From an uncultured Candidatus Bathyarchaeia archaeon (GTDB lineage: Archaea > Thermoproteota > Bathyarchaeia > Bathyarchaeales > Bathyarchaeaceae), in contig CAYGAE010000003.1 of the NCBI GenBank assembly GCA_964347855.1, forward strand, positions 1 through 39,147: DNA of 39,147 bases. Direction: 5' to 3'. The number at the start of each line of letters is the position of its first letter. Positions within the stretch are counted from its first letter, which is position 1. The notes beneath the pieces are model-generated. The model was not told where the DNA came from and did no database searches. It saw nothing but the letters and a program-made list of their open reading frames with translations. Both the position numbers and the translations under genes were made by a program. Below are positions 1 to 39,147 of the stretch, piece by piece.

Positions 1-30
1 CTTGAGTGGGATAAACAGAAAAGGCGGAAA

Positions 31-2805
31 ATGCTGAGGGAAGCATTGAACTATGGGGACAAGGCAATTGCTATATTTTCTGAACTGGGGGAGGAATACG
101 AGCTTGCTAGAGCCTACTACACGACAAGTATTCATTACAGCACTGCAGCAAAGGTTCTGGAACCAGAGCAAGAGAGAGAATCTGAACAGACAGCCTTAAA
201 CTATTCGAAAAAAGCCCTGGAGCTTTCTGAGAAAATCGGCGACAGCTTTCTTTTGAGCATGTCAAACATCTGGTTAGGGACCGCTATTGTTAGTTTCGCT
301 GACCGTCCAGATTCCGCCGCGAAGCATTTCGAAATTGCACTACAGAATGGCATTCACACAAAGGACAATTATCTAATCGGACGAGCATCCTATTTGTTGG
401 CACATCTGATAGCTTGGAAAATGGTTGCAGAGGAAGACCCAGAAAAGATAAAAGAGGAATCAAGAGAATGCGAGAAGTATAGCAACGATGCCATTCACCA
501 TTTCAGATTGATCTCCAACGATCAGGAGGTGGCGTCCAGTTACTATTGGTACGCAGAAAACCACATTCTTCTAGCCACCTCTGCCGAAACGAGCTCTCAC
601 AAAAGGCGCCTTCTCCTCAAGAAATCAATCAAGGCTGGAAGAAAAGGCCTGGAATATGCGAGACGCTCAGGTTCCGTAAGAGCTACATGGCTAATCCTTC
701 ACCCCCTTAGCAAGTCTCTATCTCTGCTATCAACCATGGAAACAGACCTGGATCTAAAGAAGCGACTCCTTGAAGAGTCATTACGATGCAGAAAAGAAAA
801 CATCAAAGCTCTGGAGCAGGCAATGCCATACCATTTTTGGAATCACGGCGTGTATCATAATTATCTGGCCTTGATACAATCCGAACTCGCAGAATTAGAG
901 AAGGAGGAAAAACAGAAACTAGAACTTCTGGACGAGGCAATAAAGAGTTCAGAGACTTGCATAAATCTTTGCTTGAAGCAAAGAACCTTTAGTCAAGGAC
1001 AGCACGCTGCGCTTGGAGGATATTACCGCTACCTCGGAGGAATCCTCGATAAACTTTACTTATTAACTGGAACTCCTGGCCTTTTCAACAGGATAATAGA
1101 GGTCTTGAAGAGTGCTGTCGAAACATACGAAAAAGCTCAATTGCCCAGTCGTGCTGCCGAGAGCTACTGGCAACTAGCTGAAACCTACAACAAGCTGCAA
1201 AACTACGCGGAATCTGCAGAAAACTTCAAAGCAGCATCAAAAAGCTATAACGCAGCTGCCAAGACACTGCCACGACTCAGAAATTTCTATTCAGACTACG
1301 CCATTTACATGCAGGCGTGGAGCGAAATCGAGAAAGCAAGGCGCATTCATGCAAAGGGAGAGTACGGTCAAGCAATGGAATGTTACAAAAAGGCAGCCAA
1401 CTTGCACGCGTCGACGAGATTGTGGAAATATCTCGCCCCAAACTATCTGGCCTGGGCCCAACTGGAACGCAGCGAACACTTAAGCAGGAAAGAAGAGAGC
1501 CAAAAGGCCAAAAAAGCCTTTAAAAAAACTGCTGAGCTGTTCAACGAAGCCAAACTCTCACTCGAAACCAGCTTGGACAAGATCGAAAGCGCGGACGAGA
1601 AAAGTATGGCCACCGAACTTGTCAAAGCCTCAGACTTCAGGCATGAATACTGCTTGGGAAGAATCGCTGTCGAGGAAGCGAGAACCCTCGACAGGCTGGG
1701 TGACCATACTTCAAGCTCGAAAAGATATAGCTTGGCAGCCGAAACATTCGAAAGGATGGATAAGTCAATTGAGTATGAACCAAACCACATGGAGTTGAGA
1801 CCTATTATCTATCTCTGCCGAGCTTGGCAGAAGATGACGCTCGCGGAGGCGAGGATCTCACCTGATTTGTATATGGAGGCAGCGGAACTCTTCGAGAAAG
1901 CGAAAGAATATAGCTTCGATGAAAAAGCCAAGGTATTGGCTTTGGGTCACAGTTGTTTTTGCAAGGGGCTAGAAGCGGGAGCCAGATTTGAGGCTACAAG
2001 GGATACAGCACTGTACTCAACTACAACGCAACACTTGGAGAGTGCAGCAAGCTACTATGTAAGAGCCGGCTTCAAAACCGCTTCAGAGTATGCGAAAGCT
2101 ACTCAACGACTCTTCGATGCTTACTTGTATGTGGACGACGCAAAGAAGGCGAGAGATGTCGAGAAGAAGGCGAAATACTATTCCATGGCAGAAAAGGTCT
2201 TGGAGACATCCATTGGCTTATATCGCAGAGCAAAACACCCTGAAAAGAGTGATATGGTTCAAAGACTTTTGGAAGAAGTCAGAGAGGAAATGCAGCTGGC
2301 TATGTCCTTAAGCGAGGTATTCCATGCCCCACCCGCTGTCGCAACGACAGCGACCTTCTCAACTCCACTTCCCGACAAGGAAAAGGCTGTTGGCCTTGAA
2401 AAATTTGAGCACGCAAATATACAAGCAACCCTGATCCTCAGCTTTCTGGAGGTTAATGTTGGAGAAGATCTTGGCTTGGAGATAGAACTCGCCAACACTG
2501 GAAACGGTCCTGCCTCCTTGATCAAGGTTGAAGAGATCATCCCCACAGGCTTTGAACTGAGGAAGAAGCCTGAAAAATACCGCGTTGAACACCGCTCTTT
2601 GAACATGAAAGAAAAAAGCCTTGGCCCACTCAAAACTGAAGAGGTCAAGCTCGTCCTACGACCAAAGACGAAAGGAACATTTCACTTTAACCCAAAGATA
2701 CTATATCTGGATGAAAGTGGCAAACACAAGGTACACGAGCCTGAGTCCGTTACGATAACGGTCAAAGAGTTGGGAATCAAAGGCTGGATCAAAGGAGAAA
2801 GATAA
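31..2805 (+). CDS. Large TPR-like helical-repeat protein with a C-terminal CARDB/DUF11-like beta-sandwich domain; function unknown
   Basis: Uninterrupted 924-aa ORF. Most of it is A/Y/L/E/K-rich helical repeats (e.g. AESYWQLAETYNKLQNYAESAENFKAASKSY, ECYKKAANLH, AASYYVRAGFKTASEYAKA), typical of TPR-like solenoids. The last ~130 aa (ATLILSFLEVNVGEDLGLEIELANTGNGPASL...GTFHFNPKILYLDESGK...VTITVKE) look like an all-beta adhesion/CARDB-type fold. The frame stays open back to base 1, so the true start may lie upstream of the window. Confidence 0.6.
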   Translation: MLREALNYGDKAIAIFSELGEEYELARAYYTTSIHYSTAAKVLEPEQERESEQTALNYSKKALELSEKIGDSFLLSMSNIWLGTAIVSFADRPDSAAKHFEIALQNGIHTKDNYLIGRASYLLAHLIAWKMVAEEDPEKIKEESRECEKYSNDAIHHFRLISNDQEVASSYYWYAENHILLATSAETSSHKRRLLLKKSIKAGRKGLEYARRSGSVRATWLILHPLSKSLSLLSTMETDLDLKKRLLEESLRCRKENIKALEQAMPYHFWNHGVYHNYLALIQSELAELEKEEKQKLELLDEAIKSSETCINLCLKQRTFSQGQHAALGGYYRYLGGILDKLYLLTGTPGLFNRIIEVLKSAVETYEKAQLPSRAAESYWQLAETYNKLQNYAESAENFKAASKSYNAAAKTLPRLRNFYSDYAIYMQAWSEIEKARRIHAKGEYGQAMECYKKAANLHASTRLWKYLAPNYLAWAQLERSEHLSRKEESQKAKKAFKKTAELFNEAKLSLETSLDKIESADEKSMATELVKASDFRHEYCLGRIAVEEARTLDRLGDHTSSSKRYSLAAETFERMDKSIEYEPNHMELRPIIYLCRAWQKMTLAEARISPDLYMEAAELFEKAKEYSFDEKAKVLALGHSCFCKGLEAGARFEATRDTALYSTTTQHLESAASYYVRAGFKTASEYAKATQRLFDAYLYVDDAKKARDVEKKAKYYSMAEKVLETSIGLYRRAKHPEKSDMVQRLLEEVREEMQLAMSLSEVFHAPPAVATTATFSTPLPDKEKAVGLEKFEHANIQATLILSFLEVNVGEDLGLEIELANTGNGPASLIKVEEIIPTGFELRKKPEKYRVEHRSLNMKEKSLGPLKTEEVKLVLRPKTKGTFHFNPKILYLDESGKHKVHEPESVTITVKELGIKGWIKGER

Positions 2806-2903
2806 CTGCCAATGCGCGCGTACCCTGATCCAAGGCCTAGGTTATCACCTTCGTGCCTCCTCTAATGGGCTCAACCCGTTCCTTTAACCTCTGCCCACGT
2901 TAC

Positions 2904-3416
2904 CTAAGGGAGAATTTCCGATAGAAGACGACCCAGTTGCTTCGCGGTTTTTTCTACCTGGCTAGTTAAGCCCTCTCCGAACGTGGCGTCCTCCGGCTGT
3001 ATCGCCAGTATAGCAACCTTGGCATCTGTTGTCTTTGCAAGGAATCTGCAGAATATTTGGAGAGGCAAAGCGTGGGTTGATATGGCTGGTTGATTGGCTA
3101 TCTGATCGGGATTTATGAGTTTCGAAGAACCAGGATCAAGGTCTAATGCGGCAGCGTCGACGACTAATATGTGGGTGGGGTTGAATTCTGTTATTGGTTC
3201 TATGAAGCTCTCGGGGACGGTTTCACATTCTATCAGATAAACGCGTTTGGAGACTTTGCCATACAAGTCTTTTACGATTTTTGTGCCGACGAAATCGTCC
3301 TTTCGAAGAGGATTCCCGATCCCGGCAATGACAACTCGCTGAGCGTCAGATAGCCAGGTTTTCAAAGTGACCTCAATATTATTCGTTTCAGTTTTGGGAC
3401 TGCCCATCGTTTCCAA
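2904..3416 (-). CDS. [NiFe]-hydrogenase maturation endopeptidase (HycI/FrhD/HyaD family)
   Basis: 170-aa ORF with family hallmarks: VVIAGIGNPLRKDDFVG near the N-terminus, a mid-protein VVDAA, and STHALPL near the C-terminus. It is the last gene of the minus-strand hdr operon. Confidence 0.8.
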   Translation of the reverse strand: METMGSPKTETNNIEVTLKTWLSDAQRVVIAGIGNPLRKDDFVGTKIVKDLYGKVSKRVYLIECETVPESFIEPITEFNPTHILVVDAAALDLDPGSSKLINPDQIANQPAISTHALPLQIFCRFLAKTTDAKVAILAIQPEDATFGEGLTSQVEKTAKQLGRLLSEILP

Positions 3417-3463
3417 CTTTGGTGACGCTTTTGAATATGTATTCTCCAGCGCGATCTCTCTGA

Positions 3464-4339
3464 TTAGATGAGTTTCAAAACCTTGGATGCATCGACTCTA
3501 AGTTGGCTCAAGGCTAGTTCGTCGGGGTTGAAGCCCATTGCCAATCCTAGGAGTTGCGTGTAGTGAAGTACTGGAATGCCGAAGGTTTCGTTGAAGGTTC
3601 GTTCTATTCTGGGTTGATTGATGTCAAACATCATGTGACAGTAAGGACACACAGTGATCAAAGCTTGGGCCCCAACACTCCTGATATGGCCAAGTTTTTC
3701 TTTAGCCAACCGGAGGGGAATTTGGTCGTTTACGCCGACTATGGGTCCGCCGCAGCACTCAGGTTCATCTATGTAGTCCAAGTATTTCGCTCCAGTTGCC
3801 TCAATTAGGGTTTTGAGAACCTTAGGATTTTCTGGGTCGTCAATGCCTACTTCTTTCGCAGGACGAACGACGTGACATCCAGTATGCTGCGCCACCTGGA
3901 GCTGATTAAGTGGCTTCTGAACGGCGTCTTTGATTTTTTCGAAGCCGATGTCTGTTGAGAGCACGTGAATGAGGTGTTTGATCTTTACTGTTCCTTTAAA
4001 CTCCATGCCGATTTCCTTCAAGTAGTCGTTGACTTTCTCCCTGAGTTTCTTGTCTTCTTTGAGTTCTTTGTTGACGTGGTTTAGGATGCCGAAACAGCCG
4101 TTGCACAGAGTCAGGATGTCTAAGTTCTGTTGCTCCGCTAAACAGAGGTTTCGTGCCGCCAAGGTGAGCATCATGTCGTGATTTACTGGATCCAATGGAA
4201 ATCCACAGCAGTTGAACTCTGGCATCTCCACCAATTCTACGCCAAGTTTATCGAGAACTTTTCTAGCGGAAATCTCGTAACTAGCGATTCTATACGGAGT
4301 AACGCATCCTAGAAAAAATAGGTACTTTAACTCTGGCAT
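3464..4339 (-). CDS. hdrB: Heterodisulfide reductase subunit B (two CCG domains)
   Basis: 291 aa with two CCG-type cysteine motifs (PEFNCCGFPL...LCNGC; EPECCGGPI...VCPYC). It sits 3 nt downstream of hdrC. Confidence 0.92.
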   Translation of the reverse strand: MPELKYLFFLGCVTPYRIASYEISARKVLDKLGVELVEMPEFNCCGFPLDPVNHDMMLTLAARNLCLAEQQNLDILTLCNGCFGILNHVNKELKEDKKLREKVNDYLKEIGMEFKGTVKIKHLIHVLSTDIGFEKIKDAVQKPLNQLQVAQHTGCHVVRPAKEVGIDDPENPKVLKTLIEATGAKYLDYIDEPECCGGPIVGVNDQIPLRLAKEKLGHIRSVGAQALITVCPYCHMMFDINQPRIERTFNETFGIPVLHYTQLLGLAMGFNPDELALSQLRVDASKVLKLI

Positions 4340-4342
4340 TTT

Positions 4343-4894
4343 TTAGGTCTTCTCCTTCTCAAGCGTCTTCGAAAAACCGGTAACGTCGAAAAGTTTGGTG
4401 ATGCTTTCTAAGTTGGCCTTTGGCAGAGAGGGCAATCCTGTCTCTTGCCTTTTTCTCAGCCGCATGTTTGGAATCGTGTAGGCATAGCCTGTTTTCCGGA
4501 TGTTAGAAGCTAACTCCTTGTACACGGCAGGCATGTGGCTCCTTTCTACAGTTAAGTTTCGAAGCGCCCGTACAATGCTGGCGATTCCCACATCTTGCGG
4601 GCAATGGTCGATACACGTAAAGCAGGTAGAACAGAGCCAGATGACATCGTTGGAAAGGAGTCTGTCTTTCAGGCCTAGTTGCGTCATTCGAATGAGTTTT
4701 CTGGGTCGGTAGAAATCATCAAACCGCGCGATTGGGCAGTCGGCTGTGCAAGTTCCGCATTGGAAGCATAACGCGATCTTTTCGGCTCCGGGAAACTTGC
4801 TTATATCGTATTTGAAGCGTGGATCCATTTCGCTTGATTTGACCATCGTTTTTTTAGTTGCCTCTGCTTGTGGCTTTTTCTTTGTTTCAGCCAT
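4343..4894 (-). CDS. hdrC: Heterodisulfide reductase subunit C (2x[4Fe-4S] ferredoxin-like)
   Basis: 183 aa with CFQCGTCTADCP and CSTCFTCIDHCP motifs. Its start overlaps the mvhD stop by 8 nt. Confidence 0.9.
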   Translation of the reverse strand: MAETKKKPQAEATKKTMVKSSEMDPRFKYDISKFPGAEKIALCFQCGTCTADCPIARFDDFYRPRKLIRMTQLGLKDRLLSNDVIWLCSTCFTCIDHCPQDVGIASIVRALRNLTVERSHMPAVYKELASNIRKTGYAYTIPNMRLRKRQETGLPSLPKANLESITKLFDVTGFSKTLEKEKT

Positions 4895-5321
4895 TGCTTG
4901 TTCCTCCAGCCCTTAGTGGGCTCGGTCCGAGTTTCTTTATTTCCTTCGTCATGTCCTTAATAATGGTTGCGAATCTCTCTCCTTCAGACGCCGAGACCCA
5001 CTCCAGTCGTAAACGCTCAGGTTTTAGACCTAAATGTTCCAAGACCTTCTTCAACATTAAAACTCTATGTTGTGCTTTGTAATTTCCAGAGAGGTAGTGA
5101 CAGTCGCCAGAGTGGCAGCCAGCGATGAGAACTCCGTCTGCTCCGCTTCGGAAGGCTTCGAGGATGAAAACTGGGTCAACTCTTCCGCTACACATCACCC
5201 TCACGATTCTAAGGGTTGGAGGATATTGGATTCGGCTAACACCTGCTAGGTCGGCACCGGCATAGGAGCACCAGTTGCAAAGGAAACCCACAATTTTTGG
5301 TTCAAATCCAGGTTTAGTCAT
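4887..5321 (-). CDS. mvhD: MvhD-type [2Fe-2S] adaptor protein (methyl-viologen-reducing hydrogenase delta subunit family), stand-alone
   Basis: 144 aa: FLCNWCSYAGADLAGVSRIQYPPTLRIVRVMCSGRVDP...GADGVLIAGCHSGDCHY. Overlaps the hdrA stop by 8 nt. Confidence 0.9.
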   Translation of the reverse strand: MTKPGFEPKIVGFLCNWCSYAGADLAGVSRIQYPPTLRIVRVMCSGRVDPVFILEAFRSGADGVLIAGCHSGDCHYLSGNYKAQHRVLMLKKVLEHLGLKPERLRLEWVSASEGERFATIIKDMTKEIKKLGPSPLRAGGTSNG

Positions 5322-8300
5322 ATTTTCCTTCCTCCATCAACGCGGCCCGAACTTGGGCAAGAATCTGGTCGTCAGTGAAGTGAAGCATGGATATGGCCTT
5401 AGCAGGGCAAGTGGAGCCACAGACGCCACAACCTTTACATAGAGCCTCGATAACGTGTGCCCTCGACTTTCCATTCATCTCTTCCATCTTGATGGCGCCA
5501 TACTCGCAAACGGGCTCGCAGAATCCGCATCCACTACAGAAGTCTTCGTTAACTCTGGCCACTGCTCCTTCTACTTCCAATACTTTCTTGGACAAAATCG
5601 TGATTGCTCGCGCCGCAGCTGCGGATGCTTGTGAAATGCTCTCTTCGATTGATTTCGGCCAGTGAGCCAACCCACAAAGGAATATGCCATCCGTTGCGAA
5701 GTCAACGGGACGGAGCTTCATGTGTGCTTCCAAGAAGAATCCGTCTTGGTTGAGTGGAACTTTCAGCATTTTTGCTATGTGATCGTTGTCTTGATTTGGA
5801 ATGGTGGCTACGCTCAGCGCCAAAAGGTCCGCCTCAATTGTCAGCCACATCTTGACGACTGGCTCCCAGACCACCATTTTGAGCTTGCCATCCTCTTGAA
5901 TAACCTTCGGCTTGTTTTCATCGTCATAGCGTATGAATAAGACTCCCTTACTTGCAGCCTCACGATAGTAATCCTCTATGAACCCGTATGTTCTCATGTC
6001 TTTGTACAGGACGTAGACGTCTGTTTCAGGGCTTAGCTCCTTAATCTTTAATGCATTTTTTACGGCTTGAGAACAGCATATTCGCGAGCAGTAGTGACGC
6101 TCTTCATTCCTAGAACCAACACATTGAATCATTGCCACAGTCTTAGCGCTAAACTGCCCATTAGCCAGCTTCTCTTCTAATGCACGCTGAGTCAAAACCG
6201 TTTTGTCGACACCATAGAGATACTCTGTCGGCTCATACTCCATGGCTCCAGCGGCAACTATCACAATGCCATGGTTTATCTCCTTTCTTTCTCCACCACA
6301 ACTAAGGGTCGTCTTGAAGTTTCCAACATATCCCTCAACATCGGAGATTTCAGAATTTAGATAAACATGAATTTTCTCGTTCCCATCGACTTCCTTTACG
6401 ATCGATTTCAGCTTTTCTTGCGGGGCCTCAGATCCAAGAAGATAATGTATATGGCGCAGGTGGCCTCCCAGTTCCTTCTCCTTCTCCACCAAATGGACCT
6501 CGAAGCCTTGTTTCGCCAATTCTAAGGCTGCAGTCATTCCTGACAAGCCGCCTCCGATCACTAGACCCGTGGGCGTAACATCTATCACCGGATTCTTGAG
6601 AGGCTTCAACAAGCGGGCTTTGGCGACAATGGATCTGACAAGATCCTTCGCTTTTTCAGTCGCTTCTTCAGGTTCATGCATGTGAACCCAGCTACATTGG
6701 TCACGAATGTTTGCCATCTCAAAGAGGTAAACGTTAAGCCCGGCTTTCCGGATGGTTTCTCTTAAAAGCGGTTCATGAGTTCTTGGAGTGCACGACGCCA
6801 CAACCACGCGGTTAAGGTTTTGTTCCTCTATTGTTTCCCTTATCCTCTTCTGAGCGTCTTCTGAGCACGTGTACAAATTATGCTCTGCGCAAACAACATT
6901 TGGCAACGTTTTAACGTACTCGACGACCTCTGGCACATCGACGACTCCCCCAATATTTATGCCGCAGTGGCAAACAAAAACTCCAATGCGGGGCTCCTCA
7001 TCGGATACGTCTCTCTCTGGTGGATACTCTTTTGCGGTTGTGAGCGTCCCTCTCTCCGACGAAATCAAGCTAGCCGCTTTTGCCGCGGCCCCACTCGCCT
7101 GCGCCACGCTCTCAGGAATGTCTTTGGGAGAAGAAAATGCTCCGCAAACGTATATTCCGGGCTTGGATGTCTCTAGCGGGGAGAACGTTTCAGAGCGACA
7201 GAAGTTGTATCTATTTAGTTTAATGTTCAGCGTTTTGGCCAATTCCTGAGCATGTTTGGGTGGCCTCATCCCAACCGATAGCACTACGAGATTGAATTCT
7301 TCGATCTTAAGGTTCCCATCTTCAACATATCTCAATAAGAGGTTTTGCGATTCCGGAATCTCTTCTATTCGAGGTACTCGAGACCTAACGAAAGTCACTC
7401 CGTATTCTTCTTCTGCTCTATTATAGTAAGCATCAAACTCCTTCCCATAGGCACGCACATCCATAAAGAAAATGGTGCATTGCAGGGTGGGATTGTGTTC
7501 CTTGGCTATGATCGCCTCTTTGATGGCATACATGCAACAAGCTGAAGAGCAGTAATTATTTCCAAGCTTAGCGTCACGCGAACCCACACATTGAATGAAT
7601 GCTATCTTCCGTGGAACCTTACCATCAGAGGGACGTAAGACCAATCCACCATAAGGTCCTGAAGCACTTAGAATACGCTCAAATTCAATGCTAGACACCA
7701 CATTTGAATACTGTCCATAGCCGTACTCCGTTTTGAGTTTTGGATCAAACTCTTCGAAACCTGGTGCCAGTATAATGGATCCAACGTGCAATACGGTTTC
7801 CCTTTCTTTTTCGTCATATTTGACCGCACCTGCCTTACAGATTTCTTGGCAGGTGCCACACCCGATGCATTTTTCTTTGTCAATGGCATAAACTAAGGGA
7901 ACCGCTTGCGGATACTTAACGTAGATCGCAGTTCTTTCGCCTAGGCCTTCATTGAATTCATCTATCGCTTCAACAGGGCATTTTCGAGCGCATAAACCGC
8001 AACCCGTGCACTTCTCTTCATCAATATACCTAGGTTTCCTTAGGCATGTAACTTGGAAGTGCCCTTCTTCACCTTCGACACTCTTTATTTCTGCGCCCAT
8101 AATTAGTTCAATGTTATGGTGCCTTCCAGCCGTGACCAGTTTCGGCGCTAGAATGCACATTGCACAATCATTGGTCGGAAAGGTTTTGTCGAGTTGGGTC
8201 ATGGTGCCGCCTATACTGGTTGATTCATCCAGCAGATACACTTTGAATCCTGAGTCAGCGAGATCGAGTGACGATTGTATTCCAGCGATTCCGCCGCCCA

Positions 8301-8334
8301 CTACGAGTACGGCGCCTACCTTGTCTTTCATCAT
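5314..8334 (-). CDS. hdrA: Tandem (double-module) HdrA-like flavoprotein
   Basis: 1006 aa. Residues 1-~425 are an FAD domain (VVGGGIAGIQSSLDLADSG, QLDKTFPTNDC, FIQCVGSRD, CSSACC) with an inserted 2x[4Fe-4S] ferredoxin (CTGCGLCARKCP, CIGCGTCQEIC). Residues ~448-1006 are an HdrA N-terminal Cys domain (RIGVFVCHCGINIGG), a second FAD domain (VIGGGLSGMTAALELAKQG, IQCVGSRN, CSRICC) without the insert, and a C-terminal ferredoxin (CSGCGFCEPVC, CKGCGVCGSTCP) ending in the HFTDDQILAQV tail. Confidence 0.9.
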   Translation of the reverse strand: MMKDKVGAVLVVGGGIAGIQSSLDLADSGFKVYLLDESTSIGGTMTQLDKTFPTNDCAMCILAPKLVTAGRHHNIELIMGAEIKSVEGEEGHFQVTCLRKPRYIDEEKCTGCGLCARKCPVEAIDEFNEGLGERTAIYVKYPQAVPLVYAIDKEKCIGCGTCQEICKAGAVKYDEKERETVLHVGSIILAPGFEEFDPKLKTEYGYGQYSNVVSSIEFERILSASGPYGGLVLRPSDGKVPRKIAFIQCVGSRDAKLGNNYCSSACCMYAIKEAIIAKEHNPTLQCTIFFMDVRAYGKEFDAYYNRAEEEYGVTFVRSRVPRIEEIPESQNLLLRYVEDGNLKIEEFNLVVLSVGMRPPKHAQELAKTLNIKLNRYNFCRSETFSPLETSKPGIYVCGAFSSPKDIPESVAQASGAAAKAASLISSERGTLTTAKEYPPERDVSDEEPRIGVFVCHCGINIGGVVDVPEVVEYVKTLPNVVCAEHNLYTCSEDAQKRIRETIEEQNLNRVVVASCTPRTHEPLLRETIRKAGLNVYLFEMANIRDQCSWVHMHEPEEATEKAKDLVRSIVAKARLLKPLKNPVIDVTPTGLVIGGGLSGMTAALELAKQGFEVHLVEKEKELGGHLRHIHYLLGSEAPQEKLKSIVKEVDGNEKIHVYLNSEISDVEGYVGNFKTTLSCGGERKEINHGIVIVAAGAMEYEPTEYLYGVDKTVLTQRALEEKLANGQFSAKTVAMIQCVGSRNEERHYCSRICCSQAVKNALKIKELSPETDVYVLYKDMRTYGFIEDYYREAASKGVLFIRYDDENKPKVIQEDGKLKMVVWEPVVKMWLTIEADLLALSVATIPNQDNDHIAKMLKVPLNQDGFFLEAHMKLRPVDFATDGIFLCGLAHWPKSIEESISQASAAAARAITILSKKVLEVEGAVARVNEDFCSGCGFCEPVCEYGAIKMEEMNGKSRAHVIEALCKGCGVCGSTCPAKAISMLHFTDDQILAQVRAALMEEGKYD

Positions 8335-9104
8335 GTTACCTCCAGTGCGATGTATAGGGGGTCCTCCCCTTCCATTCTATCCAGGGTAACTAGCCCTCGC
8401 TGCTTCAAGATCACCATGTGGCGCAACACGATTTTCGGGTCCAAGCGCAAATGTTTGGCTAAACCTTCAACGGACATTGGCTTATTCTTCACAAGAAGAT
8501 GAATTCTGCTTCGTACGTACTCTGCATCGATACTCTCATCCATCAATTCGTCAAACTCCTTTTGTTCCACTTTTTCACCGTACACGTTTTCTTCTTCGAC
8601 TAGCCTCTTCTCTCTGCCCACCAGCGTTCGCAGTCTAGAATCTCCCGCCACTGCTTTGGCTGCCATAAGGCTGGCCAACAATTTTTTGTCTCGATTTCCT
8701 CCGGCCAAAGGAGACGGCCCTAGCGCCGTCACGTGATTTCTAAAATCGTTAACGATGTGTGCGAAGCGTTCAATTTCGGACGCATAAGCCCAGTCTAACC
8801 CAAGGCGCCCTGGTTCAAGACCAGTTCGCGAAATGAGTTTCTTTAGCATCGCAATTTTCCGTTCTGCCTGAAGGTTTCCTTCAACGTAGTGACAATCGGG
8901 TGGGTGACAGCCTATTACCAAAACCCCGTCTGCCCCCTTGGCAAAAGTTTCTAGCACGATAACTGGATCGATTCTCCCAACACACATTACTCGTACTATG
9001 TGTATTTTGGGGTGACCAGGTATGGTGTCAGTACCTGCAATGCCGATATCTGTAGGCAGACTCCAGTTACATACAAAACCAATGATTTTAGGTCTAAACA
9101 TCAT
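8331..9104 (-). CDS. MvhD-like domain fused to a C-terminal winged-helix-like domain
   Basis: 257 aa. The N-terminal ~140 aa align with MvhD (IIGFVCNWSLPTDIGIAG...IHIVRVMCVGRIDP...GADGVLVIGCHPPDCHY), but the CNWC motif is CNWS here. The C-terminal ~60 aa (MSVEGLAKHLRLDPKIVLRHMVILKQRGLVTLDRMEGEDPLYIAL) have a wHTH pattern. ATGA overlaps on both sides. Confidence 0.8.
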   Translation of the reverse strand: MMFRPKIIGFVCNWSLPTDIGIAGTDTIPGHPKIHIVRVMCVGRIDPVIVLETFAKGADGVLVIGCHPPDCHYVEGNLQAERKIAMLKKLISRTGLEPGRLGLDWAYASEIERFAHIVNDFRNHVTALGPSPLAGGNRDKKLLASLMAAKAVAGDSRLRTLVGREKRLVEEENVYGEKVEQKEFDELMDESIDAEYVRSRIHLLVKNKPMSVEGLAKHLRLDPKIVLRHMVILKQRGLVTLDRMEGEDPLYIALEVT

Positions 9105-10834
9105 GCGGCTTCTCTCCCCAAAACGGCTGCAACATTAGCCACAATTTGAGCATCTGTAAACCGTCGCAAGGTAATCGCTCGGTCGGGACAACTTGCGCTA
9201 CAGATCCCACAGCCCTTACATAGGTCTTCGTCCACTTGCGCAATCCCCATTTCATTCTTCTTTACGGCGCCAGTGGGGCAGACTACCGCGCAGAGGTTGC
9301 ACCCAGTACACAAAGTTTCATCGATCACTGCTTTGTCAGCTTCACACAACTCCTCGCTTCCGAGACATTCAGTGCATGGTCCGCATTCGAGACACCTCCG
9401 GGCTTCGAACATGGCGACTTCTTTAGTCGTCGCTAGGAGTTCATCGGCTTTCTCAAAGCTTACTTTCTGTCTCCCCACGTCTAGGTGTGGAACGGTATAT
9501 CTCTCAGGCTTTTTGGTCATCTTTTCCGAGTCTTTAACCCAAGTTGTCTCTTCAATTTCCTCTTCTCGACCAATCCTCAAATCCTCGCCATTCAAATAAC
9601 GGCCTATTGACTCCGCCGCTCGTTTGCCTGCACCTACAGCCTCTATTACGCTTGCAGGACCGGTGACTATGTCACCTCCTGCAAAAACACCAGGGATCCT
9701 AGTTTCCAGTGTTAATGGATCAACCGAAATACCACGTGCACGCTCATCCAAAAGAATGGAAGGTAGACATGAAGTTTCCGCCAGTTGACCGATTGCCGCA
9801 ATTACTGTATCCGTCTCATACGTGTGCTCAGACCCTTGGATGGGTATTGGACGCCTTCTGCCGCTTGCGTCAGGTTCTCCCAGCTCCATCCTCAAACATT
9901 CTATAAGCTTGATCCTGCCTCCCTCACCAATAATTTGCTTGGGTGCAACTAGAAATTGGAACTTAACTCCTTCTTCTCTTGCAGCATCTATTTCGTGGGG
10001 AAGTGCTGGCATTTCTTTCCGGGAGCGACGGTAGAGAATCGTGACCTCTTTTGCCCCAAGTCTTAGCGATGTGCAAGCGGCATCGATGGCGCTGTTGCCT
10101 CCTCCGATGACCGCAACTTTCTCGCCTACGTCAATCGTTTTTCCTAGGGATACATGCCTTAAGAATTCAACTGCGTGAAAAACACCCTCCAAATCTTCGC
10201 CCGGTATCCCCAGTTTTGTGCTCAATTGTGCTCCGTTCGCTATGAATGTGGCTTTGTAGCCCTCATTTCGTAGAGTGTCAAGCTGTACGTCTTTGCCGAA
10301 TTCTACTCCTGTCTTGATCTCCACACCTAGATCTTGGATGTACGCTATTTCATTATTTACAACATATTTTTGCAGACGATAGTCAGGGATACCGTATCGC
10401 ATCATGCCGCCAGGTTCAGGCATACGCTCAAAAACTGTAACTGGATAGCCGAGTTTTGCGAGTTCGTATGCAGCGCTCAGTCCTGCTGGTCCCGCGCCAA
10501 CTATCGCCACTTTTTCACGGTGCGTTTTGGGTATGGGATCTGGTTTGATTCGCCCTTGTTCACGTTCAATGTCTGCAGCAAGTCTTTTCAAATAACGAAT
10601 GCCCACAGGCTGATCGATGTTTCTTCTTGAACACGCATCCTGGCAAGGGCTGAAGCAGACTCTGCCGCAAATTGCCGGAAAAGGCATGCTCTTTCTCACT
10701 AGTTCCACCGATTCTTTGAACTTCCCTTGCTGAAGTAGGGCAATATATCCCTGAACATTCACGTCGGCAGGACATGCGGCACGACAGGGAGGTAGCTTCC
10801 GTTTGTTCTTGAAAGCGCAACTAAGAGCGGTCAT
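9101..10834 (-). CDS. GltD/NfnB-family NAD(P)H-dependent FAD oxidoreductase with a C-terminal HdrA-style 2x[4Fe-4S] ferredoxin tail
   Basis: 577 aa. The N-terminal Cys region is CRAACPADVNVQGYIALLQQGKFKESVELVRKSMPFPAICGRVCFSPCQDAC. Two dinucleotide folds are present (VAIVGAGPAGLSAAYELAKLG; VAVIGGGNSAIDAA), as is GVFAGGD. The C-terminal ~100 aa add CTGCNLCAVVCP and CKGCGICSASCP and end with AITLRRFTDAQIVANV, the same tail seen at the end of the HdrA ferredoxin domains in this window. Confidence 0.85.
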   Translation of the reverse strand: MTALSCAFKNKRKLPPCRAACPADVNVQGYIALLQQGKFKESVELVRKSMPFPAICGRVCFSPCQDACSRRNIDQPVGIRYLKRLAADIEREQGRIKPDPIPKTHREKVAIVGAGPAGLSAAYELAKLGYPVTVFERMPEPGGMMRYGIPDYRLQKYVVNNEIAYIQDLGVEIKTGVEFGKDVQLDTLRNEGYKATFIANGAQLSTKLGIPGEDLEGVFHAVEFLRHVSLGKTIDVGEKVAVIGGGNSAIDAACTSLRLGAKEVTILYRRSRKEMPALPHEIDAAREEGVKFQFLVAPKQIIGEGGRIKLIECLRMELGEPDASGRRRPIPIQGSEHTYETDTVIAAIGQLAETSCLPSILLDERARGISVDPLTLETRIPGVFAGGDIVTGPASVIEAVGAGKRAAESIGRYLNGEDLRIGREEEIEETTWVKDSEKMTKKPERYTVPHLDVGRQKVSFEKADELLATTKEVAMFEARRCLECGPCTECLGSEELCEADKAVIDETLCTGCNLCAVVCPTGAVKKNEMGIAQVDEDLCKGCGICSASCPDRAITLRRFTDAQIVANVAAVLGREAA

Positions 10835-10892
10835 ACTTTTGGAAGACCCCCATTGTTATTCGCTTATTGAGAACTAAAAAAAGGGGCATTGA

Positions 10893-11486
10893 TTAAAGGC
10901 TCAGAATTCGCGGTTGACCTAGCTTGTTCACCAACGTTTTATATTGGGGTAGCTTCATCAAATCCCTTAACTCTTCTTCTAATGTGATTACGTTGTTAGG
11001 TTTGATTTCGGCTATCCATAATTCATGCGGCTCTTTGTTGATTATGAATGGCTCGTCTTGCAGACCTTCATTGATTTTGATGACTCTGCCACTGACTGGA
11101 GAGGTTAGGTCGAACATGAACATCCACGTTTCAACAACCCCTAGGGGCTCTCCCTTCTTCACTTCAAATCCGACATGATGCGTCTGGATACTAGCTACTC
11201 CTTTCAAACGCCTTTGGGCGTAGTCGGCTAAGCCTACTCTTATGTTTCCTTCAGGAGTCACCATTGCCCACATGTGCTCAGGGGTGTAAAGCAGCCGTTC
11301 TTGGACTACTGGATATTCAGGCCGCTTCTCAGCTGTCTTCTCATGTCTTCGCTCAAGTTCATCAAGGCGCACTCGAATAGCTTCAGACACAAACTCGGAG
11401 AGACTACGGTAGCGGCCCTTCTCGAGCGTCCTCTTTGCCGCTGCCACGAGTTCTTGTCTAAGGCGTATAGTTTTCCATTCTGGCAT
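10893..11486 (-). CDS. Ribbon-helix-helix (CopG-like) domain fused to a glycine-cleavage-H-like domain lacking the lipoyl-lysine; putative regulator
   Basis: 197 aa. The N-terminus (KTIRLRQELVAAAKRTLEKGRYRSLSEFVSEAIRVRLDELE) fits an RHH pattern. Residues ~65-165 align colinearly with GcvH (YTPEHMWA...VGLADYAQ..L...GEPLGVVETWMFMFDLTSPVSGRVIKINE...P..IN.EP). The position of the lipoylated Lys (ESVKA in E. coli GcvH) is Met (codon 11121-11123). Confidence 0.75.
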   Translation of the reverse strand: MPEWKTIRLRQELVAAAKRTLEKGRYRSLSEFVSEAIRVRLDELERRHEKTAEKRPEYPVVQERLLYTPEHMWAMVTPEGNIRVGLADYAQRRLKGVASIQTHHVGFEVKKGEPLGVVETWMFMFDLTSPVSGRVIKINEGLQDEPFIINKEPHELWIAEIKPNNVITLEEELRDLMKLPQYKTLVNKLGQPRILSL

Positions 11487-11508
11487 GTACTTTTCTCCTG
11501 TCTCTTAC

Positions 11509-12099
11509 TTAGTGAAGCCGACCGTCAAGTCTAGCAACTAGTTTCTTGTACTCTCCTAAACTTAGCAGCCCGTTCATCCACGAGTTAACTTCTGTGTTCT
11601 CAGGCTGGATCTCAACAATCCATTGATAGGGTTCGACGTTCAATCTGAATGGGTCGTCGATGACCGTCTTGTTGACTGAGAGTATCTCTCCGTTTAATGG
11701 AGAATATAGGTCGTATGTGAACCACCAGGTTTCAGCTACACCAAAGGGTTCATCTTTAGAAACCTCCTTTCCGACATCATCTGTTCGAATATTGACTATC
11801 TCTCGGAGTTGGCCCTGGAAATAATCAGTTATCCCGATCTTTACATTTCCTTGAGGAGTTGCTTGGGCCCAGATGTGTTCTGGCACGTAGAACAACCGCG
11901 CTTGCAGTTGAAGCGTTCTGCTGACCCTATCTCGCTCCAGATATTCCGATACTCTTTCTTTGGCTAACGTTTGTAGGCGACTTCGAATGGCTTCTGAAGC
12001 GAATTCAGTGAGGCTTTGATACTGTCTTTTCTCTACTTCTTTCTTCATTTCATCTGCGAGTTCTTGTCGAATCCTTACAGTTTTCCATTTTTGCGGCAT
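11509..12099 (-). CDS. Paralogous RHH + GcvH-like (lysine-less) protein; putative regulator
   Basis: 196 aa with the same architecture as 10893-11486 (KTVRIRQELADEMKKEVEKRQYQSLTEFASEAIRSRL; YVPEHIWAQ...IGITDYFQGQL...DEPFGVAETWWFTYDLYSPLNGEI). The lipoyl-Lys position is Trp (codon 11722-11724). A strong AGGAGGTGG lies just upstream of the ATG. Confidence 0.75.
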   Translation of the reverse strand: MPQKWKTVRIRQELADEMKKEVEKRQYQSLTEFASEAIRSRLQTLAKERVSEYLERDRVSRTLQLQARLFYVPEHIWAQATPQGNVKIGITDYFQGQLREIVNIRTDDVGKEVSKDEPFGVAETWWFTYDLYSPLNGEILSVNKTVIDDPFRLNVEPYQWIVEIQPENTEVNSWMNGLLSLGEYKKLVARLDGRLH

Positions 12100-12209
12100 A
12101 CATATACCACCTCCTTTCTATCGAGAGGTATCTATATTCTGAGCTCTATAAATACATAATCTTTATATTTTACTAATGATAAATACTATAAATACCATGG
12201 GTGGGTCAG
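12100..12209. promoter_or_regulatory. AT-rich divergent promoter region between the RHH-GcvH-like/hdr operon and the abrB-phoU gene
   Basis: Several TATA-like elements are present. The octamer ATAAATAC occurs three times (12148-12155, 12179-12186, 12188-12195), and CTATAAATAC occurs twice (12146-12155 and 12186-12195). Confidence 0.5.
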
Positions 12210-13256
12210 ATGGAGACTAGAAAGTTACAAAAAGTTGGCCACTCAACCCTATCGGTCTCTCTGCCAAGCGACTGGGTTAAGGACATGGACTTGAAACGTG
12301 GGGACATTGTATCCATCGAGTCAGAAAAAGATGGCTCACTCAAGCTATTTCCAAGCAAGCTTCTCCAGCAAAATGAAGAAATCGAGGAATACTTCTGCAA
12401 CGCCGATTTATGCGATGATCCAAAAATGTTGGAACGAATAATAGTCGGTAATTACATCTTGGGTCGTGACCTTTTCTCGATAATATCTTCTGAAAGGATG
12501 AGTACTGAACATATCGAAGAAGTCCGGGGAATAATGCGTAAACTGATTGGGTTGGGAATTGTCGAGGAGACACCAGATCGTATTACTATTCAGTGCTCTG
12601 TTGATCCGCGAAAATTCCACCTAGACATGCTGTTGCGAAGGCTTTCAATAATTTCGCTGACCATAGTAAAGGAAGCAATACAAGCACTCACAGATTTCGA
12701 TGAGGCACTAGCAAAAGATGCTATAGATCGAGAGGACGAGGCCGATATGATGTTTTTGCTGGCCATGAGGTTACTCATTTCTGCACAAAGAAGAAGAAAT
12801 ATAGCTGATGAAATAGGATTGACGGACCCTCTGCATATTCTATACTTTGGATTGATGTTGAGATATCTTGAGCTAGTTGCTGATTACGCTGAAGAAAATG
12901 CACGCAGAGTTATTGAACTGATAAATAAATATCAGGATAGGTTGCCTGAATGGGTAATCGAAAGAATAAGCAACCTGAATGACTTAGCCCATGACTTAGT
13001 CCTGAAAGCTGTTGATTGCTTCTTCATTGGCGACATCAAGATCGCAAACAGCGTCTTGGAAATGTTGACATTCATTGAGCTAGAAAGAGACAGATTGATA
13101 CAGGAACTTCCGGAGATACCCCATTTGAGGTTGATACTTTGGAACATCACTAGAATAGCAGCCATGGGTGTGGGTATCGCCTTGAAAGCAATCAACAATA
13201 CTCTTGAAAAGAAAACTAAGATATGCACAACCCGATGGTCAACAAGCTTCAAATAG
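12210..13256 (+). CDS. AbrB/SpoVT-domain + PhoU-like-domain regulator
   Basis: The N-terminus (METRKLQKVGHSTLSVSLPSDWVKDMDLKRGDIVSIESEKDGSLKLFP) is a swapped-hairpin AbrB/MazE-type motif. It is followed by ~280 aa of helical PhoU-like repeats (DREDEADMMF...), a common archaeal architecture. The ORF track starts at GTG 12201; ATG 12210 is preferred. Confidence 0.7.
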   Translation: METRKLQKVGHSTLSVSLPSDWVKDMDLKRGDIVSIESEKDGSLKLFPSKLLQQNEEIEEYFCNADLCDDPKMLERIIVGNYILGRDLFSIISSERMSTEHIEEVRGIMRKLIGLGIVEETPDRITIQCSVDPRKFHLDMLLRRLSIISLTIVKEAIQALTDFDEALAKDAIDREDEADMMFLLAMRLLISAQRRRNIADEIGLTDPLHILYFGLMLRYLELVADYAEENARRVIELINKYQDRLPEWVIERISNLNDLAHDLVLKAVDCFFIGDIKIANSVLEMLTFIELERDRLIQELPEIPHLRLILWNITRIAAMGVGIALKAINNTLEKKTKICTTRWSTSFK

Positions 13257-13348
13257 AAAAGGAAAGATTATGTGTAAATTCTGACCGACAGTTAATAATT
13301 GGAGCCATCTCACTGAGATTACTCGCCCTACCTACATGCGTGCTCTTC

Positions 13349-13525
13349 TCACTTTGTAGACTTCTTTTCTATCAGAATTTTTCCATCTCTCATCGCGATC
13401 CATCTCAATATATCACCATCTTCAAGCTTCAACAAGTTGAATATCTTGGCCGGAACAGTTGTCCTGTGCCTATACTTTCTGACTGTGACCTTCGTCTCTT
13501 CCACATAGAGGACATCTTCTAGCAT
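13349..13525 (-). CDS. Small stand-alone AbrB/SpoVT-like protein (58 aa), below the ORF-track length cutoff
   Basis: Hand translation of the minus strand gives MLEDVLYVEETKVTVRKYRHRTTVPAKIFNLLKLEDGDILRWIAMRDGKILIEKKSTK*. The pattern (x-TVPAKI...L.L..GD.L.W....DG.I.I.K) is typical of AbrB/MazE-type DNA-binding domains. ATG at 13525-13523, TGA at 13351-13349. Confidence 0.55.
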   Translation of the reverse strand: MLEDVLYVEETKVTVRKYRHRTTVPAKIFNLLKLEDGDILRWIAMRDGKILIEKKSTK

Positions 13526-13649
13526 TTTAACCCCTGGAATCGTTGTCGAATTGAATAATTGTCCTGCATAATACTAAAAGGATTATGCGCACGTGCTCAC
13601 TTAGTTACTACGTTAAGGGAGTAAAATTTAAATAGGGGAGGACCGATAT

Positions 13650-13691
13650 ATTGGTATACTACCAACACCTATTGGTATCCTACCAACACCT
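13650..13691 (+). promoter_or_regulatory. Two tandem 21-bp repeats, each containing the palindrome TTGGTA-N3-TACCAA; candidate operator pair
   Basis: attggtatactaccaacacct (13650-13670) and attggtatcctaccaacacct (13671-13691) match at 20/21 positions. The inverted arms TTGGTA/TACCAA lie at 13651-13665 and 13672-13686. A TATA-like tttaaata sits at 13627-13634, just upstream. Confidence 0.55.
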
Positions 13692-13713
13692 ATCGCACAT
13701 AGAAGATGAAAAG

Positions 13714-14505
13714 ATGATATGGAACGAGATCCTAGCCCTTGTGATCGCGGGACTAGCGTGCGGATTCGTCGATGCTAGCTTGGGAATGGGTTACGGCGTT
13801 ACTTCTGCAACCGTTCTGGTCTCGTTTGGCATTGCTCCAGCGGTTGCAAGCGCCTCAGTTCACATGGCCGAAGCCGTCGTGGATTCAATATCCGCGGGCT
13901 CTCACCTGAAATTTGGTAATGTGAGAAAGGACCTCCTCGTGCCGTTGCTCATCTGTGGAACGATAGGAGCTGTCTTGGGAGCAGTGGGATTATCGTTTCT
14001 TGCCCTTAATGCGGCAAAACCGATTGTCGCTTCAATTCTTATGTGCATGGGACTAATCATATTGATTAAATTCCTTTTCCGGTGGAAAAGAGTCGAAAAG
14101 CCTTCGCCTTTATCAGGTTCAGAAGGGGAGACAAACTATTCGAGGAAAAAACTCGCTGCACTTGGTTTCGTGGCTGGGTTTATAGACGCTTCAGGTGGCG
14201 GTGGATGGGGCCCAATCCTCACACCAGCCTTCGTAGCAACGGGATCTACTCCCAAAAAGGCTGTGGGAACGGTAGAGTTTACTGAGCCAATAATCTCAAT
14301 AGCTGCATTTGTAACCTTTGGCCTCATCATAGGCTTCGAGAGTTTTCTATGGAACATAGTCGTTCCAATCATAATAGGAGGAATTATTCTTACTCCAATA
14401 GCCGCTTATGTATGCTCAAAGACACCTCGAAGACTGCTAGGAATACTCGTTGGATTATGGGTTGCCGTTCTCAACATTCGAACGCTGATAATGATGCTCT
14501 TGTGA
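13714..14505 (+). CDS. TauE/SafE (TSUP) family anion permease (sulfite/organosulfonate exporter-like)
   Basis: Polytopic membrane protein with the duplicated family motif (GFVDASLGMGYGVTSATVLV and GFIDASGGGGWGPILTPAFV). An alternative TTG start at 13651 is preceded by GGGGAGG (13634-13640) and would add a 21-aa repeat-encoded extension. Confidence 0.8.
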   Translation: MIWNEILALVIAGLACGFVDASLGMGYGVTSATVLVSFGIAPAVASASVHMAEAVVDSISAGSHLKFGNVRKDLLVPLLICGTIGAVLGAVGLSFLALNAAKPIVASILMCMGLIILIKFLFRWKRVEKPSPLSGSEGETNYSRKKLAALGFVAGFIDASGGGGWGPILTPAFVATGSTPKKAVGTVEFTEPIISIAAFVTFGLIIGFESFLWNIVVPIIIGGIILTPIAAYVCSKTPRRLLGILVGLWVAVLNIRTLIMMLL

Positions 14506-14641
14506 AATAGAGGAAGGTTGAATGCAAGATCAGCGTGTAAGCTCTTTCCTTCTGGTAATTACATTTCCCTCACTTGGGAAAAGGATATGCGATTAACTCT
14601 TTTTTATTTCCAAAAGTGAGTACTAAATTAAGTGGGGAAGT

Positions 14642-15151
14642 ATGAAAATGGGTCAAAAATATTCTCATCAACTAATCACTGGAATCTCTTTTGGTATGAC
14701 CACGGCAGTAATTACATCTCTTGGAATGATTGTCGGTATGTATTCTGCCACTTCCTCGAAATTAGCAGTCGTTGCCGGGATTGTGGTTATGGCAATAGCT
14801 GATGGCTTATCTGACGCTGTAAGCTTACATACTGCTGAAGAGGCAGAAGTTGAGAAAGGAAGAGGTAAACACACGAAAAAGGAAATTTGGCTAACAACCC
14901 TCTTCGCCTTTGTTTCAGTCTCAAGTTTTACCTTGACTTTTACAATACCCATTTTACTTTTTCCTGCAGATACTGCTATTCCTCTTGCGATTGCTTGGGG
15001 AATGCTGCTTCTCGTTCTTCTCAATTTTTACATTGCCAAGATCAGGAAGGAAAGTCCATCAAAACTTATCTCAGAACATGTTCTATTGGCGATATTCGTT
15101 ATCATCGTTTCTTATGTGGTTGGCAATTTGGTAGCCATAGGGTTTAACTAA
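14642..15151 (+). CDS. Small integral membrane protein, distantly VIT1/CCC1 (DUF125)-like
   Basis: 169 aa with 4-5 predicted TM helices. GISFGMTTAVITSLGMIVGM and AIADGLSDAVSLHTAEEAE resemble the conserved VIT-family segments. The functional call is tentative. Confidence 0.55.
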   Translation: MKMGQKYSHQLITGISFGMTTAVITSLGMIVGMYSATSSKLAVVAGIVVMAIADGLSDAVSLHTAEEAEVEKGRGKHTKKEIWLTTLFAFVSVSSFTLTFTIPILLFPADTAIPLAIAWGMLLLVLLNFYIAKIRKESPSKLISEHVLLAIFVIIVSYVVGNLVAIGFN

Positions 15152-15290
15152 AAGCACGCATTTGGGGAAAGTATTCACAGAGTCTGTATGTGCGAGTGAA
15201 GTCTTAAGAAACGGGAGTGGCTTCTGTTTGGGCGCCCTGAATTCAAGAGCCCTGTTGCGCGAGTATTCTATCATCCCCCAATTGCGCTGG

Positions 15291-15551
15291 TTATTTTGTT
15301 CCCTCACTTACTATCATAGTTTGGGTCGATCTTACTCCATCTAGTCGTCGCAAGCGCGATGTAACAATCTCCTTGATTTTGGCTACGGTGGGCGCCTCGA
15401 TTCTTGCCACAACATCCCAGATGCCGTAGATTCGATAGGCTTCTTCCACCGCCTCAATTTCTTTGAGTGCTTCGATGACTTTCCTATCAGTCGCTACTTC
15501 GGTGTTTATTAATACAAAGGCAGTAAATCTAGGCGTCCGTTTTTTCAGAAT
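15291..15551 (-). CDS. Stand-alone Lrp/AsnC ligand-binding (RAM) domain protein; no canonical start codon in frame
   Basis: Stop-to-stop minus-strand frame encodes (I)LKKRTPRFTAFVLINTEVATDRKVIEALKEIEAVEEAYRIYGIWDVVARIEAPTVAKIKEIVTSRLRRLDGVRSTQTMIVSEGTK*, a typical AsnC_trans_reg-type domain. There is no in-frame ATG/GTG/TTG before the domain. AGGAGGGG lies ~6 nt upstream of an in-frame ATT (15551-15549) followed by CTG. Confidence 0.45.
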   Translation of the reverse strand: MLKKRTPRFTAFVLINTEVATDRKVIEALKEIEAVEEAYRIYGIWDVVARIEAPTVAKIKEIVTSRLRRLDGVRSTQTMIVSEGTK

Positions 15552-15583
15552 CGATTACCCCTCCTGCGTTTCCATTTCTTTCT

Positions 15584-15778
15584 CTACTCATATCGTCGTA
15601 GATATAGCGGTCTGCTGGCCTCTCTTATTTTCTCTTCGCGAGTCAAGACCTTGAAGCTCCCCCGAGTTTTTAGCCTCTCCAAATCTAAGTGCTCCTCTTC
15701 AGCCTTCAGACTTTGCATAATCTTTCTCAATACATGAGAACTCAGTTGCTTTCTGCTCAAGTAGGATTCCCCGGTCAC
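15584..15778 (-). CDS. Hypothetical small protein (64 aa if started at GTG 15778)
   Basis: The ORF track gives 104 aa from 15898, but the first 40 aa are AT-rich and low-complexity and overlap a TATA-like stretch (aaaatttttaaa, minus strand). GTG at 15778 lies ~24 nt downstream of that element, which could make it leaderless. No recognisable domain. Confidence 0.3.
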   Translation of the reverse strand: MTGESYLSRKQLSSHVLRKIMQSLKAEEEHLDLERLKTRGSFKVLTREEKIREASRPLYLRRYE

Positions 15779-15916
15779 ATAATGATTCTTACACACAGGT
15801 TTAAAAATTTTATGAATTGAAAGTGAATAATAAAAGGCATATATGTGGCAAGTAATAAATACTCTATATACCACCTGTGAAACAAAAGGAAGTTCCACCC
15901 TAAAAACATGGAAGAT

Positions 15917-15932
15917 GCGCGCGCGCGCGCGC
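15917..15932. repeat. (GC)8 alternating purine-pyrimidine tract
   Basis: gcgcgcgcgcgcgcgc read directly, flanked by AT-rich sequence. It lies between two small minus-strand ORFs. Confidence 0.9.
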
Positions 15933-15941
15933 TATACTAGG

Positions 15942-16121
15942 TCAAACGCCATGAGCTCTTTGTCTTCTTAGAGTGTTGTAAGCTATCAGAACCGTCATAA
16001 ATGTTAATGAGAGCAAGATTACTATCAAGTCTCCTGACTGCACTGCCAAGTAGAAGACTATCCCCAGTATCACTATGAGTATTGCTTCAACGGTGCTAAA
16101 CGATCGGAACGGATAACTCAT
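15942..16121 (-). CDS. Hypothetical small membrane protein (59 aa, two hydrophobic helices)
   Basis: Hand translation gives MSYPFRSFSTVEAILIVILGIVFYLAVQSGDLIVILLSLTFMTVLIAYNTLRRQRAHGV*. GGAGTG lies ~9 nt upstream of the ATG. It is below the ORF-track cutoff. Confidence 0.35.
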   Translation of the reverse strand: MSYPFRSFSTVEAILIVILGIVFYLAVQSGDLIVILLSLTFMTVLIAYNTLRRQRAHGV

Positions 16122-16239
16122 GTTTCCATTTCACTCCTACACGATAATAAACAATTTGCTTTTGGCTTGCATATATGTACAAATAACAACTGCGCGCATG
16201 CTCCCCACGAAATTTGGACTAGCGCTTCATTGAATTTTC

Positions 16240-16263
16240 TTTGGGTTTGGGTTTGGGTTTGGG
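16240..16263 (+). repeat. (TTTGGG)4 microsatellite, a canonical G3-N3 x4 G-quadruplex motif
   Basis: tttgggtttgggtttgggtttggg read directly from the sequence, in the non-coding spacer upstream of mvhG. Confidence 0.9.
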
Positions 16264-16454
16264 CTTAAATTTTAAGAGTAGTACTTCTTTGTTCTTAATA
16301 AGAGAAGTGTGCGATGCGCGCGGGTAGTGGCAGAGACTTTTGAAGGTTAGACAAATGTCTCGGAAATCCATTTTTACTAAAAATATGATATTTAATACAA
16401 TATTTTTCGTCACCCTATTTCTCATTCAATTCTCCAGGTTCGGTAAATGGCTAA

Positions 16455-16478
16455 GTTTAAATTTCAGTAGCTATATTC
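16455..16478 (+). promoter_or_regulatory. Candidate TATA/BRE region for the mvhGA-hdrACB operon
   Basis: gtttaaattt (16455-16464) and ctatattc (16471-16478) lie 44-67 nt upstream of ATG 16522. Assigned by sequence pattern only. Confidence 0.3.
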
Positions 16479-16521
16479 TTTTGTTCTTCACTAAGAGATT
16501 GTCGTAAGTTGCGTGAATCAC

Positions 16522-17460
16522 ATGGAAAAACTGAAATTTGCCTTCTATTGGGCCGCCAGCTGCGGAGGTTGCGAAATAGCGGTGCTGGACATAAACGAAA
16601 AAATCCTAGATGTTGTTGCCAAGGCAGACATCCTCTTCTGGCCAGTAGCTATGGACATTAAATACAAAGATGTGGAGGCGTTTCCAGATAAACACATTGA
16701 TGTTTGCTTCTTTAATGGGGCAATTAGAAACGAAGAACAGGAACACGTAGCCAAACTCTTGAGACGAAAGTCTAAAGTTCTCGTGGCTTTCGGCTCCTGC
16801 GCCTGTGACGGATGTGTCGTAGGCCTTGCGAATCTCTGGGACAGAGAAACAGTCTTTGAACGAGCGTACCTTGAAACGCCTTCGACGAAAAACCCTGAAT
16901 CAGTGACACCGAAGACTTCTGTTAGGGTCAAAGAAGGAGAGTTGGAACTACCTGAATTTTACAACACTGTGAAAACCCTAGCCCAGACGGTAGACGTAGA
17001 CTATTTTCTCTCAGGGTGTCCCCCACCGATTCCCAGTATAGTTCAAGCGGTCGGAGCAATTTTCAACAATAAGTTGCCTCCGAAAGGAGCAAGTTTGCTA
17101 CCAACCAAGTCCATTTGCGATGAATGCCCCAGAGAGAAAAAGGACAAACAGCTCTCTGAAATAAGGAGAATCTACGAAATCGACGACGACCTAAAAACAT
17201 GCTTCTGGGACCAAGGGGTCATATGCATGGGTCCAGCTACACGAGCAGGCTGTGGCGCCCAGTGTCCAAACGTAAACATACCTTGCACAGGTTGCGATGG
17301 GCCAGGTCCACGCGTCACAGACCAAGGTGCTGCCGCAATCAGCGCACTTGCATCCATTGCAACTAATCCAGAAGTCATCAATCAGGTTGTGGATCCAGTT
17401 GGAACCTTCTACAAATACTCTCTTGCCAATTCAATTCTCAGGAGGAAGGTGATGAAATGA
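16522..17460 (+). CDS. mvhG: F420-non-reducing (group 3c-like) [NiFe]-hydrogenase small subunit
   Basis: FYWAASCGGCEIAVLD proximal-cluster motif plus further Cys clusters (GSCACDGC; CDECP; CGAQCPNVNIPCTGCDGP). The stop overlaps the mvhA start (ATGA). The ORF track begins at GTG 16513; ATG 16522 is preferred. Confidence 0.9.
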   Translation: MEKLKFAFYWAASCGGCEIAVLDINEKILDVVAKADILFWPVAMDIKYKDVEAFPDKHIDVCFFNGAIRNEEQEHVAKLLRRKSKVLVAFGSCACDGCVVGLANLWDRETVFERAYLETPSTKNPESVTPKTSVRVKEGELELPEFYNTVKTLAQTVDVDYFLSGCPPPIPSIVQAVGAIFNNKLPPKGASLLPTKSICDECPREKKDKQLSEIRRIYEIDDDLKTCFWDQGVICMGPATRAGCGAQCPNVNIPCTGCDGPGPRVTDQGAAAISALASIATNPEVINQVVDPVGTFYKYSLANSILRRKVMK

Positions 17461-18911
17461 AAGAAATAGTCATAGACCCGATCACAAGACTGGAAGGTCA
17501 TGGAAAAATCACCATATTCCTAAACGACCAGGGAAACGTGGAAAACGCCTACTTCCAAGTCCCCGAACTTAGAGGGTTTGAGCGGTTCTGCGAAGGAAGA
17601 AGGGCGGAAGACTTACCCATAATAACGACTAGAATCTGCGGAGTCTGCCCCGTTGCCCACCACATGGCGGGTGCAAAGGCGTTAGACGCGGCATTCAATG
17701 TGGAACCGACAGATCCGGCTAAGAAGTTGAGAGAGCTGGAGTATGTCTGCTACTATATCTACGATCACATATTGAATTTCTACTTTTTGGCTGCTCCAGA
17801 TTTCGTTGTAGGGCCAGACGCTCCACCAGCGAAAAGAAACATTCTTGGAGTGATAGAGAAAGTCGGCTTGGATATTGCCAAAGAAGTAATCAAACACAGG
17901 GCCTATGGACAGAAGATGACCGGCATAATCGGAGGGAGACCAACTCATCCAGTGAGCGCTTTACCAGGCGGCATATCCAAGGCACTGTCTGAGGAGGAAC
18001 GACAAGAAATCGAAAAAATGGTCAGAAGCTGCATCGAATTCGCAAAATTCTCACTGAAAATATTCGACGATGTTGTTCTCAAGAACGTTGACTACGTAAA
18101 CTTGATCAAAAGCGAGCCGTACACTTTAGAGACCTATTACATGGGAACTGTTGACAAAAACAACAAAGTAAACTTCTACGACGGCGATGTCCGAGTAATT
18201 GATCCGAAAGGAAAGGAGTTTGTGAAGTTTGCTCCCGCAGAATATTTGGATGTTATCGAAGAACACGTTGAACCGTGGACCTACGTCAAATTACCCTACC
18301 TCAAAAAGGTTGGATGGAAAGGTCTAGTGGCTGGGCCTGATAGTGGCATCTACAGAGTTGGCACCCTTGGAAGACTGAACGCCGCAGAAGGCATGGCGAC
18401 ACCCATAGCCCAAGAAGAGTACGCGAGGATGTACAAGACTCTGGGCGGCAAACCTGTTCACGCCACCTTGGCATTTCATTGGGCACGGCTGATAGAACTC
18501 ATGTACGCAACCGAACGAGCCTTGGAGTTGGTCACGGACAAGGAAATAACGAGCAAAAATATCAGGAATAAACCTGGAAACCCCGGCGAAGGAGTCGGAA
18601 TAGTCGAGGCTGCTAGGGGCACTCTGATTCACCATTATGTACTCGATGAAAAAGCCTTAGCCAAAAAGGTCAACTTGATAGTGGCCACAGTCAACAATGC
18701 ACCGAGCATTTGCATGTCCGTAAGAAACGCTGCAAAAGGCCTTATACGCAACGGCAAAGTCAGCGATGGACTTTTGAACATGGTGGAGATGGCTTTCAGA
18801 GCCTACGACCCCTGCTTTGCCTGCGCCACCCACTTCGCCATCGGTGAAATGCCGTTAAAAGCGGAGATTTACAACCATAAAAAGAGATTAATAAAGACCA
18901 TAGAAAGGTGA
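17457..18911 (+). CDS. mvhA: F420-non-reducing (group 3c-like) [NiFe]-hydrogenase large subunit
   Basis: RLEGHG, the N-terminal Ni-binding RICGVCPVAHH motif, and the C-terminal DPCFACATH motif. A ~25-aa tail follows, consistent with proteolytic maturation. Confidence 0.92.
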   Translation: MKEIVIDPITRLEGHGKITIFLNDQGNVENAYFQVPELRGFERFCEGRRAEDLPIITTRICGVCPVAHHMAGAKALDAAFNVEPTDPAKKLRELEYVCYYIYDHILNFYFLAAPDFVVGPDAPPAKRNILGVIEKVGLDIAKEVIKHRAYGQKMTGIIGGRPTHPVSALPGGISKALSEEERQEIEKMVRSCIEFAKFSLKIFDDVVLKNVDYVNLIKSEPYTLETYYMGTVDKNNKVNFYDGDVRVIDPKGKEFVKFAPAEYLDVIEEHVEPWTYVKLPYLKKVGWKGLVAGPDSGIYRVGTLGRLNAAEGMATPIAQEEYARMYKTLGGKPVHATLAFHWARLIELMYATERALELVTDKEITSKNIRNKPGNPGEGVGIVEAARGTLIHHYVLDEKALAKKVNLIVATVNNAPSICMSVRNAAKGLIRNGKVSDGLLNMVEMAFRAYDPCFACATHFAIGEMPLKAEIYNHKKRLIKTIER

Positions 18912-18921
18912 GGGATTAGCG

Positions 18922-21345
18922 ATGGAAAAGGCAAAAGTTGGAGTATTCCTGTCTGACTGCGGAGAACAGCTCTCTGAAATCCTGGACTTCAAAGCTCTAA
19001 CTGACTACGTGAAAACCGTTCCAGACGTAGTCCTTGTTGCGAGACGCAGTGAGTTTTGGCGGGGCCAAGGATTACAGGCAATTCTAGATGCTGTTAAAAG
19101 TGGAAAAATTAACAGAGTCGTTGTTGCGGAGAGCCTCCCGAAGCTAAGCGAGGTGAACATCGTTGAAGCCGTTGAAGAGGGAGGTCTTAATCCGTATTTG
19201 GTGGAAGTCATCGACCTGAAAGACCACTGCGCCTGGCCTCATCGGGAGACGCCTAAAGAAGCCACAGAAAAAGCCAAAGCCATGCTTCTAGCCGCCACCG
19301 AACGCGCCAGACTTCTCGAACCGATAGAGAAACTTGAGTTTCCAGCCCTCAAATCTGTCCTGGTCATTGGCGGAGGGATAGCGGGTATGCAGGCGGCTGT
19401 AGATTTGGCGGACTTGGGATTCGCCGTGAACCTGATTGAAAAGGAGCCGTTTCTCGGGGGCTTGGCTGCTCGCGCGGGGCGATTCTTCCCTACGGACGAT
19501 TGTGCCATCTGTATACAGTCTCCGGCTTCTGATGTGAAAACAATTACCCACACCTCAAGGAAGTGTGTGTACCGTTCCGGTTTCAGCGAGATTCCCAACC
19601 TAAACATACTGGCCAACTCAAGAGTCGTGGGTGTTGAAGGGGTTCCTGGAAACTATAAGGTCACAATAGAGAAGAAACCGAGATATGTTGACGAGCTGAA
19701 ATGTGTTGCGTGTGATTTATGCACCACCGTTTGCCCAGTGGAAGTACCTGACGAGTACAATGCGAAGCTGAAAACCCGCAAAGCCATCTACATGAACATT
19801 CCGAACGTTCATCCACCCGTTTACATCATCGACGAAAGCATCTGCAAATTCTACGACTGCGCCAAATGCGTGAATATCTGCCCGACCAAAGCCATAGAAT
19901 TAGATCAGAAAAGCGAGCAAATAACCCTAAACGTAGGCAGCATAATAATTGCCACAGGCTTCCAAGAGTGGGATTCCAGCATCATAAAGGAGTATCACTA
20001 CGATGACTACCAAGACGTGATAACCAACCTTGAACTCGCTAGGATGATCGACGGCTTCGGCCCCACGGGTGGCGTCATTATTAGACCTTCAGACCGCAAA
20101 CCTGCCAAGAAAATCGTCTTCATACAATGTGTGGGTTCAAGGGACAGACGATGGAATCCCTATTGCTCGAGCATCTGCTGCATGATTTCGCTAAAACATG
20201 CCTTATTAACGAAATCAGCCTATCCCGATACAGACATTACAGTATGTTACATTGATATAAGAACCACCGGAAGGCAGCACGAAGACTACTACGAACGAGC
20301 CAGAGAGTTGGGCGTAAAGTTCCTCAAAGGTAGACCAAGCGAAATCACACGGGACCCAGAGACTAATAAACTAATCGTAGACGTTGAAGACGAACTTCTG
20401 AAAAGAATCCTAGAATTAGACGCTGACCTAGTGGTGTTGGCTCCTGCCATGGTACCTTCTGAAGGAACCAAGGAACTTGCTCAGATTGGTTTTGAGCCTC
20501 TGTTGGATGAAGACGGCTTCTTCAAGGAGTACAACGCTAAACTGAGACCAACTGAAACCCGGCTTAGGGGGATATACATTTGCGGAGGAGCAACCTTCCC
20601 CAAGGATGCACCAACAACTTCCCTCCATGCACACTCGGCCGCTGTAAAGGCCGCCAAATTCATGACGACGGGCAAGATAGTCAAGGATCAGAGAACTGCC
20701 GTGATCAACGAAGAATTTTGTGGTGACTGCGAGTTCTGCCCGGTCACGTGTCCGTACGGTGCCATAACCCTGGTGCCAACCACTGAAAAGCACTTTGTGG
20801 CAGAAGTCTCGGATCTCATGTGCGAAGGATGCGGCATTTGTGTGGGTACTTGCCCTCTCAACGCCATCGAGCTCAGGCATTCGAGGCCCACCCAGATGCT
20901 GGCCCAGATGAAGGCACTCATGTCTGTAAATGGAACATCGAAGCCCTTGGTTCTGGCCATCTGTTGTTCAGAATGCGGTCACACCGCCATAGACTCTTCT
21001 GGCATGGCTATGATGCAGTATCCCGCCAACGTCAGAGTCATGAAAGTTCCTTGCACCGGAATTCTGCAAGTTCACCAACTCCTTGAGGCTTTCAAGGCGG
21101 GGGCTCAAGGAGTTATGGTTGTGGGATGCAAAAGCGACGGTTGCCACTACGAGATCGGTAGCCAGAAGGCTGAAAAGAAGGTGGAACTTGCCCGGATACT
21201 GCTGAAGGAATATGGTATAGCGCCAAAGAGGTTGGCGATGTTCAACATGGTTTTCATCGAAGGAGACAAATTTGCCGAGGCTGCACAAGCGATGACTGAG
21301 AGATTGGAAAAGTTGGGTCCACTGCAGTTTGCGGAAGGCCCCTAG
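18922..21345 (+). CDS. hdrA: HdrA-MvhD fusion protein (N-terminal domain depleted of cluster cysteines)
   Basis: 807 aa with the FAD fold (VIGGGIAGMQAAVDLADLG), GRFFPTDDC, inserted ferredoxin (CVACDLCTTVCP, CAKCVNICP), FIQCVGSRD, CSSICC, and C-terminal ferredoxin (CGDCEFCPVTCP, CEGCGICVGTCP). An MvhD domain follows (LAICCSECGH...VMKVPCTGIL...GAQGVMVVGCKSDGCHY). The N-terminus reads VGVFLSDCGEQL instead of VFVCHCGxNI. Confidence 0.9.
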   Translation: MEKAKVGVFLSDCGEQLSEILDFKALTDYVKTVPDVVLVARRSEFWRGQGLQAILDAVKSGKINRVVVAESLPKLSEVNIVEAVEEGGLNPYLVEVIDLKDHCAWPHRETPKEATEKAKAMLLAATERARLLEPIEKLEFPALKSVLVIGGGIAGMQAAVDLADLGFAVNLIEKEPFLGGLAARAGRFFPTDDCAICIQSPASDVKTITHTSRKCVYRSGFSEIPNLNILANSRVVGVEGVPGNYKVTIEKKPRYVDELKCVACDLCTTVCPVEVPDEYNAKLKTRKAIYMNIPNVHPPVYIIDESICKFYDCAKCVNICPTKAIELDQKSEQITLNVGSIIIATGFQEWDSSIIKEYHYDDYQDVITNLELARMIDGFGPTGGVIIRPSDRKPAKKIVFIQCVGSRDRRWNPYCSSICCMISLKHALLTKSAYPDTDITVCYIDIRTTGRQHEDYYERARELGVKFLKGRPSEITRDPETNKLIVDVEDELLKRILELDADLVVLAPAMVPSEGTKELAQIGFEPLLDEDGFFKEYNAKLRPTETRLRGIYICGGATFPKDAPTTSLHAHSAAVKAAKFMTTGKIVKDQRTAVINEEFCGDCEFCPVTCPYGAITLVPTTEKHFVAEVSDLMCEGCGICVGTCPLNAIELRHSRPTQMLAQMKALMSVNGTSKPLVLAICCSECGHTAIDSSGMAMMQYPANVRVMKVPCTGILQVHQLLEAFKAGAQGVMVVGCKSDGCHYEIGSQKAEKKVELARILLKEYGIAPKRLAMFNMVFIEGDKFAEAAQAMTERLEKLGPLQFAEGP

Positions 21346-21364
21346 AGAGGAGCGCGAAATCAGA

Positions 21365-21892
21365 ATGGAGCAGAAGAATGAAGAAAGAGCAAGCAGCGCC
21401 GCATTCTTCCGTGAAATTGTGAAGCGTTTAGGAGTCCGGCGGGCACGTCGCGCACGCACATGCTACCAGTGTGGAACCTGCGCCAGCAGTTGTCCAGTGG
21501 CTAAGATTACCTCACGTTTCAATCCCAGAGAAATCATGCTGCTCTCTCTTCGGGCAGAAAAGGATGAACTGATTTCAGGCGACGCCATATGGCTATGTTG
21601 CTCGTGCTTCAACTGCCAGGAAAGATGCCCGCAAAAGGTCGAAATAGCTGACTGCATCTACGCGCTGAGAAATATAGCTTTCAAGGAGGGTTACATCCCA
21701 AACATTTATTCAGACTTTGCTTCCGCCCTCCTAAATGACGGACGCATAGTCGGGGTTTCCAAATTCGTAGAAAAGAAAAGACCAACCCTCGGTCTACCCC
21801 CTCTACAACCCACGGGCGTGGACGCGCTAAAGAAAATCCTCTCTGCCACTGGATTTCACAAGTTGCAACAGAAGACGGAGGAAGCACAATGA
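21365..21892 (+). CDS. hdrC: Heterodisulfide reductase subunit C
   Basis: CYQCGTCASSCP and CCSCFNCQERCP motifs. ATG 21365 is preceded by GAGAGGAG; the ORF-track TTG 21329 would overlap the hdrA end. Confidence 0.88.
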   Translation: MEQKNEERASSAAFFREIVKRLGVRRARRARTCYQCGTCASSCPVAKITSRFNPREIMLLSLRAEKDELISGDAIWLCCSCFNCQERCPQKVEIADCIYALRNIAFKEGYIPNIYSDFASALLNDGRIVGVSKFVEKKRPTLGLPPLQPTGVDALKKILSATGFHKLQQKTEEAQ

Positions 21893-22764
21893 CAAGATAC
21901 GCTCTATTCCTAGGCTGCACCATCCCAGCTCGTCAACCAAACTACGAGTTATCAGCAAGAAAAGCGCTATCTAAACTTGGAATCGAACTTGTTGATCTAC
22001 CAAACATGACATGCTGTTGCCCTCCACCCATTCAATCAATAGATTTGGAAACCAGCTTAGCAGTAGCTACATACAACATTTGCCTAGCTGAAGAAGCCAA
22101 CCTCGAGATAGTCACGCTATGCAGCGGCTGTTTCGAGTCCCTCGCTATGGCAAACAGCATGCTAAAAGACGACGAACAACTGAAAGCAAAGATCAACAGA
22201 ATCTTGTCCGCAGCGGGAAAAGAATTTGTGGGCAGCAAGGAAGTGAAACACTTCCTTCAAGTTTTGGTGGACGATGTAGGACTAGAACGCCTTAAAGCGA
22301 GCGTCACCAAGCCGCTCAGCAACCTAAAAGTAGCGCCGTTCTATGGTTGCCACGCCCTTAGACCGAGTGAGCTACTGAGACTCGACGATCCAGAGCGTCC
22401 AAACATTCTAGAGAACTTAATTGAAGCTCTAGGTGCATCAACTGTCGAGTATCGGAACAAACTGAAGTGCTGTGGAGGTCTTCTAAGAGGTTACTCTGAC
22501 GATCTTGCCCTTGAACTCGCCAGTGAAAAACTTGCAAACACAACAAAGGCTGGTGCCGACTGCATTGCAACCCTTTGTCCCTTCTGCTTCATTGCCCTGG
22601 ACATGGGACAACTGCAGATAAAACATAAGCTCAACAAAGTCTACGATATGCCGATAATCCACTACTCAGAGCTCTTAAGCCTAGCATTGGGAGTAGATCC
22701 GAAGGAGCTTGCCCTTGAAAGCCATAAGATAAAAGCCGATAAAGTACTCAGCAAGATACTCTAG
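21889..22764 (+). CDS. hdrB: Heterodisulfide reductase subunit B
   Basis: 291 aa with two CCG domains (NMTCCCPPP...LCSGC; KLKCCGGLL...LCPFC). ATGA overlap with hdrC. Colinear with the 3464-4339 paralog. Confidence 0.92.
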   Translation: MTRYALFLGCTIPARQPNYELSARKALSKLGIELVDLPNMTCCCPPPIQSIDLETSLAVATYNICLAEEANLEIVTLCSGCFESLAMANSMLKDDEQLKAKINRILSAAGKEFVGSKEVKHFLQVLVDDVGLERLKASVTKPLSNLKVAPFYGCHALRPSELLRLDDPERPNILENLIEALGASTVEYRNKLKCCGGLLRGYSDDLALELASEKLANTTKAGADCIATLCPFCFIALDMGQLQIKHKLNKVYDMPIIHYSELLSLALGVDPKELALESHKIKADKVLSKIL

Positions 22765-24196
22765 TAACTGAACGCTGCTTATCTTTACTCTTTTTCTTTC
22801 TCATAACATACCTGTGAATACTGCGTGCTGCCTTCTTTCCTGCCCCCATGGCGCTGATGACCGTCGCTGCTCCGCTGACCACATCTCCACCAGCATAGAC
22901 TCCCTTTTTGCTGGTTTTTCCAGTTCCATCATTAACGATTATAGTACCCCATCTGGTGGTCTTTAGTCCCTTGGTAGTTCGTTGGATGATTGGATTTGGA
23001 GTTTGTCCTATGGCTATCACCACGGTGTCCACATCCATGAGGAATTCGGAGCCTTCTATGGGAACTGGTCTTCTTCGCCCTGATTCGTCTGGTTCTCCAA
23101 GCCGCATCTTTATGCATTCCATTCCTTTCACCCAGCCGCGTTCATCGCCTAGAAATCTGACAGGAACGGTGAGAAACCTGAATCTTATTCCCTCCTCCTC
23201 TGCGTTTTCTATTTCTTCCAGTCTAGCAGGCATTTCCTTCCTAGACCTTCGATAAACAATCCATACCTCTGCTCCCAGCCTTAACGAACATCTCGCAGAG
23301 TCCATGGTAACGTTGCCGCCGCCTATCACTGCAACCTTCTTGCCTACTCTAATTGGGGTGTCGTATTCCGGAAACATGTAAGCTTTCATTAGGTTCACTC
23401 GGATCAGGAATTCGTTGGCTGAGTATATTCCACCAAGGTTCTCTCCGGGTATTCGCATGAAGCGGGGAAGCCCTGCCCCGGTACCGACGAAGACGGCGTC
23501 AAACCCGCGATCAATCAACTCATCTATTGTGTATAACCTTCCGATCATGTGGTCAGTTTTGAACTCAACGCCAAGCTTTTTGACGTAATCAACCTCGGCT
23601 TGCACTATTTTTTTGGGTAGCCTAAATTCTGGGATTCCGTACATAAGTACGCCGCCTGGGGCATGAAGCGCTTCGAATATGACAACCTCATGTCCAAGTC
23701 TTGCCAAATCTGCTGCTGCTGTGAGTCCAGCAGGTCCAGATCCCACAACCGCCACTTTTCCGCGCGTGGATGACCTTGATTTGGGCGGAATAGTGACTCC
23801 TCTCTGGAGTTCGTAGTCAGCGACAAACCTCTCTAACCTTCCAATAGCCATGGAGTCTCCCTTCTTGCCAAGTACACAAAACTTTTGACATTGGCTTTCT
23901 TGTGGACAAACTCGGCCACAAATTGATGGTAGGCTATTCTTTTCCTTTACAATTCTGATGGCTTCGCCGAAGTTTTTTTCTCTGATCGCTTTAATAAATG
24001 CGGGTATGTCTACTTCCACGGGGCAGCCTTGTATACACTGGGGTCTAGGACACTGTATGCACCTTTCAGCTTCTGCCACGGCTTGCTCCTCTGAGTAGCC
24101 CAGTGCCACTTCGTTGAAGTTGTGGATGCGTTCTTTTGGGTCTTGTTTGAGCATGGGAACTGTTTCTTTTCTGATTTTGGGTTTGGGCTTGCTCAT
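22748..24196 (-). CDS. nfnB: NfnB/SudA/GltD-family NADPH-dependent FAD/[4Fe-4S] oxidoreductase (large subunit)
   Basis: 482 aa: CIQCPRPQCIQGCPVEVDIPAFIKAIREKNFGEAIRIVKEKNSLPSICGRVCPQESQCQKFC, VAVVGSGPAGLTAAADLARLG, VAVIGGGNVTMDSA, GVYAGGD. The start overlaps the nfnA stop. Confidence 0.85.
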   Translation of the reverse strand: MSKPKPKIRKETVPMLKQDPKERIHNFNEVALGYSEEQAVAEAERCIQCPRPQCIQGCPVEVDIPAFIKAIREKNFGEAIRIVKEKNSLPSICGRVCPQESQCQKFCVLGKKGDSMAIGRLERFVADYELQRGVTIPPKSRSSTRGKVAVVGSGPAGLTAAADLARLGHEVVIFEALHAPGGVLMYGIPEFRLPKKIVQAEVDYVKKLGVEFKTDHMIGRLYTIDELIDRGFDAVFVGTGAGLPRFMRIPGENLGGIYSANEFLIRVNLMKAYMFPEYDTPIRVGKKVAVIGGGNVTMDSARCSLRLGAEVWIVYRRSRKEMPARLEEIENAEEEGIRFRFLTVPVRFLGDERGWVKGMECIKMRLGEPDESGRRRPVPIEGSEFLMDVDTVVIAIGQTPNPIIQRTTKGLKTTRWGTIIVNDGTGKTSKKGVYAGGDVVSGAATVISAMGAGKKAARSIHRYVMRKKKSKDKQRSVTRVSC

Positions 24197-25020
24197 AGGC
24201 TTCTTCCTCCCTTCTCATAAAATACGAATGCAAGCTTCTCTTCAGGAGAATACATTTTCAGCCGAGCCATCAACTCTTCAAAATCAACTTGATGCCCATC
24301 GAAGTCTGGGCCGTCAACGCAAGCGAACATTGTTTTGCCGCCGACGGTTACTCTGCATGCTCCACACATTCCCATCCCATCCACCATTAATGGAATCAGG
24401 GTCACAATTGTGGGTGTGTTGTATGGACGAGTGAGTTCTGAAACTGTTTTCATCATTACTATTGGGCCCATGGCTACTACGCGGTCGATCTTCTCTTCTT
24501 TGAACAGGTTTTCAATGAAGTCTAGTCCCTTGTGACCCTTTGTTCCGTCATCTGTGGCCACATAAAGCTCATCGCATGCCTCTCGCATTTCTTTTTCAAA
24601 AATTAGTTGGCTTTCCGTTCTAGCTCCTAGTACTCCTATGACCCTGTTGCCCACCTCGTGGAAGGCCTTGGCTTGGAAACGTAGAGGAGCCACCATCACT
24701 CCTCCACCAATGCAAAGCACGGTTCCAAACATCTCGATTTCAGCAGGTTTTCCCAGGGGGCCTAACAAGTCTAGGATGTGGTCTCCTTCTTCTAATTTTC
24801 CAAGCTTTTTAGTTGTTTTGCCAACTTCGTGGCAGACCACTGTTATCGTTCCTTTTTCAACGTCTGCATCAGCGGTAGTAAGTGGAATCCTTTCTCCATG
24901 TTCATCTATTCTCAAAATTACGAATTGTCCAGGTTTTGTTTTTGCGGCTACTTCCCTTGCTGAAAACTCGAATAGGTTAATGTGGGGAACCAGTTCCCGT
25001 TTCGTCACGATCCTATACAA
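24193..25020 (-). CDS. nfnA: NfnA/SudB (PyrK-like) FAD/[2Fe-2S] small subunit
   Basis: 275 aa: PGQFVILRIDEHGERIPLT (FAD-binding barrel), LCIGGGVMVAP, and C-terminal MVDGMGMCGACRVTVGGKTMFACVDGPDFDGHQVDF, as in characterised NfnA. It begins 1 nt after the upstream hdrA-mvhD stop. Confidence 0.85.
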   Translation of the reverse strand: MYRIVTKRELVPHINLFEFSAREVAAKTKPGQFVILRIDEHGERIPLTTADADVEKGTITVVCHEVGKTTKKLGKLEEGDHILDLLGPLGKPAEIEMFGTVLCIGGGVMVAPLRFQAKAFHEVGNRVIGVLGARTESQLIFEKEMREACDELYVATDDGTKGHKGLDFIENLFKEEKIDRVVAMGPIVMMKTVSELTRPYNTPTIVTLIPLMVDGMGMCGACRVTVGGKTMFACVDGPDFDGHQVDFEELMARLKMYSPEEKLAFVFYEKGGRSL

Positions 25021-25021
25021 C

Positions 25022-27160
25022 CTAGTCGCCTCTTTCCTTAACCCTTAAAGGATTTGGTCCAAGTTTCCTTATCTTTTCCACAAAATTCGTCATCATGGTC
25101 GCAAATTTCTGCCCTTCAGATGATGAAGCGAACTCTATTTCGAGGCGTTCCGGGTCTATGTGGAGGGTTTTCAGGGCCTTTTTCATTACGTCCACTCTGC
25201 TTTTTGCCTTCACGTTACCATCGATGTAATGGCAGTCGCCTATGAGGCATCCCGTTATGATAACTCCATCGGCACCATTCAGGAAAGCCTCCATGGCATG
25301 AAACACATCCACTCTTCCGCTGCATGGAACTCTTAGGATTCGAACATTCGGTGGATATTGGATCCTTGAGACCCCTGCGAGGTCAGCCGCCGCGTAAGAA
25401 CACCATTGACATGCAAAGCACAATACGATGGGTTCGAAGCTTTCGTTTGGACTCGTAAGCTTCTTCGGTTTTAGCAGCGCCTCAATTGCTGCCACAATCT
25501 GTTCATCCTTAAAGTGTATGAGTTGCATAGATCCCATTGGGCATTCTGCTGCGCACACACCGCAACCTTTACAGTTAGCTTCAATGATGTAGGGCTGTCC
25601 GAAGGGTGAAGCCGCAATAGCGTCAAAAATACATGAGACCACGCACGCATCGCAACCGACGCATATCTCCATGTCAACCGAAGCTTTTACAGCGTTAGTC
25701 TTTATTTTTCTGGCGGCCATTGGAATGCCTGCTCTGGAGGCTGCAGCATAAGCTTGAGCGATGCTTTCAGTGACGTCTTTTGGTCCGTGGGCAGTGCCGC
25801 AGACATATATCCCCTCTGATGCAAAGTCAACTGGTCTTAGTTTTGGATGAGCCTCCATAAAGAAGCCGTCGGAACCTACAGGAACCTTTAGTGTGGAAGA
25901 GAGTTTTCTCCCACCCTCGTGCTGAATCAGAGGTGTTGATAAGACGACCAAGTCGCTGTCCATCTCAATTTCAGCGTCTAAATACGCGTCGTAAACTGTG
26001 ACGGCTAACTTTCCATCAGCTTTTGAGGTTACTTGTGGAGGTTTGTCCTGCTCATAACGTATGAAGTTGATGAAGTTCTCCCTTGCTTCAAGATAAGAAT
26101 CTTCGTATTCAGCGTAAGTTTGCAGGTCTCTGAAAAGGATGCTGATTTCCACATTTGGATACAATTTTTTGAGTAGCATAGCATTGTTGAGGGCTACCAT
26201 GCAACATATTCTTGAACAGTATGTTCTGCCAGTTTTTTCTCTAGCTCCCACACATTGGATCATAACAACTCTTTTAGGTTTCTCGAGTTCGCCTTTTTTG
26301 AGAAGCTGCTCAAGTTCGAGCTGTGTTACAACGTTTTCATTTTCCTTGTACTCGTACATTCCCACCGGCTTGAACTCATTGGCTCCGGTGGCCACTATTA
26401 TTGTTCCTACATTAATTTGTTCAGGTTCATTGGAATCCTTCTTTTGAAGCATCACGTCAAAGCTTCCAATGAACCCTTTTGCTTCTTGAACGAGGGTTGA
26501 CAGGTGAAGATGTATGTTGCTGTTCGCCTTCACGGCTGTGACCAACTCTTGAAGAACTTCTGAAGCGTCACGTTCGGTGGGCTGCAGCTTGTGTAGATGT
26601 CTCAGCATTCCGCCTAGCTCTGCTTCTTTCTCAACCAGGTGAACATTGAAGCCTTGTCTTGCAATGGACATGGCCGCAGCCATTCCAGCGATTCCGCCGC
26701 CTATCACCATTGCTGAAGGTTTTATCTCGAGTTCTGGCTCTGTTTGAGGTTCAAGGTGGCTTGCTTTGGCGACAGCCATTCTAATGAGGTCTTTGGCTTT
26801 CTCTGTGGCCTCTTCTGGACGGTGCATGTGAACCCATGAGGAATGCTCTCGGATGTTTACCATTTCAAAAAGGTACTTGTTTAATCCTGCTTCTTCGCAT
26901 GCCTTTCTGAAGACCGGTTCATGGGTCGCGGGTGTGCAGGATGCACCCACGACCCGGTTGAGGTTACACTTCTTTATGCGTTCTTTGATCAGACTTAATC
27001 CTGCGGATGAGCACAAGTAAAGGTTTTCCTCGGCGCAGACAACATTAGGCAGAGTTTTGGCATACTCCACAACCTTTGGAACCTCAATCACTCCGCCTAT
27101 GTTGAAGCCGCAGTGACAGACGAAAACCCCAATCCTCAACTCTTCCTTGGCTGGTTCCAT
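25022..27160 (-). CDS. hdrA: HdrA-like (insert-less) flavoprotein fused to MvhD (QmoB-like architecture)
   Basis: 713 aa from ATG 27160: MEPAKEELRIGVFVCHCGFNIGG, VIGGGIAGMAAAMSIARQG, IQCVGAREK, CSRICC, C-terminal ferredoxin (CVGCDACVVSC, CKGCGVCAAECP), and an HFKDEQIVAAI tail. The MvhD domain follows (LCFACQWCSYAAADLAG...ILRVPCSGRVD...GCLIGDCHY). Colinear with residues ~448-1006 of the 1006-aa protein plus the stand-alone MvhD. Confidence 0.88.
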   Translation of the reverse strand: MEPAKEELRIGVFVCHCGFNIGGVIEVPKVVEYAKTLPNVVCAEENLYLCSSAGLSLIKERIKKCNLNRVVGASCTPATHEPVFRKACEEAGLNKYLFEMVNIREHSSWVHMHRPEEATEKAKDLIRMAVAKASHLEPQTEPELEIKPSAMVIGGGIAGMAAAMSIARQGFNVHLVEKEAELGGMLRHLHKLQPTERDASEVLQELVTAVKANSNIHLHLSTLVQEAKGFIGSFDVMLQKKDSNEPEQINVGTIIVATGANEFKPVGMYEYKENENVVTQLELEQLLKKGELEKPKRVVMIQCVGAREKTGRTYCSRICCMVALNNAMLLKKLYPNVEISILFRDLQTYAEYEDSYLEARENFINFIRYEQDKPPQVTSKADGKLAVTVYDAYLDAEIEMDSDLVVLSTPLIQHEGGRKLSSTLKVPVGSDGFFMEAHPKLRPVDFASEGIYVCGTAHGPKDVTESIAQAYAAASRAGIPMAARKIKTNAVKASVDMEICVGCDACVVSCIFDAIAASPFGQPYIIEANCKGCGVCAAECPMGSMQLIHFKDEQIVAAIEALLKPKKLTSPNESFEPIVLCFACQWCSYAAADLAGVSRIQYPPNVRILRVPCSGRVDVFHAMEAFLNGADGVIITGCLIGDCHYIDGNVKAKSRVDVMKKALKTLHIDPERLEIEFASSSEGQKFATMMTNFVEKIRKLGPNPLRVKERGD

Positions 27161-27164
27161 TTGG

Positions 27165-28478
27165 CTATCCCCACACAAGGGTAGAACAGGCCACCTCTGC
27201 AGCTTTGGCTGCGGCCGCACTGGCTTGCGTAACGGATTCAGAAATATCCTTGGGCGCTTGACAATATCCACAAACAAAGACTCCTTCCACTTTTGTCTCA
27301 ACAGACATAAGCAATGGGTCTTTGGTTTTGAAGAAACCATATTCATTCAATTCTAAACCAAGAATTTTTCCCAAAACCTCATTGTCATCTCTCGGAACTA
27401 GAGCCGGACAAAGCACAACCAAATCTGCACGCAATTCTTCCATTTTCCCTTTTGTGATATCTTCGTATCGAACAAAAAGATCCTTTGTCGCTGGATCTTC
27501 TATGACTGCAGAGACGCGTCCATTAACGTATTTGACACCCCATTGGTCTCTGGCTCTAGTGACGAACTCTTGGAACCGTTTCCCAAACACTCTTAAATCA
27601 ATATACAAAATGTAAACTTCACATTGAGGTTCGTGCTCTCGGACTAAGATCGCCTCTTTTGTGGCGTACATGCAACAGACGCTGGAGCAGTATGGGAACC
27701 CCTTCTGTTGAGTTCTTGAGCCAACGCATTGGGCAAAAACTATCTTGCGAGGATGTTTATTATCTGAAGGCCTCAAAAGTTCTCCACGAGTCGGCCCAGA
27801 AGCGTTAATGAGCCTTTCAAATTCCAGCGATAAAAGAACATTCTTGTATCGTTTATAACCGTACTCACTTATCGACATCGGATCGTAAAGTTCTAAGCCT
27901 GTAGCCAATATTATACTTGAAACACTAAACGTCATTCTCTTGGGTTTTTGATCGAAGTTGATTGCGTGGGCCTGACAAAATTTTTCGCACACTCGACATA
28001 CTCCTTTCTGAAAGAAGAGGCAATTGTCCTTGTCTATTATGGCTATACGGGGCACTGCCTGTGGAAAAGGCATGTAGACGGCTTTCCGCATTCCCACGCC
28101 CATATCGAATTCGCTTGGCACCTTAACTGGGCATTTTTCTGAGCACGCACCGCAACCAGTACATTTGTCAGCGTCAATAAACCTTGGGTTTTTCAAAACC
28201 TCAACCTTGAAGTTTCCAGCAGAGCCCCTAACTTCCTTAACTTCTGAGCATGTGAGCAGCTTGATGTTTGGGTGACGGAAGCACTCAATCATTTTTGGCG
28301 CGAGTATGCATATAGAACAATCCATTGTTGGGAATGTCTTATCAAGCTGAGCCATTCGCCCCCCGATGCCTGGGGATTTCTCGACGAGATATACTTTGAG
28401 CCCTCTGTCAGCGAGGTCCAAAGACGCTTGTATTCCAGCTATGCCTCCGCCAACTACAAGTACAGCATTGTTGCCCAA
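27165..28478 (-). CDS. hdrA: HdrA-like FAD + inserted-ferredoxin module only (QmoA-like size)
   Basis: 437 aa: VVGGGIAGIQASLDLADRG, QLDKTFPTMDC, CTGCGACSEKCP, CLFFQKGVCRVCEKFC, FAQCVGSR, CSSVCC. Colinear with residues 1-~430 of the 1006-aa protein. Its stop is 4 nt before the next ATG. Confidence 0.88.
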   Translation of the reverse strand: MGNNAVLVVGGGIAGIQASLDLADRGLKVYLVEKSPGIGGRMAQLDKTFPTMDCSICILAPKMIECFRHPNIKLLTCSEVKEVRGSAGNFKVEVLKNPRFIDADKCTGCGACSEKCPVKVPSEFDMGVGMRKAVYMPFPQAVPRIAIIDKDNCLFFQKGVCRVCEKFCQAHAINFDQKPKRMTFSVSSIILATGLELYDPMSISEYGYKRYKNVLLSLEFERLINASGPTRGELLRPSDNKHPRKIVFAQCVGSRTQQKGFPYCSSVCCMYATKEAILVREHEPQCEVYILYIDLRVFGKRFQEFVTRARDQWGVKYVNGRVSAVIEDPATKDLFVRYEDITKGKMEELRADLVVLCPALVPRDDNEVLGKILGLELNEYGFFKTKDPLLMSVETKVEGVFVCGYCQAPKDISESVTQASAAAAKAAEVACSTLVWG

Positions 28479-28627
28479 GTCGATTCCTCAAATGTTTGCA
28501 TACATGCTGGCGCAAATCAGTTCCCATGTGGATAGGAGACCCGTGTCTCATCTCCTTTGAAGGAGAGTAGTTCACTTCCTAACTTGAAACTTAAACCTTT
28601 CTCTCAACCCTTCACAAACGTAGGGAA

Positions 28628-29572
28628 TCATGCTTTGTAGTAGTATGGCCTTTTAATGTAGCCGAACGCTTCACTAGCCGCAATTATGGCCTGGCCAACA
28701 GCCGTTCCAACTTGCTTCACAGGACCGTTAGTTACATCGCCAGCAGCGAAAACTCCGCCAACGCTTGTTCTCTGGCGGTTATCCACGATAATGTAGCCAG
28801 CCTTATCCACTTCTATTCCCGCTTCTTTGGCGATCTGGCTGTTTGGCGCCTCACTGATTTGAACGAATACACCGTCAACCTTCATCTCTCTGGTTTCGCC
28901 TGTTCTGTTGTTTACTAAGACGACGCCTTTTACTTTGGTGTCTCCCTTTACTTCTTTGAGCTCTGTGTTCCACATAATTTCCACCCCTTGTGCAACCAGG
29001 TCCTTCACAAGGGCCTCTTCTGCCCTGAGTTGGTCCTTCCGGTGAGCCAGCTTGACCTTGGAAGCTATATTTGCGAGGTATCTAGCAGAAATTACTGCCG
29101 AATTGCCACCGCCCACCACTAGTACGTTTCCTTCTTTGAAGAAGGCTCCGTCGCATAATGCGCAGTAACTGACTCCCTTTCCTCGAAATTCGGTCTCACC
29201 TGGCACTTCAAGAGTTCCATAGTGGCTTCCGGAGGCAATGATTACTGCTGAGGCTTTGCGAACTGCTCTATTCGTCTTAAGAGTTTTCTTTTCACCTCTA
29301 AGATCCAGTTCAACAACCTTTTCTAATTCATGAATCGTCGCCCCAGCGTTTCTACATTGTTTCGCCATTTTGTCAGCTAAGTTATGGCCACTAATTGCTT
29401 CAAAGCCGGGGTAATTTTCGACCAACGGAGTGTCAACGATTGCCCCACCAACCACTTTCTCGTCCAGAACTAGGGTTTTGAGTCCACTGCGAGCACCGTA
29501 CAAGCCTGCGGTTAAACCTGCTGGACCTGCGCCTATAACGACCAAATCCCACTGTTCCACTTTTGTCACCAT
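28628..29572 (-). CDS. Thioredoxin-reductase-like (low-Mr TrxB family) flavoprotein
   Basis: 314 aa: DLVVIGAGPAGLTAGLYGARSG, redox CxxC (SYCALCDGAFF), VVGGGNSAV, HRKDQLRA (NADPH-type motif), GVFAAGDV. Confidence 0.85.
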   Translation of the reverse strand: MVTKVEQWDLVVIGAGPAGLTAGLYGARSGLKTLVLDEKVVGGAIVDTPLVENYPGFEAISGHNLADKMAKQCRNAGATIHELEKVVELDLRGEKKTLKTNRAVRKASAVIIASGSHYGTLEVPGETEFRGKGVSYCALCDGAFFKEGNVLVVGGGNSAVISARYLANIASKVKLAHRKDQLRAEEALVKDLVAQGVEIMWNTELKEVKGDTKVKGVVLVNNRTGETREMKVDGVFVQISEAPNSQIAKEAGIEVDKAGYIIVDNRQRTSVGGVFAAGDVTNGPVKQVGTAVGQAIIAASEAFGYIKRPYYYKA

Positions 29573-29596
29573 ACCGCACGAAAATTCTAGTAACGA

Positions 29597-31978
29597 TTAA
29601 TCTTCCACTTCCGCTTTCTGTTGAAGCTTTTCTTTGATGCTTTCTCGAATATCCCTTGAGATAGCGCCCATTCTTGAAATTCTTTCGTTGAACATTTCGA
29701 ACGTGTTGGTCACTTTGCCGTATTCGGGAAGCGTCGTAGAGAAGGACATTAGTCGGAGGGGTTTGACGCCATACGCCCCCAGCTCCTTCTTCATCTGGAT
29801 AACATGTTCCCTCAAGGCTTCCTCCGTGAAGACACCACCATGGGCCTCCAGTAGAACAACGCCATCAGCCCCAGAGGCGAAGGCATGCAACACATGTTTC
29901 AAACCGATTCGTCCTGTCGTGGGGACGCTGACTATTTCGACGTTGGGAGAATAAGATACTCGCGACTGCCCAGCCAAATCCGCAGCGCCGTAGGCTATCT
30001 CCTTTTCTAGGAAGGCGATGATCTTTGGTGATTTGCCGCCTTGGCTCACTGCTTCAATTTGAGCCATCAACTGGGCTTCGGTTGAATTCCGTAGGTCAAT
30101 CGCTTCTCTGGGACACCTTGGCACACAGATGCCACATCCAATACACACCATCGGGTTGATCGTCATACCAGTCGGCGATTCCTCCACCGCTGCCACGGGG
30201 CACACTTCAACGCAGACCCTGGACTTGTCACATCTATCTGGATCGATGTAAGCCACTTCTGGCGAAACGGAGATTTCGCCTTTACCAAGGAAGGTGGCGA
30301 CTCTGGAAGCGGTTGACATGGCTTCCAAGGTCGTTTCTCTGACATCTTTGGGACTCAAGGCGCAGCCAGCAACGAAAACCCCCTCTCGCTGACTATCCAC
30401 CGGCTTGAGTTTGTAATGCCTTTCCAAAAGAAAACCGTCCGAACCAGTCTGAATACCCAACTTCTTAGCCAGTTCTGGAGTGTCTGGTTTGGATATTATT
30501 CCAGTAGTGAGCACAACCAGGTCAAATTTTCCTTCCACTTTAGTACCGAGAAGAGTGTCTTCTGCCTTCACCAGTATTTCATCGTTTTTCAATGGCACAA
30601 CCTCCGCCACGCGGCCCCTGACAAATCGCACGTTGTGATCTTGGGCGGTGAGATAGAATTCTTCGTACCCTTTTCCATCAGCCCTTATATCGGTGTAGAA
30701 GATCCATGGCTCGGCGTCAGGAACGATCTTTTGGAGTAACATAGCCTGCTTAATCGCAGCCATACAGCCTATCTTACAGCAATGCTTTACTCCTGGTTCC
30801 TTGTTCATCATTCGGCTGCCCACGCAGAGTATGAAGGCTACTCGCTTAGCCACTTTTTCATTAGAGGGCTTGCGCATCTCACGACCTAAGAGTCTCTCCA
30901 ATTGCAGGTTCGTTACAATGTCTGGGTGTAGACCGAAGGCATACTCTTCAAAGGATGTGGGGTCAACTTGCTCAAATCCAGTGCAAGCAACGATTGCGCC
31001 CACGTCGAGCTCAATAGTTTCTTCCTTCTGATCGAAATCAATGGCGTTACCTTTACAGAATTTCTCGCAAACCCTGCAAACTCCCTTAGTGAAGAATAAG
31101 CAGTTGTCTTTATCGATCAGGTATGTTCTCGGAACTGCCTGCTGAAAGGGTATGTGAATGGCTTTTCGCTTGTATAAGCTAGCTTCGAATTCGCTTGGCA
31201 CCTTGGCAGGGCAAACCTTCTCACACTCGCCACAGCTTATACATTTTGAGGCGTCCACAAATCGTGGGTGCTGCTTAACTAAGACTCTATAGTTGCCAGG
31301 AGACCCCTCGACGGCAACGGGCTCTGCCATGCTAATGATCTTTATGTGTGGGTGTTGACCAGCATCCACCATTCTCGGCGTCAGGATGCACTGGGAGCAG
31401 TCAAGGGTGGGAAAGGTTTTACTAAGCTGGGCCATATGTCCGCCTATGCTTGGACCCTTCTCCACTAAGTATACCAGATGACCTTTGTCCGCCAACTCAA
31501 GGGAAGCCATGATACCGGAGACCCCGCCCCCAATCACAAGGACATCCCTATTCACTGGTAGGCTCTTCGTCTCCAGCGGCTCGAGATAGTGAGCCCGAGC
31601 CACCATGCCGCGAATAAGATCTGTTGCCTTGGATGTTGCAGCCTCTACGTCGTCGTGCGCCCAGCTGACCTGTTCTCTGATGTTGGCCATGTCTAGAAAG
31701 TAGGGGTTCAAGCCGGCCGATTTCACAGTTCGCCTGAAGGTGTCTAGGTGCATGCGGGGTGAACATGAAGCCACTATTATTCTGTTAAGACCATGCTCCT
31801 TGATTCCATGGGTTATCATCTCTTGTCCCGGGTCGCTGCACACGTATTCGTAGGTTTCAGCAATCTTCACTCCTTGGAGTTTCATGACTTCTTCTTTGAC
31901 TTTCTCTACGTCCACGGTGTCGCTTATGTTTCCCCCGCAGTGGCAGATGTATACGCCTATCTTGATTTCTTCTGACAT
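29597..31978 (-). CDS. hdrA: HdrA-like flavoprotein with a C-terminal MvhD-homologous domain that lacks all cluster cysteines
   Basis: MSEEIKIGVYICHCGGNISD, VIGGGVSGIMASLELADKG, QLSKTFPTLDC, CISCGECEKVCP, CLFFTKGVCRVCEKFC, ILCVGSR, C-terminal ferredoxin (CDKSRVCVEVCP, CIGCGICVPRCP). The tail then reads IIAFLEKEIAYGAADLAGQSRVSYSPNVEIVSVPTTGRIG...GADGVVLLEAHGGVF. Start chosen at ATG 31978 (GGAGA upstream); the ORF track extends to 32038. Confidence 0.85.
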   Translation of the reverse strand: MSEEIKIGVYICHCGGNISDTVDVEKVKEEVMKLQGVKIAETYEYVCSDPGQEMITHGIKEHGLNRIIVASCSPRMHLDTFRRTVKSAGLNPYFLDMANIREQVSWAHDDVEAATSKATDLIRGMVARAHYLEPLETKSLPVNRDVLVIGGGVSGIMASLELADKGHLVYLVEKGPSIGGHMAQLSKTFPTLDCSQCILTPRMVDAGQHPHIKIISMAEPVAVEGSPGNYRVLVKQHPRFVDASKCISCGECEKVCPAKVPSEFEASLYKRKAIHIPFQQAVPRTYLIDKDNCLFFTKGVCRVCEKFCKGNAIDFDQKEETIELDVGAIVACTGFEQVDPTSFEEYAFGLHPDIVTNLQLERLLGREMRKPSNEKVAKRVAFILCVGSRMMNKEPGVKHCCKIGCMAAIKQAMLLQKIVPDAEPWIFYTDIRADGKGYEEFYLTAQDHNVRFVRGRVAEVVPLKNDEILVKAEDTLLGTKVEGKFDLVVLTTGIISKPDTPELAKKLGIQTGSDGFLLERHYKLKPVDSQREGVFVAGCALSPKDVRETTLEAMSTASRVATFLGKGEISVSPEVAYIDPDRCDKSRVCVEVCPVAAVEESPTGMTINPMVCIGCGICVPRCPREAIDLRNSTEAQLMAQIEAVSQGGKSPKIIAFLEKEIAYGAADLAGQSRVSYSPNVEIVSVPTTGRIGLKHVLHAFASGADGVVLLEAHGGVFTEEALREHVIQMKKELGAYGVKPLRLMSFSTTLPEYGKVTNTFEMFNERISRMGAISRDIRESIKEKLQQKAEVED

Positions 31979-32201
31979 CTTTATGTCTCCGGTTGTGATG
32001 GTCTCGAAGTGGCTTTTAGAATTAAGCATAATCACCATTTAAACTCTTAAACATCTCGCTTAAAACCTCTAGATGTCAAAGCAGACAATCTTGACCAAGT
32101 AGAATCGTTCTCTCATGTCTTACTTTTAGCACAAGAGCCAAAAGCGCGCAGATTCTCCCAGGCTTTGGTTTTTTCACTTTATTGGCAATCTCTTGATAAG
32201 G

Positions 32202-32209
32202 TTTATAAT
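32202..32209 (+). promoter_or_regulatory. Candidate TATA box for the polyferredoxin-hdrA operon
   Basis: tttataat lies ~73 nt upstream of ATG 32282 in the divergent intergenic region. Pattern only. Confidence 0.3.
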
Positions 32210-32281
32210 TATCCGCATCGCCTAATTACTTTCCAAACATAGCCTAACGTGCACCTTTCCACAAACGGAGGAAACACCGAA

Positions 32282-33220
32282 ATGCCCATGAAACTGCTCA
32301 AAACACAAAACGAGGACGAACTGAGGATTGAAAGGATTCTCCATGCAAAAAGGCACTCCTTGACTTTGGACAAGAATAGGTGCCCGGGCTGTGAAATCTG
32401 CATGCTAATCTGTCCAAAAGAAGCAATCGAAGTAGAAAAACTGCGGAAAAAAGATGGAGAAAAAAGTAAGCCCCCAAGCATGAACGTCGATGAGGAAAAG
32501 TGCCATTTTTGTGGTATGTGCAGTTCCATTTGCCCCTTCGGAGCTTTAGACATGAAGATTGACGGTGAAACCGTGATTCCCGTGGTTCAGAGTGAGAGCT
32601 TTCCTCAGCTTATCCGCGAGATTACAGTCAACTCAACAAAGTGTAACCTAGAATGCGTTGATTACGAAGACGCATGCCCCTTGGGACTGATAAAGGTCAG
32701 GGCGCAGATTCCGGACGCGAAAGTAGTCAAAAACGCAGAGTCAATCGCAGAAAAGGAAGACCTCCAAGTTTCTCTCGATATAGAGAAGGATTCGTGCCCG
32801 TGCTGTCGCGTATGCGAACTGAAGTTCCCAGAAGGAGCCATCCGAGTGCAAAAGATATTCAACGGCACAATAACGATAAACCCTGAAAAATGTCCCGAGG
32901 ACTGTCAGGATTGCCTTGACGTCTGCCCCATAACCGGCGCCCTATACCTCTCAGAAGACGGAAAGGTCCACGTTAACGAGTTACATTGCGTCTATTGCGG
33001 GGTATGCAAAATCGTTTGCCCCGAGGAAGGTGCCTTGAAGCTTCACAGAACTCACATACGCCACACTCCCCTCCGCTCAGGAGCCTGGAACAAAGCTCTC
33101 GAAAAACTAACCTCACCCAAGGAGATGACAAAAGAATTACGAACAAAGAGTTCACAAAGGCTTCGGGAATCTGTGGCAAAGAGGCTGCTGCCAAAGGCAG
33201 GAGGTGAAGGGGATGCCTGA
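32282..33220 (+). CDS. Polyferredoxin-like protein (up to six [4Fe-4S] motifs)
   Basis: CPGCEICMLICP, CHFCGMCSSICP, CNLECVDYEDACP, CPCCRVCELKFP, CPEDCQDCLDVCP, CVYCGVCKIVCP. GGAGG lies 10 nt upstream of ATG 32282. The stop overlaps the next hdrA start by 8 nt. Confidence 0.85.
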   Translation: MPMKLLKTQNEDELRIERILHAKRHSLTLDKNRCPGCEICMLICPKEAIEVEKLRKKDGEKSKPPSMNVDEEKCHFCGMCSSICPFGALDMKIDGETVIPVVQSESFPQLIREITVNSTKCNLECVDYEDACPLGLIKVRAQIPDAKVVKNAESIAEKEDLQVSLDIEKDSCPCCRVCELKFPEGAIRVQKIFNGTITINPEKCPEDCQDCLDVCPITGALYLSEDGKVHVNELHCVYCGVCKIVCPEEGALKLHRTHIRHTPLRSGAWNKALEKLTSPKEMTKELRTKSSQRLRESVAKRLLPKAGGEGDA

Positions 33221-35678
33221 AGACCCACGCATAGGAGTTTTCATTTGCCATTGCGGTCTCAACATCGCAGGCGTGATCGACATAGATGACCTTGAAAAAT
33301 ACGCCAAAACGTTGCCCAACGTGGTTTACACTAAACAGAACCGCTACACGTGCGCCGATCCTGGACAAGAAGAAATCAGGAAGGCGGTAAAGGAGCACAA
33401 TCTGAACCGCGTGGTTGTCGCAGCCTGTTCACCACGGTTGCATGAACCCACCTTTCGCAGAACCGTCTCCGAAGCGGGATTAAACCCGTTTTACTATGAG
33501 ATGGCCAACATAAGGGAGTTCTCGTCATGGTGTCACCCAAGCATGCCGGAGGGTGCAACAGAAAAGGCGAAGGACATCGTAAAGATGGCTGTCGCCAAGG
33601 CAAGACTGCTCCAAAGTCTCGAAACCCTCGAAGTTCCGGTGACGAATAAGGCTCTAATCCTAGGCGGCGGAATCGCTGGAATAAGTGCTGCCCTGGACCT
33701 CGCTGGCATGGGTTTCAAGGTGTATCTTGTTGAGAAGGGGGAAAGCATTGGCGGTCACATGGCACAGCTGGACAAGACCTTTCCCACGCTAGACTGTTCC
33801 ATATGTATCGAAGGACCAAAAATGGTAGACGTCTCCCGCCACCCCAACATCGAAATAATATCATACGCCGACATCTTAAGCGTAAACGGTTTCGTGGGCA
33901 ACTTCAAAGTCAAGATACGAAAAAACCCTAGATACGTCATAGCCGACAACTGCACCGGCTGTGGCGAATGCCGCGACGTCTGCCCCATAGAGTTCCCCAA
34001 CGAATGGGACATAAACATGGGCGTGAGGAAGGCAATCTCGATCCCCTTCGATCAAGCAGTTCCCCTTGTCTACACAATCAATATGGACTATTGTATAGAA
34101 TGCTACAAGTGCGTAGACGCTTGTGGCGCCCGCCAAGCCATCAACTTCGACCAAAAGCCAGACGAAATCGAACTTGAAGTTGGCACTATCATAGTGTCAA
34201 CCGGATTTGACATCTATACACCCTACGACGACAGCCGATACGGCTACGGCAGATACGACAACGTCATCACAGCGCTAGAATTCGAAAGGCTAATCTTAGC
34301 GGCCGGTCCAACCGGTGGAAAGGTTGTGCGTGCCTCTGACGGGAAGAAGCCACACACCGTAGTCTTCATCCAGTGCGTAGGCTCCAGAGACGTCAACAAA
34401 TACGAGTACTGTTCAGGCTTCTGCTGCATGTACTCACTGAAGAACGCGATATTACTCAAGGAGAAATACCGTGAAGACGTCGAAGTCTACATTCTCTACA
34501 TCGACATGAGAACCCACTTCAAAGGCTACGAAGAATTCTACAGAAGAGCCCGCGAGCTAGGAATCAACTTCATCCGGGGAAAGGCATCCAAGATTCTAGA
34601 AAACCAGACGACAAAGAATCTAATCATACGCGCAGAAGACATGGCCCTTGGGGAACCAATCGAACTAGAAGCAGACCTCGTGGTCCTAAGCACAGCAGCC
34701 ATTCCAAACAAAGACTCAGGTGACATGGCGAGAGTCCTAAATATCACGCGAGGGTCAGACGGCTTCTTTATGGAGAGCCACCCAAAGCTCAAACCCGTCG
34801 ACACCCCAGTAGACGGAATCTTCCTGGCAGGAGCCTGCCAAGGACCCAAAGACATCCCGTACAGCGTCTCCCAAGGAAGCGGAGCCGCCGCCAGAGCAGC
34901 AACCATCCTCTCTCAACCAACTTGGAAGATCGAACCCATCATCGCAGTAGTGAACCCAGATAGATGCCGAAATATAAACGCCAAATGCGGCATTTGCGCG
35001 CAGAGGTGCCCATACGGAGCCATAGAAGCCCCTGAAGGACATCCAGCTCATGTCACAACCGCTATGTGCCATGGTTGCGGAACTTGTGTCGCCGAATGCC
35101 CCGCCGACGCCATCACTCAGATGCACTTCACGGACGCCCAAATTACGGCGCAGATTCAATCCGCTTTAGAAGAAAATCCTGAGGACAAGATCCTCGCTTT
35201 CCTATGCAACTGGTGTAGTTATGCTGGCGCCGACCTTGCAGGTACGAGTCGTTTTGAGTATCCACCAACAATACGGGCAATACGAGTGATGTGCTCAGGA
35301 CGTGTGGATCGAGATTTCGTTATGGAAGGTTTTAGACGGGGAGCTGGCATGGTTCTAGTGGCTGCTTGCCACCTGCCCTACGACTGCCACTACATCTCCG
35401 GCAACGTGAGAATGAAAGCGAGGATGGAAGCGCTAGCAAAGATGTTGGAAAAACTGGGGCTAAGCTCCGAAAGGTTTAGAATAGAATATATATCGGCGGC
35501 GGAAGGAGTAAAATTCGCCGAATTGATCAGGGAAATGACTGAACAAATGGAGACCCTTGGAAAAGAAAAGATCAAAGCAGAAAACACGAAACTGGGACCG
35601 ACACTCGAAAAGATGCTCTCAAGAAAAAAGGATACAACAAGGGCTCTTAAAACCCCGAAGGCCCTTATACAACACTAA
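33213..35678 (+). CDS. hdrA: HdrA-MvhD fusion protein (full complement of canonical motifs)
   Basis: DPRIGVFICHCGLNIAG, ILGGGIAGISAALDLAGMG, QLDKTFPTLDC, CTGCGECRDVCP, CIECYKCVDAC, FIQCVGSRD, CSGFCC, CGICAQRCP, CHGCGTCVAECP, and an HFTDAQITAQI tail. The MvhD domain follows (FLCNWCSYAGADLAG...VMCSGRVD...ACHLPYDCHY). GGAGGTG lies upstream of ATG 33213. Confidence 0.9.
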   Translation: MPEDPRIGVFICHCGLNIAGVIDIDDLEKYAKTLPNVVYTKQNRYTCADPGQEEIRKAVKEHNLNRVVVAACSPRLHEPTFRRTVSEAGLNPFYYEMANIREFSSWCHPSMPEGATEKAKDIVKMAVAKARLLQSLETLEVPVTNKALILGGGIAGISAALDLAGMGFKVYLVEKGESIGGHMAQLDKTFPTLDCSICIEGPKMVDVSRHPNIEIISYADILSVNGFVGNFKVKIRKNPRYVIADNCTGCGECRDVCPIEFPNEWDINMGVRKAISIPFDQAVPLVYTINMDYCIECYKCVDACGARQAINFDQKPDEIELEVGTIIVSTGFDIYTPYDDSRYGYGRYDNVITALEFERLILAAGPTGGKVVRASDGKKPHTVVFIQCVGSRDVNKYEYCSGFCCMYSLKNAILLKEKYREDVEVYILYIDMRTHFKGYEEFYRRARELGINFIRGKASKILENQTTKNLIIRAEDMALGEPIELEADLVVLSTAAIPNKDSGDMARVLNITRGSDGFFMESHPKLKPVDTPVDGIFLAGACQGPKDIPYSVSQGSGAAARAATILSQPTWKIEPIIAVVNPDRCRNINAKCGICAQRCPYGAIEAPEGHPAHVTTAMCHGCGTCVAECPADAITQMHFTDAQITAQIQSALEENPEDKILAFLCNWCSYAGADLAGTSRFEYPPTIRAIRVMCSGRVDRDFVMEGFRRGAGMVLVAACHLPYDCHYISGNVRMKARMEALAKMLEKLGLSSERFRIEYISAAEGVKFAELIREMTEQMETLGKEKIKAENTKLGPTLEKMLSRKKDTTRALKTPKALIQH

Positions 35679-35679
35679 A

Positions 35680-36117
35680 TCACATGATACTTACATTTTG
35701 TATTTCGAAATATCGTTTCGCCAAAAATCGGATTCGTTCAGCGTTTCTCCCATTCTTGCCGATGGCGATCCCTTTATCCCTCGGGTTTACAGAAACCACA
35801 GCAATGGTTTTCCCGTCTGGGCGTTCAGTTATGCGTATCTCCTTCACCCGAGCCGGTTTTAGAGCATTCTTGATGAATTGAGCTGGATTTTCTGCGTGTT
35901 CGATGACTTCATGCTTTTTGCCAGTCATTCTCTCTAGGAGACGGATGTTTTTGCCTCGTCTTCCTATGGCCATTCCTACCTCTCCTTCCTTTACAACAAA
36001 GATTATTCGGTTCAGATCGTCGTCGACTATGCAGTCCCTTACAGCTGCGCCGGTTATGCTTTCAAATAAGGCTATGAACCGCATCTCATGACTTGTCAAC
36101 TTGATTCCGCTAGACAT
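35680..36117 (-). CDS. nusA: Archaeal NusA-like transcription factor (two KH domains)
   Basis: 145 aa with GMAIGRRGKNIRLLE and GIAIGKNGRNAERI KH GXXG motifs, in the conserved position downstream of rpl30e. Confidence 0.9.
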   Translation of the reverse strand: MSSGIKLTSHEMRFIALFESITGAAVRDCIVDDDLNRIIFVVKEGEVGMAIGRRGKNIRLLERMTGKKHEVIEHAENPAQFIKNALKPARVKEIRITERPDGKTIAVVSVNPRDKGIAIGKNGRNAERIRFLAKRYFEIQNVSIM

Positions 36118-36421
36118 TCGGCGCCTCCCTTAGCTTCAATATGTCTGAGTCTCCAGGTTCTCTTATTGTTAGCGCTGAGATCATGAAAGGTTTTCCGCAC
36201 ACTGCACCCAAGTCCGTGCTGGAGCCTTTGTAAATGACCGCCGGAACGTTGGAAAGCTTACAATAATGTTCAATGTCCCGACGACTACGTGGTGGACAGT
36301 TTGAAGCAACAATTATTAGCTTGGCCTTTCCAGTCTTCGCAATATTTATGGCGTTCTTAGCTCCAAATAGAATCTTCCCAGTCTTCACCGTTGTGGCAAT
36401 AGCCTTGTTTACGTCAATCAC
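36110..36421 (-). CDS. rpl30e: Ribosomal protein eL30 (L30e)
   Basis: 103 aa: TGKILFGAKNAINIAKTGKAKLIIVASNCPP...VPAVIYKGSSTDLGAVCGKPF. The GTG start overlaps the rpoA stop (GTGA). Confidence 0.9.
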   Translation of the reverse strand: MIDVNKAIATTVKTGKILFGAKNAINIAKTGKAKLIIVASNCPPRSRRDIEHYCKLSNVPAVIYKGSSTDLGAVCGKPFMISALTIREPGDSDILKLREAPNV

Positions 36422-39147
36422 TTCTTCTCCTCTCGATCCGCCGTTGACATGTAAAGGTCGACCAAGCCTGTGCCGATGGGGATAGACTGACCCACTATAA
36501 CATTTTCAGTAACCCCTTTCAACGGATCAGTTTCTCCTTTGATAGCTGCGTCGACTATGTTGGGAATGGTGATTTCAAAGGCTGCTCTGGCAAGAACACT
36601 GGCTTTTTCTCCACTAATCCCGTGTCTCCCGATCTGCCGCACATCACCGGTGGCGGTCATGATGTCCGCCACTAGCATCACGTGTCGTACGTCCACATCA
36701 AGGCCTTGTTCCTCAAGAACACCCAAAGCCTCATCGATTATAGAGTTTCTTGCCGCCTCTACGCCGAGTGTGGAAGCGATCTCGTGGACATGGTTGGTGA
36801 TAGTTCGCGTGGGGTCAATACCAGAAACTTCTAAGACCCTTGGCAAGTTAGAGCCATCGGTTCGTATGACCCATTCTCCTTCCTCTTCGGTGACGAGAAC
36901 TCTGCTGATGCCTTGTGCACCTTTGACATGCTGTGAAGAAACCCTCTCAAGAAACTTCTTGAGATTTGTGGATTTCTTTGGTTTCATGACTAACTGCTTT
37001 CCTTTAAGCTTCAGAGTACAATTTGATACACGTAACAGGTTCGGCAACTCGTCCAACTCAACGCCCCGTTCTTCCAATACTGGGGGGTTAAGTTCTACGA
37101 TGACTGCCTCTTGTTCTTGGTCTATGTATGGCATAACCTCCGCAATATCCTCTAGGGTTGTACAGATAATGTTACGCGCAATCTCAGTGGCCTTCTCCTT
37201 GCTCTTCCGATGCTCCTTGTCAAGGTAAATGGTCATGATAGGAGTGGAAGGAACTCTTCGGGCGTCCACTATTTCAATAAGGCGTGGCAAGCCTAAGGTT
37301 ACGTTTTGTTCTCTAACTCCAGCATAGTGAAACGTCCGAAGAGTCATCTGAGTACCTGGTTCACCCATCGACTGGGCGGCCACTATTCCAACAGCCTCGC
37401 CAGGTTCAACGAGCGCTCTTCTATAATTTTCCACAGTCAGATCGATTGCTTGGTCTACGCCTTGACGGCTGAGCTTGGCTTTGTGCAACTCTTTTCTAAG
37501 TTCTTTCTCCAGAAGTGGGGTTAGCTCAGCTTCGACCTCCTTTAGGCGTTCCTTGACATACGGGTTCGATGCAGATTTACCCTTCTTCAACATGATCTGA
37601 ATTTGTTCGATTATCCTGCTCACGTTTACGGCTTTTCCATGATCGCTCTTGGCGGGGTCAACGCCGTCTTCTCCGTACCTGAACTGAATGATGTCTCCAA
37701 CCGAGTTTCGAACGGTTCCGTCGTATTCGATTCGTAGATGTTCTAGGGCGTTTATGAGTCGCCTCTGCATGTATCCACTTTGCTGCGTTCGGACAGCAGT
37801 ATCTACAAGTCCTTCCCGTCCGCCCATGGCATGGAAGAAGAACTCAATGGGGTCTAGCCCTTCTCGATAGGAAGAATATACAAAGCCTCTAGCCTTGGGA
37901 GAGGGATCGCCCCTTTTGAAGTGAGGTAAGGCTCGATCTACGTACCCACGCACTATCCTTTTGCCACGCACAGACTGCTGACCTACACATGCCGCCATTT
38001 GACCTATGTTAAGACTGGACCCCCTAGCGCCTGTCCTTGTCATGATCATGCCTGAATTATCTATGCTGAAGTCTTCATCGGCAATGCTTCCTGCTTTATC
38101 TCTTGCCTGAGCCAGCTCGTTCATAACGTAAATCTCAAACGATTCGTCAAGGGTCTGCCCTGGAAGCCTTTCCAGTTTGCCGCTTTTATAGGACTCTATA
38201 AGTTCGTCTATTCGACCTTCAAACCTCTGCACATTTTTGTCAATCTTCCCTTGAGCAGATTGAGATAGTTCAAGTTCGTCAAAAGAGAAGGTGAAGCCGC
38301 GCATGGTCATGAAAAGTTTTAGAAGTTGGCAGACGCTATTTAGAAACCTGCGTCCTGCGTGAGCACCGTAATCCTTTATTATTCTATGAAGAAGGCTTTC
38401 CGACTGCTCTGCACCGATTGAACGTCTGTCAATGACGCCTGACTTCAAGACGCCGTCTTTGACCACCACGTAGGCGTCGTGTGGACATTCTCCACGTTTG
38501 CAAGTGGGGCAGTTGATACAGATGCTCGATTTTAAGGCATAGTTCAAGTCCGCTGGGAACATGAGACTAAATATTTGCTTGCCAGTCCAGAGCGGTTCGG
38601 GCTTTTTTCTTTCGGGTTCAGGTAGAGGTCCTTCATAGGCAGCGGCCACTAGGAGTCTGCAAACTTCTTCTTTCTTAAGACGGGTTGATTTACGAGTGAA
38701 AAGGTAAGCAGCTGTTATGAAGTCGCGAATTGCCCCTATGATAGGCCCTCCAAATCTTGGTGAAAGAATCTGGTCCTGAACCTGCATAAGGATGCGTGCT
38801 TCGGTCTGCGCTTCTTCGCTTTGCGGTATGTGGAGGTTCATTTCATCTCCATCAAAGTCAGCGTTGTAGGGGGGGCAAACGCAAAGATGCAGTCGAAAGG
38901 TTTTGTGTGGTAAAACTCGAACGTAGTGTGCCATGATAGACATCCGGTGAAGAGATGGCTGCCTATTGAAAATGGCGCTGTCTCCGTCTTTGATGTGACG
39001 TTCCAAGATGAAGCCCGGCTCTAGGGCTTCTGCGACCTTTTCTCGGTCAACGACGAATTCCAGTCTTATACGCTTACCATCCGGTCTTACAACATAAAGG
39101 GAGCCAGGATACTTCTCAGGACCGTTGTTCACCAGTTCTCGCATCAT
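36418..39147 (-). CDS. rpoA: DNA-directed RNA polymerase largest subunit, A' C-terminal part continuous with A'' (unsplit); 5'-truncated by the window edge
   Basis: Contains the catalytic NADFDGDEMN (38845-38865), NRQPSLHRMS, the bridge-helix region GLVDTAVRTQQSGYMQRRL, then with no intervening stop the A''-type trigger-loop region EPGEAVGIVAAQSMGEPGTQMTLRTFHYAGV, and a C-terminus ending GQSIPIGTG. The frame is open to base 39147. Confidence 0.9.
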   Translation of the reverse strand: MMRELVNNGPEKYPGSLYVVRPDGKRIRLEFVVDREKVAEALEPGFILERHIKDGDSAIFNRQPSLHRMSIMAHYVRVLPHKTFRLHLCVCPPYNADFDGDEMNLHIPQSEEAQTEARILMQVQDQILSPRFGGPIIGAIRDFITAAYLFTRKSTRLKKEEVCRLLVAAAYEGPLPEPERKKPEPLWTGKQIFSLMFPADLNYALKSSICINCPTCKRGECPHDAYVVVKDGVLKSGVIDRRSIGAEQSESLLHRIIKDYGAHAGRRFLNSVCQLLKLFMTMRGFTFSFDELELSQSAQGKIDKNVQRFEGRIDELIESYKSGKLERLPGQTLDESFEIYVMNELAQARDKAGSIADEDFSIDNSGMIMTRTGARGSSLNIGQMAACVGQQSVRGKRIVRGYVDRALPHFKRGDPSPKARGFVYSSYREGLDPIEFFFHAMGGREGLVDTAVRTQQSGYMQRRLINALEHLRIEYDGTVRNSVGDIIQFRYGEDGVDPAKSDHGKAVNVSRIIEQIQIMLKKGKSASNPYVKERLKEVEAELTPLLEKELRKELHKAKLSRQGVDQAIDLTVENYRRALVEPGEAVGIVAAQSMGEPGTQMTLRTFHYAGVREQNVTLGLPRLIEIVDARRVPSTPIMTIYLDKEHRKSKEKATEIARNIICTTLEDIAEVMPYIDQEQEAVIVELNPPVLEERGVELDELPNLLRVSNCTLKLKGKQLVMKPKKSTNLKKFLERVSSQHVKGAQGISRVLVTEEEGEWVIRTDGSNLPRVLEVSGIDPTRTITNHVHEIASTLGVEAARNSIIDEALGVLEEQGLDVDVRHVMLVADIMTATGDVRQIGRHGISGEKASVLARAAFEITIPNIVDAAIKGETDPLKGVTENVIVGQSIPIGTGLVDLYMSTADREEKK

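Follow-up and report, generated by a model that had tools for sequence, protein, structure and literature searches.

How many electron-bifurcating enzymes are encoded where HdrA flavin modules recur side by side, and whether such modules act independently, in concert or as parts of fewer complexes, is the question raised by the locus described here, which lies within an archaeal stretch of 39,147 nucleotides (the window, analysed at its full length). A sequence-only reading had divided the locus into five operon-like units (i to v). In this article, the domain composition, cofactor ligands, conservation and synteny of these units were computed, and the electron paths, partners and substrates are all inferred from them. 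The locus is predicted, with a probability of about two in three, to encode, in three conserved blocks juxtaposed by lineage-specific rearrangements, HdrA complexes for electron bifurcation or confurcation that are linked to H2 and NAD(P)H.

Identity and Number of the HdrA Modules

By tblastn with the conserved segment of the TrxR core, exactly seven HdrA TrxR-type flavin modules are located in the window (5626, 7081, 20104, 25736, 27207, 30305 and 34350), and Pfam and NCBIfam scans, from which the HdrA, MvhD/FlpD and CCG assignments were obtained, add six FlpD/MvhD domains, one of them (in the protein at 29597-32038) without cysteine, and two CCG-type HdrB genes, with two HdrBC pairs; the counts made from the sequence are thereby confirmed. 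Pfam by itself returns generic Pyr_redox_2 and FAD-binding families, but since all seven modules align to the solved HdrA of 5ODC (E = 3e-164 to 1.6e-218) and score 564-1093 bits with the NCBIfam HdrA2 model, with full-length matches to both, and since each bears HdrA-specific Cys motifs (from among FPTxDCxxC, QCVGSR...YCSxxCC and the N-domain CxCG), the alternative that the majority are ordinary pyridine-nucleotide-disulfide oxidoreductases is refuted. Ligands were assigned by comparison with the Cys positions, Lys409 and Glu356 of 5ODC. The paralogue families are old and conserved, with at least 120 clusters each. The "extreme concentration" reported earlier holds insofar as the density is high, but it is not unique, being equalled or exceeded in a Thermoplasmata contig (L074, seven modules within 20 kb) and another Bathyarchaeia contig (L085, six modules within about 13 kb).

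Source and Contiguity of the Window

The window derives from the chromosome of a sediment archaeon of the Bathyarchaeia, next to an rpoA-L30e-nusA operon, and the earlier gene map agrees in its coordinates with the open reading frame list and the Pfam and NCBIfam matches. A chimeric origin of the contig, by joining of hdrA paralogue regions of more than one genome, is very improbable. Independent short-read contigs from this population do break off within hdrA, mvhA or polyferredoxin genes, and positions 18405-19604, 26374-27261 and 32650-39147 have no near-identical second contig. However, all junctions between units are reproduced at 99.35-100% identity in three independent contigs, namely JABAOF010005778.1 (window 1-18405, 99.4-100%), JABAOC010029498.1 (19604-26374, 99.35%) and JABAOC010011870.1 (27261-32650, 99.39%), the uncovered gaps are bridged by gene order kept in the relatives L004, L099 and L162, and GC content is even along the window (0.42-0.51). 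The paralogue cores, moreover, are only 32-51% identical and therefore too divergent for mis-joins.

Block A: Unit i and Its Neighbours

Diverging from unit i is a conserved neighbour, the gene of an AbrB/MazE-like protein with a PhoU domain (12201-13256, plus strand; Pfam MazE_antitoxin and PhoU), a probable regulator, which is likewise found divergent beside two GcvH-like genes in L002, L083 and L084. The first genes of the unit, which lies on the minus strand, had been described as two RHH-GcvH fusions; two GcvH-like genes are indeed present, but the lipoyl lysine is absent and the RHH-type Pfam matches are weak. Both copies combine an RHH-like N-terminus with a GcvH-like domain. Copy 1 (11509-12099; Pfam GCV_H, 1.3e-24-class) contains no Cys and has Trp at the lipoyl-Lys position in an alignment to a solved GcvH, with which the family alignment agrees, and is thus predicted not to be lipoylatable; copy 2 (10893-11486; Pfam and family alignment) has Met in place of this Lys.

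The next gene (9101-10834) encodes a GltD/NfnB-type NAD(P)H flavoprotein (Pfam Fer4_20, Pyr_redox_2 and Fer4; NCBIfam PRK12771, 512.6 against a cut-off of 516) with an N-terminal 2x[4Fe-4S] domain, the dinucleotide motif GGGNSA and a second, C-terminal 2x[4Fe-4S] domain, whose residues 498-574 match positions 568-643 of the HdrA2 model, that is, the C-terminal ferredoxin domain of HdrA. It is followed by a long MvhD adaptor (8331-9104), aligned to the MvhD of 5ODC, in which an FlpD domain with four Cys (Pfam, 6.8e-40) is joined to a C-terminal ArsR-type winged helix (HTH_5, 6.2e-06), and by a fused double HdrA of type II (5314-8334, 1006 aa), which matches both the HdrA2 model (1051 bits) and 5ODC (1.6e-218) in three stretches. 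Both halves of the latter contain a TrxR domain and the HA4 Cys; to these the A1 half (residues 1 to ~430) adds the Cys57/Cys60 pair and an inserted 2x[4Fe-4S] ferredoxin, and the A2 half (~430-1006) the Cys of the N-domain cluster and a C-terminal 2x[4Fe-4S] domain; the protein occurs in more than 120 Bathyarchaeia clusters at 77-100% identity with a conserved motif count.

The unit is completed by a stand-alone MvhD (4887-5321; five Cys; FlpD 1.5e-58), an HdrC with two CxxCxxCxxxCP motifs for 2x[4Fe-4S] (4343-4894; TIGR03290 at 123 bits, under the cut-off of 160), an HdrB with two complete CCG motifs and 10 Cys (3464-4339; Pfam CCG twice; TIGR03288 at 316.6 against 345) and a HycI-type [NiFe]-hydrogenase maturation protease (2904-3416; Pfam HycI; TIGR00142 at 116.4 against 119.1). 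In relatives, the HycI gene comes after mvhGA or nfnB (L085, L162 and many TrxR loci), and hdrC-hdrB runs on into mvhG-mvhA(-hycI) in L083 and L085; Mvh hydrogenase genes thus stand directly downstream of block A in relatives, whereas here HycI alone remains.

In its composition, unit i is similar to HdrL, to BamDEF (as described in the text of a preprint) and to the fused HdrA of Moorella. In HdrL and in type III HdrA, the GltD module is inserted in the A1 ferredoxin domain, an insertion also found in relatives and in bacteria. The long MvhD has a BamF-like architecture, BamF being, by the preprint's description, an MvhD extended by over 100 aa and bearing a wHTH.

Block B: Unit ii

Unit ii (16513-22764, plus strand) consists of an MvhG/VhuG-type hydrogenase small subunit (16513-17460; Pfam Oxidored_q6; NCBIfam VhuG, 225 bits), a C-terminally extended [NiFe] large subunit of the MvhA/VhuA type, in which the motifs RICGVC and DPCFAC are present (17457-18911; VhuA 424 bits, under the cut-off of 800), a type Ia HdrA::MvhD (18922-21345), an HdrC identified by Pfam, NCBIfam and its sequence (21329-21892) and an HdrB with two complete CCG motifs (21889-22764; TIGR03288 at 329 against 345). 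The HdrA::MvhD aligns to 5ODC from end to end, but its N-terminal domain is degenerate, with the four conserved Cys positions occupied by Ser, Cys, Trp and Ser in turn, so that three of the four cysteines are lost, and Glu356 is replaced by Ala; all remaining clusters are kept. The same losses are found in the L004 orthologue and in 112/120 clusters of the family. Because of them, this HdrA is the least canonical core in the window, and bifurcation by it is questionable.

Block C: Units iv, iii and v

Units iv and iii, which had been treated as separate, form one conserved co-directional cluster on the minus strand in the order HdrA(Cys-less MvhD)-TrxR-[HdrA pair]-NfnA-NfnB. The order unit iv HdrA-TrxR-(A1-A2)-NfnA-NfnB recurs in L099 and in L162, where it continues as hdrC-hdrB-hycI, a shorter order, unit iv HdrA-TrxR-NfnA-NfnB-HycI, is found in many contigs, and 37/42 TrxR orthologues adjoin nfnAB or hdr genes.

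The HdrA::MvhD of unit iv (29597-32038; HdrA2 855 bits), which likely starts at Met21 (31978), has a variant HA4 (HCCKIGCM) and a Cys-free MvhD domain with a Pfam FlpD score of just 84 bits. These features are conserved in 109/116 and 92/116 clusters of the family, respectively, which bears out the earlier description of the domain as Cys-less; having no Cys, it is incapable of cluster binding. The adjacent low-Mr NADPH thioredoxin reductase (28628-29572; TIGR01292 at 334.8 against 343.45) has CALC, GGGNSA and HRKDQLR motifs, the CxxC being invariant in 80/80 orthologues and HRRxxxR conserved. A gap of 149 nt, which may hold an internal promoter, separates it from the HdrA core A1 (27165-28478; HdrA2 564 bits over model positions 140-559), in which HA4, the inserted ferredoxin and the Cys194/197 pair are present and the N- and C-terminal domains are missing. 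Its partner A2::MvhD (25022-27160; Pfam, NCBIfam and ligand census) belongs to a 774-aa open reading frame whose true start, judged by 712-aa orthologues, is Met63 (27160); in this protein, the Cys of the N-domain cluster and the C-terminal ferredoxin are kept, the MvhD contains five Cys, Cys197 and the inserted ferredoxin are absent, and Asn replaces Lys409. NfnA (24193-25020; FAD/[2Fe-2S], PyrK-like; NF004862, 381 bits, exceeding its cut-off of 220) and NfnB (22748-24196; GltA/GltD-type, 2x[4Fe-4S] and FAD; TIGR01316, 639 bits, above 471.75) complete the cluster. Adjacent genes need not encode proteins that associate, and NfnAB and TrxR could also be free-standing enzymes that are merely co-regulated.

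Unit v, on the plus strand, begins with a polyferredoxin with 23 Cys (32249-33220; Pfam Fer4 families), for which FwdF (161 bits) is the top NCBIfam match and VhuB a weak one; translation may begin at the ATG at 32282, and a TATA-like TTTATAAT lies at ~32203. The HdrA2-like HdrA::MvhD that follows (33204-35678; HdrA2 1093.1 bits, cut-off 1100) retains every cluster Cys except Cys103, has a core 59% identical to the HdrA of 5ODC and is the most canonical copy in the window. Contrary to the earlier claim, resemblance to a characterised enzyme is not confined to unit ii, as unit v matches the hdrA2-polyferredoxin arrangement of Methanosarcina and unit i has the counterparts named above.

Possible Physical Association of the Modules

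The clustering of these genes could be taken to reflect a physical super-complex in which several HdrA cores carry out serial (double) bifurcation, as has been proposed for other, expanded Hdr clusters; BCRII, with two coupled bifurcation modules, in principle shows serial bifurcation. This is consistent with relatives that have long co-directional operons of four to six HdrA modules, including twelve genes on one strand in L085 and two tandem double HdrAs in L083 and L084, and with the position of the unit iii HdrA pair directly before NfnAB, itself a bifurcating enzyme. In the window, however, the modules are spread over both strands in four or more transcription units, with unrelated genes between them, and the arrangement is reshuffled among close relatives; exchangeable modules therefore fit better than a fixed super-complex, which is quite improbable.

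Asymmetric Pairs and the Number of Cores

The remaining alternative, that the locus is a toolkit in which each of the seven HdrA modules bifurcates on its own, in five distinct operon-like units and mostly without HdrBC, accords with the module counts and with the differing partners (Mvh hydrogenase, GltD/NfnB-type flavoprotein, NfnAB, TrxR and polyferredoxin), which the gene map upholds. Four of the seven modules, however, make up two asymmetric A1/A2 pairs, encoded as a single fused protein in unit i and by separate genes in unit iii. The Cys194/197 pair and the inserted ferredoxin are found in A1, which is without the N-terminal domain, and the N-terminal cluster domain and the C-terminal ferredoxin in A2, which is without Cys197 and the inserted ferredoxin; core identity is 51% between the A1 copies and 45% between the A2 copies, and only 32-33% between A1 and A2. 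These complementary losses imply that the halves work as one unit, and five HdrA cores therefore remain, not seven bifurcating enzymes as had been supposed. The pairs fit published descriptions of the tandem and fused HdrA of ANME and of type II HdrA, and correspond to the already described type II or BamE-like pseudo-heterodimers. By the preprint's cryo-EM description, BamE is a fused dimer of HdrA in which a single FAD bifurcates and for which BamF, the long wHTH MvhD, is the adaptor; the comparison with BamE and BamF is one with this text. Whereas BamE has Gln at the non-bifurcating FAD, the unit i A2 half retains Lys409 and Glu356, so that a second active flavin may be present in it; in a published analysis, most type II HdrA keep both residues in both TrxR domains, and two bifurcation events were suggested.

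HdrBC pairs are outnumbered by HdrA cores, as had been observed, but the absence of HdrBC beside a core is weak evidence, given that orthologues of the unit iv HdrA adjoin hdrCB in other genomes and that the L162 cluster extends to hdrC-hdrB-hycI. Together with the union of units iii and iv, the pairing makes seven independent sites unlikely.

Proposed Electron Paths

In the preferred reading of three juxtaposed blocks, block A would be a split HdrL/BamDEF-like machine in which the GltD/NfnB-type flavoprotein oxidises NAD(P)H and electrons pass through its HdrA-like C-terminal ferredoxin and the winged-helix MvhD to the FAD of the A1 half; the HA4 cluster would carry one electron out to HdrC and HdrB, which would reduce a disulfide, and the short MvhD would serve as the dock for Mvh hydrogenase. 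Block B would be an MvhAG-HdrA::MvhD-HdrCB H2:disulfide oxidoreductase, with a doubtful ferredoxin branch because ligands of the N-domain cluster and Glu356 are absent. Block C may act as a hub joining NADPH, NADH, ferredoxin and thiols, in which an HdrA with a structural, cluster-less MvhD, the NADPH TrxR, the split A1/A2::MvhD pair and NfnAB would be complemented by the divergently transcribed HdrA2-like protein and its polyferredoxin wire.

The enzyme architectures of the window have already been described in other anaerobes, and the locus is rich rather than unprecedented; its most interesting lead is the tight linkage of TrxR, Nfn and Hdr genes.

Gene organization and the number of HdrA cores

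The gene list proposed in the sequence-only reading was reproduced at the same coordinates by an ORF map combined with Pfam and NCBIfam scans. The HdrA/MvhD genes are organized into three blocks. Block A, or unit i (12099 down to 2904, minus strand), starts with the genes for two GcvH-like proteins and a GltD/NfnB-type flavoprotein that has an additional di-cluster domain at its C-terminus. These are followed by an MvhD of 257 aa bearing an ArsR-type winged helix, a double HdrA of 1006 aa, a short MvhD, HdrC, HdrB, and a HycI protease; neighbouring genes overlap or are at most 58 nt apart. Block B, or unit ii (16513-22764, plus strand), encodes MvhG, MvhA, an HdrA::MvhD fusion, HdrC, and HdrB. 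Block C combines units iv and iii (32038 down to 22748, minus strand), which encode HdrA::MvhD, TrxR, an HdrA core, a second HdrA::MvhD, NfnA, and NfnB, with unit v (32249-35678, plus strand), which encodes a polyferredoxin and HdrA::MvhD.

The stretch 13651-15151 (plus strand), between units i and ii, encodes an anion exporter of the TauE/SafE family and a small membrane protein that matches VIT1-like proteins weakly, and TauE also occurs near the PhoU/GcvH genes in an 87%-identity relative (L083, 523-1278). The following 1.36 kb or so upstream of mvhG (15152-16512, GC about 0.42) contains no convincing ORF, the only candidate being a minus-strand ORF of 104 aa belonging to no family; an Rfam scan of the whole window gave no match. 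The right flank is formed by the archaeal nusA-L30e-rpoA cluster, in which the RNA polymerase largest-subunit ORF (36418-39147, minus strand) carries Rpb1 domains 2, 3, and 4 and a complete domain 5 in a single frame, continuing beyond the end of the window; RpoA thus looks unsplit, not divided into separate A' and A''.

A tblastn search with the C-terminal half of the TrxR core, which is conserved, returned exactly seven HdrA modules in the window. Six FlpD/MvhD domains were counted as well, and the two HdrBC pairs are both complete; all three numbers agree with those obtained from the sequence alone. The idea that most of these modules might be ordinary pyridine-nucleotide-disulfide oxidoreductases lacking HdrA features is excluded by HMM and structure-sequence matches: all seven align to the solved methanogen HdrA 5ODC (E = 3e-164, 1.6e-218) with the TrxR-fold FAD domain at full length, and all score between 564 and 1093 bits on the HdrA2 model (NF040770). 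Because every score lies under the equivalog cut-off of 1100, none of the seven is assigned to the methanogen CoB-CoM enzyme proper. The number seven holds for flavin modules and not for enzymes, since units i and iii each contain a complementary pair of HdrA halves (A1 and A2), forming a heterodimer in one chain or in two genes, which leaves five HdrA cores.

The concentration of modules, described as extreme in the earlier reading, is indeed at the high end, although it is not unique. In a biased set of 47 loci above 15 kb, all obtained with a single HdrA query, seven modules occupy 20 kb of a Thermoplasmata contig and six occupy about 13 kb of another Bathyarchaeia contig, and 19 loci have four modules. 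In the literature, HdrA paralogues outnumber HdrBC in ANME-1, and Desulfobacterium autotrophicum has nine hdr loci. The density of the window is the high end of a known pattern, and the window arose by the joining of three blocks that are apart or differently ordered in relatives. One contig labelled 'Patescibacteria group bacterium' (L051, DATLAV010000190.1) carries five HdrA modules and two mvhGA pairs, with proteins 53-70% identical to those of the window; it is probably a mis-binned archaeal contig.

Contiguity of the contig

A chimeric assembly of paralogues from different genomes is contradicted by near-identical independent contigs, conserved gene order, and even GC along the window. 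Contig JABAOF010005778.1 (GCA_012974965.1) matches window positions 1-18405 at 99.4-100%, JABAOC010029498.1 (GCA_012975005.1) matches 19604-26374 at 99.35%, and JABAOC010011870.1 matches 27261-32650 at 99.39%; every inter-unit junction has therefore been independently assembled, and the short stretches without a second contig are bridged by gene order kept in the related contigs L004, L099, and L162. The matching contigs were reached through close relatives and HdrB. No exact-sequence database match was obtained for the double HdrA and TrxR, which is ascribed to start-codon or strain differences. The best database relatives carry the names Bathyarchaeota or Bathyarchaeia, and each paralogue has its own Bathyarchaeia orthologue family of at least 120 clusters. 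As the cores of the seven modules are only 32-51% identical in the pairwise matrix, they are old paralogues and not repeats that could mislead an assembler.

Four short stretches of the window (824-972, 13627-13680, 14244-14304, and 16350-16408) do not align to the near-identical contig L002, one of them falling within a 924-aa TPR-containing ORF (31-2805); these are probably strain-level indels.

Anatomy of the HdrA and MvhD modules

Ligand positions were read from the alignment of the window modules to the 5ODC HdrA sequence, whose numbering is used here, and the modules were compared with each other through a core identity matrix. The HA4 cysteines (Cys386, 399, 403, and 404) are present in six modules; in unit iv HdrA, an equal number of Cys occurs in a shifted pattern, HCCKIGCM, which is kept in 109/116 relatives. 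Lys409 is found in all modules except A2 of unit iii (Asn), and Glu356 in all except unit ii (Ala). The Cys194/Cys197 pair and the [4Fe-4S] site of the N-terminal domain occur together in units iv and v, but are divided in units i and iii, where the pair is located on A1 and the N-domain site on A2.

This complementary distribution is accompanied by a shared layout of the unit i double HdrA and the unit iii gene pair. A1 has neither the N- nor the C-terminal domain and keeps the Cys194/197 pair, the inserted ferredoxin domain, and the HA4 cluster, and the MvhD of the pair is a separate gene in unit i and fused in unit iii. Core identity amounts to 51% between the two A1 halves and 45% between the two A2 halves, and is only 32-33% between A1 and A2. 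The same complementary heterodimer, as one chain or two genes, has been reported for ANME HdrA3-6 and 12/13 and for Moorella HdrA, and the fused or paired layout corresponds to type II HdrA in the published classification. The same heterodimer plan is seen in the preprint structure of BamE, whose N-terminal flavin alone bifurcates.

Among the MvhD/FlpD domains, five have 4-5 Cys at the conserved [2Fe-2S] ligand positions, and that of unit iv has none, as is also the case in 92/116 orthologues, so that only the MvhD fold is left. Both HdrBC pairs are complete, HdrB having two CCG motifs (2 x 5 Cys) and HdrC two [4Fe-4S] motifs. The HdrB proteins score 317 and 329 on TIGR03288, under its cut-off of 345, and are therefore not assigned a specificity for CoM-S-S-CoB. 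The hdrC genes match the qmoC model over the FeS part only.

Units ii and v compared with methanogen complexes

Unit ii resembles the MvhAGD-HdrABC complex of hydrogenotrophic methanogens in its full subunit set, in an HdrA aligned end to end with 5ODC, in the two CCG motifs of HdrB and two clusters of HdrC, and in an MvhA with both Ni-Fe motifs (RICGVC at 59 and DPCFAC at 451). It is unlike that complex in the fusion of MvhD to HdrA, in NCBIfam scores that all lie under equivalog cut-offs, including the best matches to group 3c [NiFe] hydrogenase (VhuA, 424 bits, and VhuG, 225 bits), and in its host, a Bathyarchaeia archaeon. Despite a canonical-looking gene order, the conserved N-domain Cys positions of unit ii HdrA are occupied by Ser, Cys, Trp, and Ser, so that three of the four ligands are lost, and Glu356 is replaced by Ala. 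These changes are family-wide, being present in an 86%-identical orthologue (L004) and in 112/120 family clusters.

The canonical copy of the locus is unit v HdrA, which has all clusters, 59% core identity to the methanogen enzyme, and the HdrA2 score of 1093 against 1100. As in Methanosarcina acetivorans, whose HdrA2B2C2 has a co-transcribed polyferredoxin, the HdrA::MvhD fusion of unit v is accompanied by a polyferredoxin and not by hdrBC; it differs in that the polyferredoxin of the window matches FwdF.

Unit i as a split HdrL-like system

In HdrL of Desulfobacterium autotrophicum and in type III HdrA of ANME-1 and Bathyarchaeota, as in unit i, an HdrA and an NAD(P)H module resembling GltD, the small subunit of glutamate synthase, are followed by mvhD. 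In relatives and across many bacteria and archaea, the A1 ferredoxin domain contains the GltD module as an insertion, as in the contigs L003, L007, L008, L010, L012, L026, and L077, whereas in the window GltD is encoded separately, has a C-terminal ferredoxin domain of its own, and is provided with its own long MvhD; its dinucleotide motif is GxGxxA (GGGNSA) against the GxGxxG reported for type III. [quoted passage not shown] Unit i is a split version of the HdrL/type III architecture. In the close relatives L003 (8087-10789), L007 (7955-10549), L133, and L151, it is a unit iii-type A1 that carries a GltD/NfnB-like ferredoxin-domain insertion of about 490 aa, in the manner of type III/HdrL, and nfnAB is still located downstream.

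A second resemblance is to BamDEF of the class II benzoyl-CoA reductase of Geobacter metallireducens, a comparison made by published preprint description only; the search for fused HdrA (BamE, Moorella) among solved structures found only methanogen HdrA entries. Unit i shares with BamDEF a fused HdrA dimer of about 1000 aa, which is likewise found in the MetFV-HdrABC-MvhD complexes of Moorella/Sporomusa, Cys57/60 in the N-terminal TrxR (Cys59/62 in BamE) together with the lysine, a long winged-helix MvhD adaptor, and a CCG-type partner. The 257-aa MvhD fits the description of BamF as an MvhD adaptor more than 100 residues longer, whose wHTH docks the NADH module. However, unit i is without BamBC (W-AOR) and BamGHI, in whose place the GltD/NfnB-type module is found; it has two MvhD adaptors and separate HdrB and HdrC, and its second TrxR keeps the Lys that is Gln in BamE. 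No AOR or NuoEF-like gene was detected by the Pfam scan of the window. By analogy, unit i is filed as working like the BamDEF core and not as a benzoyl-CoA reductase. In two relatives, AOR genes lie 2-6 kb from the unit i-type operon (L084, 16848-18946; L085, 19950-22801, beside a 167-aa poly-cluster ferredoxin and ThiS), an arrangement loosely recalling BamBC beside BamDEF.

Unit i shares its design with FlxABCD-HdrABC of Desulfovibrio, which has been proposed to act as an NADH-dependent, bifurcating disulfide reductase: HdrABC would be supplied by a flavo-FeS module that oxidises NAD(P)H and by an adaptor of the MvhD type. The NAD(P)H modules are unrelated, however (NfnB/GltD-type versus FlxA), and the HdrA of unit i is a fused dimer. 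In L083 and L085, the unit i-type operon runs on into hdrC-hdrB-mvhG-mvhA(-hycI), and in the window only hycI is left after hdrB; L083 and L084 each have two tandem double HdrAs.

The position of the GcvH-like pair (10893-12099, minus strand) upstream of the GltD-Hdr operon is conserved, as is the accompanying divergent AbrB/PhoU gene. A role as lipoate carriers for HdrB, as for LbpA in the sHdr systems of sulfur oxidisers, was rejected since the lipoyl lysine is replaced by Trp in one copy and Met in the other, and Cys is absent; all RHH-fused GcvH-like relatives are also without the lipoyl lysine. The family is small, with 12 representative clusters at E <= 1e-30 among 1.84 billion proteins; in one of these representatives, both copies are fused in tandem. 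The N-terminal 60 residues gave only sub-threshold matches to Pfam RHH-type families (E about 0.01-0.09). These RHH-like/GcvH-like proteins are presumably regulators, possibly of a new type.

Linkage of TrxR, NfnAB, and HdrA in units iii and iv

Units iii and iv, initially taken as separate, form one cluster according to a gene-order survey of TrxR orthologues on metagenome contigs. Across the 42 loci with enough downstream sequence, nfnA/nfnB lies within 6.5 kb of TrxR in 28, hdrC/hdrB(/hdrA) in nine, and neither in only five, and a unit iv-type HdrA with cluster-less MvhD is immediately upstream of TrxR in 12/36. The commonest order is HdrA(Cys-less MvhD)-TrxR-NfnA-NfnB-HycI, and the order of the window, with the A1/A2 pair before NfnA, recurs in L099 and in L162, where the cluster carries on into hdrC-hdrB-hycI. 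No T-run was found in the 149-nt gap before the A1 gene. The earlier reading had also treated the lack of hdrBC beside most HdrA copies as informative; it says little, because unit iv HdrA orthologues elsewhere adjoin hdrCB.

On its motifs (CALC, GGGNSA, and HRKDQLR), the TrxR of the window is a canonical low-Mr NADPH thioredoxin reductase, with a TIGR01292 score of 334.8 against a cut-off of 343.45; the CxxC is invariant in 80/80 orthologues, and GGGNSA and HRRxxxR are conserved. NfnAB passes the curated models of the NfnAB transhydrogenase for both subunits (TIGR01316, 639 versus 471.75; NF004862, 381 versus 220), yet is unlike it in being translationally coupled to an HdrA pair (1-nt gap) and kept beside TrxR and an HdrA with cluster-less MvhD. 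No thioredoxin gene (WCxPC) was found in the window. In six relatives with the most distant TrxR (L152, L153, L156, L158, L159, and L163; 55-64% identity), the gene next after TrxR encodes a thioredoxin-like protein of about 145 aa with WCGPC/WCAPC, in place of nfn/hdr genes.

Unit iii is also comparable to the ANME tandem HdrA5/6 and 12/13 and to QmoA/QmoB of sulfate reducers, which likewise consist of two adjacent complementary hdrA-like genes with MvhD carried by the second. Its partners are NfnAB and TrxR, in contrast to FdhAB/FrhB or QmoC/AprAB, and relative to the ANME fused HdrA3/4, the order of the halves is reversed, the Cys197-bearing half being first in unit iii. Despite the similar tandem plan, it is not placed with QmoAB, the Pfam scan of the window having detected no QmoC or Apr gene.

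Proposed electron paths

In block A, electrons from NAD(P)H would pass through the GltD flavin, FeS clusters, and the winged-helix MvhD to the FAD of A1. The high-potential electron would then follow HA4, HdrC, and HdrB to a putative disulfide, and the low-potential electron would travel by way of the A2 N-domain cluster and the inserted ferredoxin domain of A1 to ferredoxin, with the short MvhD as a likely docking site for Mvh hydrogenase. In block B, the predicted path runs from H2 through MvhAG, MvhD, the HdrA FAD, and HdrCB to a putative disulfide, with an uncertain ferredoxin branch. In block C, NfnAB and TrxR would connect two HdrA cores with NADPH, NADH, ferredoxin, and a protein disulfide. 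Polyferredoxins wire low-potential electrons in the Hdr super-complexes of methanogens, and the polyferredoxin of unit v may similarly serve as a wire for low-potential electrons to a partner enzyme.

An unlikely extension of these paths is that thioredoxin or another TrxR substrate is itself the 'heterodisulfide' of these Bathyarchaeia. Disulfide reduction by HdrA/HdrBC would then accompany the driving of electrons from H2 or NAD(P)H up to ferredoxin. The NADPH-dependent TrxR would use NADP(H) either to oxidise the dithiol again or to reduce the disulfide, and NfnAB would keep NADPH, NADH, and ferredoxin in equilibrium, the net result being an exchange among H2, NADPH, NADH, and ferredoxin around a recyclable protein disulfide. 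This extension is thermodynamically feasible on standard midpoint potentials and compatible with the linkage of TrxR to nfnAB (28/42), hdrCB(A) (9/42), and unit iv HdrA (12/36). If true, it would explain the use of Mvh-Hdr by non-methanogens.

Significance of the locus

The HdrA architectures of the window (types I, Ia, and II) and of its relatives (type III) have already been described, including for Bathyarchaeota, and the locus reveals no new kind of system. Four features seem undescribed in the literature searched, namely the conserved linkage of HdrA with cluster-less MvhD to TrxR and NfnAB, a split HdrL-like unit that has two MvhD adaptors, an HdrA clade linked to hydrogenase and devoid of the N-domain cluster, and the RHH-like/GcvH-like pair. 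The HdrA-TrxR-NfnAB linkage and the split HdrL/BamDEF-like unit offer biochemistry concrete targets that can be expressed.

Bathyarchaeia rank among the most abundant archaea of anoxic sediments, and the locus bears on the supply of low-potential ferredoxin to their Wood-Ljungdahl pathway. It shows that a single organism combines a canonical HdrA2-like form with a hydrogenase-linked form devoid of the N-domain cluster, an HdrA whose MvhD is purely structural, and fused and split asymmetric dimers, and it shows which partner genes stay linked to these forms.

Follow-up and report, generated by a model that had tools for sequence, protein, structure and literature searches.

A probable type II (BamE-type) HdrA and its split paralogues on a single Bathyarchaeia contig

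Introduction

How do two HdrA-like flavin cores come to lie in one polypeptide, can such a chain act as its own partner, and which of its flavins bifurcates? One of the [4Fe-4S] clusters in canonical, homodimeric HdrA is ligated by both protomers, the first contributing three cysteines from its N-terminal domain and its partner contributing Cys197. Within the stretch of Bathyarchaeia DNA analysed here (39,147 nucleotides, hereafter the window), the domains that make up HdrA are distributed over two modules of a single 1006-aa chain.

The architecture has been described before. The HdrA of Moorella thermoacetica, a component of MetFV-HdrABC-MvhD, was reported in 2014 to bind two FAD, one of which was proposed to bifurcate (Mock et al. 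2014, via PMC5861303 and PMC9012536). Complementary HdrAs, either tandem or fused, and the heterodimer logic connecting them were described for ANME and Moorella in 2022 (PMC9012536), and the type II HdrA was defined in 2025 as a fusion of classes A6 and A12, for which two bifurcation sites (two FBEB reactions) were proposed (PMC12054007). According to a cryo-EM preprint (10.64898/2026.04.10.717634), BamE is a fused HdrA dimer whose first flavin alone bifurcates. Cys59-Cys62 and Lys280 lie at this FAD (TrxR1) and Gln768 at the FAD of TrxR2, which does not bifurcate, and BamF consists of MvhD and a winged HTH. Since published work covers both the fused type and its two-gene counterpart, the gene in the window serves well as an example but is no discovery. 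No fused HdrA was found among PDB sequences or in the fold library up to 2026-04-08, the BamE entries not yet having been released.

Results

Domain arrangement of the fused gene

The fused gene occupies positions 5314..8334 of the minus strand, stop codon included. Its start codon and the stop codon of the gene upstream overlap (ATGATGA), and public gene calls begin at the second ATG, giving 1005 aa. In sequence (1.6e-218) as well as in fold, the window protein comes closest to the canonical HdrA of MvhADG-HdrABC (PDB 5ODC), and all cofactor motifs are recognisable. Canonical HdrA has a single flavin core with all five domains, and two copies assemble symmetrically to give two bifurcation sites, whereas the domains of the window protein are spread over two unequal cores in a single chain. 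The domain map was drawn by alignment to this solved HdrA (5ODC_A). Residues 9–371 correspond to HdrA 146–510, the thioredoxin-reductase-like FAD core with its inserted ferredoxin (1e-126), residues 446–596 to the N-terminal Cys domain (HdrA 2–152) and residues 851–997 to the C-terminal ferredoxin (HdrA 502–648). Alignment to the NCBIfam HdrA2 model likewise resulted in three parts, and the HdrA and HdrA2 matches, which fall in three separate stretches, score below the type I equivalog cut-offs (1051 bits against 1100 for HdrA2 and 776 against 1400 for HdrA). The presence of two FAD cores is evident from GxGxxG motifs at residues 13 and 594 and from two Pyr_redox_2/NAD_binding_8 stretches.

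Half 1 (residues 1–425; 7060..8334, minus strand) is an A6-type module that contains FAD site 1 and has neither the N-terminal Cys domain nor the C-terminal ferredoxin. Its ligands comprise the CxxC pair C57/C60, the cysteines 249/262/266/267 of the TrxR-domain [4Fe-4S] cluster, K272 and E219. In an alignment of seven modules it shows the motifs GGGIAG and DKTFPTNDCAMC, the latter containing C57/C60 (HdrA C194/C197), and K272 aligns with K409; a DKTFPTNDCxxC motif is present. The inserted ferredoxin domain (residues ~101–180; 7795..8034, minus strand) possesses two [4Fe-4S] motifs of the form CxxCxxCxxxC (C109–C119 and C156–C166). The modules are joined by a linker of residues 426–447, SERGTLTTAKEYPPERDVSDEE (6994..7059, minus strand), in which the frame is open with no stop.

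Half 2 (residues 448–1006) carries exactly those parts that are absent from half 1. It opens with an HdrA N-terminal-type Cys domain (residues 448–585; 6580..6993, minus strand), continues with a second thioredoxin-reductase-like FAD core (residues 586–915; 5590..6579, minus strand) and ends in a C-terminal ferredoxin domain with two [4Fe-4S] motifs of the form CxxCxxCxxxCP (residues 916–1006; 5317..5589, minus strand). The second core keeps its own cluster cysteines 738/749/753/754, and K759 and E720 are present here although variable across the family. The motifs recognised in the seven-module alignment are the N-terminal CHCG and ASCTPR cysteines, GGGLSG, the four cluster cysteines and K759; the DKTFPT/CxxC motif and the ferredoxin insert are both absent from half 2 in that alignment. 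The 5ODC and motif alignments thus bear out what a sequence-only reading of the locus had proposed, namely two complementary HdrA half-sets in one chain, the first with the insert and the second with the terminal domains, joined by a linker at 6994–7059. Simple duplication, which that reading had named as the alternative, does not fit, since the halves are only 31–33% identical.

The same modules as separate genes

Both modules also occur as adjacent genes 17 kb away, as had been claimed. The small subunit (27165..28478, minus strand; 437 aa) is an A6-type HdrA and a paralogue of half 1, to which it is 48–49% identical over its full length. The large subunit (25022..27160, minus strand; 712 aa), an A12-type HdrA fused to MvhD, is the paralogue of half 2 together with MvhD. 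Its identity to half 2 is 48% across 563 aa, and its MvhD domain shares 58% identity with the free MvhD of the fused locus. The junction between the two genes reads TAG, CCAA, ATG. Alignment of the large subunit to 5ODC covers HdrA 2–237 and then 318–654, so that the insert is cleanly absent, and Asn occupies the K409 position. Its length of 712 aa recurs in more than 100 clusters. The pair belongs to a conserved four-gene unit with an NfnA-like gene (24193–25020) and an NfnB/GltD-like gene (22748–24196), which together span 22748..25020 of the minus strand; two related loci (L081 and L082) have the same partners. Three or four canonical HdrA-MvhD genes are also present on the contig.

In neighbour-joining trees with 200 bootstraps the halves group by class (FN with A6, 179/200; FC with A12, 193/200). 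The fused halves are monophyletic (200/200 and 175/200) when one divergent Thermoplasmata sequence (L031) is excluded, and the split genes form a basal grade outside the single clade of fused genes. These trees indicate one old fusion event, and the neighbouring split pair is, by identity and tree position, an old paralogue of the fused gene. A recent fission as its origin is rejected on the trees and on the 48% identity, a value below the 52–58% that the window protein shares with fused proteins of bacteria or Asgard archaea. The gene fusion or fission thought to be visible at this locus was therefore correct in that both forms are real, but not as a recent local event.

Spread and conservation of the fusion

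Because both modules also lie side by side as separate genes in this organism, with a gap of just 4 nt, a lost stop could mimic a fusion, and the long open reading frame might then be an assembly or frameshift artefact. Against this, the fused protein is 1004–1007 aa long in nearly all of the best 120 independent clusters (NCBI, JGI, ENA and Logan), and the fused architecture occurs in at least 587 genome loci from Bathyarchaeia, Asgard, Methanomassiliicoccales, Desulfobacterota and Firmicutes, including cultured Desulfotruncus and Desulfallas. The linker is conserved, its residues being invariant among 29 orthologues, and the fused halves form their own clade. Judged from these homologues the fusion is no artefact; the artefact explanation is effectively refuted and its probability negligible.

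Across 47 fused homologues from both Archaea and Bacteria, none of the 41 cofactor-ligand or motif positions examined varies. Among them is the 3+1 cysteine set shared across the halves (C455, C457 and C515 with C60). The flavin-side Lys/Glu pair of half 1 is present in 47/47 and so are the cysteines of the second TrxR-domain cluster. In half 2, the flavin-side Lys is found in 33/47, the others having Q, R, N, H, E, S or L, and the Glu in 41/47; K759 and E720 are also present in most Bathyarchaeial orthologues. Conservation is also lower in the first part of the second core (mean identity 47% against 67%).

The operon around the fused gene

The fused gene, hdrAA, lies in a tightly packed minus-strand operon that is conserved in Bathyarchaeia and has the order GltD-Fd, MvhD-wHTH, HdrAA, MvhD, HdrC, HdrB with spacings of -4, -4, -8, -8 and +3 nt. 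The first gene (9101..10834; 577 aa), likely the electron-input module, encodes a GltD/NfnB-like NAD(P)H flavoprotein whose C-terminal ferredoxin domain is of the HdrA type, and the second (8331..9104; 257 aa) an MvhD domain with a C-terminal winged HTH, the layout of a BamF-like adaptor. Downstream, a separate 144-aa MvhD (4887..5321), correctly named by the sequence-only reading as the next gene, overlaps the hdrAA stop by 8 nt and is followed by HdrC (4343..4894), with two [4Fe-4S] motifs, and HdrB (3464..4339), in which both CCG domains have intact CCG motifs. An MvhD gene follows the fused gene in 66 of 80 related loci; in one related locus (L036) the MvhD gene has a TGA at a conserved Cys. 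hdrCB follow the fused gene, which in Firmicutes lies in a Wood-Ljungdahl cluster.

The 39-kb window contains no mcr and no CoM/CoB biosynthesis genes. A lipoyl-disulfide substrate for HdrB, by way of two GcvH-like genes upstream (10893–12099) and in the manner of the sHdr/LbpA systems of sulfur oxidisers, was considered and dropped because both GcvH-like proteins lack the lipoyl-lysine, with M and W at that position, and begin with a ribbon-helix-helix-like segment. These genes more likely encode regulators.

Relation to BamE and other fused HdrAs

BamE of the Geobacter metallireducens class II benzoyl-CoA reductase and the window protein are both single chains of ~1000 aa with two HdrA-like units, a likeness that rests on published residue numbers and a shared layout. 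Common to both are a CxxC, an inserted ferredoxin and a flavin-side Lys in the first unit (BamE Cys59/62 and Lys280; here C57/60 and K272), a C-terminal ferredoxin at the end of the second, and an MvhD-winged HTH adaptor, encoded here directly upstream. The second unit differs in keeping a Lys (759) where BamE has Gln768. The surroundings also differ, as the locus has no BamBC tungsten enzyme and no BamGHI genes, its probable donor is the GltD-like flavoprotein, and it has an additional plain MvhD gene; HdrB and HdrC are separate with intact CCG motifs, whereas BamD is fused and partly degenerate. The window has no more than the BamE-like and BamF-like layouts in common with the class II benzoyl-CoA reductase set (BamB-I), and it contains no AOR-type and no NuoEFG/HydABC-type genes.

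As in the type II HdrAs A3/A4 (PMC12054007), an A6-type module is fused to an A12-type module, and the complementary pattern of Cys197 and N-terminal domain is that of HdrA3/4, 5/6 and 12/13 (PMC9012536), although the opposite module order is given in the text for ANME HdrA3/4 (PMC9012536). The tandem unfused pairs of these surveys (PMC12054007, PMC9012536) correspond to the split genes. The surveys dealt with ANME, methanogens and alkane oxidisers, in which the genes frequently cluster with those for FdhB and molybdopterin proteins, whereas the Bathyarchaeial gene is accompanied by GltD-Fd and MvhD-wHTH. Homologues with 54–55% identity to the window protein are found in Wood-Ljungdahl clusters of Desulfotruncus and Desulfallas; compared with the Moorella MetFV-HdrABC-MvhD by its published description, no metFV adjoins the window gene. 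Taken as a whole, the gene probably encodes a type II (BamE-type) HdrA, a chain of two different HdrA classes that would act as its own heterodimeric partner. Such a protein would be expected to bind two FAD and seven [4Fe-4S] clusters.

Discussion

Proposed wiring

In the intramolecular pseudo-dimer proposed here, half 2 would supply three cluster cysteines and the C-terminal ferredoxin, where MvhD would deliver electrons, while half 1 would supply the Cys197 equivalent (C60) that completes the cluster. The inserted ferredoxin of half 1 would hand low-potential electrons to ferredoxin, and its TrxR-domain cluster would feed HdrC and HdrB. This division of ligands and domains between the halves would therefore leave exactly one complete bifurcation circuit per chain. 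If BamE is a guide, bifurcation would take place at the half 1 FAD, with the FAD of half 2 and its adjacent cluster mainly structural or non-bifurcating. The conservation pattern supports first-flavin bifurcation, as published for BamE, for the fused family as a whole, since the Lys/Glu pair of half 1 never varies among the homologues and that of half 2 is kept less strictly. The tightly overlapping operon suggests a soluble complex that would take electrons from NAD(P)H and distribute them to ferredoxin on the one hand and to a disulfide at HdrB on the other, or operate in the reverse direction. An AlphaFold model of the fused protein was only moderate (pLDDT 67, pTM 0.70), and Foldseek aligned one canonical HdrA chain at a time (TM 0.68–0.72 on target). 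Counting against the scheme, the operon has two MvhD proteins for the one C-terminal ferredoxin of the chain, which leaves the second adaptor without a place in it.

Alternative readings

The split pair resembles QmoA/QmoB of sulfate reducers, in which both subunits are HdrA homologues and QmoB has an MvhD-like domain (PMC3333476): a small HdrA-like flavoprotein is paired with a larger one whose C-terminal domain is MvhD. The fused gene might then likewise belong to a Qmo-type module feeding APS reductase in sulfur metabolism, and 'type II' qmoAB-like genes do lie near hdrA in organisms without Apr or Dsr. The resemblance, which the sequence-only reading had noted, holds for the architecture but not for the operon context. 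No aprAB, sat, dsr, qmoC or cytochrome b genes were found in the 39-kb window, confirming the earlier remark that QmoC is missing; the split operon is also without HdrBC/HdrD and has the NfnA-like and NfnB-like genes as its conserved partners instead. Together with the hdrCB genes behind the fused gene and its Wood-Ljungdahl location in Firmicutes, this makes a role as a Qmo module very improbable.

For the fused gene itself, the alternative to a single bifurcating flavin is that both are catalytic. Both halves of the window protein keep Lys, Glu and the full TrxR-domain cluster, and a second active flavin is for that reason compatible with the sequence. There could be two bifurcation or confurcation sites, in line with the two FBEB reactions suggested in the 2025 survey (PMC12054007), or a bifurcating FAD and a second redox-active FAD that could form a separate entry, such as one from the NAD(P)H module via the MvhD-wHTH adaptor. 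The retention of K759 and E720 in most Bathyarchaeial orthologues, the second cluster cysteines conserved throughout the 47 homologues and the two MvhD genes flanking hdrAA are in favour of such an arrangement. Half 2, however, lacks a CxxC pair, a partner N-terminal cluster and an inserted ferredoxin, and its FAD would therefore have no low-potential exit; the Lys is lost in 14/47 and the Glu in 6/47 family members, and the second FAD of BamE is not at the branch point (10.64898/2026.04.10.717634). Two catalytic flavins are accordingly an unlikely reading, and bifurcation at the first flavin alone is preferred. For the Bathyarchaeial proteins in particular, use of both flavins, as two electron entries or two coupled bifurcation steps, is conceivable because, unlike BamE, they keep the Lys/Glu pair with the cluster and have two MvhD adaptors, plain and winged-HTH; the two entries could be, for example, NAD(P)H via GltD-Fd/MvhD-wHTH and H2 via Mvh/MvhD. 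This is a speculative and rather doubtful proposal which, if true, would represent a working mode so far shown for no HdrA.

Significance

An asymmetric single-chain HdrA would fix the wiring among flavin, ferredoxin arm and HdrBC. Given that the architecture, its two-class origin and the structure of one member are all published, the finding opens no new question. Its remaining value lies in a clean natural comparison on one Bathyarchaeia contig between a fused form with HdrBC and a GltD-like donor, an unfused form with NfnAB-like partners and without HdrBC, and canonical HdrA. The contig could in this way guide biochemistry on the bifurcation acceptors of abundant sediment archaea.

The fused HdrA combines two complementary sets of domains

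The gene at 5314–8334 on the minus strand was confirmed as an open reading frame of 1006 amino acids (HdrAA), in which Pfam recognised two FAD/NAD(P)-binding stretches (at about residues 9 and 591) and four ferredoxin-type motifs. Alignment to the structural reference 5ODC_A, which is HdrA from Methanothermococcus thermolithotrophicus, divides the protein into three pieces: residues 9–371 correspond to HdrA 146–510 (flavin core including the inserted ferredoxin), residues 446–596 to HdrA 2–152 (N-terminal Cys domain) and residues 851–997 to HdrA 502–648 (end of the core and C-terminal ferredoxin). Once the window’s seven HdrA-type modules had been aligned together, the complementarity could be read residue by residue. 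Half 1 (residues 1–425) possesses the DKTFPTNDCAMC motif with C57 and C60, equivalent to HdrA C194 and C197, both clusters of the insert, the four cluster cysteines of the TrxR domain and K272 (HdrA K409). Half 2 (residues 448–1006) contributes the cysteines of the N-terminal domain in CHCG and ASCTPR, its own four cluster cysteines, K759 and both C-terminal cluster motifs, and in this alignment has neither the CxxC motif nor the insert. The linker between them (residues 426–447, nt 6994–7059) is open in frame throughout. The halves are only 31–33% identical to one another and so did not arise as a simple duplication. The sequence-only reading, which had proposed a 1006-residue protein of two complementary HdrA half-sets joined at about 6994–7059, is thus borne out by both alignments.

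An AlphaFold model generated with 29 orthologues as input (pLDDT 67, pTM 0.70) returned HdrA chains as its top Foldseek matches (5ODC_A, target TM 0.68); the PDB copy searched returned no fused HdrA.

The fused form is widespread in archaea and bacteria

Nearly all of the best 120 protein clusters (77–100% identity), drawn from NCBI, JGI, ENA and Logan assemblies, are 1004–1007 aa long, and the linker residues are invariant in 29 orthologues. When each species was represented by one genome, at least 587 loci were found to encode a relative, and the 80 of these that were kept cover residues ~1–1000. Their archaeal hosts are Bathyarchaeia, Jordarchaeia and Promethearchaeia (Asgard), Methanomassiliicoccales and Thermoplasmata, and their bacterial hosts Desulfobacterota and Desulfotomaculum-like Firmicutes, including the cultured Desulfotruncus alcoholivorax and Desulfallas. 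This comparative evidence argues strongly that the fusion is real. The protein clusters and the genome scan also show that the window belongs to a Bathyarchaeia genome.

Serial arrangements were also observed. A Methanomassiliicoccales locus (L013, 5846–20923) contains four fused HdrA genes (1021, 1007, 1003 and 1005 aa) with 261-aa ORFs between them, and an Asgard contig (L024, 3080–12997) carries a split pair of the type I HdrA classes A6 and A12, one 274-aa ORF and then two tandem fused genes.

Operon and gene neighbourhood

The fused gene lies within a tightly overlapping operon (gaps of -4, -4, -8, -8 and +3 nt) that begins with a GltD/NfnB-like flavoprotein bearing an HdrA-type C-terminal ferredoxin (9101–10834) and an MvhD domain that carries a winged HTH at its C-terminus (8331–9104), followed by HdrAA, a plain MvhD, HdrC and an HdrB in which both CCG motifs are present. 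This order is kept across Bathyarchaeia at 63–88% identity. The free MvhD gene (4887–5321) is located 3’ of HdrAA, adjoining it as had been claimed; of the 80 related loci, 66 have an MvhD gene after the fused one. The fused gene of Desulfotruncus sits within the Wood-Ljungdahl (acs) cluster. In the D. alcoholivorax locus (L036), the MvhD gene 3’ of the fused HdrA (7941–8327) has an in-frame TGA at a conserved Cys (G-C-H-x-G-D-C) that probably encodes selenocysteine, a residue also reported to occur in BamF and further MvhD/HdrA proteins of bacteria.

The operon is flanked upstream by two GcvH-like genes and downstream by a HycI-like protease gene. The former encode paralogous proteins of ~197 aa (10893–11486 and 11509–12099) that join a ribbon-helix-helix-like N-terminus to a GcvH fold, with Met or Trp in place of the lipoyl-lysine. 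The pair is kept upstream of the operon in Bathyarchaeia and is possibly regulatory. The HycI-type hydrogenase maturation protease gene (2904–3416) follows hdrB, likewise in several Bathyarchaeial relatives, despite no hydrogenase gene being found in the fused-HdrA operon.

The split pair and the origin of the fusion

The same two modules had been proposed to occur as separate genes, with MvhD fused to the second, and this held. The 437-aa product of 27165–28478 is 48–49% identical to half 1, and the 712-aa product of 25022–27160 shares 48% identity with half 2 across a stretch of 563 residues. Where the two genes meet, the stop codon TAG, the spacer CCAA and the start codon ATG follow one another. 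The larger protein matches solved HdrA at 2–237 and next at 318–654, so the insert is cleanly absent, and the MvhD domain at its C-terminus shares 58% identity with the free MvhD. Split large subunits of 710–721 aa occur in more than 100 protein clusters. The pair is part of a separate conserved unit of A6, A12-MvhD, NfnA-like and NfnB-like genes without HdrBC. This four-gene unit (22748–28478; 6680–12362 in the related locus L081) brings bifurcation-type flavoproteins of two distinct families together in a single operon.

In a 2025 survey (PMC12054007), type II HdrA is defined as one fusion that joined the type I classes A6 and A12. A neighbour-joining tree was built on the shared core (342 columns, 200 bootstraps). 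Its input comprised the separated halves of 53 fused proteins, split genes (10 of A6 type, 8 of A12 type) and 6 canonical HdrAs. First halves clustered with A6 genes (179/200) and second halves with A12 genes (193/200). Except for a divergent Thermoplasmata protein, the fused halves formed single clades without any split gene (200/200 and 175/200), with split genes as basal, non-monophyletic grades and the window’s pair among other Bathyarchaeial split pairs. A recent fission or fusion inside the contig does not fit this topology. The tree agrees instead with the published account of a single old fusion between neighbouring A6 and A12 genes, the unfused lineage persisting beside it. The earlier interpretation as a whole is supported with one correction: fused and split forms are both present, as its phrase ‘visible gene fusion/fission’ implied, but the two loci are old paralogues and not the product of a recent event. 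The Thermoplasmata exception, a 1124-aa fused HdrA from a MAG (L031, 540–3914), has both of its halves outside the main fused clade, which may reflect strong divergence or a separate fusion event.

Other features of the contig

The fused gene and the split pair belong to an Hdr island (5314–35678); within the 39 kb of the window there are seven flavin cores of the HdrA type and six domains of the MvhD type. The island also contains three HdrA-MvhD fusions (18922–21345, 29597–32038 and 33204–35678), an MvhG/MvhA hydrogenase (16513–18911), a second HdrC/HdrB (21329–22764), a TrxR-like gene (28628–29572) and a polyferredoxin (32249–33220). The fusion at 18922–21345 adjoins MvhGA and HdrCB; its N-terminal-domain cysteines are absent (FLSDCG versus CHCG, AESLPK versus ACSPR) and 14 residues are inserted after the CxxC motif, so it may miss the N-terminal cluster or rely on another paralogue. 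A 924-aa ORF (31–2805, plus strand) had no Pfam match at E≤1e-5. Many archaea encode RNA polymerase subunit A as separate A’ and A’’ genes, and an unsplit subunit is known from some TACK lineages. Here Rpb1 domains 2 to 5 lie in a single ORF running past the window end (36418–39147), so the subunit appears unsplit.

Relation to known systems and the bifurcating flavin

In the Moorella MetFV-HdrABC-MvhD complex, HdrA carries two FAD, one proposed to bifurcate (Buckel and Thauer, PMC5861303). Chadwick et al. (PMC9012536) proposed that complementary tandem or fused HdrAs form heterodimers or serve as their own partners, and counted the Moorella HdrA among such proteins; a 2024 survey of archaeal fusions found double-HdrA fusions to be common in Asgard and TACK archaea. 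A 2026 cryo-EM preprint (10.64898/2026.04.10.717634) describes BamE of class II benzoyl-CoA reductase as a fused HdrA dimer in which the first-core FAD (Cys59-Cys62, Lys280) bifurcates and the second (Gln768) is off the branch point, and BamF as an MvhD extended by a winged HTH. The layout of BamE recurs in the window protein (C57/C60, K272, position 759), and an MvhD-winged HTH adaptor gene lies upstream of HdrAA. Given these likenesses and the prior surveys, the gene is a type II (BamE-type) HdrA, and the double HdrA is a correct rediscovery of an architecture, origin and homologous structure already published.

Conservation was assessed in 47 fused homologues from related loci. All cluster ligands are invariant, including the 3+1 Cys set divided between the halves, as a cluster shared over a predicted pseudo-dimer interface would require; the FAD glycines are likewise invariant except G14 (G in 40, A in 7). 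The flavin-side Lys and Glu of half 1 are present in 47/47. In half 2 the equivalent Lys is kept in 33/47 (the remainder having Q, R, N, H, E, S or L) and the Glu in 41/47, and the opening part of the second core is less conserved, at 47% versus 67% mean pairwise identity. The window’s split large subunit has Asn at the Lys position. Half 2 also has neither the CxxC pair nor a low-potential exit, and the pattern as a whole supports a single bifurcating flavin, which would reside in half 1 as in BamE. This Bathyarchaeial fused protein keeps the second Lys/Glu pair intact, and its second flavin may therefore have a redox role.

Follow-up and report, generated by a model that had tools for sequence, protein, structure and literature searches.

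NAD(P)H is linked to HdrA in several known systems, namely Flx-Hdr, HdrL or type III HdrA, and BamF in class II benzoyl-CoA reductase. FlxABCD-HdrABC of Desulfovibrio and other anaerobes, associated with Ramos et al. in 2015, is reportedly an NADH dehydrogenase/heterodisulfide reductase whose gene cluster includes FlxD, a homologue of MvhD. HdrL or type III HdrA, found in Desulfobacterium autotrophicum, ANME-1, and Bathyarchaeota and as the Moorella HdrA, contains an inserted GltD/NfnB domain (PMC2702500, PMC12054007, PMC9012536, PMC9430772). BamF of class II benzoyl-CoA reductase (BamB-I) is an MvhD homologue that exceeds the usual length by more than 100 aa; its winged helix contacts the NADH-side donor module and joins it to the fused double HdrA BamE (bioRxiv 10.64898/2026.04.10.717634). 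[quoted passage not shown] Electrons in Elp-Hdr and class II benzoyl-CoA reductase pass from the donor through the C-terminal ferredoxin (Fd) domain and the [2Fe-2S] cluster of MvhD to the bifurcating FAD (PMC12350162, PMC13580544; bioRxiv 10.64898/2026.04.10.717634). In NfnABC, NADP(H) enters at an NfnL-like domain, from which a cluster chain leads to a bifurcating site elsewhere (PMC12018979).

Gene organization of the locus

The locus analysed here lies in a bathyarchaeal DNA stretch of 39,147 nt, referred to as the window, and comprises the following genes, given in operon order.

10893..12099, minus strand: two RHH-like/GcvH-fold proteins of 197 and 196 aa, first operon genes (Pfam GCV_H)
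9101..10834, minus strand: GltD-Fd, 577 aa, an iron-sulfur flavoprotein of the GltD/NfnB(NfnL) type (FAD, NADP(H)) that ends in an HdrA-type ferredoxin domain and tail
8331..9104, minus strand: MvhD-wHTH, an MvhD/FlpD [2Fe-2S]-type adaptor (residues 7-129) with a helical linker and winged helix (~135-257) (Pfam, PDB, AF2)
5314..8334, minus strand: double (type II) HdrA, 1006 aa (three-segment alignment to 5odc_A, Pfam)
4887..5321, minus strand: canonical MvhD, 144 aa, CNWC motif kept (Pfam FlpD E 1.5e-58, sequence)
4343..4894, minus strand: HdrC (Pfam Fer4_8/Fer4_17, conserved operon position)
3464..4339, minus strand: HdrB, two CCG domains (Pfam CCG E 2e-31)
2904..3416, minus strand: HycI-type hydrogenase maturation protease (Pfam HycI; NCBIfam hycI E 8e-34; synteny)

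Elsewhere in the window are:

16513-18911: MvhAG of the neighbouring operon
18922-21345: HdrA, 807 aa, MvhD fused
25022-27346: HdrA, 774 aa, MvhD fused
29597-32038: HdrA, 813 aa, MvhD fused
33204-35678: HdrA, 824 aa, MvhD fused

The 1006-aa HdrA is composed of a TrxR core with inserted Fd (9-371), an N-terminal domain (446-596), a second TrxR-like core, and a C-terminal Fd with tail (851-997). The order GcvH-like, GltD-Fd, MvhD-wHTH, double HdrA, MvhD, HdrC, and HdrB is directly observed across Bathyarchaeia. Across the window and the 20 related loci whose sequence extends downstream, the gene immediately 3' of GltD-Fd encodes MvhD-wHTH; the double HdrA is next wherever the sequence continues, MvhD-HdrC-HdrB comes after it where the sequence reaches, and the genes overlap or abut. 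GltD-Fd should belong to an Hdr complex, as the preliminary description had supposed, because its synteny with HdrA-MvhD-HdrCB is tight, conserved, and translationally coupled. The GcvH-fold genes are found in every GltD-variant locus with upstream sequence and are absent from six HdrA'-variant loci; all orthologues have Met or Trp instead of the lipoyl lysine. Putative regulators are plentiful in the operon (RHH-like/GcvH-like, AbrB-PhoU). The host archaea of the GltD-Fd operons are non-methanogens.

Domain structure of GltD-Fd

The following domains could be assigned within GltD-Fd.

10553..10795, minus strand: N-terminal Fer4_20 region, residues 14-94 (Pfam PF14691, E 1.4e-17)
9626..10513, minus strand: FAD and NADP(H) dinucleotide-binding domains, residues 108-403 (Pfam Pyr_redox_2, E 1.8e-36)
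9344..9394, minus strand: extra cysteine motif C481-x2-C484-x2-C487-x2-C490-x6-C497 in the linker (alignment of 64 family members)
9164..9343, minus strand: HdrA-type C-terminal 2x[4Fe-4S] ferredoxin domain, residues 498-557 (PDB and protein-library per-domain matches, AF2, Foldseek)
9104..9163, minus strand: tail helix, residues 558-577, ITLRRFTDAQIVANVAAVLGREAA (alignment with HdrA tails, predicted helix)

The protein had been described as a GltD-type NAD(P)H module, and its body is indeed of the NADP(H) type. It carries the motifs GAGPAG (FAD) and GGGNSA...YRRSRKEMPA (NADPH-type), and residues 14-488 match NfnA/StnC/NfnB best in the PDB (E 1e-134 to 1e-97), the closest relatives being the NADP(H)-binding NfnL-like domains of NfnA/StnC (PMC12018979). 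The N-terminal part with the Fer4_20 region has Cys 6, 17, 21, 56, 60, 64, and 68, and two [4Fe-4S] clusters are expected there by analogy with NfnB/GltD. For the GltD core, the sister sequence is the insert of a bathyarchaeal type III HdrA (83% bootstrap), and the Desulfobacterota HdrL inserts are next nearest by distance. The family contains more than 120 clusters with 70-99% identity, nearly all of ~577 aa, and the clusters bearing a name are all from Bathyarchaeota. The C481-C497 motif is invariant in the 64 aligned members and lies upstream of both ferredoxin motifs (C509-C519 and C539-C549), so that an additional, third Fe-S cluster is possible in the C-terminal 103 codons; AF2 confidence is low at this motif.

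HdrA-type origin of the ferredoxin tail

The terminal ~100 aa form a 2x[4Fe-4S] domain, as previously noted (Pfam Fer4 dicluster, 502-555). The C-terminus reads ...CPDRAITLRRFTDAQIVANVAAVLGREAA and aligns with the HdrA tails HFKTEQIMAQIEAAL in the PDB search. When the last 120 aa were compared with the PDB, the best single-domain matches were HdrA C-terminal domains, tail included (i-Evalue 1.5e-12 and 2.2e-13, 51-54 bits; residues 498-575). By comparison, the polyferredoxin FwdF reached ~24 bits with its highest-scoring single repeat, and the delta subunit of pyruvate:ferredoxin oxidoreductase (9bt4_G), the next best single ferredoxin domain from outside HdrA, reached 44.5 bits with the tail uncovered. 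In a per-domain search of about 1.84 billion representative proteins, all matches of at least 55 bits outside the GltD-Fd family were HdrA/HdrL C-termini or short fragments with the same terminal tail motif. The ferredoxin domain is modelled by AF2 with pLDDT ~85-93 and its first five Foldseek matches are HdrA chains; in a model of the C-terminal fragment, the tail helix occupies fragment positions 122-137. Furthermore, the NCBIfam HdrA2 model aligns colinearly across both genes, with GltD-Fd residues 498-574 on model positions 568-643 (E 2e-22) and MvhD-wHTH residues 4-130 on positions 647-773. These comparisons establish, at the sequence level, homology of the tail with the HdrA C-terminal ferredoxin domain and exclude chance likeness.

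The five HdrA tails quoted in the preliminary description occur verbatim in the window, and an MvhD/FlpD domain (PF02662) follows the tail in all six cases. It is fused in four (HdrA-824, HdrA-774, HdrA-813, and HdrA-807) and encoded by the next overlapping gene after HdrA-1006 (8 nt overlap) and GltD-Fd (ATGA at 9101-9104). Five of these six co-occurrences are the plain HdrA-MvhD arrangement as normally found. A common cassette with HdrA had been proposed, and cassette homology is observed directly in the domain trees: the GltD cassettes are monophyletic (98% bootstrap), nested within HdrA cassettes (86-89%), and grouped with the HdrA cassettes bearing MvhD-wHTH (76%), in trees that are neighbour-joining only, from short domains, with moderate bootstrap for the exact sister group. 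P0109, the sole GltD-Fd::MvhD 'fusion' found, looks like a frameshift and therefore lends the cassette no independent support.

The MvhD-wHTH adaptor

MvhD-wHTH matches FlpD (E 7e-40) and HTH_5 (E 6e-6) in Pfam and MvhD chains in the PDB (E 2e-35), and its AF2 model retrieves MvhD chains first in Foldseek, with weak matches for the wHTH. The four invariant cysteines are Cys 12, 41, 66, and 71. Position 15, corresponding to Cys16 of MvhD, is Ser here and in 86% of GltD-variant members, whereas the HdrA'-linked homologues retain the extra cysteine. MvhD Cys16 is thought to help electron passage from [2Fe-2S] to the bifurcating FAD (PMC13580544); its loss suggests that the GltD arm may feed no bifurcating flavin in the canonical manner. 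The MvhD-linker-wHTH unit also occurs on a single polypeptide with the C-terminus of an HdrA (P0210; fragments P0391 and P0393).

A second HdrA in the same slot

Six sister operons were sampled through MvhD-wHTH homologues, and all six have the order HdrA'(C-Fd tail)-MvhD-wHTH-double HdrA-MvhD. Five continue with HdrC-HdrB-MvhG-MvhA; in the sixth, mvhGA is on the opposite strand. The Fd and tail of GltD-Fd are 55-56% identical to the tails of these slot-1 HdrA' proteins, compared to 43-49% for slot-2 HdrA tails, and the window MvhD-wHTH shares 50-60% full-length identity with the HdrA'-operon homologues. Since a second HdrA fills the slot before MvhD-wHTH in the six operons, the GltD body appears to replace an accessory HdrA body with the arm kept. 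As judged from gene order and domain identities, the latter directly observed, GltD occupies the flavoprotein-body position, not the hydrogenase position, and GltD-Fd is a chimera of a GltD/NfnL-type body and an HdrA C-terminal ferredoxin domain with tail helix, followed by that HdrA's long MvhD.

Proposed function and alternative explanations

We infer, with a probability of roughly 0.6, that GltD-Fd and MvhD-wHTH constitute an arm by which a heterodisulfide-reductase complex of several subunits is coupled to NADP(H), a reading that extends to physical assembly, cofactor content, and the path and direction of electrons. The host complex would comprise the double HdrA, MvhD, and HdrBC, joined in most relatives by the [NiFe]-hydrogenase MvhAG. 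Electrons could move in either direction between NADP(H), FAD, [4Fe-4S] clusters, the HdrA-type Fd domain, the [2Fe-2S] cluster of MvhD-wHTH, and the HdrA/HdrBC core, with the wHTH as a protein-docking element. NADPH could thus serve as a mid-potential donor, beside H2 or in its stead, or NADP+ could be reduced by H2-derived electrons. Two features count against a second arm, namely that the double HdrA comes with one already (N-terminal domain, C-terminal Fd, and MvhD) and that only one of its halves has a CxxC pair.

The module had also been taken for an apparent replacement of the hydrogenase, which the comparison with relatives does not support. In 10 of the 13 loci with enough downstream sequence (window counted), mvhG-mvhA(-hycI) lies right after hdrB in the same operon, and in the six sampled sister operons the slot of GltD is that of the second HdrA. 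The window operon has lost mvhGA, as directly observed, but keeps hycI, whose product is 54-56% identical to the HycI following MvhA in relatives; the sole mvhGA in the window is the neighbouring operon's copy, ~4 kb from the first gene of the GltD-Fd operon. Because most relatives keep mvhGA and the window keeps hycI, the gene content indicates that the GltD-Fd family does not replace the hydrogenase. The same data make it unlikely that NAD(P)H replaced H2 in the window organism itself, giving an electron-bifurcating HdrABC (NADPH to ferredoxin and disulfide) analogous to FlxABCD-HdrABC. Such an exchange would fit a window operon in which hycI starts 47 nt past hdrB, the equal lack of mvhGA after hdrB in related loci L005 and L014, and the replacement of Mvh via an MvhD homologue in Elp-Hdr, Fdh-Hdr, and Flx-Hdr; however, the canonical 144-aa MvhD, the usual hydrogenase connector, still lies beside HdrA.

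The pair could alternatively be a hydrogenase acceptor module independent of HdrA/HdrBC, passing electrons from MvhAG via MvhD-wHTH, Fd, and FAD to NADP+. This is improbable, even though GltD-Fd comes with the C-terminal Fd and MvhD that connect HdrA to Mvh, most relatives have mvhGA within the operon, and loss of Cys16 would suit a non-bifurcating partner flavin. The pair always directly precedes the double HdrA, with translational coupling between them, and is five genes away from mvhGA, the window and two related loci keep the operon without mvhGA, and the slot-1 equivalent in sister operons is HdrA. It is similarly doubtful that GltD-Fd acts there as an HdrA substitute, making Mvh an NADP-reducing [NiFe]-hydrogenase. 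Still less credible is that MvhD-wHTH senses redox state and binds DNA as a regulator ([2Fe-2S] and winged helix) rather than acting as an electron adaptor, its adjacency reflecting operon regulation. The HTH_5 match is to the ArsR family, the C-terminal part resembles small DNA-binding wHTH domains in Foldseek (DeoR and LexA, E above 1), and the operon abounds in putative regulators, RHH-like/GcvH-like and AbrB-PhoU; but the gene is always flanked, with overlaps, by genes for redox subunits on both sides, the protein's MvhD core and four Cys are strongly conserved, the same unit is fused to HdrA in P0210, and the wHTH of the solved BamF adaptor serves protein docking.

Comparison with known systems

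No description of a stand-alone GltD-Fd/MvhD-wHTH chimera was found in the literature. HdrL/type III HdrA is similar in that an NAD(P)H flavoprotein module of the GltD type is coupled to HdrA cofactors, with MvhD after it, and the GltD core is 55% identical to the bathyarchaeal type III insert and 44-49% to Desulfobacterota HdrL inserts. However, GltD is embedded there in the inserted ferredoxin of a full HdrA polypeptide, whereas GltD-Fd is a separate 577-aa protein that lacks the HdrA thioredoxin-reductase core, carries only the HdrA C-terminal Fd and tail, is accompanied by a long MvhD of its own, and precedes a complete double HdrA. FlxABCD-HdrABC likewise links a pyridine-nucleotide module to HdrABC and an MvhD homologue, but FlxA/B/C homologues are absent here, the module belongs to the GltD/NfnL type and bears an NADPH-type motif and an attached HdrA domain, and the operon also encodes MvhAG in most relatives. 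MvhD-wHTH resembles BamF, by its description, in exceeding the usual MvhD length (257 aa against ~140), the wHTH, and the double HdrA next to it; the extra-Cys site is Sec19 in BamF and Ser in MvhD-wHTH, and the donor is NuoEFG/HydBC-type there and GltD here. In Fdh-Hdr/Elp-Hdr, the C-terminal Fd is on HdrA and the donor is separate, whereas here the donor bears a copy of the Fd and a second MvhD. The nearest solved relatives of residues 14-488 are the NfnL-like domain of NfnABC/StnABC (Bfu-type transhydrogenases) and NfnB of NfnAB, but the GltD-Fd operon has neither a NuoG/Fdh-like scaffold nor an NfnA/SudB partner, and the downstream domain is HdrA-derived. If the NADP(H)-arm reading is true, the module would give an Mvh-Hdr-type complex a port for NADP(H), a variant of the already known NAD(P)H-linked HdrA design.

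Organization of the Operon

The operon of interest occupies the minus strand from 12099 down to 2904 and contains the following genes:

11509-12099 (-), GcvH-fold protein 1, first operon gene
10893-11486 (-), GcvH-fold protein 2, second operon gene
9101-10834 (-), GltD/NfnB-type flavoprotein, 577 aa (GltD-Fd)
8331-9104 (-), MvhD with a C-terminal extension, 257 aa (MvhD-wHTH)
5314-8334 (-), double HdrA, 1006 aa (HdrA-1006)
4887-5321 (-), MvhD, 144 aa (MvhD-144)
4343-4894 (-), HdrC
3464-4339 (-), HdrB
2904-3416 (-), HycI-type hydrogenase maturation protease

From the GltD gene to HdrC, adjacent genes overlap by 4-8 nt, which is the usual mark of translational coupling. The HdrABC genes are present, and the operon holds no Flx-like ORFs besides those of the MvhD type; no gene for an NfnA/SudB (PyrK-like) or GltB partner was found in 2904-12099. 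The best named protein matches of the 39-kb window are almost all from Bathyarchaeota/Bathyarchaeia, and its right-hand end carries archaeal NusA-KH, L30e, and RNA polymerase subunit A. Scans of the window for tRNA and Rfam families gave no matches.

Two further genes are recorded here as side observations. A 924-aa protein (31-2805, +) is repeat-rich, with a TPR-like composition, and matches no Pfam family at E < 1e-5. The largest subunit of RNA polymerase is split into A' and A'' in most archaea; at 36418-39147 (-) it appears unsplit, with Rpb1 domains 2-5 in one ORF, of which domain 5 is complete, and the ORF extends past the window edge.

The Ferredoxin Domain and Tail of the Flavoprotein

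The preliminary description had proposed that the 577-aa protein ends in an HdrA-style ferredoxin tail followed by its own MvhD, and its statements on the sequence were all correct on checking. The C-terminus has two ferredoxin-type motifs (C509-C519 and C539-C549) and then ITLRRFTDAQIVANVAAVLGREAA; the C-terminal ferredoxin domains of the window's five HdrA proteins close with the related motifs that had been quoted, and MvhD (PF02662) comes after the tail in all six cases, either fused or as the next overlapping gene. The pairing of a ferredoxin tail with MvhD is real, a point held with high confidence. An HdrA tail was defined as a terminal helix with a [HR]-F-T-[DN]-x-Q-[IL]-x-A-like motif, and GltD-Fd has the two CxxCxxCxxxCP motifs of an HdrA C-terminal ferredoxin domain followed by ITLRRFTDAQIVANV in a predicted terminal helix. 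The tail motif is looser across the GltD family (ITM...T.AQI). The ferredoxin domain is preceded by an extra family-invariant motif, C481-x2-C-x2-C-x2-C-x6-C497, which may bind one further cluster.

Database comparisons place this domain with HdrA. When the last 120 residues were compared with all PDB sequences, the top single-domain matches were the C-termini of five different solved HdrA proteins (51-54 bits), in alignments that run through the tail helix (e.g. AMDQQHFKTEQIMAQIEAALNEP); the best single polyferredoxin repeat reached ~24 bits, and the best non-HdrA single ferredoxin domain, the delta subunit of pyruvate:ferredoxin oxidoreductase, 44.5 bits with the tail uncovered. The 81 residues of ferredoxin domain and tail were also searched against 1.84 billion representative proteins, with the matches re-ranked per domain. 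Polyferredoxins seemed the closest relatives by total score, an artefact of summed repeats that vanished on re-ranking. Beyond fragments of its own family, all per-domain matches of 55-81 bits are HdrA/HdrL C-termini or short fragments with the same tail, and they carry [HR]F[TS][DN]EQ[IL]xAQ-like motifs. The NCBIfam HdrA2 model, which describes HdrA fused to MvhD, aligns colinearly over both genes, with residues 498-574 of the tail at model positions 568-643 and residues 4-130 of the 257-aa MvhD at 647-773. The tail is of the HdrA type and not a generic ferredoxin, a distinction that the preliminary description had itself named as a test. When the last 138 residues were modelled with AlphaFold2, a ferredoxin fold came out with confidence (pLDDT 85-93), followed by the terminal helix; Foldseek with this model puts five HdrA chains on top at high RMSD, because the helix is oriented differently in the isolated model, and this predicted-structure ranking is supportive rather than decisive.

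A neighbour-joining tree with bootstrap was built from the concatenated ferredoxin-tail and MvhD parts of 58 cassettes (215 columns). The common origin that such a tree had been proposed to test is borne out: the GltD-linked cassettes fall in a single clade (98% bootstrap), nested inside the HdrA cassettes together with the double-HdrA type (86-89% bootstrap), a grouping that leaves out the window's other three HdrA-MvhD fusions and the Desulfobacterota HdrA cassettes. The ferredoxin part alone and the MvhD part alone give the same topology with weaker support. No match to the thioredoxin-reductase-like FAD core of HdrA was found in GltD-Fd, the upstream part of which is of the GltD/NfnB type. 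That the cassette is of HdrA origin can be held with high confidence.

The Flavoprotein Body

In the PDB, the nearest relatives of residues 14-488 of GltD-Fd are NfnL-like NADP(H)-binding domains, those of NfnA/StnC (E 1e-134 to 1e-121), and NfnB (4ylf_B) matches at E 1.7e-101; by Pfam, a Fer4_20 cluster domain and the FAD and NADPH dinucleotide folds are present. The second dinucleotide motif, GGGNSA...YRRSRKEMPA, shows the NADPH-type pattern, in which the YRR arginines have the role known for NfnB/GltD. The GXGXXA rule was applied to this motif as in PMC12054007. In NfnABC, NADPH enters at the corresponding NfnL-like domain, which does not itself bifurcate and passes electrons to a chain of clusters (PMC12018979). 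The GltD core is sister to the GltD domain inserted in a bathyarchaeal type III HdrA (55% identity, 83% bootstrap), and by distance the inserts in HdrL proteins of Desulfobacterota come next; the core therefore comes from a lineage already working with HdrA. A 'RCLECG.C' motif after the core was considered as a remnant of the inserted ferredoxin domain of HdrA and set aside, since it also occurs in StnC/NfnA-like proteins and other GltD fusions and is unusable as such a marker.

MvhD with a Winged-Helix Extension

The core of the adjoining 257-aa protein matches PF02662 (E 7e-40) and a solved MvhD in the PDB (E 2e-35). Exactly four cysteines (C12, C41, C66, and C71) are invariant among 114 family members. 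The additional Cys16 (CNWC) is absent from the GltD-linked MvhD-wHTH, which reads CNWS, with serine in 86% of members; it is kept in MvhD-144 and in the MvhD-wHTH proteins linked to HdrA', the accessory HdrA of sister operons. Those that follow HdrA' (L084-L089) keep the CNWCSYAGADLAG motif, whereas those that follow GltD-Fd read CNWSLP... with serine. The conserved stretch at residues ~135-257 consists of a helical linker and then a winged helix, with Pfam HTH_5 at residues 198-240 (E 6e-6) and, in an AlphaFold2 model, helices at 181-235 (pLDDT 83-90). With this model Foldseek recovers the MvhD core clearly and the winged helix through weak, non-significant matches, so the evidence for how the extension folds comes from Pfam and secondary structure. 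From synteny and homology, MvhD-wHTH is a putative bridge between donor and HdrA. Proteins of ~258 aa with this layout form a very large family in a search with an HdrA-fused MvhD-wHTH, and GltD-Fd and MvhD-wHTH each comprise >120 sequence clusters at 90% identity.

An 809-aa fusion of the two proteins (P0109; L001, 10001-12430) was considered as proof of their association and discarded, as unrelated residues replace the tail helix at the junction, where a tail-like peptide appears in another frame. This fusion is probably a frameshift in one metagenome-assembled genome.

Synteny and the Fate of the Hydrogenase

The analysis covered 80 loci from species-representative genomes and loci fetched by exact protein look-up, whose domains were mapped in phmmer searches with the proteins of the window as queries. 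The gene directly after GltD-Fd is that of MvhD-wHTH in the window and in 20 related loci for which downstream sequence is available; nearly all of these are labelled Bathyarchaeia. Where the sequence runs on, a double HdrA is always next, and longer stretches show MvhD, HdrC, and HdrB after it. Upstream, wherever the sequence reaches, there are one or two GcvH-fold genes, along with a divergent AbrB-PhoU regulator. Typical bathyarchaeal GltD-Fd operons also occur on contigs labelled Krumholzibacteriaceae and Paceibacterota (L016 and the contig of protein P0096); these labels are probably binning errors.

The preliminary description had read the NAD(P)H module as an apparent replacement of the hydrogenase as electron input, and the window by itself could be read so, with hycI 47 nt past hdrB and hydrogenase genes absent from the operon. 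The comparison does not support that reading for the family. Of the 13 loci, window included, that extend far enough downstream, 10 have mvhG and mvhA directly after hdrB, usually with hycI behind them; the family thus combines the NADPH module with a hydrogenase. The three loci without mvhGA at this place are the window, L005, and L014, in the last of which hycI has moved to between mvhD and hdrC. Since relatives carry mvhG-mvhA-hycI here, the lone hycI of the window marks a loss of mvhGA, and its genome has secondarily lost these genes from the operon. The window's sole mvhGA (16513-18911) is an orthologue of the copy in the neighbouring operon, being 80-85% identical to relatives' neighbouring-operon copies versus 72-77% to copies from the operon of interest.

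What GltD takes is an HdrA slot, the position before MvhD-wHTH (slot 1; slot 2 is the double HdrA after it). Six MvhD-wHTH members on long contigs were examined for operon form, and all six show HdrA' - MvhD-wHTH - double HdrA (about 1005-1017 aa) - MvhD, where HdrA' is either double (~1004 aa) or split (435-440 + 557-570 aa). HdrC, HdrB, MvhG, and MvhA follow in five of them; in the sixth (L084), mvhGA is on the opposite strand. In L084, at least three [double HdrA + MvhD-wHTH] units stand in tandem ahead of a terminal HdrA with MvhD. The GltD tail (residues 498-577) is 55-56% identical to the tails of slot-1 HdrA' (95-101 bits) and only 43-49% identical to those of slot-2 HdrA (67-72 bits), and the window's MvhD-wHTH is 50-60% identical over its full length to the HdrA'-linked ones. 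With the sister-operon sequences added, the point tree joins the GltD cassettes, the wHTH-type HdrA cassettes, and the HdrA-fused MvhD-wHTH (P0210); the GltD clade with at least one wHTH-type HdrA cassette, slot-2 type excluded, has 76% bootstrap. A domain swap in slot 1 would explain this most simply: the body is HdrA or GltD, and the arm (C-terminal ferredoxin domain, tail, and MvhD-wHTH) is kept. That GltD takes the HdrA slot and the hydrogenase is not replaced in the family is held with high confidence for the synteny and moderate confidence for the evolutionary direction. With the same arm on an HdrA or a GltD body, nature provides a clear case of modular construction in HdrA-based electron bifurcation, and the two kinds of operon offer matched pairs for experiments on the function of the arm and the winged helix.

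Proposed Working of the Complex

[quoted passage not shown] HdrA-1006 has the form of a pseudo-dimer fused into one chain. [quoted passage not shown] This layout leaves it a single arm of its own, served by MvhD-144. GltD-Fd and MvhD-wHTH would supply a second arm in trans, bearing an NADP(H) site, with a chain that would run NADP(H) - FAD - [4Fe-4S] clusters - HdrA-type ferredoxin - [2Fe-2S] - Hdr core. Homology and synteny are observed; how the parts assemble, where the second arm docks, and which way electrons flow are inferred. Because Cys16 is lost in the GltD variant only, this arm, the comparison suggests, does not deliver canonically to the bifurcating flavin, and both directions are open, with NADPH as donor or with NADP+ accepting H2-derived electrons. 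For physical membership of the pair in an Hdr complex with NADP(H) coupling, we estimate a probability of about 0.6.

We regard as unlikely a wider reading, in which the mobile arm of HdrA (C-terminal ferredoxin domain and long MvhD-wHTH) is a portable docking cassette, movable between unrelated flavoproteins, that would build in Bathyarchaeia a two-armed asymmetric super-complex on the fused double HdrA, with the [NiFe]-hydrogenase carried on one arm, the NADPH flavoprotein on the other, and the lysine-less GcvH-fold proteins as a further dedicated component. Were it true, one machine would balance H2, NADP(H), ferredoxin, and a disulfide.

Bathyarchaeia are among the most abundant uncultured archaea of anoxic sediments, and their energy conservation is inferred from genomes only. 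If GltD-Fd and MvhD-wHTH are a subunit pair of the main Mvh-Hdr-type complex, the NADP(H) pool would be wired directly to H2, ferredoxin, and the disulfide couple, which would alter metabolic reconstructions of the group.

GcvH-Fold Proteins and Other HdrA Loci

The two GcvH-fold proteins are paralogues and contain no cysteine, and all orthologues have another residue in place of the lipoyl-lysine (ETW-M/W-F...). Genes of this kind go with all GltD-variant operons for which upstream sequence is available and with none of the six HdrA'-variant operons. By eye, the N-terminal segment reads like a ribbon-helix-helix motif, with no Pfam match there. Near several GltD-containing HdrL genes of Desulfobacterota (L026, L027, L029, L032, and L076), there is also a gene for a GcvH-like protein of 309 aa, again without the lysine.

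A second GltD-type association is seen at 22748-28478 (-), where a double HdrA is split into an N-half of 437 aa and a C-half fused to MvhD (774-aa ORF), then an NfnA/SudB-like gene (275 aa) and an NfnB/GltD-like gene (482 aa), with no HdrBC; the NfnA/NfnB-like pair (22748-25020) is separate from the operon of interest. The order HdrA-MvhD, NfnA-like, NfnB-like recurs in L001 and L014. The 774-aa ORF (25022-27346, -) overlaps the upstream HdrA N-half gene by ~180 nt, and translation probably begins at the Met that precedes EPAKEELRIGVFVCHCG (near residue 63); the protein would then have ~712 aa, like its orthologue in L001. Elsewhere, an 813-aa HdrA (29597-32038, -) carries a fused MvhD domain that has lost all four cluster-binding cysteines (LEKEIAYG..., VPTTGR, LLEAHGG) and so cannot bind a [2Fe-2S] cluster; a thioredoxin-reductase-like gene (28628-29572) comes after it.

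Comparison with Known Systems

Flx-Hdr is another NAD(P)H-linked HdrA system; in FlxABCD-HdrABC, FlxA/FlxB/FlxC stand beside FlxD and HdrABC, whereas of these the operon of interest has only MvhD-type and HdrABC genes. GltD/NfnB systems have NfnA/SudB or GltB as partner, absent from this operon. HdrL was described in 2009, and ANME-1 HdrA-NfnB fusions, type III HdrA, and a GltD domain in Moorella HdrA have likewise been described, as has the acceptance of alternative donor modules by MvhD-type adaptors. NAD(P)H-linked HdrA systems being well established, as predictions or enzymes, the general idea of the preliminary description is not new. In HdrL/type III HdrA, however, GltD is inserted in a full HdrA polypeptide, flanked by HdrA segments (L021-L043), unlike the stand-alone 577-aa GltD-Fd. 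In BamF of class II benzoyl-CoA reductase, the structure of which was described only recently, the MvhD adaptor is >100 residues longer than usual and its winged helix contacts the NADH-side module (bioRxiv 10.64898/2026.04.10.717634); MvhD-wHTH, with an MvhD core and a ~100-aa C-terminal winged-helix extension in 257 aa, has a layout of this kind, which makes BamF a lead. In full-text literature searches, the coverage of which leaves out many subscription papers, no stand-alone GltD with HdrA tail and MvhD-wHTH was described. What appears undescribed is this particular architecture: a stand-alone GltD that carries only the arm domain of HdrA and has an MvhD-wHTH of its own, lacking Cys16, in an operon that comes with lysine-less GcvH-fold proteins and in which MvhAG is normally encoded as well.

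Follow-up and report, generated by a model that had tools for sequence, protein, structure and literature searches.

A lysine-less GcvH domain fused to a predicted ribbon-helix-helix module beside hdr genes in Bathyarchaeia

Tandem genes at the head of an hdr cluster

Two tandem genes on the minus strand of the window, a 39,147-nucleotide stretch of Bathyarchaeia DNA, encode paralogous proteins that join an N-terminal ribbon-helix-helix (RHH) module to a C-terminal GcvH domain lacking the lipoyl lysine (RHH-GcvH). Copy A (11509..12099; 196 amino acids; Pfam GCV_H E=4.6e-23) and copy B (10893..11486; 197 amino acids; E=1.3e-24) are separated by 22 nt, and 58 nt lie between copy B and the next gene, both distances being those given in an earlier note made from the sequence alone. 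The two proteins are 46% identical (BLASTP, E=3e-58), and a script check counted no cysteine in either of them.

The same note placed the pair at the head of an hdr operon, and the downstream genes bear this out. Following on the same strand, with Pfam assignments throughout, are genes for a GltD-Fd protein (9101-10834), an MvhD-wHTH protein (8331-9104), a double-length HdrA (5314-8334; also NCBIfam HdrA2, 1051 bits), MvhD (4887-5321), HdrC (4343-4894), HdrB (3464-4339) and a HycI protease (2904-3416). This block (2904..10834, minus strand) is presumed to be the operon targeted by RHH-GcvH. On the opposite side, a gene for an AbrB(SpoVT/MazE)-PhoU regulator (12201..13256, plus strand; Pfam MazE_antitoxin 1.7e-8, PhoU 1.2e-10) diverges from copy A, with which it shares an AT-rich promoter region (12100..12200).

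Domain composition of the two proteins

The RHH modules comprise residues 1-50 of each protein (copy A, 11950..12099; copy B, 11337..11486; both minus strand). In copy B, a predicted strand with the sequence W-K-T-I-R-L-R leads into a helix (residues 11-23), a turn (G-R-Y-R-S-L-S) and a second helix (residues 29-51). The strand alternates polar or basic residues (T6-[R/S]8-R10) with hydrophobic residues at positions 7 and 9, and the start of helix 2, R-S-[LI]-S-E-F, agrees with the RHH_1 consensus. Both proteins had been proposed to begin with a CopG/RHH-like segment, a claim that direct profile matching of the two copies fails to confirm but that their relatives uphold. Copies A and B fall below the Pfam RHH_1 gathering score of 20.5 bits and give only sub-threshold matches to RHH_6 (E=0.08), PSK_trans_fac (0.03), YlcI_YnfO_N (3e-4) and ParD (4e-3), whereas two full-length orthologues exceed the threshold (23.1 and 22.0 bits), with residues 6-43 aligned to positions 3-39 of the 39-position profile. 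Also, the N-terminal profile retrieves free-standing proteins of 46-98 amino acids with E-values down to 1e-21; JGI names these as RHH regulators of the Arc/MetJ type, and three score above the RHH_1 threshold (25.8, 23.4 and 20.7 bits). By homology to the RHH_1-positive orthologues and free-standing proteins, copies A and B are predicted members of RHH_1.

Structural models do not reproduce the ribbon. Residues 1-10 of the full-length AlphaFold2 monomer form coil or helix and are followed by two helices, with no beta-strand. Likewise, the model of the isolated module (pLDDT 84) has two helices and lacks the ribbon, and its sole Foldseek match, a ParD RHH domain, agrees with an RHH identity but is not significant (E=4.3). 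When the N-terminal alignment was used as a profile against the PDB, NikR (E=0.2) and a CopG antitoxin (E=0.56) were returned amid coiled-coil noise, an outcome that does not decide the matter by itself.

The GcvH-fold domains span residues 70-188 of copy A (11536..11892) and 65-186 of copy B (10929..11294), both on the minus strand. Both match GCV_H (PF01597) far above its cut-off of 22.2 bits, as the earlier note had anticipated, and copy B is matched by PDB sequences in phmmer with E=2e-17. The domain is modelled with pLDDT values of 80-93, and a Foldseek search with this model matched solved H-proteins, including the bovine protein 3klr (E=1e-11, TM 0.92). The two copies lie below the GcvH equivalog level, scoring 98 and 95 bits (the latter for copy A) against a cut-off of 117 for NCBIfam NF002270, and 80 and 76 bits against 116 for TIGR00527.

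The residue that carries lipoate in GcvH is replaced in both proteins. Its position is taken by Trp126 in the ETWWF hairpin of copy A (11719..11733; codon 11722-11724, TGG) and by Met122 in the ETWMF hairpin of copy B (11118..11132; codon 11121-11123, ATG), all on the minus strand; these substitutions had been noted earlier, and a script confirmed the codons. In a HMMER alignment, the lipoyl lysine of Thermus thermophilus GcvH 1onl (VVESVKTASD) pairs with Met122 of VVETWMFMFD. Across 101 family sequences, comprising copies A and B and members from other genomes, no lysine occurs in this column, which holds Met in 83, Trp in 14, Leu in three and Pro in one. The hairpin itself, E-[TS]-W-[MW]-F, is nearly invariant across the family, and W121, F123, D126, L127, P130 and G133 are invariant. 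We conclude that the GcvH domain of copies A and B keeps the H-protein fold and is not lipoylatable. As judged from sequence conservation, the lysine-less domain, altered hairpin included, is under strong purifying selection across an archaeal class.

Distribution, conserved neighbours and cis-elements

The RHH-GcvH family is Bathyarchaeia-wide. Copy B has 657 homologues, and orthologues of copy A that are 61-95% identical occur in many Bathyarchaeia. The tandem arrangement stressed in the earlier note is present in the window, but pairs occur in just 16 of 72 loci and a single gene is the usual state. In most lineages this lone gene is of the copy B type, and the single-copy proteins, 53-59% identical to copy B, are nearer to it than to copy A. 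The tandem pair is a lineage-specific duplication. Two independent MAGs encode the two paralogues fused as one protein in the same genomic context, which argues for A and B acting together. When MAFFT was applied, single proteins were spread over both halves of one such fusion (P0241).

Linkage to hdr genes extends to other genomes, as had been proposed: in 61 of 69 loci, genes for GltD-Fd, MvhD, HdrABC and MvhAG lie directly downstream in the same order. The hdr genes are not the sole constant neighbours, however, since the AbrB-PhoU gene is equally constant, diverging from RHH-GcvH in 65 of 72 loci. Moreover, hdr genes are absent downstream in eight loci, six of which retain the divergent AbrB-PhoU gene. 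At L067, the only hdr-less locus inspected closely, the genes that follow encode a TauE transporter and a NiFe hydrogenase of the Hox type. TauE was considered as a constant partner and dropped as a core component, the orthologue of the window's TauE being found in five loci only. Neither gcvT nor gcvP was seen among the genes annotated next to RHH-GcvH in the window and at loci L001-L003, L084 and L085.

The divergent intergenic region contains repeated sequence elements. In the window, the minus-strand repeat GTATTTAT, which reads ATAAATAC on the plus strand, occurs three times (12148-12155, 12179-12186 and 12188-12195), and a Shine-Dalgarno sequence, GGAGG, is found at 12110-12114. The GTATTTAT repeat is apparently a variant form of a palindrome of other lineages, TAGTA-NN-TAC[TC]A, which was found 37 times across 1.28 Mb of related loci, 34 of them in this same intergenic region. 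These conserved elements could belong to the AbrB-PhoU protein instead of RHH-GcvH.

A second set of elements lies between the RHH-GcvH and GltD genes. Seven nucleotides past the copy B stop codon is a C4T7 run (10876..10886, minus strand) that resembles archaeal oligo-T terminators and may act as one, and a C-rich stretch with an oligo-T run occurs 3′ of the RHH-GcvH stop codon in most related loci. Single-copy lineages have a separate conserved GltD promoter (TTAGRTGNCTTAATATAT) after the oligo-T run. Upstream of this promoter, TGYYA direct repeats with 11-nt spacing were found in 13 of 52 gaps by a strict pattern, compared with 0.13 expected. A search for a 9-mer that would tie one regulator to both the GltD promoter and the divergent one found none that recurs. 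In the window's clade the gap between copy B and GltD is short (58 nt) and contains no TATA box, so that the pair and the enzyme genes probably share a transcript, as would be the case for subunits. Genes in this clade are spaced as in an operon and have strong Shine-Dalgarno sequences. The earlier proposal of co-transcription with hdr is plausible for the window's clade only, and even there a C4T7 run follows copy B; most other lineages have a separate hdr promoter.

Candidate function and comparison with known systems

Copies A and B are probably paralogous one-component RHH regulators of a previously undescribed family, in which the lysine-less GcvH domain serves as a sensor or interaction module. 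The N-terminal modules would dimerise and contact DNA, and in the window's lineage an A/B heterodimer would probably form. Binding would take place near the promoters of the RHH-GcvH gene itself, of the divergent AbrB-PhoU gene and/or of the adjacent GltD-MvhD-HdrABC-MvhAG operon. The C-terminal domain, whose former lipoyl hairpin now ends in a tip of aromatic residues and Met that is strictly conserved (E-T-W-[M/W]-F), may set DNA-binding activity in response to a signal or a partner, and the outcome could be activation or repression. This is the best available reading of these genes because of the RHH_1 homology, the T6-[R/S]8-R10 strand, the presence in most lineages of an own promoter and a terminator-like oligo-T run around the gene, and the persistence of the gene at hdr-less loci. 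The linkage to GltD-Hdr and AbrB-PhoU, the purifying selection on the lysine-less fold, the palindrome nearly confined to the divergent promoter and the natural A-B fusion also favour it. Against it stand the sub-threshold RHH_1 scores of the two copies, the missing beta-strand in the AlphaFold2 monomers and the probable co-transcription with enzyme genes in the window's clade.

It is unlikely that copies A and B are instead non-DNA-binding accessory subunits or adaptors of a GltD-MvhD-Hdr-Mvh complex, in which the GcvH-like domain docks on the enzyme, as H-protein and LbpA do on their partners, and the N-terminal helices only dimerise. Such a role would fit the close synteny with GltD-Hdr and the operon-like spacing and strong Shine-Dalgarno sequences in the window's clade. 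GcvH-family proteins are also known to partner Hdr-like enzymes, as LbpA does (PMC6067878), and GcvH has been noted beside Hdr in Culexarchaeia (PMC9723716). Moreover, DNA-binding-type folds in the hdr cluster may be structural, because MvhD of the same operon carries a wHTH-type domain. However, the similarity to RHH_1 extends to the residues of the DNA-contact pattern, and in most lineages an oligo-T run resembling a terminator and a promoter of hdr's own lie between the gene and GltD. In addition, the RHH-GcvH gene is kept with AbrB-PhoU at hdr-less loci, and neither copy offers a Lys or Cys to carry a cofactor or substrate.

The two roles might be coupled, much as the earlier note suggested for the Hdr complex: the GcvH domain would bind that complex, perhaps at HdrB, or else AbrB-PhoU, and thereby release or recruit RHH on DNA so that the state of the enzyme feeds back on transcription. 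The place once held by the lipoyl group, now a hairpin tip that is hydrophobic and invariant, corresponds to the partner-facing surface of H-protein and LbpA, and RHH-GcvH is co-conserved with both hdr and AbrB-PhoU. We nonetheless regard such coupling as quite unlikely, given that the hallmarks of LbpA are missing and that RHH-GcvH is retained at loci without hdr. A more specific and likewise improbable proposal is that the lysine-less domain mimics a lipoyl carrier, its invariant W-[M/W]-F hairpin docking on Hdr (HdrB) or the GltD module, or the domain binding the disulfide or thiol substrate of non-methanogen Hdr, to couple the state of the electron-bifurcating enzyme directly to transcription through the RHH module. 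It is very improbable that these genes encode the RHH-type antitoxin in a toxin-antitoxin system, or a GcvH paralogue that is decaying and functionless. Weak matches to the ParD, TacA and PSK_trans_fac antitoxin families are countered by strong purifying selection across the archaeal class, which extends to the altered hairpin, and by the fixed chromosomal context. The antitoxin reading was rejected because neither the window nor any of 85 loci has a toxin-like gene adjoining RHH-GcvH.

Bathyarchaeia are abundant uncultured archaea of sediments, and for their many Hdr/Mvh complexes we know of no disulfide substrate and no regulation. RHH-GcvH and the divergent AbrB-PhoU protein are class-wide candidate regulators of these Hdr/Mvh genes, and the defined candidate operators make regulation by RHH-GcvH testable in vitro. 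In RHH-GcvH, a lipoyl-carrier fold without its cofactor site probably now serves a transcription factor as its regulatory domain. A ligand or partner of this domain, if found, could indicate what the Hdr complexes of Bathyarchaeia reduce, and lipoyl-carrier mimicry, if true, would represent a new sensing principle as well as a handle on the Hdr substrate. A full-text literature search returned no description of an RHH/CopG plus GcvH architecture, nor of GcvH with Hdr in Bathyarchaeia, in agreement with the earlier view that this architecture is uncharacterised.

With GcvH, the proteins share the fold (TM 0.92 to 3klr) and a full-length Pfam GCV_H match. In contrast to GcvH, which has its lipoyl lysine at the hairpin tip (ESVKA), they carry Met or Trp there, score below the NCBIfam GcvH cut-offs, are fused to an RHH module and are encoded beside hdr genes rather than gcvT or gcvP. 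Divergent GcvH-fold paralogues in roles other than glycine cleavage are already represented by GcvH-L (5a35), ‘not_gcvH’ (TIGR03077) and GcvH-related proteins (NF045810). RHH-GcvH gives weak matches to these (5a35, Foldseek E=4e-6; TIGR03077, E=4e-12; NF045810, E=8e-5), and, compared by match scores alone, is far below the family cut-offs.

LbpA is a lipoate-binding, GcvH-like partner of the sulfur-oxidising sHdr system, defined by a strictly conserved Lys and usually by a conserved pair of Cys close to the N- and C-termini (PMC6067878). Like LbpA, RHH-GcvH is a GcvH-family protein encoded beside Hdr-type genes. Membership in LbpA was rejected because the Lys and the Cys are both missing; in addition, LbpA has no DNA-binding domain, and the cluster beside RHH-GcvH combines Mvh/HdrABC-type genes and a GltD module, unlike the sHdr clusters of sulfur oxidation. 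The nearest Lys-bearing relatives resemble ordinary GcvH in a representative search, and the idea that RHH-GcvH originated from LbpA as a former Hdr partner is speculation that these data do not support.

The N-terminal module has its closest counterparts in the free-standing Arc/MetJ/CopG-type RHH proteins of Bathyarchaeia, which are 40-70% identical to it and some of which pass RHH_1, but which, unlike copies A and B, have no GcvH domain. For the protein as a whole, a likeness is found in NikR, a nickel-responsive regulator composed of an RHH domain and a C-terminal ligand-binding domain. The C-terminus of NikR is ACT-like with a His/Cys metal site, whereas that of RHH-GcvH is a GcvH barrel-sandwich without metal ligands or Cys. 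Both proteins combine an N-terminal RHH module and a C-terminal regulatory domain in a single polypeptide, and by analogy RHH-GcvH may bind an effector. Moreover, the N-terminal profile aligns with the RHH domain of NikR (PDB 2wvb, residues 14-49, E=0.2), and, as with NikR, the gene adjoins those that its product would control.

Domain composition of the tandem paralogues

Copy A (11509-12099, minus strand, 196 aa) and copy B (10893-11486, minus strand, 197 aa), both called as open reading frames, are separated by 22 nt and share 46% identity over their full length (E=3e-58). The Pfam GCV_H profile is covered completely in each (E=4.6e-23 for copy A, 1.3e-24 for copy B), with NCBIfam scores (95 bits for copy A, 98 for copy B) that fall under the 117-bit GcvH cut-off. 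Residues 65-190 of an AlphaFold2 model of copy B have pLDDT values of 80-93, and the model superposes on solved glycine-cleavage H-proteins (bovine 3klr, Foldseek E=1e-11, TM 0.92). All 22 significant Foldseek matches are GcvH or GcvH-L.

The lipoyl lysine is gone from this domain. HMMER alignment places Met122 of copy B (ETWMF) opposite the lipoyl Lys of ESVKT in Thermus thermophilus GcvH, and the codons assigned to this position in an earlier note on the sequence (11121-11123, ATG; 11722-11724, TGG) are both exact. Among 101 family sequences, comprising the two window proteins and members from other genomes, the column holds M in 83, W in 14, L in 3 and P in 1; the only K is in the added Thermus row. 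Residues W121, F123, D126, L127, P130 and G133 are invariant in both paralogue groups, which argues that the former hairpin is rebuilt and under selection rather than decaying. Neither copy contains a cysteine.

The N-terminal module of copies A and B alone gives weak ribbon-helix-helix (RHH) matches (RHH_6, E=0.08; PSK_trans_fac, 0.03; YlcI_YnfO_N, 3e-4; ParD, 4e-3). A 23-member module alignment matches RHH_1 in nine members and RHH_6 in eight, together with RHH_8, ParD, TacA1 and PSK_trans_fac. A profile of the module also picks up short free-standing proteins of 46-98 aa, 45 in all, with E-values as low as 1e-21. JGI labels several of them ‘Arc/MetJ-type ribbon-helix-helix transcriptional regulator’, and three of the 45 exceed the RHH_1 gathering score of 20.5 (25.8, 23.4 and 20.7 bits). 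RHH_1 and GCV_H are also seen directly together in full-length orthologues from other Bathyarchaeia, two of which pass the same score at 23.1 and 22.0 bits; their residues 6-43 match positions 3-39 of the 39-position profile. Taken together, these sequence comparisons settle the homology of the module to RHH. The hallmark strand K-T-[IV]-[RS]-[ILV]-R, with polar or basic residues at every other position, is followed by a 13-residue helix, a G-x-Y-R-S-[LI]-S turn and an F-V-S-E-A-I-R helix. In the full-length monomer model of copy B, residues 1-10 are coil and two helices follow; the isolated module is likewise modelled as two helices, and its single Foldseek match, to a ParD RHH domain, is non-significant (E=4.3). 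Such monomer predictions are consistent with RHH and no more, as the ribbon needs a dimer.

Genomic context and distribution

Copy B ends 58 nt before a gene for a GltD-like NAD(P)H flavoprotein-ferredoxin fusion (9101-10834, minus). Next on this strand are an MvhD-ArsR-type winged-helix fusion (8331-9104; FlpD E=7e-40, C-terminal HTH_5 E=6e-6), a double-length HdrA (5314-8334; NCBIfam HdrA2, 1051 bits), and then a second MvhD, HdrC, HdrB and a HycI hydrogenase protease. The MvhD-winged-helix gene keeps its place inside the hdr operon in nearly all related loci and is a second fusion of a redox protein with a DNA-binding fold in this cluster. Upstream of copy A, and divergent from it, lies a gene fusing AbrB (SpoVT/MazE) to PhoU (12201-13256, plus). 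No characterised archaeal example of an AbrB/MazE-PhoU fusion was found in a literature search.

When genomes were scanned, one for each species, 107 relatives came up, and the best 80 of these are all Bathyarchaeia/Thermoproteota MAGs. The source names given for homologues likewise all point to Bathyarchaeia, and the labels of the proteins do not go beyond ‘hypothetical protein’ and ‘glycine cleavage system H protein’. When window proteins were mapped by tblastn onto 83 loci, GltD-ferredoxin directly followed RHH-GcvH in 61 of the 69 whose downstream sequence reaches 2.5 kb or more, with the subsequent order MvhD-HTH, HdrA, MvhD, HdrC, HdrB, MvhG and MvhA. AbrB-PhoU is divergent in 65 of the 72 loci that have 1.8 kb or more of upstream sequence, and a second RHH-GcvH copy occurs in only 16 of 72; where the gene stands alone, its protein has the ETWMF hairpin and lies nearer to copy B. 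Eight loci lack hdr downstream, and six of these keep the divergent AbrB-PhoU. In one such locus (L067) the gene is followed instead by a TauE transporter and a Hox-type hydrogenase (NuoEFG-like + NiFe), and in another (L059) by unrelated genes.

The A-type and B-type proteins are also found joined in nature: homologue P0241 is a 417-aa single chain of both, and fusion genes with the same neighbours occur in loci L084 (2290-3543) and L085 (263-1516) from MAG assemblies GCA_975958255.1 and GCA_975900995.1. That the fusion recurs with unchanged neighbours in two separate assemblies argues for joint action of copies A and B, for which an RHH heterodimer is the simplest form.

Among 1.84 billion representatives searched, the full architecture forms about 15 clusters at 50% identity. 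Other lysine-less hairpins among these clusters include VETVARWPLVIHDL, AETPGWWYLRDLCCP and VLTRFAHVDL with a C-terminal Cys motif. Distant members P0247, P0250, P0256 and P0273 have Cys pairs beside the former hairpin (DLCCP) or a C-terminal CxxCxxCPKKNC; they may be RHH-GcvH variants that sense metals or redox state.

The surrounding region (2904-35678) is a dense ‘Hdr island’ with two HdrBC sets and six HdrA-like genes, most fused to MvhD (5314-8334, 18922-21345, 25022-27346, 27165-28478, 29597-32038 and 33204-35678). It also includes one MvhGA hydrogenase (16513-18911), an NfnB/GltD-like and NfnA-like pair (22748-25020) and a thioredoxin-reductase-like gene (28628-29572). A 924-aa ORF (31-2805, plus) has no Pfam match at E<=1e-5. 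At the other end (35680-39147, minus) are genes for an RNA polymerase Rpb1-type large subunit whose ORF reaches the window end, an L7Ae-family ribosomal protein and a NusA-like KH protein, a cluster of transcription and translation genes that is standard in archaea and confirms the chromosomal archaeal origin of the window.

Candidate operators and transcription units

Three GTATTTAT repeats lie in the 101-nt divergent region (12100-12200), and one more occurs elsewhere in the 39 kb window. In other lineages, the corresponding region holds a TAGTA-NN-TAC[TC]A palindrome, of which 34 of the 37 occurrences in 1.28 Mb of loci fall between RHH-GcvH and AbrB-PhoU. Long intergenic regions (450-570 nt) carry the element at both ends.

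Oligo-T runs are termination signals for archaeal RNA polymerase. In most loci the stop codon of RHH-GcvH is followed by a C-rich and oligo-T run, which in the window stands after copy B (C4T7, 10876-10886). In single-copy lineages the gap that follows measures 100-170 nt and has a promoter-like element of its own, the conserved TTAGRTGNCTTAATATAT, some 40 nt ahead of GltD. Upstream of it are TGYYA direct repeats with 11-nt spacing, whose distance to the TATA box is constant at 33 nt (strict pattern in 13 of 52 gaps, versus 0.13 expected from shuffles). In loci L019 and L063, for example, TGTYA(A) repeats with this spacing stand 33 nt 5′ of a conserved TTAATATAT box that precedes GltD; such repeats are absent from the short gap of the window. 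In the window’s clade the gap is 45-60 nt without a TATA box, so transcription of the hdr genes there probably relies on polymerase reading through from the divergent promoter.

A 58-aa AbrB/MazE-like gene (13349-13525, minus; Pfam MazE_antitoxin, 24.7 bits) and TTGGTA-N3-TACCAA palindromes appear to form a small regulatory unit of their own, a regulator gene plus its candidate operator. The window has two of the palindromes (13651-13686), between the AbrB/MazE-like and TauE transporter genes. All seven occurrences in 1.3 Mb of loci lie at this spot too, two each in L003 (6726-6787), L038 (8346-8399) and L084 (541-593), and one in L009 (2493). The listed TTG start of TauE at 13651 probably reads through a palindrome repeat, and translation likely begins at the Met of MIWNEIL.

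A probable regulator or a possible Hdr subunit

The most economical reading takes RHH-GcvH for a one-component RHH regulator in which a lipoyl-carrier fold without its lysine would serve as the effector domain; AbrB-PhoU is probably a co-regulator. A less probable reading, a subunit or adaptor of an Hdr-type enzyme, draws on the tight synteny with GltD-Hdr genes, the operon-like spacing in the window’s clade, the winged helix borne by MvhD of the same operon and the GcvH-family partners already known for Hdr-like enzymes (LbpA, PMC6067878; GcvH adjoining Hdr in Culexarchaeia, PMC9723716). We nevertheless prefer a regulator to a stoichiometric subunit because the RHH homology includes the DNA-contact pattern, the transcription unit is regulator-like in most lineages, the gene persists without hdr, it is paired with a second, divergent regulator gene, and the palindromes are highly specific.

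The earlier note further suggested that the GcvH domain derives from a former Hdr partner and possibly responds to the Hdr complex. This is a less likely possibility, as the Lys and Cys residues that define LbpA are both missing from copies A and B.

Full-text literature searches found no description of an RHH/CopG-GcvH protein or of the regulation of these hdr clusters. An RHH domain with a C-terminal sensor domain is a kind already known from NikR, whereas RHH-GcvH differs in its new effector fold, GcvH. Its link to the Hdr/Mvh energy metabolism of Bathyarchaeia, a major class of uncultured archaea, is clear.

Follow-up and report, generated by a model that had tools for sequence, protein, structure and literature searches.

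A four-gene unit on the minus strand of the analysed DNA, a stretch of 39,147 nt from an uncultured Candidatus Bathyarchaeia archaeon (GCA_964347855.1, CAYGAE010000003.1:1-39147; hereafter the window), suggests a so far undescribed, NADPH-linked complex for electron bifurcation, in which two complementary HdrA proteins would be combined with NfnAB. Both the ORFs and the sequence verify the four genes of the initial annotation, with the coordinates and spacings given there:

28478..27165, minus strand: short hdrA ("HdrA-N" of the initial annotation), ORF of 437 aa
27160..25022, minus strand: long hdrA'::mvhD, ORF of 712 aa
25020..24193, minus strand: nfnA (NfnS-type), ORF of 275 aa
24196..22748, minus strand: nfnB (NfnL-type), ORF of 482 aa

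The two hdrA genes are separated by 4 nt (TAG-ccaa-ATG) and hdrA'::mvhD and nfnA by a single nucleotide (TAG-g-TTG), while nfnA and nfnB overlap by 4 nt (ATGA, 24193-24196). For hdrA'::mvhD, which starts at 27346 in the mechanical ORF list (774 aa), the ATG at 27160 is favoured by orthologue lengths of 710-712 aa. All four proteins show homology well beyond chance, as judged by bit scores against solved structures or Pfam, with approximately 490 bits for both HdrA proteins against solved HdrA chains.

The operon-like coupling proposed in the initial annotation is borne out by its conservation in 15 distinct loci. Besides the window, the order hdrA(short)-hdrA'::mvhD-nfnA-nfnB was found in 14 distinct contigs, one of them a 1.28-Mb Bathyarchaeota chromosome, and all of them belong to the Bathyarchaeia wherever named. 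Wherever short HdrA is 73% identical or more and the DNA extends far enough downstream (13 contigs), this order is seen; it also occurs in L100, the short HdrA of which is 65% identical. Short HdrA itself is represented by at least 116 clusters at 72% identity or more. The fusion of MvhD to HdrA' is present in all Nfn-linked loci, and the junction of 0-1 nt between hdrA'::mvhD and nfnA is retained in orthologues of approximately 70-90% identity. In case of the BA-type Bathyarchaeota, nfnAB is located elsewhere, beside a thioredoxin reductase (TrxR) gene, and MvhD is encoded by a separate gene. The short HdrA orthologues of L148, L154, and L167 have a length of 900-913 aa and carry an inserted GltD-like domain that occupies the ferredoxin port. 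Since NfnAB is still encoded in these loci, it is not a mere duplicate of the ferredoxin port of short HdrA.

The initial annotation had described HdrA as split and named the first gene product HdrA-N. Neither a split nor an N-terminal half as the first product could be upheld, as both genes encode complete paralogues of the thioredoxin-reductase fold with complementary accessory domains. Short HdrA aligns to HdrA residues 145-562 (499 bits in the PDB alignment) and comprises the entire FAD domain, an inserted 2x[4Fe-4S] ferredoxin domain, Cys194/Cys197, the HA4 cluster motif, Lys409, and Glu356 (motifs DCSIC, CVGSR..YCSSVCC, and CCMYATKEA in the alignment with 5odc_A numbering), but neither the N-terminal domain nor the C-terminal ferredoxin domain nor MvhD. 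An insert of the GltD/NfnB type, as known from type III HdrA, is absent from the 437-aa protein of the window. HdrA'::MvhD aligns to HdrA residues 9-246 and 318-654 and to MvhD chains. It carries the N-terminal Cys-rich domain (CHCG), a full FAD domain of its own, the HA4 motif, and the C-terminal 2x[4Fe-4S] ferredoxin domain; the inserted ferredoxin domain is missing, as are Cys194/197, with LQPTERDASEV standing where DCSIC is expected. Its MvhD domain (Pfam FlpD, 171 bits; 140-149 bits against the MvhD chains 7bkb_F, 8rvu_F, and 5odc_D) retains the cysteines of the [2Fe-2S] cluster (CFACQWC..PCSG..GC..DC). The motifs GGGIAG, CVG(S/A)R...YCS..CC, and G..PKD, which stand for the FAD fold and the HA4 [4Fe-4S] cluster, are common to both HdrA proteins. 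In a 1006-aa HdrA encoded elsewhere in the window (5314..8334), these two types of subunit are fused into one protein.

Of two adjacent genes 4 nt apart, one thus encodes the N-terminal domain and the other Cys197, which is the rule for tandem heterodimeric HdrA as published for ANME archaea (PMC9012536, Chadwick et al. 2022). Judged by domain and ligand content, the predicted product of the two paralogues is one complete HdrA electron path, compared to two in a homodimer. Lys409 together with Glu356 at the flavin N5 has been proposed as the signature of bifurcating HdrA (PMC12054007, PMC6405883). Both residues occur only in short HdrA, whereas HdrA'::MvhD has Glu356 alone, its Lys409 being replaced by Asn (CCMVALNNA). 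Like the window, 13 of the 14 Nfn-linked contigs show a replacement of Lys409 in HdrA' (N, T, D, or G), L100 being the exception. Lys409 is also retained in L001, L006, and L095, loci that either have no nfnAB behind the pair or offer no DNA downstream of it. We infer that the two proteins assemble as an asymmetric heterodimer, the sole bifurcation-competent FAD of which is in the short subunit. In HdrA, one of the two putative bifurcating systems of the initial annotation, the signature is restricted to one of two flavin sites.

The assignment of NfnAB as an NfnSL-type pair was corroborated by alignments of the cluster ligands and of the NfnB residues. NfnB reaches 608 bits against NfnB of T. 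maritima (4ylf_B) and 589 bits against 5jca_L, and covers model positions 1-112 of 113 of Fer4_20 (Pfam). Both [4Fe-4S] motifs, including CPQE with its Glu ligand, are present, as are Arg201 and Arg333 (P. furiosus numbering) and the NADPH motif YRR; EFRLPK and EMPAR are seen in the alignments. These features of NfnB, its extended N-terminus included, agree with the published characteristics of NfnAB (PMC12221290), as does the arrangement of nfnA just ahead of nfnB, here with an overlap of 4 nt. Orthologues of NfnB comprise 465-475 aa, and the C-terminal tail of 17 residues in the window is unconserved and overlaps the 3' end of hdrB.

NfnA scores 313 bits against NfnI-S of P. furiosus (5jca_S) and 255 bits against 4ylf_A, and aligned with the T. 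maritima and P. furiosus proteins it retains the [2Fe-2S] ligands, one Asp and three Cys (MVDGMGMCGACRVTVGG..FACVDGP). Its glycine loop for NAD(H) (GGGVMVAPLRFQ) deviates from the canonical GGGVG..YP in reading GGGVM, xFQAKA stands in place of YPxAKA, and the NAD-binding subdomain has a deletion of three residues. A VM loop is found at this position in all of the 120 closest clusters, in 116 of them exactly as GGGVM, whereas aligned diverse NfnA-like representatives carry Gly in 126 and Met in 1 out of 144 cases. Throughout the Nfn-linked lineage NfnA has GGGVM, which the stand-alone NfnA of L001 lacks. The altered loop suggests that NAD+ may no longer be the partner, or not the sole partner, of NfnA; how Met in place of Gly would affect NAD(H) binding is judged here from general knowledge of the FNR family. 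A precedent for an Nfn with an occluded NAD(H) site and an unknown partner "X" is given by P. furiosus NfnII/Xfn (PMC12221290). Lys409 loss in HdrA' and GGGVM in NfnA are two lineage-specific changes that co-occur with the linkage of the genes, which argues for a probable functional coupling rather than accidental adjacency.

Further features of the surrounding region are:

28584..28605, minus strand: candidate archaeal BRE/TATA-like element, GAGAGAAAGGTTTAAGTTTCAA, found by sequence inspection
28628..29572, minus strand: TrxR-like flavoprotein, 314 aa, with CALC (CxxC) and an NADPH-type motif HRKD..R
29597..32038, minus strand: full-length HdrA::MvhD, 813 aa, from Pfam matches and alignment
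16513..22764, plus strand: mvhG-mvhA-hdrA::mvhD(807 aa)-hdrC-hdrB, with Oxidored_q6, NiFeSe_Hases, FlpD, Fer4_8, and two CCG domains

The BRE/TATA-like candidate separates the TrxR-like gene from short hdrA, which are 149 nt apart, and suggests that the four genes may have a promoter of their own. It is common to the window, L086, and L165, and TTTTATAAG/TTTTATGAG-like boxes occur at the corresponding spot in L003, L005, and L148. The TrxR-like gene, the product of which scores 334.8 bits against TIGR01292 and thus below the cut-off of 343.45, adjoins the module in the window, L003, L005, L086, L087, L148, L165, and L166. In BA-type Bathyarchaeota, TrxR is located directly beside nfnAB, and L001 shows the order TrxR-NfnA-NfnB. 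The 813-aa HdrA::MvhD, which has a cysteine-free MvhD-like domain, is encoded 24 nt before the TrxR-like gene on the same strand, and L086, L165, and L166 have a gene at the same position. A glutamate dehydrogenase (GDH) gene is found directly upstream in L088, L154, L166, and L167.

According to the initial annotation, HdrBC is lacking. This applies to the operon, which contains neither a CCG nor an HdrC gene, but not to the locus, since hdrC-hdrB pairs are located at 21329..22764 (plus strand) and at 3464..4894. The former is convergent with nfnB and overlaps its 3' end by 17 nt. The mvhG-mvhA-hdrA::mvhD-hdrC-hdrB cluster to which it belongs may supply the HdrBC or hydrogenase module that the operon lacks. 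L166 shows the same convergent arrangement, in L167 HdrA::MvhD-HdrC-HdrB is co-directional with the module, and L003 and L087 have an HdrD-like gene upstream; no CCG-domain gene was detected within 9 kb in L165. The "unknown third redox partner" of the initial annotation is hence an overstatement, as HdrCB (window, L166, L167), HdrD-like (L003, L087), and TrxR-like proteins are candidates nearby.

Our preferred reading, which we put forward tentatively and rate at somewhat less than an even chance, is that NfnAB constitutes the pyridine-nucleotide module of the asymmetric HdrA heterodimer, docked via the fused MvhD, with a high-potential acceptor provided in trans. The four genes would then encode one soluble redox machine of Bathyarchaeia. 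Short HdrA would contribute Cys197, the inserted ferredoxin domain as ferredoxin port, and the flavin site with Lys409 and Glu356, and long HdrA' the N-terminal cluster domain, the C-terminal ferredoxin domain, and the fused MvhD. To our knowledge, it is through MvhD as adaptor that the electron-input module is docked in all Hdr complexes characterised so far; because it would here dock NfnAB, NADPH oxidised at NfnB may substitute for H2 or formate as mid-potential donor or, if the complex runs in reverse, serve as acceptor. The GDH encoded just upstream could be the source of this NADPH in several relatives. The inserted ferredoxin domain of short HdrA would be the site of ferredoxin reduction, and the high-potential electrons would leave via the HA4 cluster to a module outside the operon, for which an HdrD-like protein or HdrC/HdrB encoded next to the operon are candidates. 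Against this reading speak L100, which is Nfn-linked yet retains Lys409, and L165 with no CCG-domain gene within 9 kb. It is tempting to go further and speculate, as a long shot, that NfnA gave up NAD(H) and that the MvhD/HdrA heterodimer is the long-sought kind of partner "X" for an Xfn-like Nfn. The b-FAD of NfnB and the FAD of short HdrA, both bifurcation-competent, would in this case be hard-wired in series, and ferredoxin would be reduced at two ports at the expense of NADPH, e.g., from GDH, the high-potential sink being a disulfide or some other acceptor.

It appears unlikely, though by no means far-fetched, that the enzymes are independent and merely co-transcribed, their adjacency reflecting shared regulation of redox-balancing genes. 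NfnAB would then be an ordinary ferredoxin-dependent transhydrogenase that balances NADPH, e.g., for the neighbouring TrxR and GDH, and the HdrA heterodimer would find HdrBC or MvhAG encoded elsewhere. An autonomous Nfn is plausible, since NfnB is canonical and an 85%-identical NfnB occurs in the stand-alone TrxR-NfnAB context of L001; the cluster ligands of NfnA are wholly canonical as well, nfnAB of BA-type Bathyarchaeota lies beside TrxR and apart from the hdrA pair, and HdrBC genes often adjoin the module. Likewise, a chimeric MvhD+NfnA query retrieved no MvhD-NfnA fusion protein among 5.8 billion sequences, and among the fusions found for NfnA-like domains, which are to TrxR-fold, GltD-like, and NuoG/Fdh-like modules, there is none to HdrA or MvhD. 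However, independence is at odds with the preserved 0-1-nt junction and with the MvhD fusion, Lys409 loss, and GGGVM loop, all of which track linkage, and it leaves unexplained an MvhD adaptor lacking a donor module in the operon.

A clearly improbable arrangement is that NfnAB replaces HdrBC rather than MvhAG, docks at HA4, the high-potential exit of the HdrA pair, and reduces NAD(P)+, while MvhD docks MvhAG in trans. H2 oxidation would thereby be coupled to the reduction of ferredoxin and NAD(P)+, resulting in a [NiFe]/HdrA counterpart to the bifurcating [FeFe] hydrogenases. With the H2 potential at -414 mV, electron transfer from H2 to ferredoxin plus NAD(P)+ is thermodynamically favourable, such an exchange would account for the missing HdrBC in the operon, and mvhG-mvhA are present in the convergent neighbour cluster of the window and L166. 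Against it speak the lack of a hydrogenase in L165, L003, and L005 within 9-10 kb on each side of the query gene, the HdrA::MvhD and HdrCB already present in the neighbouring mvhGA cluster, and the clusters of NfnB, which are non-homologous to those of HdrC; we know of no precedent for NfnAB in place of HdrBC. We regard as very improbable a serial, chained bifurcation, a possibility raised in the initial annotation, in which the b-FAD of NfnB splits NADPH and one branch passes via NfnA/NfnB and MvhD to the FAD of short HdrA to be bifurcated again. Two flavin sites with intact signatures (Arg201/Arg333 of NfnB, Lys409/Glu356 of short HdrA) are indeed co-encoded, the NAD site of NfnA is altered, and double bifurcation has been proposed for other Hdr clusters (PMC12054007), but long HdrA is devoid of Lys409 and the sequence yields no energetic scheme.

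Compared to MvhADG-HdrABC of methanogens (5ODC, 7BKB, 8RVU), the window agrees in the HdrA fold, the HA4 motif, the [2Fe-2S] adaptor MvhD, the inserted and C-terminal ferredoxin domains, and, for the short subunit, the FAD site with Lys409 and Glu356. In contrast to its HdrA homodimer, the window encodes a heterodimer of two trimmed paralogues with MvhD fused to one of them, and the operon has NfnAB instead of hydrogenase and HdrBC. The complementarity of N-terminal domain and Cys197 is shared with the heterodimeric HdrA of ANME archaea (HdrA5/6, 12/13, and 3/4; PMC9012536) and with type II HdrA (PMC12054007). Clusters of these are described with FdhAB/FrhB-like or HdrBC partners from methane-metabolising archaea, none with separate nfnA-nfnB genes, and the window additionally lacks Lys409 in one partner. 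Type III HdrA, i.e., ANME-1 HdrA9-11 and class A10 in Bathyarchaeota (PMC9012536, PMC12054007), has an NfnB/GltD-like domain inserted in HdrA and so joins an NAD(P)H flavoprotein of this type to HdrA, as does the operon linkage in the window; type III-like inserts occur in the short HdrA of the orthologous operons L148, L154, and L167. NfnB of the window, however, is a separate, complete protein with an NfnA partner, encoded after the MvhD fusion, and not a ferredoxin-domain insert.

With NfnAB/NfnSL (T. maritima 4YLF, P. furiosus NfnI 5JCA) the window shares the order nfnA-nfnB with its 4-nt overlap, the full set of cluster ligands, the NADPH motif, and both Arg201 and Arg333. As in P. furiosus NfnII "Xfn" (5VJ7), the small subunit departs from the usual NAD(H) loop, which reads GGGVM in the window, GGGVG in NfnI, and GAYTG in Xfn. 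Different from all of these, the pair of the window is embedded in an hdrA operon.

QmoAB of sulfate reducers consists of a short HdrA-like protein and a long one ending in an MvhD-like domain, a pairing that resembles the HdrA pair of the window. The window proteins score best against models of the HdrA2 type, and neither qmoC nor aprAB is among the annotated ORFs of the window. In bacterial FlxABCD-HdrABC, an NADH-linked module is joined to HdrA via an MvhD-type protein. The same holds for the pyridine-nucleotide-linked module of MetFV-HdrABC-MvhD (PMC5861303), as proposed here for NfnAB. The NAD(H) modules of both complexes are NuoF-like or of the MetF type, not NfnAB, and are co-encoded with HdrBC. 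Both tandem heterodimeric HdrA and fusions of HdrA with NfnB/GltD have been described before.

The four genes lie on the minus strand of the window in the following order.

28478..27165, minus strand: ORF 1, short HdrA, 437 aa
27160..25022, minus strand: ORF 2, HdrA'::MvhD, 712 aa
25020..24193, minus strand: ORF 3, NfnA, 275 aa
24196..22748, minus strand: ORF 4, NfnB, 482 aa

Reading the junctions (TAG-ccaa-ATG, TAG-g-TTG and an ATGA overlap) bore out the gene distances claimed in the initial annotation, namely 4 nt, 1 nt and -4 nt (a 4-nt overlap). The ORF lister extended the second gene to 774 aa from an ATG farther upstream; the lengths of its orthologues (710-712 aa) favour the ATG at 27160 as the probable start, which gives a product of 712 aa. 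NfnB scored 608 bits against T. maritima NfnB and 589 bits against P. furiosus NfnI-L, NfnA 313 bits against NfnI-S, and each HdrA protein about 490 bits against solved HdrA chains, and the 712-aa protein ends in an MvhD (FlpD) domain (171 bits). The 149-nt spacer 5' of short hdrA contains a conserved BRE/TATA-like box, and this candidate element suggests that the four genes may form a transcription unit of their own. The same spacer, which separates hdrA from the TrxR-like gene, also holds a pair of short hairpins (CTCTCCT-tcaa-AGGAGA and GAGAC-acgg-GTCTC; 28536-28567, minus strand). Neither has a T-run behind it, and the related contig L086 partly retains the first. Scanning the window for Rfam families and for tRNAs gave no matches.

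Conservation of the gene order, which the initial annotation had put forward for checking, was assessed by encoding-contig look-ups, a species-genome scan and a metagenome scan. The order hdrA-hdrA'::mvhD-nfnA-nfnB recurs outside the window in 14 distinct contigs (hereafter linked contigs), including CP070709.1 (L165), a 1.28-Mb Bathyarchaeota chromosome. Identity of the short HdrA is at least 73% in 13 of these contigs and 65% in L100, and all loci at or above 73% that extend far enough downstream have the four-gene order. Among the best 80 loci of the species-genome scan with a short-HdrA profile, NfnAB was found downstream in one Bathyarchaeia MAG (L005, 75% identity), and NfnA plus NfnB at no locus of 63% identity or less, in any other lineage; some of the latter loci have only GltD-like or PyrK-like genes downstream. 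The linked arrangement is thus not widespread beyond one Bathyarchaeia clade, to which it is limited, yet it is abundant in metagenomes. All named relatives belong to the Bathyarchaeota/Bathyarchaeia.

HdrA had been described as split. Instead, the two products are trimmed paralogues, each with a complete FAD domain, which rules out a single HdrA gene divided into halves. M. thermolithotrophicus HdrA, the sequence of which was rebuilt from a printed alignment, served as the reference to which every HdrA paralogue in the window was aligned.

Domains and residues of the two HdrA proteins of the operon (HdrA reference numbering).
HdrA residues covered: 437-aa protein, about 145-562; 712-aa protein, 9-246 and 318-654, then MvhD
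FAD (thioredoxin-reductase) domain: complete in both
N-terminal Cys-rich domain: 437-aa protein, absent; 712-aa protein, present (CHCG)
Cys194/Cys197: 437-aa protein, present (DCSIC); 712-aa protein, absent (LQPTERDASEV)
Inserted 2x[4Fe-4S] ferredoxin domain: 437-aa protein, present with 8 Cys; 712-aa protein, absent
HA4 cluster motif: present in both
C-terminal ferredoxin domain: 437-aa protein, absent; 712-aa protein, present
MvhD: 437-aa protein, absent; 712-aa protein, fused, Cys retained
Glu356: present in both
Lys409: 437-aa protein, present (CCMYATKEA); 712-aa protein, Asn (CCMVALNNA)

Judged from these sequences, two complementary subunits contribute one full set of HdrA accessory domains, and the pair is predicted to rebuild jointly one complete HdrA electron path. 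The same complementarity is found in tandem/fused HdrA of ANME, where the N-terminal domain resides in one and Cys197 in the other, and which was read as a heterodimer breaking the two-fold symmetry of the HdrA dimer (Chadwick et al., PMC9012536). According to the alignment, the 1006-aa HdrA of the window (5314..8334) combines both of these subunit types in one fused protein. An identity of the pair as QmoAB was ruled out, QmoC and AprAB being absent.

Lys409 and Glu356 were proposed to distinguish bifurcating from non-bifurcating HdrA-type flavin sites (PMC12054007; PMC6405883), and by this criterion a bifurcation-competent flavin would be kept in the short subunit only. In the window and in 13 out of 14 linked contigs, the long HdrA has another residue in place of Lys409, mostly Asn, except for Thr in L003, Asp in L093 and Gly in L137. 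Lys is retained in the linked contig L100 as well as in L095 and the BA-type genomes L001 and L006.

NfnB qualifies as a true NfnB by all published sequence criteria (PMC12221290): its long N-terminus holds a complete Fer4_20 domain, the two cluster motifs are present together with the glutamate ligand of CPQE, as are Arg201, Arg333 (P. furiosus numbering) and the YRR NADPH motif, and its start is overlapped by nfnA. NfnA retains the Asp and the three Cys ligands of the [2Fe-2S] cluster; its NAD-binding subdomain is systematically altered in every aligned HdrA-linked orthologue. The loop GGGVG is changed to GGGVM (GGGVF in L003), YPxAKA to xFQAKA, and the KG motif is followed by a three-residue deletion. 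A VM loop is common to all 120 closest NfnA clusters (exactly GGGVM in 116). Among 150 diverse NfnA-like cluster representatives, of which 144 were alignable at the loop position, this position is occupied by Gly in 126 and by Met in one; the only Met-loop representative besides the linked NfnA proteins, P0245, is encoded on a 993-bp contig, too short to show gene context. The stand-alone NfnA of BA-type Bathyarchaeota (L001) is canonical at the loop. From the general GxGxxP rule of the fold we infer that the Gly-to-Met exchange probably impairs NAD(H) binding, and the NFN reaction of this enzyme is accordingly predicted to depend little or not at all on NADH. Comparison of L001:2651-4916 to window 22748-25020 revealed 85% identity for NfnB and only 55% for NfnA, a discordance which suggests that the linkage to HdrA may have been accompanied by divergence of NfnA, not of NfnB, or else that there was recombination.

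Natural variants of the operon differ in the short HdrA and in the genes around the hdrA pair.

L148:8132-10834, L154:1525-4254 and L167:4114-6855: GltD-inserted short HdrA, 900-913 aa, followed by hdrA'::mvhD-nfnA-nfnB

In these three contigs, a GltD-like domain of about 470 aa is situated inside the ferredoxin domain, corresponding to the published "type III" HdrA architecture, and NfnAB is still part of the operon; the encoded complexes would have three pyridine-nucleotide-type sites. In case of L100 and L095, a GltD-like gene is located 5' of the hdrA pair. Both BA-type genomes possess an hdrA pair without MvhD fusion, followed by mvhD-HTH, a fused large hdrA, mvhD, hdrCB and mvhGA; nfnAB of L001 is located away from this pair, adjoining a TrxR gene, and no nfnAB occurs within the fetched stretch of the L006 contig. 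Given the distribution of the Lys409 and loop variants, MvhD fusion, Lys409 loss and the NfnA loop change are therefore three features that track linkage.

The initial annotation had also stated that HdrBC is missing, which holds for the operon itself, but hdrC-hdrB is present in a convergent cluster adjoining nfnB.

16513..22764, plus strand: mvhG-mvhA-hdrA::mvhD-hdrC-hdrB, converging on nfnB with a 17-nt overlap
35680..39147: genes encoding RpoA, an L7Ae/L30e-family protein and a KH/NusA-like protein, which show the window to be archaeal
L088:676-1953, L154:2-1219, L166:4058-5338 and L167:2656-3936: glutamate dehydrogenase gene, directly 5' of short hdrA on the same strand, in four lineages

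The overlap of nfnB and hdrB (22748-22764) is due to a C-terminal extension of NfnB, a 17-residue basic tail (RKKKSKDKQRSVTRVSC; window 22748-22800) that orthologues of 465-475 aa lack. The convergent arrangement was also observed in L166, L167 has a co-directional hdrA::mvhD-hdrC-hdrB downstream, and in L003 and L087 an HdrD-like gene lies 5' of the TrxR-like gene; L165 contains no CCG-domain gene within 9 kb. The TrxR-like gene is a frequent upstream neighbour, whose product carries a CxxC and an NADPH-type motif and scores just below the TIGR01292 cut-off. Together with the glutamate dehydrogenase gene it points to NADPH metabolism, and the latter gene may connect the operon with the breakdown of amino acids and with NADPH turnover. 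In the representative P0249 (613 aa), an NfnA-like domain is naturally fused to a TrxR-fold flavoprotein part that lacks CxxC and is 28% identical to the TrxR-like protein of the window; further NfnA-like domains occur in fusions with NuoG/formate-dehydrogenase-like modules.

To our knowledge, MvhD acts in every characterised Hdr complex as an adaptor docking an electron-input module (MvhAG, FdhAB, MetFV or Flx). Since NfnAB is the only candidate for such a module within the operon, it would most likely exchange electrons with the HdrA pair via MvhD. The HdrA pair would form an asymmetric heterodimer, NADPH would be linked to the HdrA flavin through NfnAB and MvhD, the ferredoxin domain inserted in the short subunit would serve ferredoxin, and the high-potential branch would leave at HA4 for a module provided in trans. 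We put this proposal forward tentatively, as the likeliest of the readings considered but with slightly less than even odds. An arrangement with NfnAB in the HdrBC position and a hydrogenase at MvhD appears improbable, and a true serial double bifurcation slightly more so.

A Rosetta-stone test with a chimeric query of MvhD domain and NfnA against 5.8 billion proteins returned unfused NfnA only (coverage of at most 67%) and thus gives no fusion support for direct contact. Likewise, a Pfam scan of 10 long NfnA-like representatives revealed no fusion to HdrA or MvhD; their partners are TrxR-fold, NfnB, GltD-like or NuoG/Fdh-like modules. The lack of a fusion protein, the fully canonical NfnB and its 85%-identical stand-alone counterpart in L001 were counted as the main evidence against the coupling of NfnAB, MvhD and HdrA. 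That the operon encodes two independent enzymes, merely co-transcribed, is rather unlikely, though to be taken seriously.

Further Hdr-related loci occur in the window. A second Hdr cluster (2904-12099, minus strand) encodes two GcvH-like proteins (196 and 197 aa), a GltD-like protein of 577 aa with a C-terminal 2x[4Fe-4S] domain, a 257-aa fusion of an MvhD domain to an ArsR-type HTH, which could be a redox-sensing regulator, the 1006-aa fused double HdrA, MvhD, HdrC, HdrB and a HycI protease. Its lipoate-carrier-like GcvH proteins recall sulfur-oxidising sHdr systems. The MvhD-like domain of an 813-aa HdrA::MvhD (29597-32038, minus strand) has lost all cysteines and therefore cannot bind a [2Fe-2S] cluster; this protein has an unusual HA4 motif (HCCKIGCM), and in L086, L165 and L166 its gene likewise sits 5' of the TrxR-like gene. 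In the 807-aa HdrA::MvhD of the Mvh-Hdr cluster (18922-21345, plus strand), SDCG/AESLP replace CHCG/AACSP and the cysteines of the N-terminal domain are gone; Cys194/197 are retained, directly followed by a 14-residue insert. For a 924-aa ORF (31-2805, plus strand), Pfam gave nothing at E <= 1e-5.

Bathyarchaeia, which are abundant in sediments, carry many Hdr paralogues although they lack methanogenesis. If our proposal is true, the Nfn-Hdr complex would be a new link between the NADPH pool and ferredoxin in energy-limited archaea. The locus is a compact testable candidate of only four genes with two signature substitutions, and several natural variants of it allow comparison; its interest lies mainly in a sharp, testable hypothesis.

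Flavin-based electron bifurcation is known from four independently evolved flavoprotein families, two of which are Nfn and Hdr (PMC5861303). In the literature covered, which did not extend to the review on HdrA modules of Appel et al. (2021), we found no report of Nfn and Hdr as parts of one machine, no description of an operon with a complete nfnA-nfnB behind a tandem hdrA/hdrA::mvhD, and none of the accompanying Lys409 and NfnA loop substitutions. Each ingredient, namely tandem/fused heterodimeric HdrA, NfnAB and Xfn, is already known, as are MvhD-fused HdrA (type Ia) and GltD/NfnB-inserted HdrA (type III) (PMC9012536, PMC12054007). A precedent for the linked NfnA with its altered NAD loop is given by P. 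furiosus NfnII/Xfn, in which the NAD(H) site is occluded and the high-potential partner is unknown (PMC12221290), and the locus could exemplify what replaces NAD(H) in Xfn-type Nfn enzymes.

Follow-up and report, generated by a model that had tools for sequence, protein, structure and literature searches.

[quoted passage not shown] The locus described here raises the question of how an HdrA could be wired when its fused MvhD-like domain has no cluster cysteines, and whether the thioredoxin reductase (TrxR)-like gene beside it encodes its partner. It lies in a 39,147-nucleotide stretch of Bathyarchaeia DNA (contig CAYGAE010000003.1), referred to as the window, which contains the following features:

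22748..24196, minus strand: nfnB, large GltD-type subunit (608 bits to T. maritima NfnB 4YLF_B; 589 bits to 5JCA_L, full length)
24193..25020, minus strand: nfnA, small subunit (313 bits to P. furiosus NfnI small subunit 5JCA_S; 255 bits to 4YLF_A)
25022..27160, minus strand: HdrA that has a canonical, Cys-containing MvhD domain but no inserted ferredoxin domain
27165..28478, minus strand: HdrA core protein, 437 aa, without the N-terminal domain and without C-terminal ferredoxin or MvhD
28562..28605, minus strand: conserved non-coding element just 3' of trxB, with a TTTAAG box at 28590-28595 (aligned loci)
28628..29572, minus strand: trxB-like gene, low-Mr NADPH-type thioredoxin reductase paralogue (TIGR01292, 7AAW, motifs)
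29573..29596, minus strand: hdrA-trxB spacer, 24 nt, without a TATA-like box (sequence read directly)
29597..31978, minus strand: hdrA, HdrA2-type (type Ia) with a fused MvhD-like domain (8RVU chain a match, NCBIfam, Pfam domains)
29666..30022, minus strand: MvhD-fold domain without cluster cysteines, aa 673-791 of the 813-aa frame (Pfam, profile, fold)
29828..29872, minus strand: GADGVVLLEAHGGVF in place of GADGV..GCHxGDCHY, aa 723-737, MvhD C67 substituted and C72 deleted (alignments)
29909..29926, minus strand: VPTTGR in place of V(M/P)CSGR, aa 705-710, MvhD C42 (alignments)
29990..30013, minus strand: FLEKEIAY in place of F(L/C)CNWC(S/T)Y, aa 676-683, MvhD C13 and C16 (alignments)
31388..31402, minus strand: DCSQC, the kept CxxC pair of the HdrA flavin domain (8RVU_a alignment)

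The hdrA open reading frame extends over 29597..32038 (minus strand, 813 aa), and its likely start is the ATG at 31978, with GGAG 9 nt upstream, giving a product of 793 aa. The protein matches the solved HdrA 8RVU chain a across aa 22-664 (637 bits), and its best NCBIfam model is HdrA2, at 855.3 bits and under the cut-off of 1100; the window's other HdrA copy, at 33204..35678, reaches 1093 bits with this model. Alignment to 8RVU_a places the bifurcating-flavin signature (K in GCMAAIK and E in LQLER, equivalent to Lys409 and Glu356) and shows that the DCSQC pair corresponds to M. marburgensis HdrA Cys202/Cys205, a pair kept in every Cys-less clade member checked and whose role is discussed elsewhere (PMC13580544). 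The N-terminal and inserted-ferredoxin Fe-S motifs are complete, the flavin-domain Cys motif is shifted to CC...C, which is a clade-1 trait, and one Cys of the C-terminal ferredoxin is replaced by Ser (CDKSRVCVEVCP), as it is in L174 and L016. Judged by its sequence, the target hdrA is a complete HdrA2-type gene with full-length HdrA architecture and a fused MvhD.

The earlier note had claimed that the C-terminal tail is homologous to MvhD, and this is borne out by three kinds of evidence. The Pfam FlpD/MvhD model (PF02662) matches aa 673-791 over its whole length (model 1-123/123, E 9e-24, 84 bits, compared with 128-197 bits for the window's five other MvhD domains, at 4887..5321, 8331..9104, 18922..21345, 25022..27346 and 33204..35678); the domain profile matches MvhD chains of solved structures with E values of 1e-16 to 1e-18; and the predicted model of the domain (pLDDT 87.7) has MvhD chains as its top four Foldseek hits (TM 0.77-0.85, rmsd 2.3-2.6 A). 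With columns numbered after solved MvhD (PDB 5ODC chain D), the cysteines C13, C16, C42, C67 and C72 align with E, I, T, A and a gap in the target. The five other domains had been said to keep all of these cysteines; four columns do hold Cys in 5/5 domains, while the fifth, C16, does so in 4/5, the domain at 8331..9104 having Ser there. The target HdrA sequence contains no Cys anywhere past the C-terminal ferredoxin motif, and therefore a [2Fe-2S] cluster cannot bind; a sequence search for compensating cysteines found none in the target domain, nor any additional Cys conserved across the clade. Its alignments identify the Cys-less domain as an MvhD/FlpD homologue that is not a functional [2Fe-2S] adaptor. 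The domain is nonetheless under strong constraint, with 26 invariant columns across 28 diverse members, which together with the confident MvhD-like predicted fold makes the structural or docking role proposed in the earlier note a reasonable one.

This loss extends well outside the window. All 55 of the Bathyarchaeia-type domains checked are without the cluster cysteines, so the loss is not local decay, and 51 of the 55 have an acidic residue, Glu or Asp, at the C13 position. In a tree of HdrA core sequences (the MvhD part left out, and an outgroup of only four Cys-containing sequences), the Cys-less proteins form a single clade (100/99) that is divided into clade 1 (100/98) and clade 2/3. A match to the Cys-less domain at E<=1e-30, a threshold that the canonical MvhD domains of the window's genome fall short of, is present in 76 of 201 Bathyarchaeia genomes. 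By tree and distribution, the cysteine loss is old and characterises an HdrA lineage spread across the Bathyarchaeia.

The trxB-like gene encodes a protein of 314 aa, a normal TrxR length, with no extra docking or Fe-S domain; it scores 334.8 bits with TIGR01292, narrowly below the equivalog cut-off of 343.45, and 244 bits over its full length with the solved TrxR 7AAW. Like other low-Mr NADPH TrxRs (TIGR01292; 7AAW, 5MH4, 4GCM, 4ZN0), to which it is similar full-length, it has the FAD motif (GAGPAG), the CxxC pair (CALC at 29153-29164, aa 137-140) and GGGxSA (GGGNSA at 29096-29113), and its HRKDQLRA (29021-29044, aa 177-184), an HRRxxxR motif with one Arg changed to Lys, is close to their HRRDxxRA. 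The intact CxxC and NADPH-type motif that had been read in this gene are thus confirmed, and each of the motifs quoted for HdrA and TrxR was found at its site. Orthologues keep CxxCD, GGGN[ST]A and HRR[DES]xxRA. Unlike the standard enzymes, the window protein is a member of a paralogue family specific to Bathyarchaeia, whose genes are syntenic with nfnAB; it is one of four paralogues in the genome, the others being a canonical NTR (contig C32), a copy without NADPH motifs (contig C11) and a copy without CxxC (contig C13). The product is predicted to be an ordinary NADPH-dependent TrxR that reduces thioredoxin.

Gene order provides information on whether this TrxR belongs with HdrA. The gap between hdrA and trxB is exactly the 24 nt first reported, and trxB comes after hdrA at 6 of the 8 informative loci of the target subclade (the window, L119, L124, L088 and L174, plus L175 with a 1-kb insert); genuine nfnAB genes follow in all 6, and nfnAB lies downstream of hdrA in 7 of the 8. 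Spacing is 5-80 nt in five of the subclade loci (24 here, 5 in L174, 80 in L088), which is also compatible with a physical pair and so weighs against the explanation preferred below. The idea that hdrA-trxB adjacency is confined to one family was rejected, as metagenome contigs L088, L174 and L175 show this adjacency in further subclade members. The closest relative, L087, has hdrA then nfnAB with no trxB, and two hdrCB pairs flank these genes. Most orthologues of the target HdrA directly adjoin hdrC-hdrB, as do most clade-1 loci, and hdrCB also follows the HdrA paralogue of the same genome on contig C57 (59% identical). Seven hdrB and eight hdrC-like paralogues are present in the genome, two pairs of them in the window, where no hdrBC was found in the same transcription direction as the target hdrA and none in its transcription unit. 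Among trxB orthologues, nfnAB is the commonest neighbour, following in 22 of 40 genomes, and a Cys-less HdrA adjoins in 4 of 40. In clade-2 loci trxB lies between an hdrD-like gene and an Fd-MvhD adaptor, and the Fd-MvhD adaptor-nfnAB block is found also without trxB. A 720-aa open frame in G184 that looked like a TrxR::(Fd-MvhD)2 fusion was rejected, its parts being bridged by masked bases read as X.

The HdrA-TrxR pairing suggested in the earlier note therefore has partial support: the gene order recurs in the target subclade, but elsewhere the HdrA neighbours are mostly hdrC-hdrB and trxB is mostly found with nfnAB. The further proposal of an HdrA-TrxR unit that works without HdrBC fares worse: because nfnAB is present at each such locus, trxB is absent from L087 and hdrCB follows the C57 paralogue, such a unit is not a conserved system. 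As judged from gene order, the NfnAB link is a stronger signal than the HdrA-TrxR pairing.

The window's NfnAB pair is, by full-length matches of both subunits to solved NfnAB, genuine. An NfnB-like domain is also inserted at about aa 290 of the Cys-less HdrAs P0050 and P0096, where it is 44-45% identical to the window's NfnB, and in L161; all three proteins belong to the same Cys-less clade, and their flanking HdrA segments are 68-74% identical. The presence of NfnB inside Cys-less HdrAs therefore points to the same NADP(H) link as the window's separate nfnAB genes. In P0050, P0096 and L161 this NfnB/GltD domain sits within the inserted ferredoxin domain, reminiscent of type III HdrA/HdrA-NfnB fusions such as ANME-1 HdrA9-11 and Bathyarchaeota class A10, to which these three proteins may correspond (PMC9012536, PMC12054007). 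The window differs from such fusions in that the NfnAB genes are separate, with trxB and two partial hdrA genes intervening.

Spacers were read directly and aligned for promoter-like boxes. The element after trxB is nearly invariant in four loci, irrespective of the gene that follows, and is probably an archaeal promoter of the downstream unit; an Rfam scan of the spacers, this element and trxB gave no match. In the target subclade hdrA and trxB are probably co-transcribed, and trxB and nfnAB appear to be transcribed separately, so their adjacency is conserved synteny and not a proven operon.

The explanation that we favour, with slightly better than even confidence, is that the MvhD fold has been kept as a structural module, that an NfnAB-type NADP(H) module is the redox partner in this subclade, and that TrxR is a co-located consumer of NADPH. 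The target hdrA product would be a complete HdrA2-type bifurcating flavoprotein whose MvhD fold, without [2Fe-2S], is structural only. Because the usual path from hydrogenase through the MvhD cluster to the flavin is missing, another route is needed for electrons to enter or leave the HdrA flavin. For most of the lineage the encoded partner would be HdrC/HdrB or an HdrD-like fusion; in the target subclade NfnAB, an NADPH/NADH/ferredoxin enzyme, would also serve, and some relatives carry NfnB inside the HdrA chain. The nfnAB genes would be the likely source of NADPH for TrxR, whose gene mostly sits just upstream of them and, in the target subclade, is placed between hdrA and the nfnAB unit. TrxR would spend this NADPH on thiol reduction; it would not stand in for HdrBC, nor would HdrA require it as a subunit. 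Besides the tight hdrA-trxB spacing, the lack of a co-directional hdrBC in the window, the apparently separate transcription of trxB and nfnAB and the small outgroup of the tree, further observations weigh against this explanation: the cluster has no thioredoxin gene, the MAG's sole WCGPC thioredoxin being encoded on contig C4, and the canonical NTR on C32 exists besides the window's NADPH-type TrxR. From homology, fold, cysteine absence, clade structure and gene-order statistics we infer the structural role, the NfnAB partnership, the flow of NADPH, the transcription units and all function.

It is unlikely that the hdrA-trxB and MvhD-adaptor/nfnAB units form one NADPH-linked bifurcating system in which TrxR reaches the HdrA flavin via the CxxC pair, either as a two-electron donor replacing the [2Fe-2S] relay or as a disulfide-reducing output replacing HdrBC. 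Less likely again is that the TrxR-like flavoprotein is a physical subunit, forming the disulfide-reducing output of an HdrA (plus Nfn) complex in place of HdrBC. The short hdrA-trxB gaps with no promoter-like box between, the recurring order hdrA-trxB-(MvhD-bearing proteins)-nfnAB, the clade-2 position of trxB next to an adaptor, and the ability of MvhD adaptors to feed a TrxR-fold flavin domain in known complexes (PMC13580544) would all fit a subunit, but this TrxR has the full NADPH motif set with no added domain, 36 of 40 trxB orthologues lack a nearby Cys-less HdrA, most HdrA orthologues have hdrCB and no trxB, L087 manages without trxB, and the lone apparent TrxR::adaptor fusion is an artefact.

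A direct exchange, in which TrxR, with or without thioredoxin, swaps two electrons with the HdrA CxxC pair by thiol-disulfide chemistry and so replaces the lost [2Fe-2S]/Cys16 entry, appears improbable, its support being circumstantial. In recent structures this pair does lie on the way from the MvhD cluster to the flavin, and the step has been likened to that of ferredoxin-dependent thioredoxin reductases (PMC13580544); hdrA and trxB resemble a single transcription unit in the target subclade, and DCSQC is kept in the Cys-less members checked, but it is kept also in those without a nearby trxB. To a similar degree we doubt that the adjacency has no functional meaning, with an ordinary HdrABC whose hdrBC is encoded elsewhere and a trxB brought in by rearrangement of a redox island. 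The abundance of hdrB and hdrC-like paralogues would allow this, and the hdrA-nfnAB interval differs among close relatives (it may hold nothing; trxB alone, with an adaptor or with two hdrA-like genes; an insert of 6.8 kb; or a toxin-antitoxin insert); however, the same neighbours recur over genera and samples, two distinct Cys-less HdrA clades both adjoin the trxB-nfnAB block, and NfnB is inserted in-frame in members of the Cys-less clade. Very improbable is a sensor or regulator in which the acidic residue at C13 and the His of EDHGG bind another ligand or metal: the acidic column is widely kept and His68/Asp71 of MvhD touch an unknown ligand in the Mvh-Hdr structure (PMC13580544), but many clade members have other residues where this His would be (EGDDS).

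Among known systems, the target shares the domain architecture of M. acetivorans HdrA2 (HdrA2B2C2; type Ia, C-terminal MvhD fusion; PMC5296606, PMC12054007), consisting of N-terminal Fe-S, TrxR-fold flavin, inserted and C-terminal ferredoxin and fused MvhD domains, and like HdrA2 its orthologues are usually encoded with hdrCB. Unlike HdrA2, it has none of the five MvhD cysteines and so no [2Fe-2S] binding, its flavin-domain cluster motif is HCCKIGCM and not YCSxxCCM, and it comes from a Bathyarchaeon and adjoins trxB and nfnAB. Its MvhD-like domain has the predicted fold and scaffold motifs (AxDxxG, GR, GADG) of the MvhD/VhuD adaptors of MvhAGD-HdrABC and kin (PDB 5ODC, 7BKB, 8RVU, 9SFI), but lacks the cluster ligands, has STTLPEY for SASEG, and is fused to HdrA instead of being a free subunit.

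The finding of a large conserved lineage with the MvhD fold and without its cluster means that bifurcation modules of the HdrA type allow other wiring, which on gene-order and domain evidence is most likely to NADP(H) via NfnAB or an inserted NfnB domain. A precedent for such a partner is the FlxABCD-HdrABC system of Desulfovibrio, in which an NAD(P)H-oxidising flavoprotein module takes the hydrogenase's place as partner of HdrA; Flx relies on other subunits and on FlxD, an MvhD homologue that is intact, whereas the window encodes a genuine NfnAB as this module and the MvhD fold within its HdrA is cluster-less. Our literature search found no description of a Cys-less MvhD domain, an HdrA-TrxR operon or a TrxR-NfnAB operon. 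The lineage suggests a role for 'Hdr' enzymes in abundant non-methanogenic sediment archaea, cautions that an FlpD/MvhD match in annotation is not always an iron-sulfur subunit, and could serve, as a natural variant, to test how the MvhD cluster, the cysteine pair of HdrA and the flavin are connected.

Searching a 50%-identity representative library with the domain profile gave 14 representatives at E<=1e-30, mostly fragments and without taxonomy. Further Cys-less variants (FFDDNIS..., FLDDKIS...) were seen in this library at weaker scores.

The motifs quoted in the earlier note for the target hdrA gene and for the thioredoxin-reductase-like gene (trxB) next to it are all found where it placed them, and the five further MvhD domains it reported in the window are also present. 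The two open reading frames are as follows.

29597..32038, minus strand: hdrA, 813 codons; likely start at the ATG at 31978, with GGAG upstream
28628..29572, minus strand: trxB-like gene, 314 codons, 24 nt downstream of the hdrA open reading frame

Several lines of evidence place the C-terminal tail of the target HdrA among MvhD homologues. The Pfam FlpD/MvhD model is covered in its entirety by residues 673-791 (E 9e-24), a profile built from the tail and 27 relatives matches six solved MvhD chains (E 1e-16 to 1e-18), and an AlphaFold2 model of residues 652-813 (mean pLDDT 87.7) has MvhD chains as its four best PDB matches (5ODH_D, 5ODC_D, 8RVU_F and 7BKB_F; TM 0.77-0.85, rmsd 2.3-2.6 Å). Alignment with the five other MvhD domains of the window bore out the claim that this domain has lost its cluster cysteines, the relevant columns of the target being substituted or deleted. 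In a joint alignment numbered after 5ODC_D, columns C13, C16, C42, C67 and C72 hold Cys in virtually every canonical domain, including that of the window HdrA at 18922..21345, and the target has E, I, T, A and a gap. Because no cysteine lies downstream of the C-terminal ferredoxin motif in the target HdrA, an Fe-S cluster in the tail is excluded by sequence; the tail is an MvhD homologue unable to bind a cluster. Elsewhere in the window (8331-9104, minus strand) lies a free-standing MvhD that carries a fused ArsR-type HTH domain and has Ser at the Cys16 position.

Apart from deviations in two cysteine motifs, the body of this HdrA is preserved. Its alignment with the solved HdrA chain 8RVU_a spans residues 22-664 without a break at either end (637 bits), and it retains the N-terminal cysteines, the DCSQC pair, both ferredoxin domains and the Lys and Glu flanking the bifurcating flavin. 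In architecture the protein matches HdrA2, or type Ia (PMC5296606, PMC12054007). At 30761-30784 (minus strand), the flavin-domain [4Fe-4S] motif of the target is HCCKIGCM, as it is in clade-1 Cys-less HdrAs, and differs by a shift of one ligand position from the YCSxxCCM of clade 2 and of the window's remaining HdrA copies. At 30197-30232 (minus strand), the C-terminal ferredoxin domain has CDKSRVCVEVCP as its first motif, with the second Cys changed to Ser; about 5 of 121 homologues, as well as L174 and L016, carry the same change, and other relatives have CxxCxxCxxxCP.

Loss of the MvhD cysteines characterises a lineage and does not reflect decay. Searching with the tail recovered more than 100 clusters (90% identity) of ~790-aa proteins that have the same Cys-less motifs, the named ones being labelled Bathyarchaeia, and 76 of 201 sampled Bathyarchaeia genomes match it at E<=1e-30, a threshold that the canonical MvhD domains of the target's own genome do not reach. 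Among 80 loci from GTDB genomes, all five cysteines are absent from 55 Bathyarchaeia-type domains and kept in all canonical domains; of the 55, one each is labelled Thermoplasmata, Nitrososphaerota and Promethearchaeota. The tail domain has 26 invariant columns across 28 members that are 54-83% identical, and is therefore under purifying selection. In a maximum-likelihood tree of the HdrA body, from which the MvhD part was left out, all 65 Cys-less proteins form one clade (100/99) that divides into clade 1 (100/98), with the target inside, and clade 2/3. Parsimony favours a single loss, which is not proven because the tree holds just four Cys-containing outgroups. A global library of representative proteins also contains weaker-scoring Cys-less MvhD-like variants (FFDDNIS, FLDDKIS and FFGDETA, in P0144-P0169), so Cys-less domains may reach beyond clades 1 and 2/3. 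No mention of an MvhD domain without cysteines, or of trxB-nfnAB synteny, was found in the searchable literature.

The gene order in the window is Cys-less hdrA, trxB, an hdrA-core gene (437 aa), an hdrA with a canonical MvhD domain but without the inserted ferredoxin, nfnA and nfnB, the last two encoding a genuine NfnAB. A second hdrA-core/hdrA-MvhD/nfnA block, 80-83% identical, lies at a contig end of the same genome (C73:4267-8354) without an upstream trxB; this copy represents a paralogue or else a second strain, in a bin with 6% contamination. The HdrA-TrxR gene pair put forward in the earlier note stands within the target subclade (100/99 in the HdrA-body tree, plus close homologues), where trxB comes after hdrA in 6 of 8 informative loci (the window, L119, L124, L088/L089, L174 and L175) and nfnAB lies downstream in all six. 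Among 40 genomes with a trxB orthologue, a Cys-less HdrA adjoins it in only 4, and in most remaining clade-1 loci hdrA directly adjoins hdrC-hdrB, as does the 59%-identical paralogue on contig C57 of the same genome. The closest relative, L087, shares the rpoA-nusA-hdrA2-polyferredoxin context of the window and has the order hdrCB, hdrA, nfnAB, hdrCB without trxB; L176, also of the target subclade, has neither trxB nor nfnAB, and the downstream sequence of L016 is masked. In L175 (MAG BA2, GCA_001399795.1) a 1-kb HepT/MNT insert, a nucleotidyltransferase/HepT-like toxin-antitoxin-type gene on the opposite strand (8318-9148), separates hdrA from trxB. In L119 (G077:C32), two genes separate trxB from the hdrA-core gene: a TrxR-fold gene of the CxxC-less type found on contig C13 of the target's genome, and an hdrA-core fragment of 87 aa.

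Association with nfnAB is wider. In clade-2 loci there is a divergent hdrD-like gene; of the 21 whose flanks are long enough, about 12 continue with trxB, a 402-aa (ferredoxin-MvhD)x2 adaptor, nfnA and nfnB. Moreover, nfnAB is found just downstream of the trxB orthologue in 22 of 40 genomes, 16 of them via the adaptor. The adaptor is present in 41 of 201 genomes, about half of them without an adjacent trxB; among the trxB-less loci fetched, the order is adaptor-nfnAB-hdrCB in L178 and L179 and mvhG-mvhA-adaptor-nfnA in L180-L183 (genomes G096, G006, G070 and G012), with nfnB directly next in L181, and the adaptor stands alone in L184. The mvhG-mvhA-adaptor-nfnA order suggests a hydrogenase wired to NfnAB via the adaptor. 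In addition, three Cys-less clade-1 HdrAs (P0050, P0096 and L161) contain, inserted at about residue 290, an NfnB-like domain that shares 44-45% identity with the window NfnB; they correspond to the so-called type III HdrA (PMC9012536, PMC12054007).

The hdrA-trxB spacer (24 nt in the window, 5 nt in L174 and 80 nt in L088) contains no TATA-like box. The spacer downstream of trxB is 125-149 nt long and opens with a ~45-nt non-coding element containing TTTAAG, which has no Rfam match and is almost invariant in four loci, with a different gene following in each.

Window 28562-28605, minus strand: post-trxB TTTAAG element
L174 5961-6090: post-trxB TTTAAG element
L175 10308-10432: post-trxB TTTAAG element
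L088 10426-10556: post-trxB TTTAAG element

In clade-2-type loci this place is taken by an analogous ATTATAT box. The TTTAAG element is probably a promoter, and we infer two transcription units: hdrA with trxB, and the genes that include nfnAB, which would have a promoter of their own.

The TrxB-like protein is similar throughout its length to solved thioredoxin reductases (7AAW, 244 bits) and scores 334.8 bits on TIGR01292, below the cut-off of 343.45. Its intact CxxC (CALC) and NADPH-type motif (HRKDQLRA) are present as previously described, together with GGGNSA, and its orthologues retain CxxCD, GGGN[ST]A and HRR[DES]xxRA. The same genome has its sole WCGPC thioredoxin on contig C4, and three further TrxR-fold paralogues.

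C32:5175-6605: canonical NTR paralogue, with CATCD, GGGDTA and HRRDKLRA
C11:9075-10013: paralogue with CxxC and without the NADPH motifs, resembling ferredoxin- or deazaflavin-dependent types
C13:925-1884: paralogue without CxxC, which looks like a TrxR-type ferredoxin-NADP reductase

Taken together, gene order and protein architecture point to NfnAB as the hub to which Cys-less HdrA (by synteny and in-frame fusions) and TrxR (by synteny) are independently linked. The simplest reading, whose functions we infer, is in three parts: the MvhD fold without cysteines would be a structural remnant, HdrA of the target subclade would pass electrons to and from an NfnAB-type NADP(H) module, using HdrBC where encoded, and TrxR would consume NADPH, sited beside its likely source. 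A physical HdrA-TrxR complex, with which the adjacent genes of the target subclade are compatible, is possible and less likely; Cys-less HdrA and TrxR are each found without the other. Another possible but less likely alternative to the three-part reading is that TrxR undergoes thiol-disulfide exchange with the CxxC pair that HdrA retains; recent structures (PMC13580544; bioRxiv 10.64898/2026.04.10.717634) place this pair between the flavin and the cluster of MvhD.

The window also encodes an RNA polymerase largest subunit (36418-39147, minus strand) with Rpb1 domains 2 to 5 in a single frame and A'/A'' unsplit, and that of L087 is a 1271-aa product.
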